Shown: positions 1 through 32,000 of the stretch, piece after piece | Numbering within the stretch: position 1 is the stretch's first letter | How the letters are laid out: each line of letters opens with the position of its first letter | Assembly (NCBI RefSeq): GCF_003231495.1 | Contig: NZ_PQWO01000033.1 | Span: forward strand, 6,474 to 38,473 | Length of the DNA: 32,000 bases | Reading direction: 5' to 3' | Origin: Acaryochloris thomasi RCC1774 | GTDB lineage: Bacteria > Cyanobacteriota > Cyanobacteriia > Thermosynechococcales > Thermosynechococcaceae | Translations under genes and position numbers: made by a program | Notes under the pieces: generated by a model | Seen by the model: the letters and a program-made list of their open reading frames with translations, nothing else | Databases searched by the model: none | Told to the model about the DNA's origin: nothing

Positions 1-2057
1 TCAATAATGATGCTTCCACCACTGGCTTGTTCGGCATCAGCCGAAATAAAACTGTCTTCAATAATGAGAATATCGGAATTCAGGAATATATTACCACCAG
101 CTCCAAAACCTGAAGCAGTCGAAGATATCTGACTTGCACCACTAAGCTGAGTTAATTCAGCATTGACATTTATGTTACCTCCTCTTCCAGAAGCGGCTAT
201 AGCAGCAATGGATGATTGTTGCTCCAAGTTAATAGATGAAGCCTGTACAAATATTTCACCCCCTACACCTGTGCCTTCATTTGTTACCGCTATGGAACCT
301 CCATCAAATACTTTTAAGGAGTTTGTTTCGAGTGATACGGTTCCAGCGTCTCCAACTGGTACTGGAGGCAGAGCAAAGAAATCTTGAAGAAAAGGATTAA
401 AGCGTTCAATTGCAGCATTGATTGTACTGCTGGAATTTATTCCTCCTTCAGAGCCAGAAACCTCTCCTCCAATTTCGATGGAATCGGTTGCTAAGACAAA
501 TATAGATCCGCTATTGCCAACGGAGCCAGGGACTGAAGTGATGCGTCCACCATCAATTAACTGTAGCGTTTCAGTATTTAATTCTACATCCCCTAAATTA
601 CCGCTAGCAGCAGAAAATCCACCTATGCTACTGCCAACAACGGTATTCGTCTCTGGATCAATAATTAATCCACCTGAGACAACAACGTTCTCTGCATTAA
701 TAGTAATATCTCCTCCTCTAGAAGCACTCGCTACTTGAGTTGCAATGTTGCCTCCTCCTAAGACTTTTAGATCACTGGTACTAATATCAATATCACCACC
801 CAAGCCACCAACCGTAGCAGCGATGATTGCGCTTGGTGTAAAGCCGTTACCAAGAATATCTGGAAATATTTCTGTTGTGGAAACTTCGATACTATCTTCG
901 ACATCAATCCCAATGCTTCCGCCTTCTCCAGGACCGAATGTAACAGATGAAATAACACCAGCATTCTCAATATCTATACTCTTTGCACTTATATTTATAT
1001 CAGGGCCACTTCCTGTAGAAAAGCCAACAGAAACTACCCCGCCAAAAATATAAAAATCTTCATTGACAAAACGCAGTAAATTTAGAGGATTTTCAATATT
1101 GCTAATTGAAAATGAATTTTGAGCATTTAGAGAAATACTACTGGTACTATTCTCTCCAATATTTCCACTGATAACTAAGGAGTTGTCAGAAATGTTTATA
1201 TCTTTTGCAGATATAGATATACTTTGGTCTGCTATGCCTGTAGCATCAATAAGGGAGGTATTTCTAAAAGAAGCATCACCGAAAGACTGAACGTTGCTAA
1301 AGTCAAAACCCTCAAATCCTTGTCCATTTAGGCCGATAATTCCATCTTTTACACTGGCGATGTTTATATTTCCAGAAGGAGCTGTAAGTACTCCAGCGTC
1401 AAATAAAACATTGCCACCTAAAAGAGATATCGATTGTCCATCCGAAGAACGAAGGCCTGTATTGCTCTCACCCAAACCTATAGGTGCATTAATCATCGGT
1501 ACAGTTCTTAAATCATGACCATCGCTACGAACTTCAATATCACTTGCATTTCTAAATGATAGGCTAATTGGATTTTGAACACTGAGTTTTCCAATTTCCA
1601 CTGAACCTAAACTATTAAAAGACAAACCATTTGGAAAATCTATTCTATCTGAAGTAGAGGCAAGAAAAGATCCACCTATATCTATTGATGCTCCGCGCCC
1701 AAATACTACACCATTTGAGTTTAAAAAATACAAATTTGCACTTCCTGAAGACCCTAGCAAGCCATTTATTTGAGAAATATTTACACCAGTTACACGACTG
1801 AAAATATTATTAACTTCAGGACTAGTTTGAAACCTTGCTGTTTGACCATTCGGTATGCTGAAGCTTTCAAAGCTGTGAAATACATTCTTGTCCTGCCGTG
1901 TACCTTGAGTTATCGTTGAAGTATTGCCATTCACATTGACTACCGATTTCGTAGGCAAACTTCTGTCAGGAACGATTTGGGCATTTACGGTATTGCCCGT
2001 ACTGAGAAGAAAGCCGTACATCAAAGCCACTAAGCTCAATTGCTTTAACATAGACAT
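1..2057 (-). CDS. Filamentous-haemagglutinin-like two-partner-secretion (TpsA-type) exoprotein, N-terminal part; the 3' end runs off the window
   Basis: Absent from the supplied ORF track because it has no stop inside the window. Reverse-strand translation from the ATG at 2057-2055 gives MSMLKQLSLVALMYGFLLSTGNTVNAQIVPDRSLPTKSVVNVNGNTSTITQGTRQDKNVFHSFESFSIPNGQTARFQTSPEVNNIFSRVTGVNISQINGLLGSSGSANLYFLNSNGVVFGRGASIDIGGSF... This is a signal peptide plus the haemagglutination-activity/TPS domain signature (NxFHSFxxFxI, NIFSRVTG, NxNGxxFG). The frame is open where I spot-checked it, down to base 3 (...ASGGSIII), and carries Gly/Ser/Ile-rich beta-helix-type repeats. Confidence 0.8.
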   Translation of the reverse strand, partial: MSMLKQLSLVALMYGFLLSTGNTVNAQIVPDRSLPTKSVVNVNGNTSTITQGTRQDKNVFHSFESFSIPNGQTARFQTSPEVNNIFSRVTGVNISQINGLLGSSGSANLYFLNSNGVVFGRGASIDIGGSFLASTSDRIDFPNGLSFNSLGSVEIGKLSVQNPISLSFRNASDIEVRSDGHDLRTVPMINAPIGLGESNTGLRSSDGQSISLLGGNVLFDAGVLTAPSGNINIASVKDGIIGLNGQGFEGFDFSNVQSFGDASFRNTSLIDATGIADQSISISAKDINISDNSLVISGNIGENSTSSISLNAQNSFSISNIENPLNLLRFVNEDFYIFGGVVSVGFSTGSGPDINISAKSIDIENAGVISSVTFGPGEGGSIGIDVEDSIEVSTTEIFPDILGNGFTPSAIIAATVGGLGGDIDISTSDLKVLGGGNIATQVASASRGGDITINAENVVVSGGLIIDPETNTVVGSSIGGFSAASGNLGDVELNTETLQLIDGGRITSVPGSVGNSGSIFVLATDSIEIGGEVSGSEGGINSSSTINAAIERFNPFLQDFFALPPVPVGDAGTVSLETNSLKVFDGGSIAVTNEGTGVGGEIFVQASSINLEQQSSIAAIAASGRGGNINVNAELTQLSGASQISSTASGFGAGGNIFLNSDILIIEDSFISADAEQASGGSIII

Positions 2058-2059
2058 AT

Positions 2060-3388
2060 TCAAGTTTTCCAAAATTTAATAGGCAATCCATCTTTAGGGT
2101 ATAGGAATGGTATGGAACCCATCTTAATATTTCCGGTCTGCTCTAGCTTCCAATCATATTGACTTAGTAGGCAAATAGCGAAAATTTTCATTTCAAGGTT
2201 GGCAAACTCCTTACCTAAGCATTCCCTTACACCTCCTCCGTAAGGTATCCATGAATAACTCTGATCTATCTTCTTGTCAGAGCTTTTTGAAAAACGACTA
2301 GGATTGAACTGGGTATTATTTGGGTAAACTTTCTTGTTGTCATGAGAAGCAGTAATTGAATAAGAAACATACCAACCTTTTGGAAGCCGGTATCCACTAA
2401 ATTCACAGTCCTGAACCACTTTTCTAGATGCTCCACCGACAGGAGGGTTTATTCTAAGTACTTCTTTTAATACCTGTCCTAAATAAACAGCGCTCTTCAG
2501 AGAATCATAGTCTATATTTTCATTAAGCTTAAGTCGATATATCTCTTCTCTGCATTTCAACTTTGTTGCTTCATCACGGCCAAGTAGCATGCAAAATGAA
2601 GATAGAGAAGAGGATAGCGTACCATGACCAGCCAAGAGAATCGTTAAGATCTGATGCTTCACTTCATCAATCTTCAGGGGGTTTCCAGATTCGTCTATGC
2701 TCGACAGTAAGATATCTAAAATGTCGTTCATATTCGATGGCCCATTATCCATCCTAGATTTTATTATTTTTTCTATTAATGCAAGTGATTCCTTCATACT
2801 ATTCAATCCCTTATAATAGCTGCTTCCAGGGATCATGATTGGAAGAGAAAAAACGCCTTTTTCCCAGACAGAGAATCTTTTCTTTAAGTCAGTACTGGAT
2901 GCGCTATCGATACCAATAAGTAGCTTTGAAGCAACGTCAAATGTATAGCTGTCAAGCTGATCATATAACCTAAAACTCTTTTTGTTTTCCCATTCTTTGA
3001 GATATTTATTAGTGATTTTAGTTATGCCAAAAGTATATTTTCTCAATGCCCGTGGCTTGAAAGCATCTGCCAATATTTTTCTTCGGCTTTGATGAATATT
3101 TCCCGACTGAATAGCAACCACATCTTCACCAAAAAGCCTTCTTATACTACTAGGTAAATAGCTCTCAAAGTACTTGTTCTCATTAGATAGTATAAACTTG
3201 TTCGCTTCTTCTCCAATCATTATTACTTGTGGCGCATCATAACCTATATACTTGATCCTGAATATAGGTCCATATTTTTTTATCTTATTTGCAATAAGAT
3301 TAGGATCAAATAACAGTCTGAGCGTGTCACCAATAATAGGAAGTCCATCGTCACCAGGAGGGAGAGGTAAAATGCCTGTCGCCATCAT
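2060..3388 (-). CDS. Cytochrome P450 (resembles the cyanobacterial CYP120-type)
   Basis: 442-aa ORF. The heme-thiolate loop PYGGGVRECLGKEFA fits FxxGxRxCxG. It also has an I-helix-like LLAGHGTLSS, an ExxR-like LKEVLR, and the N-terminal PLPPGDDGLPIIGDTL typical of soluble bacterial P450s. Confidence 0.9.
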   Translation of the reverse strand: MMATGILPLPPGDDGLPIIGDTLRLLFDPNLIANKIKKYGPIFRIKYIGYDAPQVIMIGEEANKFILSNENKYFESYLPSSIRRLFGEDVVAIQSGNIHQSRRKILADAFKPRALRKYTFGITKITNKYLKEWENKKSFRLYDQLDSYTFDVASKLLIGIDSASSTDLKKRFSVWEKGVFSLPIMIPGSSYYKGLNSMKESLALIEKIIKSRMDNGPSNMNDILDILLSSIDESGNPLKIDEVKHQILTILLAGHGTLSSSLSSFCMLLGRDEATKLKCREEIYRLKLNENIDYDSLKSAVYLGQVLKEVLRINPPVGGASRKVVQDCEFSGYRLPKGWYVSYSITASHDNKKVYPNNTQFNPSRFSKSSDKKIDQSYSWIPYGGGVRECLGKEFANLEMKIFAICLLSQYDWKLEQTGNIKMGSIPFLYPKDGLPIKFWKT

Positions 3389-3469
3389 ATTTTATATATT
3401 TCATCAAAGAATATATTAACTAATTTTGAAAAAGAAAGATATGTACTGAATAATGAATGTTCAATCTAG

Positions 3470-5146
3470 TCACCTAATCGACCTGAGGTAATCCTCTCTC
3501 CATTTCTTTACTTCGGGCTGATCATAGTTCAAGGTTAGACATTGAGATCCGTTATCGCTACTGTCTTTCCCTTTCGTATTTAGAATCTGCGTCAACAGAC
3601 AGTGAGCAGCAGTGTTGTTAGAATTTAGTGCGATAGATTTACTCAATGCCTTTTCTGACAAATCCAAGCTCCCCTGCTGTAGTAGCGCCCATCCTAGGTT
3701 CTTCTGTAAGTTTGATTCTGTTTCAGACGAATTTGAATGCGTCAGTGCTATGCGTGTAAGCTCTGTGGCTTTTTTGGCCTTCCCCTCCAGTATTTCTATA
3801 CGAGATAAATTGTTGTAAGCCTCCGTTGATTCATTGGGTGCAAGTGCGATCGCACTTGCATAAGCTAAAGCAGCGTCTTTTCTTTCCTCTCGCAGATCAT
3901 AGAATACTCCAAGTTCAAACCAACGTTCCCATGTGGGATCAAGACGAATGGATTCTCGATATGCCTTAATGCTGCAGTCATAATCCTTTAATTCGGTACA
4001 AACCTCTGCAAGCTCTTCTATGGTGTCAGGGGCATGCACAAGCTTAATGCTGTTTTCCAATGCATCACGAGCTTTTGTCAATTCCCCTCTTTCTTCAAGT
4101 ATCTGTGCATTTGCGGAATGCCAAGCAGCGACGACACGACGGCCAGCTCGATATAAGCCGAATGAGGCCATAGCGATCGCAAGGGCAACAGGAATCATCC
4201 AGATCTTGATCTTCAACTTTGGTTCAATGTTGGGTCTATGAAGCAGTCTTTCAGTAGATTCCAGTACCTCATTTGTATTGGTAGGGCGATCTCCAGGTGC
4301 CAGAGCCGTCATTCGATCCAGCAGGTTTGCTAGCCTCGGATCGAGCTTTTTGGCGTGTTCTCTCCAGAGTAATTGGCCTGTCTTTTCATCAATCGGCAAC
4401 TCAAACGGTTCCCGACCCGTTAATAAGTAAATCACTGTTCGTCCAAGGGCAAAGATATCCGACTGCGGAATAGCACTTCCGCTTTCTTGTTCTGGAGGTG
4501 TATATCCACTGCTGGATAGCCTAGTTACATCGCCTGATGCAACTTTAGCAAGATAGGTATGGCTTATAGATGATCGTACGCCACCAAAATCAATCAAGGC
4601 AAGCTGTCCATCTTCCTTCAAGATAATATTTGACGGTTTTATATCTCTGTGAAACAGTTTGTGTTGGTGAATGTAATGAAGAACTGTGGATAGTTGCTTG
4701 AGATAGTCGAGTCCTAAAGCTGATGGGATAGGTCGTTTGCTATCGAGCTGCTTCTGCAATGTTTCGCCCGGTATTTTCTCCATCGCAAATCCATAGACCT
4801 TGTATTTACCGGGCAAATTCACTATGAACTGATCACTAACCAAGAGCTTAGGGATTGCTGGATGAGAGAAGGATCGAAGTGCTGAGACTTCGCGCTCGAA
4901 CATACTGAAATATGGCTCATCATCCCGAAATAGAGTTTTAACGACCTTAATTTCTCCACTATCACATTGAGCTTCAAAAACTTCAGTAGGTCTCGGCACT
5001 GACAATTCAGTAAGAGAGGCAATAAGTTTGTATCGACTGTTTATCTTCAGTGGGGAACCACATGATTGACAATGCTCTGCTTCAAAAAAGTTTTCTCGAC
5101 GTTCACAGGATGGATTGACACAGAAGCAGGTAGCTGGATTCGTCAT
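3470..5146 (-). CDS. Membrane-spanning Ser/Thr protein kinase: N-terminal 4-Cys zinc ribbon, kinase domain, one TM helix, C-terminal TPR-like repeats
   Basis: 4-Cys prefix CFCVNPSC...CQSCG. Kinase motifs: VVK (beta3 Lys), FEREV (alphaC Glu), HRDIKPSNIIL, DFGG, YTPPE. TM helix IWMIPVALAIAMASFGLY. The C-terminal ~190 aa has TPR-like repeats (AYRESIRLDPTWERWFELGVFY, AALAYASAIALAPNESTEAYNNLSRI). The Gly-rich loop is not recognisable: SLTELSVPRPTEV sits where GxGxxG is expected. Confidence 0.85.
   Translation of the reverse strand: MTNPATCFCVNPSCERRENFFEAEHCQSCGSPLKINSRYKLIASLTELSVPRPTEVFEAQCDSGEIKVVKTLFRDDEPYFSMFEREVSALRSFSHPAIPKLLVSDQFIVNLPGKYKVYGFAMEKIPGETLQKQLDSKRPIPSALGLDYLKQLSTVLHYIHQHKLFHRDIKPSNIILKEDGQLALIDFGGVRSSISHTYLAKVASGDVTRLSSSGYTPPEQESGSAIPQSDIFALGRTVIYLLTGREPFELPIDEKTGQLLWREHAKKLDPRLANLLDRMTALAPGDRPTNTNEVLESTERLLHRPNIEPKLKIKIWMIPVALAIAMASFGLYRAGRRVVAAWHSANAQILEERGELTKARDALENSIKLVHAPDTIEELAEVCTELKDYDCSIKAYRESIRLDPTWERWFELGVFYDLREERKDAALAYASAIALAPNESTEAYNNLSRIEILEGKAKKATELTRIALTHSNSSETESNLQKNLGWALLQQGSLDLSEKALSKSIALNSNNTAAHCLLTQILNTKGKDSSDNGSQCLTLNYDQPEVKKWREDYLRSIR
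3846..3853. repeat. HIP1 octamer GCGATCGC
   Basis: Exact GCGATCGC read in the sequence. Confidence 0.9.
4173..4180. repeat. HIP1 octamer GCGATCGC
   Basis: Exact GCGATCGC read in the sequence. Confidence 0.9.
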
Positions 5147-6540
5147 GCAACTGATTGAACCTTTTGCCCAACAAAGCCTTGAGGGTCTTGTTCAATGTAC
5201 TTTCTAATGACTGAGCTGAGTCTAAACTTGCTTTTCCTCTCTACCTTGGTCTCCTCGATAAGAGAACGGTTGACTAGAGAACTAACTGTACGAAGCAAGC
5301 CATCTGTAGAGCGGAACAGGCTGTGACTTTCAATGTTCTGTAAGATTTCTTCGTAGCTCACTGAATCGTGCTCTTTCATCAAATCTGCCAGTATCTTCAT
5401 CGCAAAGCACTCAAATTCTGACATTGAGCTGGATGGCGAAAACTCATGATTTAAAGTTAGCAAGAGCGGATCAGCAATTATCGTCGATTGAACTCTTAGA
5501 AAATCTGCTGTACTCCCTCCGTAGATTGTTCTAACCCTTTTCGCTATGACCTTTAACATCAAAGGGTTGCCATGATATTTATTAATAAGTGCGGGCCAAC
5601 AATGTCTGTCTTTCAAGCTCTGCTCTTCAAAAATAGTTTCAGCATCATCTTGAGCTAAACCTTCTAAACGAATAATCTCAGCAGCATTTCCTGATTCATG
5701 AAGGTCTGACCAGTCAAGGAATCGGGTACGACTGGTAACAATTAAAGAACTATTACCCTGATCGTTGACAAGTCGTCTGAAGAAAGGGCCATAGTCTGTA
5801 TAAGGCTCACTGTAATAGTCCCAAGCCGATTGTTGTTGATCCTGTTGCAGAATCTCAGCACCATCAAGAACCAATAAACAGCGATGCTTTCTGAAAAAAC
5901 GAATGAGTAAGTTTTGCAATTTGTTGACGCTGCTACCTGTTCCAAAAGGTATGCCTAGCATATCAGCTAGGTCTGCAAGGAGTTCATCAAGTAAAGGGCC
6001 GTAGCGAATCGATTTCCAAATGCAGATCTCAATTGATTCGTTTGTCTTTGACATAACTCGTTCAACAATACGAGCAGCCAGAGCTGTTTTCCCAATGCCC
6101 TGAGGGCCATCAATAAAAATATTTCTGTGATCCCGAAGAAGTCTAATACAGTGCTGAACTTGGCTGCGATAACCAACGAAGTTTCCAGTATCAGGAGGAA
6201 CACCGAAAAGTATAGGAACAGAGTCAGGATTTGCTGAATTCGCTTGAATCTGTTCTGTAAGGGAAGTATCCTGAAGCATATTTTCTAAGACAGTTTTCAG
6301 ATGCGTTTTTGTAACACGACATCCAAACTCTTTTGATAGAAGCTTCCAGACCCCTGGCCCAGCTCTGCAGCTGATGTAGTTTGGGCTGAAGTTTTCTCTA
6401 TAAAGCTTTATCGCTTCCTCGTACCCTATTTTTTCCCAGGCAGCCAACACAGCAATTCTCTCTCCAGGTGTCAGCTCCTTACCGCGCCTTGCTTGAGAGA
6501 TTTTGTTTATGGAAGTAAGGGCTTGCTCCAGATTCATCAA
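5143..6540 (-). CDS. STAND NTPase of NB-ARC type with an N-terminal HTH-like domain and no C-terminal repeat sensor
   Basis: Walker A GPQGIGKTALA, Walker B CLLVLDGAE, LIVTSRTR, GNPLMLKVIA (GxP motif), and a winged-helix-like tail. The N-terminal LTPGERIAVLAAWEKIGYEEAIKLY...VWKLLSKEFGCRVTKTHLKTVL resembles the HTH-type N-domain common on cyanobacterial STAND/WD40 proteins. The stop overlaps the kinase start (ATGA at 5143-5146). Confidence 0.8.
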   Translation of the reverse strand: MMNLEQALTSINKISQARRGKELTPGERIAVLAAWEKIGYEEAIKLYRENFSPNYISCRAGPGVWKLLSKEFGCRVTKTHLKTVLENMLQDTSLTEQIQANSANPDSVPILFGVPPDTGNFVGYRSQVQHCIRLLRDHRNIFIDGPQGIGKTALAARIVERVMSKTNESIEICIWKSIRYGPLLDELLADLADMLGIPFGTGSSVNKLQNLLIRFFRKHRCLLVLDGAEILQQDQQQSAWDYYSEPYTDYGPFFRRLVNDQGNSSLIVTSRTRFLDWSDLHESGNAAEIIRLEGLAQDDAETIFEEQSLKDRHCWPALINKYHGNPLMLKVIAKRVRTIYGGSTADFLRVQSTIIADPLLLTLNHEFSPSSSMSEFECFAMKILADLMKEHDSVSYEEILQNIESHSLFRSTDGLLRTVSSLVNRSLIEETKVERKSKFRLSSVIRKYIEQDPQGFVGQKVQSVA

Positions 6541-6761
6541 CCCTCCAGTCCTGCAACAGGATAAACGTCACAACATCCGTAAAACTGAATTCTAACCTTA
6601 AAACATACATTTAGAGTATGGCACTATCGGCGAAAAGCATAGCCTTGGTCCCCAATATTTGTGATGATCACATGCTCATGCTATAAAACATACAAACTAA
6701 CATTGCTTGGGTGTTGGTTTTGTCGGTGACTGAAAAATTAACCAAATTTCACCTCAAAGCT

Positions 6762-7340
6762 ATGGAAATGAATAGCCTTCCCTTATGTATCTGGAAAGAT
6801 AAAGATTTAAAGCTGTCTGATATCCAGGTATCTGAGCAGGTGCAGAGTCGCTCAGAAATTTGTCGGCAGACTGTCAGTACTTATGCTGCAAAGATAAATG
6901 AGGGAGAAATGGCACCTGTGCTTGTTTTTTGTGATGGGTTTCGATACTGGCTTGTAGATGGTTTTCATCGATACCAAGCAGCGAAATTGGTGAATCACAC
7001 TAAGATTTCTTGCAGAGTTGCGTATGGTAGTAAGCGTGATGCGATTCTATATGCCATAGCTGCTAATATTGACAACGGCTTTAAGCGAGCAAATGCTGAT
7101 AAGCGCAACGGTGTTGAGACTCTTCTCAGTGACTCTGAGTGGAGCCAGTGGAGTAATCATGAGATTGCAAGAAGATGCGGGGTTAGTCACACGTATGTGC
7201 GGAAGCTGAGATTGAAGCTTCAAGAATCAAATGAGATTAATCCACTTATACAAACTCGGCAGTCTGTGAACAGAATTGCTTTCCGTAATGGACGTGAATA
7301 TCCAATAGATGTCTCAAATATCGGGCAACTAGACAGATAG
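6762..7340 (+). CDS. ParB/sulfiredoxin-like N-terminal domain protein with HTH (short paralogue)
   Basis: YWLVDGFHRYQAAK (DGxHR box), RDAILYAIAANIDNGFKRANADKR, and the HTH-like WSNHEIARRCGVSHTYVRKLR. About 50 percent identical by eye to residues 60-190 of the next gene. The start is uncertain: GTG at 6711, or ATG at 6762 or 6768. Confidence 0.75.
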   Translation: MEMNSLPLCIWKDKDLKLSDIQVSEQVQSRSEICRQTVSTYAAKINEGEMAPVLVFCDGFRYWLVDGFHRYQAAKLVNHTKISCRVAYGSKRDAILYAIAANIDNGFKRANADKRNGVETLLSDSEWSQWSNHEIARRCGVSHTYVRKLRLKLQESNEINPLIQTRQSVNRIAFRNGREYPIDVSNIGQLDR

Positions 7341-7365
7341 CCTTCCACTCATTGTTATTTAGAGA

Positions 7366-7401
7366 GGTGACGCATTGCTTCGTAGGAAGCAATGCGTCAC
7401 C
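7366..7401 (+). terminator. Perfect 16-bp-stem hairpin 25 nt after the ParB-like stop (likely intrinsic terminator)
   Basis: GGTGACGCATTGCTTC-gtag-GAAGCAATGCGTCACC, followed by AATTTTCG. The T-run is short. Confidence 0.55.
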
Positions 7402-7461
7402 AATTTTCGATCTCGTGGGGAGCAAATCGGTTCAGCTTTACATCAGGTGATTAAGCTATCT

Positions 7462-7499
7462 AGAAACGCTATCTAGAAACGTTTCTAGATAGCGTTTCT
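7462..7499. promoter_or_regulatory. Perfect 38-bp palindrome (candidate operator or centromere-like site) upstream of the second ParB-like gene
   Basis: AGAAACGCTATCTAGAAAC|GTTTCTAGATAGCGTTTCT, checked base by base. The left half also contains the direct repeat ATCTAGAAACG(C/T)T. A TTGACT hexamer follows at 7508-7513. Confidence 0.5.
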
Positions 7500-7599
7500 G
7501 CGGAGTCTTGACTTAAGCCTCTGAAGCCATTGTGTTGAGTGCGTTTGTCACTTTGGGAAATAGCGTATTATCCGATAGTGGTCATACGTTTAAGGTCTC

Positions 7600-8700
7600 A
7601 TGGCAATCAACAAATCTCTGAAAAAGCAAAGCAGCCCCAGTCGTCATAAGACAGTAGAAGATGTAGAAATTCAGAAAATCCGTAGGGATGGGGGAACACA
7701 GCCCCGCGCGCGTCTAGATGAAGGAACTGTACATTCATATGCCGAAAGCATATCAGATGGAGACGAATTTCCACCTATTACCCTGTTCTATGACGGTGAA
7801 AGCTATTGGCTAGCAGATGGCTTTCATCGTGTTCAGGCACATATAGAGGCTTGTAAGGAAACCATTGCCGCTGAGGTTAGGTCCGGTACCAGGAGGGATG
7901 CAGTTCTCTATTGTGTTGGAGCTAATGCGACGCATGGCCTTAGACGATCAAATGCTGATAAGCGACGCGCAGTAGAGACATTGCTAAATGATCCAGAGTG
8001 GCACAAGTGGAGCAACAACGAGATTGCTTCTCGTAGTAATGTGAGCCACACGTTTGTCCGAAATGTGCGAGATGAAATGTCTAATGAGGGGTCTGCTTCA
8101 AGTCTAGAGGATCTTGATGCCGCGCCTGAATCTCGTTTTGCAAGAAGAGGAGGTACAACTTACACCGTTCAAACTAAGAGAATCGGTCAGTCTGCTGGTA
8201 CTCCTTTAGGTCGCCAAAGAAAGAAAAAAAAGCCCATAGTTGAACCTGAGCCTGAGCCTGTTCTAAATAAGCTTAAAAAGGTTGCCAGTGGAGAAATCTG
8301 GTCGCTAGGCAAACACCACAAACTTTATTGTGGTAGTCATTCGTCTCAAAAATTCCAATCCTTGCTACCAAATGAAATTGCTTTACTTCTTGTGTTCCCT
8401 TCAGAGCCAACCGAATGGCTACCCAGAATGCCACAACAAGCTAAAAGTGCATTGATGTGGTATACCCCATACGGTGAGGATATGCACCTTGAAACCTTGC
8501 GGAACGTTGTATCCAATTGTGTCACTGCTTCTACCGATGCAGATGATAATGTCATAGTTCTAAATCTACCTGACCCTTCATTATTTCTGCTCTTTGATGA
8601 ATTGCAGTGCAAGTGTTATTGCGCTGAGCCTAATCCACAACGCTGCACCGATGCAATCACTGCCTGGAGCGTTACTCAGCAATCTGTCCAGAAGCGTTGA
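7600..8700 (+). CDS. ParB-like domain protein fused to a degenerate, shortened beta-class (N6/N4) DNA-methyltransferase-like C-terminus
   Basis: ParB part: YWLADGFHRVQAH, RRDAVLYCVGANATHGLRRSNADKR, WSNNEIASRSNVSHTFVRNVR. C-terminus: GKHHKLYCGSHSSQKFQSLLPNEIALLLVFPSEP aligns to the HRLxCGD...DLxxTDPPY entry of ParB-methylases. NVIVLNLPDPSLFLLFDELQCKCYCAEPNPQRC aligns to xVLDPFxGSGSTxIAxExxGRxCYxxExDPxY. Both the DPPY and FxGxG motifs are lost. Confidence 0.75.
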   Translation: MAINKSLKKQSSPSRHKTVEDVEIQKIRRDGGTQPRARLDEGTVHSYAESISDGDEFPPITLFYDGESYWLADGFHRVQAHIEACKETIAAEVRSGTRRDAVLYCVGANATHGLRRSNADKRRAVETLLNDPEWHKWSNNEIASRSNVSHTFVRNVRDEMSNEGSASSLEDLDAAPESRFARRGGTTYTVQTKRIGQSAGTPLGRQRKKKKPIVEPEPEPVLNKLKKVASGEIWSLGKHHKLYCGSHSSQKFQSLLPNEIALLLVFPSEPTEWLPRMPQQAKSALMWYTPYGEDMHLETLRNVVSNCVTASTDADDNVIVLNLPDPSLFLLFDELQCKCYCAEPNPQRCTDAITAWSVTQQSVQKR

Positions 8701-8826
8701 ACGCCTAAATCTCAACCGCGACAACTGAGATTAATCAATAAAAGTGCATAATTAGCCGATTATCGTCTACATCCCAAAGGCAAGAAGGAGTAGATCTCCA
8801 GGTGCATATGCTGTGGAGGTCTATGA

Positions 8827-9075
8827 TTGGATTCAAATATTTGCGGCCCTAGAATTAAGTCAATACGGCAGCTCAAGATGACACAAGCTGAACTCTCTGC
8901 TGCTCTCGAAGTAGATTATGGAATTTACCTCAGCCAATCTGACATCTCCGAGATAGAACGCCAAGAGCGTGGCCTCAAAGACTATGAGCTAGATGCAATC
9001 TCAACCATCCTGGACGTATCACCCATGTTTCTGCTCAGGAATGAACTGGGAGATGATTTTTATGTTGATGAATAA
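8827..9075 (+). CDS. XRE-family helix-turn-helix transcriptional regulator
   Basis: RIKSIRQLKMTQAELSAALEVDYGIYLSQSDISEIERQER...LDAISTILDVSPMFLL follows the Cro/C1 HTH pattern. A TTG start is assumed, because the in-frame ATG at 8878 would delete helix 1. Confidence 0.65.
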   Translation: MDSNICGPRIKSIRQLKMTQAELSAALEVDYGIYLSQSDISEIERQERGLKDYELDAISTILDVSPMFLLRNELGDDFYVDE

Positions 9076-9273
9076 TATTTGATCATACCGAGATCCTTTG
9101 AAAATCTAGGGCTATCGTATTATGATCCCTGTAACGTCGCTTGAGAAACTGTCCGACGAACGCCTTCCAACTGTTTGACGCAGCTCCGTTTGGTTTTTGA
9201 ATACCAGCCAGGGCAAAGTGTTAGGTATTTGAAGCCCAGCTCAGGCAACAATCCACACATTCAATCCCTGTAT

Positions 9274-9289
9274 CCTTGATCGATCAAGG
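9274..9289. repeat. Perfect 16-bp palindrome CCTTGATCGATCAAGG in the long non-coding region upstream of the putative replicase
   Basis: Read directly from the sequence. Its centre is GATCGATC. Confidence 0.6.
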
Positions 9290-9719
9290 GTTTTAGGGTA
9301 TTTTGGCTCTAATCACTCACGAACGGAGGCTTACAACATGAATTAATTGATATCCAAAGCAAAACCCCCAGCCGAAGCCGGGGAGTTGCTGTCGAATAAC
9401 TTAATAGGGTTGGGGACCGAAACGCTTGGATTTGGCGATCTTCGTTTTTGGTCACCCGAGATGAGATGTTTTGATTCTATAAGCATCTTAGGGGTTTTTG
9501 CAACCTTTTTTTCTGCAAAAATTCTCTAACACCCTGTTGAGGTTTAAAAATCTTTACAGGAATACTACTAGTGAAATTTCAGGATTTCAGGAGTAGTCAA
9601 GATTCCTATTGCCCAGGATGGTTGGGGCAGCTAGGAGGATTTGACTGCAGATCTATCGAAATAAGCGATCCTTCCCAAGGGATAGGCGGATACGCATCTT
9701 TCCCTCTTGGAGGCTTCCT

Positions 9720-11762
9720 ATGAGGGCCTCAGCAGAGCCAAGTTACCCCCAGGAGCCTCGTCGTCGCAATCAGCGACAATCTTCCAAACGACAACGACCT
9801 CAGGATCCCCTTCCGAAGAGTGAGACAGGTCAACATCTGGCCCATCTGTTTCCGAACGGCTGGAAATGGATTTATGCCAGTGCACCTGACTCCCAAGCCT
9901 CCCCCCAGTGGGAGACCATCCATCAGTTTCCCCTGACACCAATTGAAATGGAGCAACTGCACCAAGATGCGGAGAGCTTGGTGGGCATTCGCCCCGGAAG
10001 TCAAACAAGATGGCTCGTCATCGACATAGACCACGGTTCTGACTATCACCCCATTACCAACGAAAACTGGCTTCCTCGCATTCGACATGCCCTTGAGGGG
10101 GTTGGCATTGCCAGGATACTGACCTGTCAAAGTAGTTATAGTGGTGGTCTTCATCTCTACCTACCAATCCCTCAGCCTGTCAGCAGCTTTTGGTTCTCAA
10201 TCTGTGTCAAGCTCCACCTTGAAGCGATAGGTATCAAGCTGTATGGGGGCCAATGTGAGCTATACCCCAACCCCAAGAAATATGTGCCCAAAGGAAAGGG
10301 ATATAGCCTCTTCGCTGGCATCCGTTTACCTATGCAGCCCAACAGCGGCTTCTACCCCCTCGACTCGGACCTCAACCCACTTCCTTGGACCCTTGCCCAG
10401 TGGCTCGAAGCCTTTGAGCAAGCAGCATCCCTGCAGGACTTTACCCTGCTGCAGCACTCCATCATCCATGCCCAAGAAGCTTACCAACTGCGTCGTCATT
10501 ACCATCCCAAATCTATCAGTAGCTGGCAGTCTCATATTGACCAAGAGAAGGGCCAAGGCTGGACTGGCCCCGGTCAATCGAACGCCAAGTTCAAAGCCCT
10601 TGCTTGCGAAGCCCGAGTATTCAAAGGGATGGATTCTGCAGAACAGATCGCAGAGTACATTGAGCAAACAGCTTCCCAGATGCCAGGTTTTAATGAATAC
10701 AGCAACCACATCAAAGATCTCCGTCAGCGCAGCCGTGATGTGGCTCATTGGGCAATGAAGTTTTATTGGCCCAATGGTTCTGCTCCCCAACGAGAGACCC
10801 ATTATCACAGTCGAGAAACCGCCCCTGCCGACTTTGGTTACCATCAATCTAAACGAGACGCTGCTCGACACCGCATCAACCAGGCTGTAGAGCAACTTCA
10901 GTCATCTTCAGGTCTACCGAAAGGCATTTGCGATCGCGCCGAAGCCATTATCTTAATCGGCCATGTCAGCAAGCAGACGCTCTATCGGAACAAATCTCTT
11001 TGGCATCCAAATCATTTCAAATTACAAGCCCCCCCAGAAATCCCTCAACCTCAGCCACAGCAAGATATTACACAACCTCAGAGTAAAAATAGAGATGGAG
11101 GCGTTAGCCAACTGCTTAAATTCCTATGGATAGGGACTCTTACACAACTCCTTATATATGTAGGGTTTGTACTACTAACTCAACAATTAGCTGCGACTGC
11201 CCTGGCCCTTAAAGGCCAAAGGGCAGATCAAGCGGCGCTGGAAGTCACAACTCTTCCAAAAGAGGGGGGTCCGGGGGGAGATTTATCTAATGAGCCAAGC
11301 GTCAGCAATATCCAAAACTGGCAACAGCTACGGCTATCGCTCCCAGAAAGGTTTCAGAGGAAGCTTCAGCAGTCTGCCAGAGAGAGTTCTGAGCCAAAAG
11401 TTATCCAACTTCCATTGGAGTTTCGCACCTCTGATGGTCCAGAGAATTTTCCAGTATTAAAACAAAAGGAGGGGGTACTTCACTCCGACTCACTGCTATC
11501 TAGGCATCATGTATCCGATTCTTGCCTTGACCCCCATCTCGGTAGGACCCTCTCCCTGTTGAGTGATGATGAGGTATTTAGGCAATGGTTCGATCTTGCA
11601 ATGCAGTTTCAGATTGTCTCTGATTCGGAGTGGCATGAGGGAGAGTACTGGGTTGAAACCTTTGAGGGCTGGCGTCCATACGCTGAGATAGCGGCAACGT
11701 TTACCTTTGGTACTTTGAATACAATGAAGGATTCAGCCTCTAAGTCAAGTCAGTTTGATTGA
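9720..11762 (+). CDS. Putative replication protein with archaeo-eukaryotic primase (Prim-Pol)-like N-terminal domain
   Basis: GGAGG lies 6 nt upstream of the ATG. Motifs: WLVIDIDHGS (hhhDhD), SSYSGGLHLYLPI (sGGxHxy), FAGIRLPMQPNSG (xRxPgs). It has a basic disordered N-terminus, a Gln/Pro-rich linker (PQPQPQQDITQPQ) and a hydrophobic stretch LWIGTLTQLLIYVGFVLL. The functional call rests on motifs only. Confidence 0.45.
   Translation: MRASAEPSYPQEPRRRNQRQSSKRQRPQDPLPKSETGQHLAHLFPNGWKWIYASAPDSQASPQWETIHQFPLTPIEMEQLHQDAESLVGIRPGSQTRWLVIDIDHGSDYHPITNENWLPRIRHALEGVGIARILTCQSSYSGGLHLYLPIPQPVSSFWFSICVKLHLEAIGIKLYGGQCELYPNPKKYVPKGKGYSLFAGIRLPMQPNSGFYPLDSDLNPLPWTLAQWLEAFEQAASLQDFTLLQHSIIHAQEAYQLRRHYHPKSISSWQSHIDQEKGQGWTGPGQSNAKFKALACEARVFKGMDSAEQIAEYIEQTASQMPGFNEYSNHIKDLRQRSRDVAHWAMKFYWPNGSAPQRETHYHSRETAPADFGYHQSKRDAARHRINQAVEQLQSSSGLPKGICDRAEAIILIGHVSKQTLYRNKSLWHPNHFKLQAPPEIPQPQPQQDITQPQSKNRDGGVSQLLKFLWIGTLTQLLIYVGFVLLTQQLAATALALKGQRADQAALEVTTLPKEGGPGGDLSNEPSVSNIQNWQQLRLSLPERFQRKLQQSARESSEPKVIQLPLEFRTSDGPENFPVLKQKEGVLHSDSLLSRHHVSDSCLDPHLGRTLSLLSDDEVFRQWFDLAMQFQIVSDSEWHEGEYWVETFEGWRPYAEIAATFTFGTLNTMKDSASKSSQFD
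10930..10937. repeat. HIP1 octamer GCGATCGC
   Basis: Exact GCGATCGC read in the sequence. Confidence 0.9.
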
Positions 11763-12106
11763 TCCTAATCCGATCCGTTGTTAAATATAAAACTTTGTGT
11801 ACTGAAAGCTTTACTCTGAAAGGTTTTTGGCGTAAGCAGTAAGCTCGGAATGAATAAATGATATTTTGAAATCAAATTATTTTATAAAGAAGTATCGTTA
11901 TTTGATTCCATTGTTTTAGCAACTCCTGTACCATTTAACCAGAACTTATGTATGTGATGTGTGCGCTACTTCTAGTTCTGCTGTAGCGTTATCAGTCTAG
12001 GTCTAGATATATTTTCGTAGACGAAAGAGTATTCAAAACTCGTAGCACTTCTCTGAGGGCAGCCAGTGAATTTCGCTTCTGGCTTTAGTAGCTTAGGAGT
12101 GAGCGA

Positions 12107-12376
12107 TTACTTTTTCTTCAAATTTTTTAAGTAGTCAGAGATGATTACAGCCGCCTGTTGTTCCATCGTTCTTCTATTGCTTTCTGCTATTTCACTGAGT
12201 TCGCTCACTTCTTCTTGAGTCAACTCAATGTGTATTTTTCCAAGGCTCGCGGCCAAGTGCTCCTCTAGAAATGCAGATTTTGATTTACTGTTTGCAGCTA
12301 ACTCATGGAACAGCCTAGCGATATCTTCATGAACATTACCTTGGATTTTTGGTTTATCTGTAGCCACATTACCCAT
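12107..12376 (-). CDS. Small DNA-binding protein with two ribbon-helix-helix (CopG/Arc-like) modules
   Basis: KIQGNVHEDIARLFHELAANSKSKSAFLEEHLAASL and IHIELTQEEVSELSEIAESNRRTMEQQAAVIISDYL each fit a beta-strand plus two helices. The ATG at 12376 has GAGGA 8 nt upstream; the ORF could also start at 12391. Confidence 0.5.
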   Translation of the reverse strand: MGNVATDKPKIQGNVHEDIARLFHELAANSKSKSAFLEEHLAASLGKIHIELTQEEVSELSEIAESNRRTMEQQAAVIISDYLKNLKKK

Positions 12377-12727
12377 TCCACAAGTCCTCATATATGTTTA
12401 TCACCTAATTGGATGACTTTTGAATCAGTTGTTGATAATTTATTCATTCTGTAGTAAAAGTAGATCACTCGTCAATTACTAGTAGGCAAGTAGTGAATCA
12501 CTATAGTCTATTTGTTCTTTGCCTTGATGAATACCTTTTGTTGATCTGAGAGTTGCTGATCCCTTTATCCCCTGTAATCTTTAAGTTTTCTATGATGTGA
12601 TGATTTACTGTAGTGCAGTACGACATACTTGCCGATTGCTGACTAAACGCACCCCAATGCTTGGAACTATCTGTTCTGTACTCAAGCCGCCATAGGGAGA
12701 CTGTAGACCGACAACTGAATAAATTAA

Positions 12728-12772
12728 CCCCACCACTGTCCTCGCCGTCAGAAAGTCTGGTCAGTGATGGGG
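12728..12772. other. Large-loop hairpin CCCCACCACTG-N23-CAGTGATGGGG (10/11 pairs)
   Basis: Arms at 12728-12738 and 12762-12772 with one C/A mismatch. The arm sequence and geometry resemble the hairpin at 16558-16601. Confidence 0.45.
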
Positions 12773-13006
12773 TGACACCCAAGAAGCCCGGATAGCAAAG
12801 CTAAGCCACGCTTCAAGGATCCTTTTCATATTACCCACATCATTGCCAGCTTCTGCAGTGCTGCTGGATTTCTGGATATTCCGATAGCTGATCATTCACT
12901 TGGTATCGGTGCTGTCGGAAGTTTTTGGGGGGCGACCCCCGCTTGCTCCCCCTTATTCCCTTCTTTAGTTCGCTCTTCAACGAACCCTTATTTATCGGAG
13001 GCACTG

Positions 13007-13234
13007 ATGCCGAAACTCACTTCTCTTTTTCTTTTAACCTTCCCCCTGTCCTTTTGTACTGGCGTTGCAATAGCCGTAGCAGAAAACGCTGTTAATCAAC
13101 CCTCTCAACGTCCTTCTGTCGAACAAACGCCCGTCAAGTTGCAGTTATCTCAGACAGTAGATACCTGCGGCAAGTACTGCGAGAACTACCCACCGGGCCT
13201 CACGAAAGTCCGTATGCGCGACTGGCAACCCTAA
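13007..13234 (+). CDS. Small secreted protein (signal peptide), unknown function
   Basis: GGAGG lies upstream of the ATG. N-terminus MPKLTSLFLLTFPLSFCTGVAIAVAENA. The mature part has a CxxxC pair (CGKYC). Confidence 0.6.
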   Translation: MPKLTSLFLLTFPLSFCTGVAIAVAENAVNQPSQRPSVEQTPVKLQLSQTVDTCGKYCENYPPGLTKVRMRDWQP

Positions 13235-13244
13235 GCCGAGGTAA

Positions 13245-14945
13245 ATGATGTCTAACCAACTACTAATTGCCCCGAAAGTCTGTCCTAAGTGTGGATCTGA
13301 CAAAACCTTTACCCGCGATGAGCGGACCCTCTGTTTCATGTGTCAGACTCCTCTCGTCGAGCATGTACCTATGAAAATAGACCAAGAATCTCCTTCAGGG
13401 GTAATCGGTCGAGTTCGTTCGAGCGTTTTTTCAAACGAACGCCTGACCTTGATTTGGCAGAAGCTGGGCCGCAGAAAGGTGGTCGTCGGCAGTGGTCTCT
13501 TCGGAATTCTACTGCTTGGGTCTGGTTTGATTCTGGGTGCCCGCAATATCCCCTCCTCAGTAGCGCAGGGTTCTACTGAACTAGTCGCGTTAGGCGATAC
13601 CTTCGTGGGCTATAGCACTCTCAGATCGCCAGAGTTTCAAGATTCACTTCAATCCCAAGGCATTGATGTCAAGTATGCTGATGACTTTGATCAAGCCTCT
13701 CGTGCCCAGAAGCTTTCCACTGGCGAAGCGGACCTGATTGTGACCACTCTTGATCAAGTCCTCCGTCATCGTCCTGAAGGCAAGATTGTGGCCATGTGGG
13801 ACTATACCCAAGGCGCAGATGCGGTCGTTCTCAACACCAAGAAGTTTCCCTTGCTCAAGGACATGGATGCTTTGGCTGAGGAAGTGAAGCTAGCTGCTCA
13901 GTCGGGCCAGCAGTACTCCATCGTATATGCCGCTGATACCCCTAGCGAATATCTAGCGCTCCTGCTCGCCAATAAATTCCCTAGCTTCCGCCTAGAGCAA
14001 TTCAACTTGATCCCCGTGGCGGATGCCTCCGAAGCTTACAAGCTATTGCAAGACCCGAGCCAGAACATCGCGATCGCCGTATTGTGGGAGCCATTCGTCT
14101 CTCAGGCAGAGAAGAGCGGTCATAAGGTTGTCTTGAGCAGTGCTGATGTGCCGGAGGCGATTATTGATGTGCTGGTGGCTTCCAATTACTTTATTAAACG
14201 CCAACCTGAGGCGCTGAGTCAGGTCTTGGCTGCTTATTATGGCCGGATCGATGGTTCTCGTCTGGATGCGACCGCACTCAAGCAACAGATCGCCAAAGAG
14301 GCGAAGGTCTCTGGGCCAGAGGCTCTAACGCTGCTCAACGGCATTCATTTCTTCAATGCCCGTGAAGCGAACGACTGGCTCAATGGCAATCAAATCGTTC
14401 CCAAGATTCGATACACCGGCAGCATCCTCAAAGCCTCTGGCCGACTCAATCAACTGCCAGAGCAACCCGAGCGTTTGTACACCGGCAAGTTTTTGGATCT
14501 TGCGATCGCCAACAGCACCGCGCTCGACCAGCAGCTAAGTGGAATACGCCCGAATCCACCACAGGCCCCACCAAGCCCACCTAAGGCCCAGCCCGTCACT
14601 AATATTGGAAAGATCTCTGAGGATATTCGATTTGACCTCTCCAGTGTTCTGTTAGATCCAGAAGACAAAGCGACCTTAGATACCGTGATGGAGACGGCTA
14701 AGGGATTCGGTGGAAATACCGCAATTCAGATTACGGGGCATACCTCCGCAACTGGAAGCCCCGAGCGCAATGAAGTCTTGAGCAAAGGTCGTGTGGAATC
14801 TGTTGCTCAGTATCTTAAAGGCAAAAAGTTCTCAGGCGATTTGATTGTCAAGCGTGTCGGTAGCAGTTCGCCACTGCCGGGTGTTGATCCAGCCGATGCC
14901 CGCAACCAGCGCGTTGAAGTCGAAGTAGTAAGAACCGGAGGCTAG
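13245..14945 (+). CDS. Zn-ribbon / TM / periplasmic solute-binding-like domain / OmpA-C-like peptidoglycan-binding protein
   Basis: CPKCGS...CFMCQ ribbon. TM helix VVVGSGLFGILLLGSGLILGA. The ~330-aa middle region resembles NMT1/TauA-type SBPs (weak call). Pro-rich linker PNPPQAPPSPPKAQP. OmpA-C motifs ITGHTSATGSPERNEVLSKGRVESVAQYL and NQRVEVEV. Confidence 0.8.
   Translation: MMSNQLLIAPKVCPKCGSDKTFTRDERTLCFMCQTPLVEHVPMKIDQESPSGVIGRVRSSVFSNERLTLIWQKLGRRKVVVGSGLFGILLLGSGLILGARNIPSSVAQGSTELVALGDTFVGYSTLRSPEFQDSLQSQGIDVKYADDFDQASRAQKLSTGEADLIVTTLDQVLRHRPEGKIVAMWDYTQGADAVVLNTKKFPLLKDMDALAEEVKLAAQSGQQYSIVYAADTPSEYLALLLANKFPSFRLEQFNLIPVADASEAYKLLQDPSQNIAIAVLWEPFVSQAEKSGHKVVLSSADVPEAIIDVLVASNYFIKRQPEALSQVLAAYYGRIDGSRLDATALKQQIAKEAKVSGPEALTLLNGIHFFNAREANDWLNGNQIVPKIRYTGSILKASGRLNQLPEQPERLYTGKFLDLAIANSTALDQQLSGIRPNPPQAPPSPPKAQPVTNIGKISEDIRFDLSSVLLDPEDKATLDTVMETAKGFGGNTAIQITGHTSATGSPERNEVLSKGRVESVAQYLKGKKFSGDLIVKRVGSSSPLPGVDPADARNQRVEVEVVRTGG
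14070..14077. repeat. HIP1 octamer GCGATCGC
   Basis: Exact GCGATCGC read in the sequence. Confidence 0.9.
14502..14509. repeat. HIP1 octamer GCGATCGC
   Basis: Exact GCGATCGC read in the sequence. Confidence 0.9.
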
Positions 14946-14947
14946 TT

Positions 14948-15697
14948 ATGCTTGCAGAATCTCCTCAAATAACGCAACCGACACCATCGGAATTTCTAGA
15001 TTCGATTAATGCAGGATCTGCTCAGTTACAGCAATGGCTGACGACATCGGGTGCCTCTGATATTTACTCCGATTTGACTGAGTACGTTGATACTCAATAT
15101 CAGGAGCTAGTCCATGTCTGTGGCGATGACTTGATCACTCGCCATCAAGCAGCCTGTTGGCTTGAAACTCGGACGGAGCAAATCCGGCAAAAATCAATCG
15201 AGCTGGCGAATGAGCAAGATATTCGTGTGGACTTCTCTAGCGTCCGTGATTCCCCAACGTCAATGGTGTTTTGGAATGCGGGATCGATGTATAGCGGTCT
15301 TACAGGGAGTTTAAGGCAGCAACTCGGAACGTTGAGCGTTGCGGATATAACCCTTTGGTTGAATGCGCTGGGGAAATATATCGATACACTTGCGGTTTCA
15401 AATGAGCATCGGATCGAAGTGCTAGAGCAAGAGTCTAAGGAAGAGCTGGGTTCATGTACAGCAATACTTAAGAGCTTTCCAGGGCGGTTTTCTTCAAAAG
15501 AGTGTGAAGCGTTGGTAAAGCTGATTGAGAGTTCCTTCCAGAAACGCATGAAAATCGTCGTTCTGGGGTTTGCCAGCAAAATCTACCTTGACCTGCTGGC
15601 TAGATCTTACGACTTTTTTCTTCATCAGCCAGAAGGCGATCCATTAGTTCAAGAGGCATTGCTTGCCGTCGAAAATTGGGAGGTATCGGATGCATGA
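14948..15697 (+). CDS. Hypothetical soluble protein (249 aa), no recognisable motif
   Basis: GGAGG lies 6 nt upstream of the ATG. It starts 3 nt after the OmpA-like stop. Composition is helical-looking. Confidence 0.65.
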   Translation: MLAESPQITQPTPSEFLDSINAGSAQLQQWLTTSGASDIYSDLTEYVDTQYQELVHVCGDDLITRHQAACWLETRTEQIRQKSIELANEQDIRVDFSSVRDSPTSMVFWNAGSMYSGLTGSLRQQLGTLSVADITLWLNALGKYIDTLAVSNEHRIEVLEQESKEELGSCTAILKSFPGRFSSKECEALVKLIESSFQKRMKIVVLGFASKIYLDLLARSYDFFLHQPEGDPLVQEALLAVENWEVSDA

Positions 15698-15998
15698 GTC
15701 AGGCTATCGAGTCGCTTCTGTACTGGAGCACGAAATTAATCGCCGTTGCGAAGAAGCTAGGCTGCAGATTTTGTTAAGAAGGCTAAAGTTTTCGAGCAGC
15801 TTGTTTGTAGTTATAGGTGGTATTTTACTTGCTTCAAATATAGCGTCTAGTAAGTACGGTTTTTTGCTATTAGCAATGAGTTCATCACAGCTCGTTTTAG
15901 CTAGCTTTTTGGATAAAGATAAGAGCTTGCTAGTCTACTCCCTATCTCTATTTCTATGTGTTGATTGCCTCGGAGTGTATCGATGGATACTCAACTAG
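15690..15998 (+). CDS. Small 3-TM membrane protein
   Basis: The ATG at 15690 is preceded by GGGAGG and overlaps the upstream stop by 8 nt. Hydrophobic segments: LFVVIGGILLASNIA, GFLLLAMSSSQLVLASF, LLVYSLSLFLCVDCLGVY. Confidence 0.5.
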   Translation: MHESGYRVASVLEHEINRRCEEARLQILLRRLKFSSSLFVVIGGILLASNIASSKYGFLLLAMSSSQLVLASFLDKDKSLLVYSLSLFLCVDCLGVYRWILN

Positions 15999-16525
15999 CA
16001 AATCTTACATTACGGGAAGCCTATCGCCTGCAGGATAGCGAGAGCAAGCCATACGATATACCCTGGATTGTTTGGCTGCTGGAGAATCCCGATAGTCCGC
16101 TGCCGTTTCCAGGCCAGATTTACCTGAGGGAGCATGACTATCTTCATATTATCTTTGGATTAGATCGATCTTCAGAAAGTGAAGCTTTCCTGGTGGGATT
16201 TGCGATGGGATTAGATTTAAATACTCGTAACATTCACCTACTAATATTAATATTAACTTCATTCTTTTTATATCCCAAATCCTATAAGTTCAGTATGATG
16301 GATATAAGGAATCTAAACCGAGGTTTTCTAGTTGGAAGAATGCCTAAATTTGAATCCTTGAGAGTATTGAACTTCGAGCTATATCTAGACCAAAAAGTAT
16401 CCGATATCAGAAACGCTTTTGGTCTTCAACTACCAGAACCTCGGTCCTTTATTAGTCAGACTTTGAATACTATGTCTAACCGTCTACGGTCACCGTTTGT
16501 ATTTGCGCATCTGAAGCCGCCGTAG
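15983..16525 (+). CDS. Coq4-like HDxxH...E metal-motif protein (weak family call)
   Basis: The ATG at 15983 is preceded by GGAG and overlaps the upstream gene by 16 nt. HDYLHIIFGLDRSSESEAFLVGF matches the spacing of the Coq4 signature ([23 protein letters not shown] in eukaryotic COQ4). Confidence 0.5.
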   Translation: MDTQLANLTLREAYRLQDSESKPYDIPWIVWLLENPDSPLPFPGQIYLREHDYLHIIFGLDRSSESEAFLVGFAMGLDLNTRNIHLLILILTSFFLYPKSYKFSMMDIRNLNRGFLVGRMPKFESLRVLNFELYLDQKVSDIRNAFGLQLPEPRSFISQTLNTMSNRLRSPFVFAHLKPP

Positions 16526-16557
16526 GTCTCTTCAGGTGAACAACCGAATAGTTAATA

Positions 16558-16601
16558 CCCCACTACCGAACGAACTTTGACGGGCTTGAGCGGTAGTGGG
16601 G
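16558..16601. promoter_or_regulatory. Perfect 11-bp-stem, 22-nt-loop hairpin between the envelope operon and the first pilin-like gene
   Basis: CCCCACTACCG-N22-CGGTAGTGGGG. The loop contains TTGACG. There is no T-tract after the stem. Confidence 0.45.
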
Positions 16602-16642
16602 AGGTCTCCTAAGTATGGAAAACACCACACTGGAGTATTTCT

Positions 16643-16918
16643 ATGATACCTGCACAACATACGACAGGCATTGCCTGTTGCGGTAAGCGTTGCTCTTGGC
16701 TAGCCGTCTCTATCGGCCTTGTCTTCTTTCTGGCTGCCCTATCGAGTGCTAAACCTGCCCAAGCTTCATTTACGAATGGAGCAGAATCCTTTTTTTCTGA
16801 GGCTTTTCCAGAGGCCAAGGGTTTTTTCCCCTTCGCCGCGAAAGCCTTTGTGGTTTTGAGCCTGACTTCTATCGCGCTTAGCTCCAGCGGTTCAGATTCA
16901 ACGAACGAAAACTCCTAA
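16643..16918 (+). CDS. Pilin-like small secreted/membrane protein, paralogue 1
   Basis: GGAG lies upstream. The signal peptide ends ...SSAKPAQA. The mature start SFTNGAESFFSEAFPE is shared with the 17891 gene. One hydrophobic helix: FAAKAFVVLSLTSIAL. Confidence 0.45.
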   Translation: MIPAQHTTGIACCGKRCSWLAVSIGLVFFLAALSSAKPAQASFTNGAESFFSEAFPEAKGFFPFAAKAFVVLSLTSIALSSSGSDSTNENS

Positions 16919-16973
16919 GTTTGGCTGCAGCGCACTTTAGGCGCTCAGTCACGCATCTGTGCAGGATTTGCCC

Positions 16974-17834
16974 ATGATTAAATCCCCACCCTTAGAATTA
17001 ATTCGTGCTGCCCAGGCCAACAATCGGCGGGCGAGAGACAGAGTATTCTCTGCCTCCTATGAGTTCGTGTCGATGATCGCTCGCCAGTGGTCATTGAGAT
17101 ATGCATATCTCGAATTTGATGATTGCCTTCAGGCTGGTTTTGAGGGGCTACTGGTCGCCATTGAGCGGTTTGACTTTTCAAAAGGCGTCCAGTTCCATAC
17201 CTATGCCAAGTGGCCGGTCTCCAACAGCATTCAAGAGCTGGAAAGGGCTGAAGCAAAACAGCAGCGAACTTACGAAAAAGCTGTCACTGCCTATAGCCAA
17301 GATTCAGCCGAACCGCTGAACTGGATAGCTGAAGCTCAAAATAACCGCAGCCTTCGCAAGCGTATCTACAAAGCGCTTAAATCTTTCTCCCGCTTAGTCC
17401 GCAAATGGCTGGTCCTGCGACTGCTGGGATACTCCTACGTCAAGATTGCTGAACGCTTCAACGTGACGCGGCATAAAGTCACTGCAATCATCAAGTCTGC
17501 GATGGGCGTCTTTCGGCAGCGGATGTTTCCAGAAGCCTATCGCTTCAAGCAGACTTTAGGTGCTCACCTGAAGCGCGGCCAGGTCAAACGCCACAAACCC
17601 GTCCCACCGCCCGCGACACCCACGCCAATACGTGCGGTCTTCAGAAGACTGCGAACGCTTGCAAGTGGCTTGCTGGGGTCAGTGCAACAGTCGGCGCAAA
17701 AGTTTGTCCAACAGGTCGTACCTGGAGCGCGCGTCAATTCGCTGTGGTCTCTAGGAGAAGACGACGATAGCTCGTCGAGCAATCCCGCTGATGTGACATC
17801 CGTGCCAGGGTCCGGCATTCCGCCGCCTGGATAG
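16974..17834 (+). CDS. Sigma-70 family RNA polymerase sigma factor (regions 2 and 4) with a ~100-aa Pro/Ser-rich tail
   Basis: Region 2: FDDCLQAGFEGLLVAIERFDFSKGVQFHTYAKW. Region 4 HTH: LVLRLLGYSYVKIAERFNVTRHKVTAIIKSAMGVFRQRM. The start is the ATG at 16974 or the GTG at 16959. Confidence 0.7.
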   Translation: MIKSPPLELIRAAQANNRRARDRVFSASYEFVSMIARQWSLRYAYLEFDDCLQAGFEGLLVAIERFDFSKGVQFHTYAKWPVSNSIQELERAEAKQQRTYEKAVTAYSQDSAEPLNWIAEAQNNRSLRKRIYKALKSFSRLVRKWLVLRLLGYSYVKIAERFNVTRHKVTAIIKSAMGVFRQRMFPEAYRFKQTLGAHLKRGQVKRHKPVPPPATPTPIRAVFRRLRTLASGLLGSVQQSAQKFVQQVVPGARVNSLWSLGEDDDSSSSNPADVTSVPGSGIPPPG

Positions 17835-17890
17835 ATTGCCCATCCTCGTGTCCAAAATCAACCCAATCTTCATCACTAAAGGAAAAACTA

Positions 17891-18355
17891 ATGCTTGGTC
17901 CTCTCTACCTTCCGCATGTCATCTTTTCTGCAGTCGTCGTGTTGCTGTGGGCCTACCCGCGTATTGCGCGTCGGTTCTCCAAATACATCGCTCGGTTGAC
18001 CGCCGCGATCTTTGGTTTTGTTGGTTTTACTGCCCTCACCACTGCTCCAGTCCGAGCGCAGTTTCTCAATGGTGGCCGGGAGTTTTTTACGACCTCCTTT
18101 CCTGATACGACTGAGTTAACCAACCTGTTATTTAATGTTTTGCTTGGTGTTTATGTAATCTATATCGCGGTTTCAGCCTTTCGTGTGTTCGGCGCGATGC
18201 GGTCTGAAGAGGGTGGCGAGTGGCTAGAGATTGCTAAGACGCCGCTCAAAATCATCCTCTCAATCACGGTCATTGATTCAATGATTGCCCTAGTTGTGAG
18301 CGGTGGTGGCGGTGGTGGTGGTGAATTTGCGGCTCTATTTCTGGGCCTTGGATAG
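17891..18355 (+). CDS. VirB2/TrbC-like pilin candidate, paralogue 2
   Basis: A long leader ends ...LTTAPVRA. The mature start is QFLNGGREFFTTSFPD. Two hydrophobic helices (LLFNVLLGVYVIYIAVSAF, LKIILSITVIDSMIALVV) give the classical T4SS pilin topology. Gly7 run near the C-terminus. Confidence 0.5.
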   Translation: MLGPLYLPHVIFSAVVVLLWAYPRIARRFSKYIARLTAAIFGFVGFTALTTAPVRAQFLNGGREFFTTSFPDTTELTNLLFNVLLGVYVIYIAVSAFRVFGAMRSEEGGEWLEIAKTPLKIILSITVIDSMIALVVSGGGGGGGEFAALFLGLG

Positions 18356-18720
18356 TGAGCAAATATCCCCTCACGGTCAAGAAAGCCCTAGGGAAGAAAG
18401 CTTCTATGGGGCCAATCCCGGCAGATATGGTGATTCCAACGATTGTGGGTGCCATCCTCTCACTGATGGCGAGAGGGGCTTTCAATCTAGATTGGCCGGT
18501 CGCCATGATCTTGTGCGCCCTGACCTTCGTGTTCTACTTCTTTCTAGTCGGTCAAAAGAGCTGGAAGTTCTACAGCTTGTTTATCGATGTCCCCACCCTG
18601 ATTCGGATTGCCCCACGATACTTGAGTCCAAGTAGCTATGAAAGAAACAAAAAAAAGGCGGAAACTGGCCGGACTAAAGGGAAGGGTTCTCGGCGCAGAA
18701 GACAGCCTAAACGTCGCTGA
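18355..18720 (+). CDS. VirB3-like small 2-TM protein (call rests on position and topology)
   Basis: It lies directly upstream of VirB4 and overlaps it. TM segments MVIPTIVGAILSLMA and WPVAMILCALTFVFYFFLV, with a Lys/Arg-rich tail. The start is the GTG at 18355 (overlapping the upstream TAG) or the ATG at 18406 (preceded by GGGAAGAAAG). Confidence 0.45.
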   Translation: MSKYPLTVKKALGKKASMGPIPADMVIPTIVGAILSLMARGAFNLDWPVAMILCALTFVFYFFLVGQKSWKFYSLFIDVPTLIRIAPRYLSPSSYERNKKKAETGRTKGKGSRRRRQPKRR

Positions 18721-21445
18721 GATCGTCGATTACCGGATGGGTGATCACGAGTTTGGTGCCTATCAGCTCCATAAGCGTGACAACGTAAAGAACACAGACA
18801 CCTATCAACTGGTGTTTGGCTTTGAAGTGAGCGGTATTCATAGCTTCGCTTCCCCCGAATCGCTAGAGAAAGATATCAATGACCTCTGCGACGGCCTCAA
18901 AGCTGCCCCTCAGGGCGAGAGCCTAACCCTGAGGCTGACCACAGAGTCAAATTGCGATCGCCGCAGGAATCAGCTAAAGAAACTGATTGCTGCGGCCTCG
19001 TCACCCGAGCTGCAGTATCTGCTGCAGGCTGAGCTGAACAGGCTGCAGCAGATCTCTGATAAGGGCGTTCGTCAACCCAAAACCCTGAGAGCCTACTGCA
19101 CCTACAGCCCTTTCCAAGTCGCGGCTCAGCAAGACTGGTACTCCAAACTGTCCGTTCAACTGATGGGGATTTGGGATAAATGCACCGATCAGGTCCAGCT
19201 CAAAGCTCAACAAGCTTTTGAAGAACTCTACGCAGACGGCTATGCCAATGGGTTCATGGACTGGTTGATTTATTTTGAGAAGCAACTAGAGCTAGCCGTG
19301 ACGCCGTTGAGCGCTGATGATCTTTGGGAGGATCTATGGAGCCGGTTCAACCAATCTGAAGCGCCAGCTCTGCCCCAGCGCATCATCTTCACTCCAGAAG
19401 GGATTGAAGAAAAGTATCACTCTCAGCAGCACTTCACCGGCCACCTGTTCAAAGAAGGTGTGCCCGACTTTGACCGCCGTTGGATTCGCAATAAAGGCCA
19501 GTTTACCGGCGTCCTAGTCTTTCAGGAGAAGCCCTACGGCTGGGCAACCGCTCGTCAGCAGCTCCGCTATCTCTGGGATGCGATGACGGCTGACGACTGG
19601 CATGACGCGGAAGTGATTACCGAGCTGCGACCGGCCAATCAGAAGCGGGCGCTGCAGGGTGCCACAGAGCTTGCCAAGGGTGCCAATCGAGAGGTTAATA
19701 ATGCCGATGGCAAGAATAAAGTCAATCGCGTCGCTGATAAGAGTAAAGATGCCGCCATTGGTGCCACGGATGCCCTGCTAGATGGTGAAGCGGCCTATTA
19801 CGTCTCCACTGTCTTTCTCGTGCATCGCAAAACGCCACGCCAGCTCGATATGGCCTGCGACAAGCTCTCGAAGATGTTTCGCGCCCCGGCAGAAGTGGAG
19901 CGAGAGGAGCAGGTGGCATGGCGGCTGTGGTTGGATGCCCTGCCGGTGGTGATGCGGACGATGCTTGCCCAGGTGCCCACCGATAGACGGAGCATGTACT
20001 TCAGCAGTGAGGTTCCGGGACTTGCGCCGCTGCTGCGGACTCGAACGCCAGCATATAGCGGTTATGAGTTTATCGCTGAATGCGGGACGCCGATTTATGT
20101 GGACCTGTATAAGCAGCATCAGCACATGGGGTTCTTTGCAACCCAGCGCGGGGGTAAGTCTGTGACCATCGGCGGCATTCTGACCCACGGGTTAGCCCAC
20201 GGTATTCCCACCGTTATCCTGGACTACCCGAAAGGCAATGGTTCTAGCACTTACAAGTATTATGCTGCCTTCATGCCAGAGGTGGAGTACTTTGATATTG
20301 GCGAAGAGTCCAACAACATCTTTGAGTGTCCTGATTGGCGATTTCTTCCCAGAGAGAAGCAAAAGCAACGCTTTAGTAGCTTCCGCGACTTCCTAGAAGG
20401 TGCCCTGCTGCTGCTGATCAATAGCGGCAGTCAGGATAAAAATCTAACGATGAACCTGCGAACCATCTTTGGGATGGCGCTCAACGAGTTTTTCTCAGAC
20501 CCTGGCATCCAGGCGCGTTATCAAAAGGCTTTAGATGGCGGTTTTGGTTCAGCAGACTGGGGAGAAATGCCAACGCTGCGGGACTTCAAGGCATTTTGCT
20601 CGAAGGCACGTCTACCTGAGATTAAGGGCAACACGGAGGACGTTGACAAGGCGCTGGGGCTGATCAACCAGCGGCTTGAATACTGGCTCAACAGCTCAGT
20701 GGGTAAAGCCATTAGTCAGCCATCGAGTTTCCGTACGGATGCGAAGATGATTGTCTTTGCCCTGCGGAATCTGGGGACAGAAGAGGATGCTGCTGTCCTG
20801 GCCCTGTCAGCCTATGCTGCTGCCCTAAGGCGATCGCTCGAACATGACAAGAGTATCTTCTTCATTGATGAAAGCCCGATTCTGTTTAAGTTTGAAGCCA
20901 TTGCCCGGTTGATTGCGACTTTGACGGCCAACGGCGGTAAGTCAGGTATTCGGGTGCTTCTGTCGGCCCAGGATGTCGATAGCATTGGTGAGAGTCCTGT
21001 GGGGTCTCAGATCCTGCAGAACCTGACGATAGTGATGATTGGGTTCATCAAAGCCAGTGCTGTTAACTCGTTCGTTAAATACCTGGGCTACCCGGAAGCG
21101 TTAATCCGAGGCAACACGAAATTTAAGCTCAATGCCAATGATCTCTATTCTCGTTGGCTGATAGTCGATGATACGGCCAAGACGAAGGTGCGCCACTATG
21201 ACACGCCGGAACGGTTAGCCCTGCTTGCGAACAACCCTGATGAGGAGCGCAAGCGTGATGAAGTGTTTGCCGCTGTCCCTGATAAGTATCAAGCCTTAGA
21301 GCTGTTTACAGGGCTACTGGTGGAGTCCATCAAGACGGGGCAGAAGTTCTACGAGGATGAGGCAGAGGCCAAGCCTGAAGCCCTGCCCCAGGTCGAAGAG
21401 CGCCCGCTGTTGTTAGCTGGCAACTTTACCGATGATGCGGCGTAG
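18638..21445 (+). CDS. virB4: VirB4/TrbE/TraC-family type IV secretion ATPase
   Basis: 935 aa. Walker A FFATQRGGKSV, Walker B KSIFFIDESP, then GIRVLLSAQDVDSI. Size and position after the small membrane proteins are typical. An alternative start is the ATG at 18737. Confidence 0.85.
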   Translation: MKETKKRRKLAGLKGRVLGAEDSLNVAEIVDYRMGDHEFGAYQLHKRDNVKNTDTYQLVFGFEVSGIHSFASPESLEKDINDLCDGLKAAPQGESLTLRLTTESNCDRRRNQLKKLIAAASSPELQYLLQAELNRLQQISDKGVRQPKTLRAYCTYSPFQVAAQQDWYSKLSVQLMGIWDKCTDQVQLKAQQAFEELYADGYANGFMDWLIYFEKQLELAVTPLSADDLWEDLWSRFNQSEAPALPQRIIFTPEGIEEKYHSQQHFTGHLFKEGVPDFDRRWIRNKGQFTGVLVFQEKPYGWATARQQLRYLWDAMTADDWHDAEVITELRPANQKRALQGATELAKGANREVNNADGKNKVNRVADKSKDAAIGATDALLDGEAAYYVSTVFLVHRKTPRQLDMACDKLSKMFRAPAEVEREEQVAWRLWLDALPVVMRTMLAQVPTDRRSMYFSSEVPGLAPLLRTRTPAYSGYEFIAECGTPIYVDLYKQHQHMGFFATQRGGKSVTIGGILTHGLAHGIPTVILDYPKGNGSSTYKYYAAFMPEVEYFDIGEESNNIFECPDWRFLPREKQKQRFSSFRDFLEGALLLLINSGSQDKNLTMNLRTIFGMALNEFFSDPGIQARYQKALDGGFGSADWGEMPTLRDFKAFCSKARLPEIKGNTEDVDKALGLINQRLEYWLNSSVGKAISQPSSFRTDAKMIVFALRNLGTEEDAAVLALSAYAAALRRSLEHDKSIFFIDESPILFKFEAIARLIATLTANGGKSGIRVLLSAQDVDSIGESPVGSQILQNLTIVMIGFIKASAVNSFVKYLGYPEALIRGNTKFKLNANDLYSRWLIVDDTAKTKVRHYDTPERLALLANNPDEERKRDEVFAAVPDKYQALELFTGLLVESIKTGQKFYEDEAEAKPEALPQVEERPLLLAGNFTDDAA
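18954..18961. repeat. HIP1 octamer GCGATCGC
   Basis: Exact GCGATCGC read in the sequence. Confidence 0.9.
20830..20837. repeat. HIP1 octamer GCGATCGC
   Basis: Exact GCGATCGC read in the sequence. Confidence 0.9.
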
Positions 21446-21508
21446 GAACAGCTTTCGATGGCTTTTGCAATAGGTAAGTGGACGTCCACTTATTTTGGAG
21501 AACTCCAA

Positions 21509-22279
21509 ATGAAACGAATTAAGAAACTCGCGCTCATTGGTGCGATCGCTATCCCTGTAACGCTGGGGGTGGGGCAAAATGCCAAGGCTCAAGACTTCTT
21601 TGGTTCTGTTATTAGCGGCTTTGGTGAGGAAGTTGGCGGCATTGGCGGCGGCATTTTTAGAGGTGCTTTTACTGCGGTCACTGGCTTTGAAACACCCCAG
21701 CTCTTTGCCCAAGATATGTTTTCTAGCATCCTTGGCAAGGAGAAACTAGACCTCCCTATTGCCAGCAACGTTGAAGAGCATGTCGGTGAGCTGGGGAGTG
21801 TTGACCTTCAGAGTGCGGCTGAAGCGAGTCAAGATAGCCTCCAGGGGCTGATCGAAGACAACACTGGAATCATGTCCAATATGGCTGCTAAGGCTCAGGG
21901 CCAGTCCTTCCAACGTGCCGCTATTCAGGCGAGTGCTCAAAATACACTCTCTCAGGAGGCCCAGACTGCAGCAAGGTCTAGCATCGAGAGTACTGGTGAA
22001 ACGAATGCGAAGCAGGCAGAAGCTCTCAGTGACGTGATGCAGTTTACGGTCACCCAAGACATTGCCAAGTATCAGGCGGTTCTCAACCAAGCCCAGAACA
22101 ACATCTTGGGCGATATCAAGGCGGGGCAGATTACCTCAGCTCAGTCTGATGCTCAGACCAATCAACTGCTATCGAATATCGATGGTTCGCTGGCGGAGAT
22201 TAAGAATCAGGGTTCAGATTCAAATGCAGGTGCTATTGCTAGCTTGAGTGCGAGTAAAGGTGCATTGAATCTTTTCTAG
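21509..22279 (+). CDS. Secreted Gln/Ala/Ser-rich helical protein (VirB5/TrbJ-like by position only)
   Basis: The ATG at 21509 has GGAG 8 nt upstream. Signal peptide MKRIKKLALIGAIAIPVTLGVGQNAKA. The mature ~230 aa is low in hydrophobics and rich in Q/A/S. Confidence 0.55.
   Translation: MKRIKKLALIGAIAIPVTLGVGQNAKAQDFFGSVISGFGEEVGGIGGGIFRGAFTAVTGFETPQLFAQDMFSSILGKEKLDLPIASNVEEHVGELGSVDLQSAAEASQDSLQGLIEDNTGIMSNMAAKAQGQSFQRAAIQASAQNTLSQEAQTAARSSIESTGETNAKQAEALSDVMQFTVTQDIAKYQAVLNQAQNNILGDIKAGQITSAQSDAQTNQLLSNIDGSLAEIKNQGSDSNAGAIASLSASKGALNLF
21542..21549. repeat. HIP1 octamer GCGATCGC
   Basis: Exact GCGATCGC read in the sequence. Confidence 0.9.
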
Positions 22280-22307
22280 ATGAGTAATCGTTAAAGCCTC
22301 TGTGGAG

Positions 22308-22339
22308 TTGTTGTGCCTCTGTTTTCAGGGGCACAACAA
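22308..22339 (+). terminator. Strong 14-bp-stem hairpin 29 nt after the 22279 stop (terminator or attenuator-like; no U-tail)
   Basis: TTGTTGTGCCTCTG-tttt-CAGGGGCACAACAA, with one G-T wobble position. Confidence 0.45.
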
Positions 22340-22347
22340 GATGAAAT

Positions 22348-22776
22348 ATGTATAAAAAAAAGGGATCAATCTTTAGTTCCCCATTAGGGAGATCTAGATC
22401 TTCTCAAGCATATAGGGAGAGAGCCACCGATATGTTGCTTTCGGAGATGTCGCGAGTTTCGCCTGACTCTCCTGCTTATGAGAAGTTGCTCGAACAGTTA
22501 AAGCGACTTTCAAAGGATGAATCAAATTCTGAGGACGAACTTCGCAGGCAAAGGCTAAATAAGAGACTTCAGGCAATCTCTCATATCAATCAAATGCCTG
22601 TATGGTTTCAAGTAATATTTATTCTCTCACTATTGTATTTGATCGTTCTGTTCATTGATGCTTCAGGTTTTTGGTTTGGCTACGATTTCCTCAATAACAA
22701 TCCACCACCTGTTCAATCAAGCCTAATGCGTACTCCTGATTATCGATATATCCAACAAGCCCCGAGTATTCCATAA
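22348..22776 (+). CDS. Hypothetical protein with a C-terminal TM helix
   Basis: 142-aa ORF. TM helix VWFQVIFILSLLYLIVLFI. Its TAA overlaps the next ATG (TAATG at 22774-22778). No clear SD, so the start is uncertain. Confidence 0.5.
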   Translation: MYKKKGSIFSSPLGRSRSSQAYRERATDMLLSEMSRVSPDSPAYEKLLEQLKRLSKDESNSEDELRRQRLNKRLQAISHINQMPVWFQVIFILSLLYLIVLFIDASGFWFGYDFLNNNPPPVQSSLMRTPDYRYIQQAPSIP

Positions 22777-23990
22777 TGTTGAATCTTTTTCGCATACCAG
22801 AAGATCAACTATTCGATGTGAAGCCTTCTGAGTATATTGATCAGCCAAAAGCTGTGTGGCGTAACTATCACAATCGCAAGTTATTTATCAATCTACTTTT
22901 GCTGAGTCTGGTTGCATTGATCCTGATGTTTCTGCCGCATCAAGCTGTGGCACAGGTTCCTGATAGTCCTATTGAGTTGCTCGTGAATTCGGGCATAGCA
23001 ATCCAAGAAGCTATCTCCGATTCAGTTGAAGAGGCGTGGATGGAGCAACTGCCCCTGTTTATGCTGATTCTCAATCAGTTAGCAATAGGAATTGCGGTGA
23101 TTTCTATTATTTTCCTTGGCCTTGAATTAGTTCAGGAGCAAAGAGAGTGGGGGTATTTTACTTGGCAGCGCATAGTTATACCCTTGGTGATGATCGGCCT
23201 TGTTGGTAATGTCAGCTTTATGTCTGATGTTGCGTTCGGACTGCGAAATGAACTCAACCAGCTCAGCGTGAATGCTTATACAACCTTAGGTGTCATAGAT
23301 CTTATTGACGAGGCGCGGAATGCGGATGCGTTGCCTAAGATTCTGTCAGACGTATGGGCAGAGTGTCGAGCCGCTGATCAAGCGTTGAGTGGGGCATGTA
23401 TTGAGGATGCAATTAGCAATTCGAATGAGATCATTGATATAGAAAATCGATCATTCCCTGGTGCGGGTTGGGTAGATCATTACAGAAATATTTTGACTGA
23501 GATTGGTGATAACTTTACGGATGGAGACTTCAATCCCTTAATCACAATTCCTGAATTATTGCGGGACGTTCAGTTTGCACTTATAAGTCCCGCAATAATT
23601 AATCTGTTCACAATCTTTGCTACGGGTGTTCAGAGTGCAGCTCAGATGCTGATTGAGCTTGTTCTTTTCCTGACAGCAATGCTTCTTCCTCTGGCTGTAG
23701 CTCGGTCTATATCTGAGGGCTTTGACCCGCTTTTAGGCTGGTTTATGAAGATGCTCGAATTTGCGATGGTGAAGTTCTTTTTGACGATCCTTATAGGGTT
23801 GGCGAGTATCATCTATCTTGATGCTGGTGGAGTAGGGGGTGCTCTGTGGTTTCCCATGCTGACTGGGATTCTAAGCCCTATCCTTGCCTTCTCTCTCGCT
23901 TCAGGAGGTGGATCGTCGATCGTTCAGTCTGTCCTTGGGGCTGTAGGTGCGGTTGCTGGCATTGCCTATAAGGGCTTCAAGCTCAAATAG
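22776..23990 (+). CDS. Polytopic inner-membrane protein, VirB6/TrbL-like by topology and position
   Basis: At least 6 hydrophobic helices (e.g. LPLFMLILNQLAIGIAVISIIFLGL, IVIPLVMIGLVGNVSF, LIELVLFLTAMLLPLAVA, FAMVKFFLTILIGLASIIYL, LWFPMLTGILSPILAFSLA), with a central ~110-aa loop. Confidence 0.55.
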   Translation: MLNLFRIPEDQLFDVKPSEYIDQPKAVWRNYHNRKLFINLLLLSLVALILMFLPHQAVAQVPDSPIELLVNSGIAIQEAISDSVEEAWMEQLPLFMLILNQLAIGIAVISIIFLGLELVQEQREWGYFTWQRIVIPLVMIGLVGNVSFMSDVAFGLRNELNQLSVNAYTTLGVIDLIDEARNADALPKILSDVWAECRAADQALSGACIEDAISNSNEIIDIENRSFPGAGWVDHYRNILTEIGDNFTDGDFNPLITIPELLRDVQFALISPAIINLFTIFATGVQSAAQMLIELVLFLTAMLLPLAVARSISEGFDPLLGWFMKMLEFAMVKFFLTILIGLASIIYLDAGGVGGALWFPMLTGILSPILAFSLASGGGSSIVQSVLGAVGAVAGIAYKGFKLK

Positions 23991-24477
23991 GTAATACCCA
24001 TCGTCTCTTATCTTTGTCATAAGAAGGTAAGGGTGCGGCCTTATTGCTCTCAAGAATACCGGGATGGTCTGGATTCCTCTTTTCCCATTGCCGTTTATCT
24101 AGGTATTCGAGAAATATGGCATCTTTTGTTTCTCGTGGTACTTTGCCTATTGCGTATGCTTTTTCTGTTTCTACGATCTTCCAACGTCGGGCAGGGCTGC
24201 ACATTATCTCCTGGGCATTTCTTTCGTGGCCGCCGCTTACGCTTCCTCGTCTGCATTTGTCTTCAATACTGATATCTGGATTCTTAAGATATCTAAAGTC
24301 ATTGCTGGCCCAATTTGCCGCTTTAGATGCCTGCCTCCCAGGGTAAGCGTTCACGTATGCAAGCATAATTAACCCTAGGGTCACGCCAGGGACTGTGAAC
24401 AGAATTTGCGCAAAATGAAAAACCAGTTTTCCTGTAAAGTACCCTAGTGCAAAATTGTCGAATCCCTTATTATTCAT
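23983..24477 (-). CDS. Hypothetical membrane protein (opposite strand)
   Basis: The ATG at 24477 has GAGG 7 nt upstream (a TTG at 24489 is also in frame). N-terminal hydrophobic segments FALGYFTGKLVFHFAQILF and VTLGLIMLAYV, then a charged C-terminal domain. It converges on and overlaps the VirB6-like stop by 8 nt. Confidence 0.5.
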   Translation of the reverse strand: MNNKGFDNFALGYFTGKLVFHFAQILFTVPGVTLGLIMLAYVNAYPGRQASKAANWASNDFRYLKNPDISIEDKCRRGSVSGGHERNAQEIMCSPARRWKIVETEKAYAIGKVPRETKDAIFLEYLDKRQWEKRNPDHPGILESNKAAPLPSYDKDKRRWVLPI

Positions 24478-24540
24478 TAATGACCTCAATGCTTATTTAC
24501 AACTTATGACATTGACGTGATTTTGTTCCTGGAGATTTTG

Positions 24541-25146
24541 ATGCTAAGAAGAATTCTGGCTGCAATGGCGGTAGTTCCATTTCTCCTTTTTTCAGCTCCT
24601 CTCAAGGCTGAAGAAGCCACCAAGTTACCCATTGGTCTGCAGCTCTATATGCAAGCGCAGAAAAAAGTCTCCGTACAAGAGTATGATGATGCGATCTTAT
24701 TGTTCTTGCAATCTGTGGATGCCTCGGAGACAAATGAGTTAAAACGTCTAGCTGCTACTGGCGTCTTAAATTCTCATCTTGCTGCAGGATTCTATTTCCA
24801 AGAGGCTCCTGATAAAGTTGTTTATCATTTGACAGAAGCCCTGAAGCTTAAGCCGACCGTCAGTAGAGCATGGTCTAGGAAGGGACAGGCTCATTGTAAG
24901 TTGAAGCAATACCAAGACTGCGATGATGCTTTGACGATGGCAATTGAGCACTCTCCAATCGAGTATCGGCACCATTTGATCTGGCAACGAGCTGTAACAC
25001 GTCACGTAGACATGAATCGTCCTCAACTCGCCGCCAAGGACTTTGTTGCAGCTACTAAGCAGGCGCAAGCCTATGGTGATACAAAAATGGTAACTGCGTT
25101 TTTAACGTCTGCCAAAGCTTTCGGATACAACATCACACGCCCCTAG
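24541..25146 (+). CDS. Secreted TPR-like repeat protein
   Basis: GGAG lies 6 nt upstream of the ATG at 24541. Signal peptide MLRRILAAMAVVPFLLFSAPLKA. TPR-like helices include YDDAILLFLQSV, VVYHLTEALKLKPTVSRAWSRKGQAHCKLKQYQDCDDALTMAIEHSP. Confidence 0.55.
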   Translation: MLRRILAAMAVVPFLLFSAPLKAEEATKLPIGLQLYMQAQKKVSVQEYDDAILLFLQSVDASETNELKRLAATGVLNSHLAAGFYFQEAPDKVVYHLTEALKLKPTVSRAWSRKGQAHCKLKQYQDCDDALTMAIEHSPIEYRHHLIWQRAVTRHVDMNRPQLAAKDFVAATKQAQAYGDTKMVTAFLTSAKAFGYNITRP

Positions 25147-25189
25147 CTCTCCACTCCGATGCACCCGATCGCAATTCCACCGACCAGTC

Positions 25190-25678
25190 CTAATCTTCCG
25201 GCAAGAACTCACTGTTGAGCGTCTGCTCCGCTGTGTACGGGCATTCAGGTGGAAAAGTCTCTAGGGGAAGTCCAGTCTCGTCGGCTGCATCTTCAGCCGC
25301 GTCTTGGTAACAGAGGTCGAACTTCTCTATCAGGTGGTTTTTCAGCGATGGATAGTCCCGTACTAGTCTTCTGATCTGCTTTCTAGACTCACGGATAGAT
25401 CCGCGCCAACTACCGGAACGTTTATCTGACTGATACTGCCATTTCAGTAGGTGCATGAGTAGCCGCGTGAGTTGACTTCGCAGTGCTTTCCTCTCGCTGT
25501 TGCCCAAGTCTTCGACCTCTTCAATCAAATGCTCAATATCCAGCTCATCAAATTTCCCCTGCTTAAGCAGCTCGGCAGTTTGGTCTGCCCATTCAACGAA
25601 GTCAGTCTCATGGAGAGGCTGATGAGTTGCAGTGGATAGCTGTGTGCTGGTCATATCAATTGTCAGGTTTACCTGCAT
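25190..25678 (-). CDS. DUF29 family protein
   Basis: DFVEWADQTAELLKQGKFDELDIEHLIEEVEDLGNSERKALRSQLTRLLMHLLKWQYQ is the characteristic DUF29 core abundant in cyanobacteria. The start may instead be the ATG at 25654. Confidence 0.8.
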   Translation of the reverse strand: MQVNLTIDMTSTQLSTATHQPLHETDFVEWADQTAELLKQGKFDELDIEHLIEEVEDLGNSERKALRSQLTRLLMHLLKWQYQSDKRSGSWRGSIRESRKQIRRLVRDYPSLKNHLIEKFDLCYQDAAEDAADETGLPLETFPPECPYTAEQTLNSEFLPED

Positions 25679-25756
25679 TTACAGCTTAACAGCGCCAAGA
25701 AATACAACAAATTCCGCGACTTGCAATAGATAGATAGCAAGTCTAGGAGTTGTGCT

Positions 25757-26557
25757 GTGTTAAAAACCCTAACCCGCCCCAGGCGGACAACAGAACCACC
25801 TGAGGAGTCCTCAGAACCACTGCGGAAGTCCCCTGCTACCCGGCAAGGTAACTTCCATAAGTTTGTAGCTGCTGCCCTAGGCTTACAAATCTTCACAGCC
25901 TTGGGTGTGCTGCTGCTGGGGATGGGGTACCTGCGCCTATCGAGCCGCCCTCCAGTGCTGGTGGAGCGGGCCAACGGGGAATCGTTCCAGGCAGAGCAGC
26001 AGGATCCAGACTATCGAGATTCCAAAGCGATTCAAGAGTTTGTGGAGACGATGTACGGCTCTTTGTACAACTGGTCAAAGGTCACCACTACCAAAGGTGG
26101 CTTCAAGGCAGAGACGGGTTACCAACGGGGCAAGGTCAACATCCCGCTGCGGATGGCTGCAGCAGAATTCGGACTTTCCCCTGAAGGAGACTTCCGGGCC
26201 GGGGTGCTCGACAAGCTAGCAAAAAGTTATGGCCGTTATGCCCGTTCCGTCCAAGCGGGTGATTTTTCGCAGCTGATCAACATTCGAGAGGTATCCGACC
26301 CAATGCCTTTGGAAGACGGCGGTTGGAAAGTGTCGATTGTGTCGGACCTGATTATCACCTCACGCACGGCTCGTCCTGAGAATATCCCTCTGAATCAGAC
26401 GGTGTATATCAGCCCTGACCATCGAGATAAATTACCGGACCCCACAAATGAGTTTGAGGCCCATCGCAATGAGATTAGAGCCTATGGCCTGCTGATCTAT
26501 GCCATCCGCGATATCGAAGTTGATGATCCCACTGCCGAGTCGAGAGCATTCCGATGA
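25757..26557 (+). CDS. Bitopic membrane protein, VirB8/TrbF-like by topology and position
   Basis: GTG start with AGGAG 7 nt upstream. A ~35-aa cytoplasmic N-terminus, TM helix FVAAALGLQIFTALGVLLLGMGYL, then RPPVLVERANGESF...AIQEFVETMYGSLYNWS, which is reminiscent of the start of the VirB8 periplasmic domain. Confidence 0.45.
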   Translation: MLKTLTRPRRTTEPPEESSEPLRKSPATRQGNFHKFVAAALGLQIFTALGVLLLGMGYLRLSSRPPVLVERANGESFQAEQQDPDYRDSKAIQEFVETMYGSLYNWSKVTTTKGGFKAETGYQRGKVNIPLRMAAAEFGLSPEGDFRAGVLDKLAKSYGRYARSVQAGDFSQLINIREVSDPMPLEDGGWKVSIVSDLIITSRTARPENIPLNQTVYISPDHRDKLPDPTNEFEAHRNEIRAYGLLIYAIRDIEVDDPTAESRAFR

Positions 26558-27927
26558 CCGAGAAAATTCAATTTTTCCCAAACGCAAAAGCAGAAGAAGC
26601 CCCCCAAGCCGCCGAGCTAGACACCAGCTCCATCGTTGTTGACCTTCCGGCAGATTCTGCTTCTGAAGAAGATGAGGCTTTGCTTCCAGAGGACTTCGAC
26701 CCAGAGGAGCTAGATATCGAAGCGGCTCGTACGGTCCAGCATCCGATGCAGACGCCTTGGACAAAGATGGCTGTGGTCTTTGTGCTGTGTACGGCAGGCT
26801 TTGCTGTATTGATGCTTTGGTATAACTCCGCCAAAGGGGTCAAGCTAACGAAAAAGCAAGAAAAAACCGAGCGGGTTCAACTCGCGTCTGCAGCGGAGGT
26901 GAATGCGAATAGCGATCGGATAGAAAACGCCGTCCAGTCCGGTAATATCGCCCGAGAACGAGCGGCAGACAAGCTAGCTGAAGCAGAGAAGCAGAATCAA
27001 AAGGACGCTAGAACTCAAAATAAGCCAGCCCCTCGTCCCCCCTCTCGCTCCACCACCGCCAGCCGCCCTGCTCCACCGCCGCCGAGATCCCCGCGCCCCC
27101 GTCCTCGGATCGCGTCCCGTCCTGCTCCACCACCCCGCAGAGTCTCTCCCGCTCCCCCACCCAGGCCCGCGCCCAGGTCGGCTCCAGCCCCTGCGCCCGT
27201 AGTGGCTAAAGCTAAGCCAGTGGATCGCTCACCTGTGTATGGCGGTCAGCTTCCCCAAGCCGAATCCGCCCCCGTTCAGCCCAATCAACCTGAATTTGAA
27301 TCTCAGCTTGTGTCACAACAGGCTGAGTTTGACGAATTTGCCAGTGGTCCTGGGCAGAACGCCCCCTTAGCCGCGCAACAGGATGCATTCCTGCAGGGCC
27401 AGACGATGACGACGGTTCCCTCGGGCACCACGCTCCGAGCCTCCGTAGAATCGGAGGCGATTGCTTCCGATAGCGCGACCTTCACCGCCGTCACGACGGA
27501 GGAAATCGCTGGCATACCGCAGGGTTCAGAAGTGTTGGCCCAGATTGTCCAGTTAGCTCCTGGCGGCTACTTTGAGGCGGAACTGATCGCGCTCAATGGT
27601 TCAGAAGTAAGTCCTGGGAGCACTCGGATTTTCAGGGATAACGGCAAGCTGATGCGGGCCAAGGGTGGGAAGCGCAAAAAGGGCTTTTTCAGTAGTGGCC
27701 TGGGCCGGATGCTCACCGGCTTTGCTCAGGATGCCGGAGAGAGCTGGATCCGCGATCGGGTGGGTGGCAACCGGACGCTGAACAACGGAGCCAGAGAAGT
27801 CTTAGTGCTGGCAGATCAGCCCCGGTCACGCCAGTCGGACACGAGGGAGCCAGAAGAAACATCTGTGCTCATTCCCACCGGCAGCATTGTGATCACATTC
27901 GAGCAAGAAGCTTATATATCGAGGTAA
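26554..27927 (+). CDS. VirB10/TrbI-like protein
   Basis: ATGA overlap with the upstream gene. Acidic N-terminus, TM helix MAVVFVLCTAGFAVLMLWY, and a Pro-rich tract KPAPRPPSRS...RPAPPPPRSPRPRPRIASRPAPPPRRVSPAPPPRPAPRSAPAPAP. The C-terminal domain begins TVPSGTTLRASVESEAIASD and ends VLIPTGSIVITFEQEA, matching VirB10 edge motifs (ipaGtxixaxLxtxixSD ... G). Confidence 0.6.
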   Translation: MTEKIQFFPNAKAEEAPQAAELDTSSIVVDLPADSASEEDEALLPEDFDPEELDIEAARTVQHPMQTPWTKMAVVFVLCTAGFAVLMLWYNSAKGVKLTKKQEKTERVQLASAAEVNANSDRIENAVQSGNIARERAADKLAEAEKQNQKDARTQNKPAPRPPSRSTTASRPAPPPPRSPRPRPRIASRPAPPPRRVSPAPPPRPAPRSAPAPAPVVAKAKPVDRSPVYGGQLPQAESAPVQPNQPEFESQLVSQQAEFDEFASGPGQNAPLAAQQDAFLQGQTMTTVPSGTTLRASVESEAIASDSATFTAVTTEEIAGIPQGSEVLAQIVQLAPGGYFEAELIALNGSEVSPGSTRIFRDNGKLMRAKGGKRKKGFFSSGLGRMLTGFAQDAGESWIRDRVGGNRTLNNGAREVLVLADQPRSRQSDTREPEETSVLIPTGSIVITFEQEAYISR

Positions 27928-27933
27928 TTGATT

Positions 27934-29337
27934 ATGTTCAAACAATACGCACCCTTGGCCTTGCTGGGAGCCGCAACGACCGCGGTTGTCCTGCCGTCAT
28001 TGCCAGCCCAAGCCGCTCAGCGGTTCACCGTCTCGCAGGCGGCAGAGAAAGCCAAGGTGAATCTTAATCCCAACGAAGGGGTATACATCCAGCTACCGCC
28101 CTCAATGCCGATCAGTTCCTATTCCATAGACGATGGTTCCGTGCTGACCCTCGGAGGCAAATTCAGCCCTGGCACTAACATTCTTCGGATTGTGGGTAAG
28201 AACCCTGGCAAAACAGGGTTGGGTCTGGTGGTCCAGGGTGGCTCTGGTTACCAGACGCTGAACTTAGCTGTCCGTGTTGGCAATAAGGGTAGTCAAGGCA
28301 CGATTGAGATTACTGAGGATTCTTTGCCTCAGGGGGATACCCCAGCTCCACAAGCGAGAAATGCAGCGCAATCAAAGTTAAGCTATCCATCCGATTTGGT
28401 TCGCAGCGGTTTGAGTCTTGCCAATATCCAGGGGCAGATACCTGCTGGTTCACCGCTAGACATGGCCGTCAACCAGTGGATTGATGCGGTTGAGCAAGGG
28501 GTAAATGAAACGGATGCCTCACGTCGGTCGGGTGTTCAGTCGAATGTTTTGCAGCGGCTCACTGAGCTGGGTCAAACGACGCCCGTTGTTCAATCGCCTC
28601 CTCCAGAGTCATCGCCCACTGCCATACTCCCATCAAATCCTCCTTCCCTTCCTGAAGCTGCCAAGAATGAAGAGATTTCAGATGCTGTCGCTTCACGGAT
28701 TGCTGCTTTAGAGAAGCAGGTTGAGACGAACACGAATGTTCTTTCAAAGCAGAAGAAAATCCTGGCTCAGGTTGAATCACAGCAGCAAACCTTTCTCGCT
28801 CGTTTTGATGCAATCGATTCCCAGAGCGAACAGTTCTTAGCTCAGCTCAGCGATATCAAGGCGGCAGACTCTAAGCCAGAGGAGAGTGCCACTGCTCAAG
28901 CTGTTCAGGTGCTCCCCTCTTCAGAAGCCGATTCCGAGCCAGTCGCTGAAGCCGAACCTCAAGCAGATGAGCAATCTGTTGTTGTGGCGAAGGAGGCAGC
29001 AGAACAGCCTCCTGAAGAAACGGAAGCTGAAACGAAAGCTGCATCGGTTCCGGTTATGAACGAACCAGAGGAGCAATTGCCTGAGGCTTCAAATGATTCG
29101 TTAGAGGAGATGAACTCTATTGAGCTAGCTCACGCTATTAAGCAAGGTTTGCACCAGAACTCGAAGGACTATCCCTACAGCTCTTGGAAGTATCGTCAGG
29201 TCAATAATGCTGTTCTAATCCTCAAGCGAGGAAACTCGATTGAGACAGCTTCCAAGTGGTCGGGTCTGGAGCTAGAGACCCTGCTTCAGCTTGCGAATGA
29301 AACACCCATGCAGGTTAGCCAAGGAGTTTCGCAATGA
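27934..29337 (+). CDS. Secreted multidomain protein: N-terminal beta-rich domain (VirB9 / pilus-secretin N-domain-like), internal duplicated HTH-like module, coiled coil, acidic tract
   Basis: GAGG lies 9 nt upstream of the ATG. Signal peptide MFKQYAPLALLGAATTAVVLPSLPAQA. VNLNPNEGVYIQLPPSMPISSYSIDDGSVLTLGG...NILRIVGKNPGKTGLGLVVQGGSGYQTLNLAVRV resembles the N-terminal domains of VirB9/CpaC-type proteins. The functional call is weak. Confidence 0.4.
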   Translation: MFKQYAPLALLGAATTAVVLPSLPAQAAQRFTVSQAAEKAKVNLNPNEGVYIQLPPSMPISSYSIDDGSVLTLGGKFSPGTNILRIVGKNPGKTGLGLVVQGGSGYQTLNLAVRVGNKGSQGTIEITEDSLPQGDTPAPQARNAAQSKLSYPSDLVRSGLSLANIQGQIPAGSPLDMAVNQWIDAVEQGVNETDASRRSGVQSNVLQRLTELGQTTPVVQSPPPESSPTAILPSNPPSLPEAAKNEEISDAVASRIAALEKQVETNTNVLSKQKKILAQVESQQQTFLARFDAIDSQSEQFLAQLSDIKAADSKPEESATAQAVQVLPSSEADSEPVAEAEPQADEQSVVVAKEAAEQPPEETEAETKAASVPVMNEPEEQLPEASNDSLEEMNSIELAHAIKQGLHQNSKDYPYSSWKYRQVNNAVLILKRGNSIETASKWSGLELETLLQLANETPMQVSQGVSQ

Positions 29338-31025
29338 GAAGATTCACAGCACTTTTGTTGGGGGCTGCGGCCCTCGCATTAACGACCGTCAGTGCTAGCG
29401 CGATCGTAGACCCCTTCCATCAGCCCAGCCTGGATAACCTGACCTTTCGGGACTTACCGCCTGCCGATACTGGTGGAGAGATACAGATCCCTGGTGGACC
29501 CGGTATCCATTGGGAACGGGGCGAATCGCCCTCTGATTATTTGCCTGTGGGTGTGATCATGGACGGTTTGGGCGTCGGTGATCTGACACTCAATGATATT
29601 GGTGATGCTGTCGGTGTTAGTCCCGGCAAGTACACCTTAGATGATTTATTCCCGATGCAGTGGCAGACGCTTCAGCACTTGGTTGATGCCGTCCCTGAAC
29701 TGCCGAACTATCGGGTGGCAGACGTGAAGCCTATTTTTGATGCATTGGGCGGGCAATACGCCGATTCGCTGATCGTTAATTTACCGACGGATGCCTTATC
29801 CAAGACCATTCCCAACTTGGTTGATTATTCTATTCACGACATCCCCAACTTAGCCAATACGCCCCTTGACCACTTTGACCGAGCGGGATGGTCCGAGATC
29901 TATGGGATTCCCGGCCTAGAGGATTTACCGTTTAGTAAATATCCCACCGCTTTGAAGACGCCGTTTTGGGCAAAGGTGGATGTTGTGTATGGAGATAAGG
30001 AATCCACGCGGCGGGACACCATCACCGGGTCGGTTCAGGAGAATAGCTGGTCGGTCCCCTGCGAGCAGCCCTGTGCCTATCTAGAGATGACCAATGCCCA
30101 TACCGCCAGCGGCAACCTGAGCAAGTTTGGCTATCACGGCAAGCATTACATCGCAGGTGACTTCCAGAAGGTTAAGGGCGGCTGGGCCGGTCAGGAAAGT
30201 AACTGGGTGGGCGGTTATGAACCTGCCGGTCAACTGCCCTTTGGTGACTTTGCGAAGGTTTCAGCAGCCGGTCTGACTGAACAAAAAGGCAAGGGAGAGT
30301 TGCGCCTCAACTTTCGCTATTGTGAGCGGAGCTTTGGGGTGACGAAAGCCTGTACTCCCTACGGTGTGCATAACGGGATTGTGTCTACTCCCTTCATGCC
30401 GTTCAAGGAGACGGGAATTATCCCCGTGATGGCATTGACGGGCGCTCCTGCCAACAATGGGAGTCCCTCGAAAGAGGATAAGGCAGATGTTGATAAGACC
30501 GACCCTACCAAAACTGAGAAGGGTGGGAGTAATCCAATCAAGGGTATCAATCCGCCGAAGATTGGCTCATCTGAGCAGGGACAGTCGAGTACGACGCCAC
30601 CCCCTGCTGCTGAAGATGAATGCAAGTATGACGGGCAAGCGATGTACAAGCCTGTTGCAGGGCCGATAACTTCAGGTTATGGATATCGAACTCACCCTAT
30701 TTCAGGGCAAAGACGTTTGCATGGTGGGATGGATATCGGTGCTCCTCATGGTATGGCGATCGGTGCAGCCGAATGTGGTGAGGTTGTCTTTGCCGGTTGG
30801 CATGGGGCTGCTGCGGGAAATGTCGTCACTATTGATCATGGAGGGGGTATCAAGACTCAGTATCTTCACATCTGTGCAGGATGCTTTTTCGTAAAGGTCG
30901 GTGCTCAGATGGAGCGGGGTGAAAAGATTGCTCGTGTCGGCAGTACAGGCAATTCGACGGGGCCGCACTTGCATTTTAACGTTAAGCAAAATGGCACTAA
31001 CAAAGACCCAGCAAATTACCTTTAG
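29334..31025 (+). CDS. Secreted protein with a C-terminal M23 (LytM-type) metallopeptidase domain
   Basis: AAGGAG lies upstream, with an ATGA overlap. Signal peptide MRRFTALLLGAAALALTTVSASA. M23 motifs HGGMDIGAP (HxxxD), GNVVTIDHGGGIKTQYLH, GSTGNSTGPHLHF (HxH). The N-terminal ~430 aa is unrecognised. Confidence 0.85.
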   Translation: MRRFTALLLGAAALALTTVSASAIVDPFHQPSLDNLTFRDLPPADTGGEIQIPGGPGIHWERGESPSDYLPVGVIMDGLGVGDLTLNDIGDAVGVSPGKYTLDDLFPMQWQTLQHLVDAVPELPNYRVADVKPIFDALGGQYADSLIVNLPTDALSKTIPNLVDYSIHDIPNLANTPLDHFDRAGWSEIYGIPGLEDLPFSKYPTALKTPFWAKVDVVYGDKESTRRDTITGSVQENSWSVPCEQPCAYLEMTNAHTASGNLSKFGYHGKHYIAGDFQKVKGGWAGQESNWVGGYEPAGQLPFGDFAKVSAAGLTEQKGKGELRLNFRYCERSFGVTKACTPYGVHNGIVSTPFMPFKETGIIPVMALTGAPANNGSPSKEDKADVDKTDPTKTEKGGSNPIKGINPPKIGSSEQGQSSTTPPPAAEDECKYDGQAMYKPVAGPITSGYGYRTHPISGQRRLHGGMDIGAPHGMAIGAAECGEVVFAGWHGAAAGNVVTIDHGGGIKTQYLHICAGCFFVKVGAQMERGEKIARVGSTGNSTGPHLHFNVKQNGTNKDPANYL

Positions 31026-31040
31026 CTCTGGAGCCTGTTG

Positions 31041-31643
31041 ATGAAAAGATCACACATTGGTATCACGATTACTGCAATCTCTATCTTCGTTGGAGCGGGA
31101 TGGGCAATAACTTCAATGCAATCTAAGGCTGGTTCAAGGGATGAGCTTAAGCATGATAAGGACTGCTTACAGGTTGGCTTTGAAAATACAGTCTTGACCG
31201 AAGAATCCTATGGTGGCAAGCAATACAAGCTCGTTCGCTCTCGCAAGACAGATGATAGCGGCTGGATCATTGATCAGTACAGCATTGTTACTGCCGACAA
31301 TGCTGGTTGCACTGTGAGTAGCGAGAGGTTCTCCGATAAGCTCCCTACTACAGAACTGCAAGAAAAAATAGTTCTAGCTTATTGGCGTTCTCAGGCTAGT
31401 TCTTCAAAGGAGAAAGTAAATTTAGAGGAATTCCTAGCTAACACCCCCATCGGCATAACGGGTGTTTCTAGCTTGGGCTTGCTTCAGCAGGACTTGGACG
31501 CCCTCGATCAGCTTGGTGTGAAATATCCGAGCTATGTCAAAGCTATCGACAGCTTTGATTCACCAGAAAAAGCGGAGGAGTACTACCTCACGATTTTTAA
31601 TGACCAATGGTTTAAAGCCCACCCAGAAGCAGGAGCAGACTAA
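31041..31643 (+). CDS. Membrane-anchored hypothetical protein
   Basis: GGAG lies 7 nt upstream of the ATG at 31041. N-terminal anchor IGITITAISIFVGAGWAITSM. Confidence 0.55.
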   Translation: MKRSHIGITITAISIFVGAGWAITSMQSKAGSRDELKHDKDCLQVGFENTVLTEESYGGKQYKLVRSRKTDDSGWIIDQYSIVTADNAGCTVSSERFSDKLPTTELQEKIVLAYWRSQASSSKEKVNLEEFLANTPIGITGVSSLGLLQQDLDALDQLGVKYPSYVKAIDSFDSPEKAEEYYLTIFNDQWFKAHPEAGAD

Positions 31644-32000
31644 TGCCTAGCCAAAGCCCAAGAGTAGATACGACATCCGCACGATCTGCAGAATCAGAGA
31701 CACGTCAGACGACCGAGAAGGCGGCAACAGCGCTGTTGTTGTTGCTGAAGCAATGGAAGTTACATGCACCGCCTGATATCCAGGCGAAGATCGGCCCCAA
31801 CCCTGAAGTGTCAGTGCGTGTGGGTGAAGAAGTCTATAAGGGTTTGGCCGATAGCCCTGCGATAAAAGCCATCCCCAAAGATGATTTAGACTACCTGAAA
31901 ATTGCCACCGGCATGGCTCAGGGATATTCCCATGCCGACCTGACGCGAGATGTGGAGATCAAGGTAGGGGGTCGCAAAGTCTTCGAGGTGGCCGGTGGTA
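31643..32000 (+). CDS. Hypothetical protein, 5' part; runs off the right edge
   Basis: The ATG at 31643 overlaps the upstream TAA (TAATG). The frame is open to the window end: MPSQSPRVDTTSARSAESETRQTTEKAATALLLLLKQWKLHAPPDIQ... It is not in the ORF track because it has no stop. Confidence 0.45.
   Translation, partial: MPSQSPRVDTTSARSAESETRQTTEKAATALLLLLKQWKLHAPPDIQAKIGPNPEVSVRVGEEVYKGLADSPAIKAIPKDDLDYLKIATGMAQGYSHADLTRDVEIKVGGRKVFEVAGG

Follow-up and report, generated by a model that had tools for sequence, protein, structure and literature searches.

What does the cluster of densely packed genes at one end of a contig of the marine cyanobacterium Acaryochloris thomasi RCC1774 encode, and could it serve to pass DNA between cells? 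All coordinates refer to the window, the whole 32,000-nt stretch of this contig that was analysed; the cluster spans 16643-32000, and window base 32000 is the exact end of the contig. The initial annotation read these genes as a type IV secretion system (T4SS), probably of the cyanobacterial class MPF-C. Every ORF that it listed is present at its coordinates, and the five start/stop overlaps that it described are all real (TAGTG at 18355, TAATG at 22776, ATGA at 26554, ATGA at 29334 and TAATG at 31643). The tight packing stands; strict co-directionality does not, since 23983-24489 and 25190-25678 lie on the minus strand. The high HIP1 content is also borne out (GCGATCGC occurs eight times against 0.27 expected, and 0 of 100 shuffles reach eight), as is the description of the proteins as mostly unrecognisable: Pfam matches are limited to the sigma, TPR, DUF29 and M23 parts. 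The sigma-70-family gene at 16959-17834, the 142-aa gene at 22348-22776 and the TPR gene at 24517-25146 were absent from that annotation, as were both minus-strand genes. We refer to genes and their products by the first coordinate.

16643-16918, plus strand: 91-aa short paralogue of the 17891 protein (shared motif, BLASTP)
16959-17834, plus strand: sigma-70-family RNA polymerase sigma factor (NCBIfam, Pfam)
17891-18355, plus strand: alr7204-family protein (BLASTP, hydropathy, hhalign)
18355-18720, plus strand: alr7205-family protein with two TM segments (BLASTP, hydropathy)
18638-21445, plus strand: VirB4-type T4SS ATPase of the MPF-C lineage, 935 aa, alr7206 counterpart (BLASTP, profiles, motifs)
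21458-22279, plus strand: alr7207-family secreted protein rich in Ala, Gly, Ser and Gln (BLASTP, composition)
22348-22776, plus strand: 142-aa bitopic membrane protein (conservation in relatives)
22776-23990, plus strand: alr7208-family polytopic inner-membrane protein (BLASTP, hydropathy, profile)
23983-24489, minus strand: 168-aa membrane protein with one TM segment (conservation in relatives)
24517-25146, plus strand: secreted TPR-repeat protein (Pfam TPR_1, 9.8e-8)
25190-25678, minus strand: DUF29 gene (Pfam; absent from relatives)
25757-26557, plus strand: alr7209-family bitopic protein (BLASTP, hydropathy)
26554-27927, plus strand: VirB10/TrbI-like protein, alr7210 counterpart (profile comparison, Pfam via family consensus)
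27928-29337, plus strand: alr7211-family secreted protein (profile comparison)
29334-31025, plus strand: signal peptide, alr7212-family domain and M23 metallopeptidase (BLASTP, Pfam)
31038-31643, plus strand: 201-aa protein whose N-terminus has a hydrophobic segment (conservation downstream of the M23 gene)
31643-32000, plus strand: opening 119 codons of a gene for a 342-374-aa protein, truncated at the contig end (relatives)

Assignment to the MPF-C class

The MPF-C model locus, taken from Guglielmini 2014 (PMC4027160), is alr7204-alr7212 of Nostoc PCC 7120 plasmid alpha (pCC7120alpha, L004), with the alr gene numbers anchored through PMC8600333. All nine model proteins have counterparts in the window, seven found by BLASTP and two by profile-profile comparison, and the model order is kept across the nine. 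The canonical T4SS order and the MPF-C assignment proposed earlier both agree with this result, and the sequence comparisons support the cluster as a divergent member, or sub-lineage, of this cyanobacteria-specific class.

The ATPase is the RCC1774 protein C1752_10581 (100% identity), it is 38% identical to alr7206 over 870 aa (BLASTP, E = 0), and it matches 134 cyanobacterial plasmids in PLSDB, every one at <=41% identity. As claimed previously, both nucleotide-binding motifs are intact: Walker A, ATQRGGKS, at aa 501-508 (nt 20138-20161) and Walker B, IFFIDE, at aa 740-745 (nt 20855-20872). A family profile built from 107 sequences matches the VirB4 profile at 99.4% (E 2.4e-21) over 729 columns, a span that takes in the N-terminal domain, and F TraC at 98.2%; the control profiles score lower (VirD4, 89% over 331 columns; VirB11, 79% over 60 columns). 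In a neighbour-joining tree the protein nests within the family, adjoining a clade that includes the alpha, beta and Gloeothece sequences. Taken from its sequence, the ATPase is of the VirB4 type.

Pilin, inner-membrane and envelope-spanning components

Which product might form the pilus? Hydropathy gives the 17891 protein two hydrophobic helices in addition to a long signal peptide, and BLASTP relates it to alr7204 of pCC7120alpha (1.4e-15) and to its beta (5e-15) and Gloeothece (1e-12) counterparts. The top template for its family profile is VirB2 (hhalign 53.8%, E 1.3e-4, 83 columns), with the runner-up at 6.8%. The earlier notion of a pilin-like pair thus survives in part: the link of 17891 to VirB2 (about 55%) is suggestive, not proven, and makes this protein the best candidate for a VirB2-type pilin, and 16643 encodes a short paralogue of it. 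At its N-terminus the 16643 protein resembles a signal peptide, and it has a single hydrophobic helix; BLASTP similarity is 52% over 27 aa (E 8e-6), and the post-signal motif A-Q/S-x-F-x-N-G-x-x-x-F-F-x-x-x-F-P is common to 16643, 17891 and the alr7204-like protein of the related locus L005. We treat 16643 as a putative gene; the contigs of the relatives start just upstream of the sigma gene and so exclude its position.

The 18355 gene shares its last 83 nt with the ATPase gene, which is read in a different frame. Its product has the two TM segments previously described, and BLASTP matches it to Gloeothece (3e-14), beta (1.7e-7) and alr7205 (4.7e-4) proteins. It is VirB3-like in size, topology and position directly before VirB4; at the family level that label is not reproduced, the profile giving no significant match to VirB3 (1.4%). 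The family HMM does match the N-terminus of the 1015-aa ATPase of A. marina plasmid pREB6 (E 5e-6), which points to a VirB3-VirB4 fusion in pREB6. Similarly, the 21458 protein would be a VirB5 analogue by position, and its family has no profile match to VirB5, so the VirB5-like label is likewise not reproduced. It is related to alr7207 (BLASTP, 4e-6) and is 54% identical to its L003 and 29% identical to its L005 counterpart; translation probably starts at M18 (nt 21509), the alignment with relatives beginning at residue 19. The 22776 protein, related to alr7208 (4e-9), beta (1.3e-10) and Gloeothece (4.6e-15) proteins, has by hydropathy at least six TM helices, as stated before. VirB6 is the top template for its family profile (55.3%, E 1.2e-4, with no other template above 7%), a result that is suggestive only of a VirB6-like protein.

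For the envelope-spanning proteins, the evidence is uneven. The 25757 protein is bitopic, with one TM segment and a periplasmic domain of about 200 aa, and is related to alr7209 (2.4e-15), beta (6e-14) and Gloeothece (7e-13) proteins. The topology given earlier is thereby retained. The VirB8-like label is not reproduced, as neither sequence nor profile comparison linked the protein to VirB8/TraE; the VirB8 assignment derives from Guglielmini 2014 (PMC4027160) and from position. The 26554 protein comprises an acidic N-terminal region, one TM segment, a Pro-rich linker in which 26 of 75 residues are Pro, and a beta domain at the C-terminus, in agreement with the architecture first described for it. 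Its sub-lineage alignment matches the alr7210 family over residues 275-415 (hhalign 96.4%, E 1e-9), and the combined family matches VirB10 (87.5%, E 3.6e-6) and F TraB (75.7%). The window protein by itself has no Pfam match; the family consensus passes the cut-off for Pfam TrbI (2.1e-14). These comparisons support a VirB10-like protein. The 27928 protein begins with a VirB9-like beta domain. Two copies of a helical module follow, separated by a coiled-coil/acidic insert, and the middle region of the protein is variable in the alignment with relatives. Its sub-lineage alignment matches the alr7211 family over residues 10-217 (hhalign 85%, E 6e-6), and the enlarged family matches the VirB9 N-terminal domain (89.6-91.3%, E 1-2e-6), which supports its description as VirB9-like. 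Two structure models were computed for proteins of the cluster, both with pLDDT of about 40.

The 29334 protein had been called an M23 wall hydrolase. The M23 domain is present (aa 462-559; Pfam PF01551, E 7.9e-27), with intact HxxxD (aa 463) and HxH (aa 545) motifs; rather than a stand-alone enzyme, the protein is a fusion to an alr7212-like domain (aa 31-359; BLASTP to alr7212, 6e-40). On plasmids of Leptolyngbya, Picosynechococcus, Planktothrix and A. marina, the same alr7212-like domain likewise has an M23 or VanY hydrolase as its fusion partner. One of the two structure models, an AF2 model, is confident for M23 only. We presume that the fusion is a peptidoglycan-remodelling component.

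Sigma factor and genes of the sub-lineage

The 16959 gene stands at the cluster's head, and its product contains sigma regions 2 and 4 followed by a Pro/Ser-rich tail of roughly 100 aa. It matches NCBIfam TIGR02937 (E 1.5e-18; 67 bits, the cut-off being 42.9) and Pfam Sigma70_r2 (2.8e-8). A sigma70_r2 gene occupies the matching position in L003, L005 and L006 (identities given, 43% and 31%), and no orthologue was found on PLSDB plasmids.

Several further genes appear to belong to the sub-lineage. The 22348 protein, which has no family match and no counterpart in the MPF-C model loci, is 44% identical to the same-position product in L003/L007 (E 3e-40), L005 having a 51-aa gene there; it is specific to the divergent sub-lineage. 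The 23983 gene, also without a family match, is kept in the same place and on the same strand in L003/L007 (37%, E 1e-36) and L005 (29%, E 1e-18). The TPR protein is 46% identical to L003 7788-8381 and absent from L005, and its gene is an accessory limited to the closest relative. Downstream of the M23 gene, 31038 is conserved within the sub-lineage, its product being 41% identical to that at the same position in L005 and 32% to that in L007, with no family match. Finally, the 38,473-bp contig carries the database copy of 31643 as a 'partial' protein of 119 aa, 73% identical to a 374-aa protein of L007 and 60% to a 342-aa protein of L005.

A probable conjugative machine and its alternatives

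We consider it probable that 16643-32000 is the mating-pair-formation module, an MPF-C T4SS, of a conjugative plasmid of A. thomasi RCC1774, and most likely that the plasmid uses this envelope machine to pass DNA to other cells. The cluster-encoded sigma-70-family protein may direct transcription of the operon, a role suggested by gene position and conservation. The VirB3-like, VirB4, VirB6-like and alr7209 proteins would form an inner-membrane platform; the VirB10-like protein would bridge the periplasm via its Pro-rich linker and make up the outer core together with the VirB9-like protein; and the M23 fusion would open the peptidoglycan locally. The alr7204-like protein may polymerise, as VirB2 does, into a pilus or a lining of the channel, and the alr7207 protein may be a VirB5-like tip or adhesin. 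A coupling protein, presumably encoded just beyond the contig end, would deliver the relaxase-bound plasmid single strand to the channel, through which it would move into a recipient cyanobacterium.

As noted initially, the window shows no coupling protein or relaxase: none of its ORFs matches either the closest relative's coupling protein or the ORF there that contains the relaxase. Nor does an oriT lie in the window. The coupling protein is not seen because the contig stops at base 32000; in relatives its gene lies one or two genes downstream of the 31643 counterpart. Because the contig ends before that position, conjugative competence of this particular element is something we infer. The missing relaxase and coupling protein would also suit a functional T4SS devoted to effector or protein delivery, contact-dependent competition, DNA release or uptake, or biogenesis of a surface filament or adhesin. 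On many cyanobacterial plasmids VirB4 or VirD4 occurs with no recognised relaxase, and 88% of the cyanobacterial plasmids surveyed have VirB4 or VirD4 only (PMC8600333); the T4SS of Gloeothece Cy782201 lacks an adjacent annotated coupling protein or relaxase; and the sub-lineage has several additional conserved genes of no assigned role. We regard such a non-conjugative system as unlikely, however, given that both close relatives encode a VirD4-type coupling protein in the same operon, one has a TrwC-domain ORF near the locus, the syntenic pREB6 backbone has both a coupling protein and MobF, the locus adjoins plasmid Rep- and ParB-like genes, and no effector-like or toxin-immunity genes were recognised.

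Slightly less probable still is an inactive remnant of conjugation, a silent passenger on the plasmid or one without essential parts. In its favour, the assembly is in fragments, one copy could be redundant because a different contig of the genome carries a second at 84-85% identity, and the DUF29 gene has been inserted on the minus strand. Against this, all 15 cluster ORFs are full length relative to relatives 50-75% identical at the protein level, the translational-coupling overlaps and the Walker and M23 metal-binding motifs are kept, and the genes contain no frameshifts or IS elements. That the ATPase is instead an FtsK/HerA-type translocase of a non-T4SS membrane complex, the T4SS likeness being superficial, we consider highly improbable. 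The ATPase itself has no Pfam match, its NCBIfam matches are only TraC (9e-4) and VirB4 (0.026), both far below the cut-off, individual family members weakly match DUF87/HerA, FtsK and TrwB_AAD_bind, and the best PDB E-value belongs to an FtsK/SpoIIIE-family chain (4nh0, 3e-8). Yet the FtsK, HerA and TrwB structures cover just 40-57 residues around Walker A, whereas 4ag5, the VirB4 C-terminal domain (E 6e-8), covers 330 and is the sole PDB match spanning the whole ATPase domain. By this coverage and by the nearly full-length VirB4 profile match, the protein comes out as VirB4-type when the FtsK/HerA grouping raised by the initial annotation is examined; in addition, neighbouring genes match VirB10/TrbI and VirB9, and the coupling protein is a separate gene in relatives.

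Comparison with known systems

The conjugative reading can be set beside several known loci. The two closest have the same gene order as the window followed by the coupling-protein gene (L005, from 14261 onwards; L007, 15065-16756), and L007 also carries a TrwC+DUF3854 ORF, a TrwC-type relaxase. Plasmid pREB6 is syntenic with the whole window, sharing a backbone of a kinase, a STAND NTPase, two ParB-like genes, a Rep-like gene, the T4SS, a coupling protein and MobF; the Rep-like gene (9720-11762) occurs on 74 cyanobacterial plasmids. In A. marina pREB1, a sigma-70 gene lies directly upstream of that plasmid's own T4SS and is unrelated to 16959. Gloeothece Cy782201 (L002), the nearest PLSDB relative by ATPase, is typed non-mobilizable. 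The earlier statement that no MPF-C member has been dissected experimentally agrees with a 2025 review, according to which these systems 'remain hypothetical', with Muro-Pastor 1994 as the exception (PMC12282955); pCC7120alpha was reported transmissible in that study, as cited in PMC8600333 and PMC12282955. The MPF-C class is known from genome comparisons and is catalogued on many cyanobacterial plasmids, and the RCC1774 cluster appears to be one more member.

The gene cluster and its source

The initial annotation described a dense plus-strand series of genes running from 16643 to the end of the window and read it as a type IV secretion system (T4SS), probably of the MPF-C class; our analysis confirms the observation and supports the interpretation. 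The ORF map bears out the series, the five start/stop overlaps are real (TAGTG at 18355, TAATG at 22776, ATGA at 26554 and again at 29334, and TAATG at 31643), the membrane topologies proposed for the products match hydropathy, and the Walker A and B motifs of the 935-aa ATPase encoded at 18638 are intact (ATQRGGKS at aa 501-508 and IFFIDE at aa 740-745). The series is not wholly co-directional, however: 23983-24489, which is conserved in relatives, and 25190-25678, a DUF29 gene, lie on the opposite strand. Likewise, the ORFs named in the initial annotation stand, but it overlooked a sigma-70 gene (16959-17834), a 142-aa gene (22348), a TPR gene (24517) and both minus-strand genes, and the "M23 wall hydrolase" at 29334 does contain an M23 domain but is actually a two-domain fusion. 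The cluster is a conserved operon whose products display component homologies and intact catalytic motifs. A scan for promoters and terminators yielded no more than chance, and no tRNA or Rfam families were found. The DUF29 gene (Pfam E 1e-55) sits between the TPR gene and the gene in the VirB8 position, and it is missing at the equivalent place in the closest relatives, which are represented by the SRA-derived contigs L003/L007 and L005.

Proteins of A. thomasi RCC1774 encoded on a 38,473-bp contig match the ATPase, the M23 protein and the clipped last ORF with 100% identity. This identity, together with the enrichment of HIP1 (GCGATCGC; 8 observed in the window versus 0.27 expected, ~30-fold), identifies a cyanobacterial host, as had been proposed from the HIP1 content. 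The database entry for the last ORF is a 119-aa "partial" protein, which places the contig end at window base 32000; nothing follows it in the assembly, and ~6.4 kb of the contig lies left of the window. The RCC1774 genome is a 72-contig draft, and its authors suspected some of the contigs to be plasmids (PMC6002478). A second T4SS copy occurs in the same genome on a 16,218-bp contig (proteins P0002 and P0007), with an ATPase 84% and an M23 fusion 85% identical to those of the window. RCC1774 cells therefore contain either a pair of related plasmids or one module that has been duplicated, and one may ask whether exclusion or incompatibility operates between the copies.

The ATPase belongs to the VirB4 family

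What kind of ATPase does the gene at 18638 encode? Taken alone, the protein has no Pfam match, and its sole NCBIfam matches are to TraC (9e-4) and VirB4 (0.026). PDB searches with the single sequence or with a 6-sequence profile returned nothing useful, and AlphaFold2 modeling from a 4-sequence alignment gave a mean pLDDT of 40.2. The protein is 38-41% identical over ~870 aa to alr7206 of the Nostoc PCC 7120 plasmid pCC7120alpha and to the ATPases of pCC7120beta and the Gloeothece plasmid Cy782201. Among 107 family representatives, residues G506, K507, D744 and E745 are kept in 90% or more, and K507 and E745 are invariant. The profile built from these 107 representatives aligned with the VirB4 C-terminal domain structure 4ag5 over 330 residues (E 6e-8). 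In hhalign comparisons, the family profile matched a 9-sequence MPF-T VirB4 profile at 99.4% (E 2.4e-21) over 729 columns including the N-terminal domain, and F TraC at 98.2%; the controls VirD4 and VirB11 scored 89.4% over 331 columns and 78.8% over 60 columns, respectively. In a neighbor-joining tree whose outgroups, pTi VirB4 and F TraC, represent two of the eight MPF classes, the window ATPase, its paralogue and two SRA-derived relatives form a four-member long-branch clade that nests inside the family beside the alpha/beta/Gloeothece clade.

The initial annotation had itself named an FtsK/HerA-type ATPase as the finding that would count against a T4SS. The family profile does match FtsK, EccC, HerA and TrwB structures in the PDB; these matches span just 40-57 residues around the P-loop. 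The VirB4 profile match spanning both domains, the alignment with 4ag5 and the nesting in the tree together make an FtsK/HerA-type enzyme very unlikely, and we identify the product of 18638, by sequence comparison, as a predicted VirB4-type ATPase.

A tblastn search with this VirB4 recovered 134 cyanobacterial plasmids in PLSDB, all at 41% identity or less. When 1.84 billion cluster representatives were searched exhaustively, 422 relatives passed a threshold of E <= 1e-3 and 231 one of E <= 1e-30; the closest outside the protein's own 50%-identity cluster is 41% identical. No match was found in the GTDB genome collection, whether it was scanned with the ATPase itself or with its aligned relatives. 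With an ATPase no more than 41% identical to those of the plasmids and of other clusters, the locus is a deep, rare branch of a known class.

Correspondence with the MPF-C model locus

The published model for MPF-C is Nostoc PCC 7120 plasmid alpha (PMC4027160), on which VirB4 is alr7206, VirD4 is alr7213 and the relaxase is alr7199 (PMC8600333); gene counts between these anchors fix the numbering of the nine model proteins as alr7204-alr7212. All nine components are present in the window in the model order. The eight accessory MPF-C families lie within 14 kb, six detected by BLASTP (E 5e-4 to 6e-40) and two by hhalign (96.4% and 85%). We take alr7204, alr7205, alr7207, alr7208, alr7209, alr7210, alr7211 and alr7212 to be the names of the CONJscan MPF-C accessory profiles. 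The text of the model paper speaks of "eight profiles" (PMC4027160).

Table. Window genes (by start coordinate), their counterparts in the MPF-C model locus, and the best MPF-T template of each family in hhalign comparisons.
17891; alr7204 counterpart, BLASTP 1e-15; VirB2 by a wide margin, 53.8%, E 1.3e-4, 83/115 columns
18355; alr7205 counterpart, BLASTP 5e-4 (3e-14 to the Gloeothece homologue); no significant template, VirB3 at 1.4%
18638; alr7206 counterpart, BLASTP 38% identity, E = 0; VirB4 (see text)
21458; alr7207 counterpart, BLASTP 4e-6; no significant template, no VirB5 signal
22776; alr7208 counterpart, BLASTP 4e-9; VirB6 by a wide margin, 55.3%, E 1.2e-4, 64 columns
25757; alr7209 counterpart, BLASTP 2e-15; no significant template, no VirB8 signal
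26554; alr7210 (VirB10) family, hhalign 96.4%, E 1e-9; VirB10, 87.5%
27928; alr7211 family, hhalign 85%, E 6e-6; VirB9 N-terminal domain (residues 1-118), 89.6-91.3%
29334, aa 31-359; alr7212 counterpart, BLASTP 6e-40; no signal to any template

Envelope components

Comparisons of the MPF-C families with single pTi or F sequences in hhalign were too insensitive, and were rerun with MPF-T template profiles of 6-9 sequences each, drawn from nine virB operons, and with MPF-C families enlarged by further cyanobacterial plasmid loci. The product of 26554 has a transmembrane helix at aa 68-93 followed by a Pro-rich tract with 26 Pro in 75 residues, both traits of VirB10/TrbI proteins, and its C-domain provides the link to the alr7210 family. 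The consensus of that family matches Pfam TrbI at 2.1e-14 (54 bits versus a cut-off of 35), and the family matches F TraB at 75.7%. The 26554 protein alone has no Pfam match, and a PDB search with the alignment of its sub-lineage returned nothing useful; from topology and profiles we classify it as a predicted VirB10/TrbI-like protein. Pfam scans of the consensus sequences of the alr7204, alr7205, alr7207, alr7208, alr7209, alr7211 and alr7212 families gave nothing above noise.

The VirB9 similarity of 27928 is confined to the N-terminal domain; there is no match to the VirB9 C-terminal domain, and helical and coiled-coil modules are found there instead. The helical module is present in two copies, at aa ~155-215 (VRSGLSLAN...GVQSNVLQRLTELG) and aa ~400-460 (LAHAIKQGLH...SGLELETLLQLA), parted by a coiled-coil/acidic insert of variable length among relatives, whereas the alr7211-like model proteins have one copy.

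The remaining assignments draw on topology and gene position as well. The bitopic topology and size of 25757 fit VirB8/TraE; no sequence or profile link to VirB8/TraE was detected for it or the alr7209 family, for which PDB and member-by-member Pfam scans were empty. VirB8 homology has been claimed for the alr7209 position (Guglielmini 2014, PMC4027160). The polytopic 22776 product, with at least 6 hydrophobic segments, belongs to the family whose best template is VirB6, and is a putative VirB6-like protein. The product of 18355 has two transmembrane helices, and its gene adjoins and overlaps that of VirB4. An HMM of the alr7205 family matches the N-terminus of the long ATPase of A. marina plasmid pREB6, which points to a VirB3-VirB4 fusion on pREB6 and lends indirect support to the putative VirB3-like assignment of 18355. 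Finally, 17891 has the topology of a VirB2/TrbC pilin, with a long signal peptide and two hydrophobic helices. A VirB2 homologue was not among the MPF-C components that Guglielmini 2014 reported (PMC4027160), and the weak VirB2 link of the alr7204 family, which has no counterpart in that study, may be new.

We also note that the VirB3-like and VirB4 genes share 83 nt (18638-18720), which they read in different frames. The overlap is kept in the relatives (68 nt in L003, 74 nt in L005 and 32 nt in Gloeothece) and is lacking in pCC7120 alpha and beta. The ATPases of pREB6 and of A. marina pREB1 are ~100 aa longer, and in pREB6 it is this extension that matches the VirB3-like HMM. The overlap could reflect translational coupling or a fusion made by frameshifting.

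The M23 fusion, the sigma gene and sub-lineage-specific genes

The M23 call for 29334 is firm: PF01551 matches at E 7.9e-27 (93.7 bits versus a cut-off of 28.7), and both zinc-binding motifs are present, HGGMD at aa 463 (HxxxD) and HLH at aa 545 (HxH). An AlphaFold2 model of the alr7212::M23 fusion from 5 sequences had a pLDDT of ~40 overall, with the M23 domain alone confident at 70-88. Hydrolases fused to an alr7212 domain are common in MPF-C: the partner is M23 in Leptolyngbya, Picosynechococcus, Planktothrix and pREB6, and VanY in pREB1. We had considered whether the M23 fusion is unique to the sub-lineage of the window, and its occurrence on these other cyanobacterial plasmids led us to reject the idea. 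The recurrence of hydrolase fusions on alr7212 may be a new observation, obtained here as a by-product.

The product of 16959 matches TIGR02937 with 67 bits (cut-off 42.9) over model positions 2-164 of 165; Pfam Sigma70_r2 scores above its cut-off and the region 4 models score below theirs. By these matches it is a predicted sigma-70-family protein with regions 2 and 4. In every member of the sub-lineage the cluster has a sigma-70-family gene at its head, and no orthologue of the 16959 gene was found on PLSDB plasmids. On pREB1 (locus L026, positions 1-1102), an unrelated 400-aa sigma-70-family gene lies directly upstream of the T4SS. Thus, a sigma gene beside a T4SS is not unique to the sub-lineage, and the association recurs in Acaryochloris; as a second by-product, sigma genes heading Acaryochloris T4SS operons may be new.

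Genes specific to the sub-lineage are those for the 142-aa protein, for the 168-aa protein on the minus strand and for the TPR protein, and the pair that follows the hydrolase gene. The relatives' contigs, which are independent of each other, both begin less than 300 bp upstream of the sigma gene (L003, start to 296; L005, start to 174), which suggests a repeat or a hypervariable junction at this spot. In the window, the same spot is occupied by a short pilin-like paralogue (16643-16918).

Coupling protein and relaxase

No coupling protein (T4CP) or relaxase (MOB) was found among the window ORFs, none of which resembles the T4CP or the relaxase-containing ORF of the closest relative, in agreement with the initial annotation; the window ends at the contig end. 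The closest relatives, L003/L007 (ATPase 74% identical) and L005 (51%), keep exactly the order of the window: sigma, alr7204-like, VirB3-like, VirB4, alr7207-like, small gene, VirB6-like, minus-strand gene, VirB8-position gene, VirB10-like, alr7211-like, alr7212::M23, ~205-aa gene and ~350-aa gene. L007 and L005 then carry a VirD4-type T4CP (Pfam T4SS-DNA_transf, TrwB_AAD_bind and TraG-D_C), and in L007 an ORF with TrwC and DUF3854 domains follows 4.6 kb past the T4CP. Since the window stops 119 codons into the ~350-aa gene after which the relatives encode their T4CP, a T4CP is expected one or two genes past the contig end. Its location just beyond the end is strongly indicated by this comparison, in agreement with pREB6, which carries a T4CP and MobF.

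A pREB-like plasmid backbone

The left part of the window contains the following genes.

2060-3388, minus strand: cytochrome P450 (Pfam 9e-66), at the left window edge
3470-5146, minus strand: Ser/Thr kinase with C-terminal TPRs, matching PD-T4-6 anti-phage defence kinase models (E 7e-79)
5143-6540, minus strand: STAND NTPase (NACHT/NB-ARC), by domain match
6711-7340 and 7600-8700, plus strand: two ParB-N-like genes by domain match, in tandem and mutually similar, the pair being kept on pREB6
9720-11762, plus strand: Rep-like protein with primase-polymerase-like motifs; homologues on 74 cyanobacterial plasmids, ~50% identical on eight Acaryochloris plasmids
13245-14945, plus strand: 566-aa protein, ~1.7 kb upstream of the T4SS cluster and co-directional with it

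The order of kinase, STAND NTPase, two ParB-N-like genes, Rep-like gene and T4SS is the same on pREB6, and we therefore regard the window as part of a pREB-like plasmid. A megablast search of plasmids with the region gave no match. The Rep-like protein (680 aa) has no family match, contains the motifs LVIDIDH and SSYSGGLHLY, and gives a weak PDB match to the LigD primase-polymerase domain (E 0.036). It probably represents, as judged from these sequence features, a family of initiators of plasmid replication that lacks an annotation and differs from CyRepA1. No ParA was seen adjoining the two ParB-N-like genes. The kinase and STAND NTPase genes overlap by 4 nt, a pair in the same position on pREB6 encodes proteins 35% and 27% identical, respectively, and the two may constitute a plasmid-borne defence or surveillance module. 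The 566-aa protein combines an N-terminal zinc-ribbon-like CxxC pair, one transmembrane helix, a periplasmic substrate-binding-protein-like domain and a C-terminal OmpA-type peptidoglycan-binding domain, with a weak match to the OmpA-like IcmN/DotK (4e-4); its neighbors 14948-15697, 15663-15998 and 15965-16525 had no matches. Window positions 1-2000 have a lower GC content (37-42%) and hold only Pro-rich ORFs without matches (418-738 and 745-1053), which are possibly non-coding.

Discussion

We propose the following model for the module. Transcription of the operon would be driven by the cluster-encoded sigma factor. The VirB3-like, VirB4, VirB6-like and alr7209 proteins would form an inner-membrane platform, and the VirB10-like protein with its Pro-rich linker would join the VirB9-like protein in an envelope-spanning core. 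The M23 fusion may cut peptidoglycan locally, the alr7204-like subunits may assemble into a VirB2-type filament or line the channel, and the alr7207 protein would occupy the VirB5 position. The T4CP would deliver the substrate, and another part of the plasmid would encode a relaxase of the MOBF type. A bolder reading, which we consider possible but on balance doubtful, is that the sub-lineage, so far comprising the two A. thomasi copies and the two SRA contigs, is a self-regulating variant whose own divergent sigma factor switches on the T4SS; that 22348, 23983 (minus strand), 31038 and 31643 encode new structural or exclusion components; that alr7204 is the long-missing VirB2-type pilin of MPF-C; and that alr7212 is a cyanobacteria-specific scaffold for interchangeable wall hydrolases (M23 and VanY) at the channel.

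MPF-C, one of eight recognised classes of conjugation machinery, dates as a class from 2013-14, and its detection by CONJscan is now routine. Genes for pigments, secondary metabolites and defence reside on cyanobacterial plasmids, and plasmid movement matters for cyanobacterial evolution and for the building of genetic tools. According to a 2025 review, MPF-C systems are still "hypothetical" for lack of functional work, the only functional hint being that of Muro-Pastor 1994 (PMC12282955). The locus distinguishes the constant parts of the system (the nine core families, their order, and the wall hydrolase fused to the alr7212 domain) from its variable parts (the sigma factor, the accessory genes and the relaxase type), and this comparison is useful for deciding what to dissect first by experiment. 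In itself, the locus opens no new question, because the contig stops short and we know of no genetic tools for RCC1774.

Comparison with known systems

Agrobacterium VirB/VirD4 (MPF-T) and F Tra (MPF-F) resemble the window in their order: pilin, VirB3, VirB4, VirB5 position, VirB6, VirB8 position and VirB9/VirB10, the VirB10-like gene of the window preceding the VirB9-like gene. The ATPase is ~17% identical to those of MPF-T/F, and homology is seen with profiles for VirB4 (99.4%), VirB10/TraB (87.5%/75.7%) and the VirB9 N-domain (~90%) and more weakly for VirB6 and VirB2; there is no sequence link at the VirB3, VirB5 and VirB8 positions, and alr7212 has no counterpart. The window lacks VirB11, VirB7 and a VirB1-type lytic transglycosylase, and has the M23 endopeptidase fusion in the wall-hydrolase role.

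The A. marina plasmid pREB6 is like the window in carrying a Ser/Thr kinase and a STAND NTPase (both minus strand), two ParB-N genes, a Rep-like gene, a T4SS, an M23 fusion, a T4CP and MobF, with a backbone 27-51% identical. Its T4SS, however, is of a different, more distant lineage: its ATPase is 27.6% identical to that of the window, the pREB6/pREB1 ATPases are ~1015-1048 aa long with a VirB3-like N-terminal fusion, and most other pREB6 T4SS components have no BLASTP match to the window. pREB6 has no annotated sigma gene at the head of its T4SS. pREB1, like the window, has a sigma-70-family gene directly upstream, similar to that of the window only in region 2; its VirB9-like gene directly follows the sigma gene rather than VirB10. 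The hydrolase fusions of pREB6 and pREB1, which include VanY, are larger than that of the window.

The pCC7120alpha model (alr7204-alr7212, with VirD4 alr7213 and the MobV relaxase alr7199) shares with the window the nine MPF proteins, their order, the cyanobacterial phylum and a plasmid location, and shares with the window's relatives a downstream VirD4-type T4CP. The two loci differ in several respects. Identity is low, the ATPases being 38% identical and the VirB10- and alr7211-like proteins visible by profiles only, and the relatives of the window have a TrwC/MOBF-type relaxase instead of MobV. The window lacks the upstream pair of a VirB11-like "ATP-binding protein" and DUF192, and it has in addition the sigma-70, 142-aa, minus-strand 168-aa and TPR genes, two genes between the hydrolase and the T4CP position, an M23 domain on the alr7212 homologue, and the 83-nt overlap of the VirB3-like and VirB4 genes. 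The window adds a member to the known MPF-C class, rather than a new kind of system.
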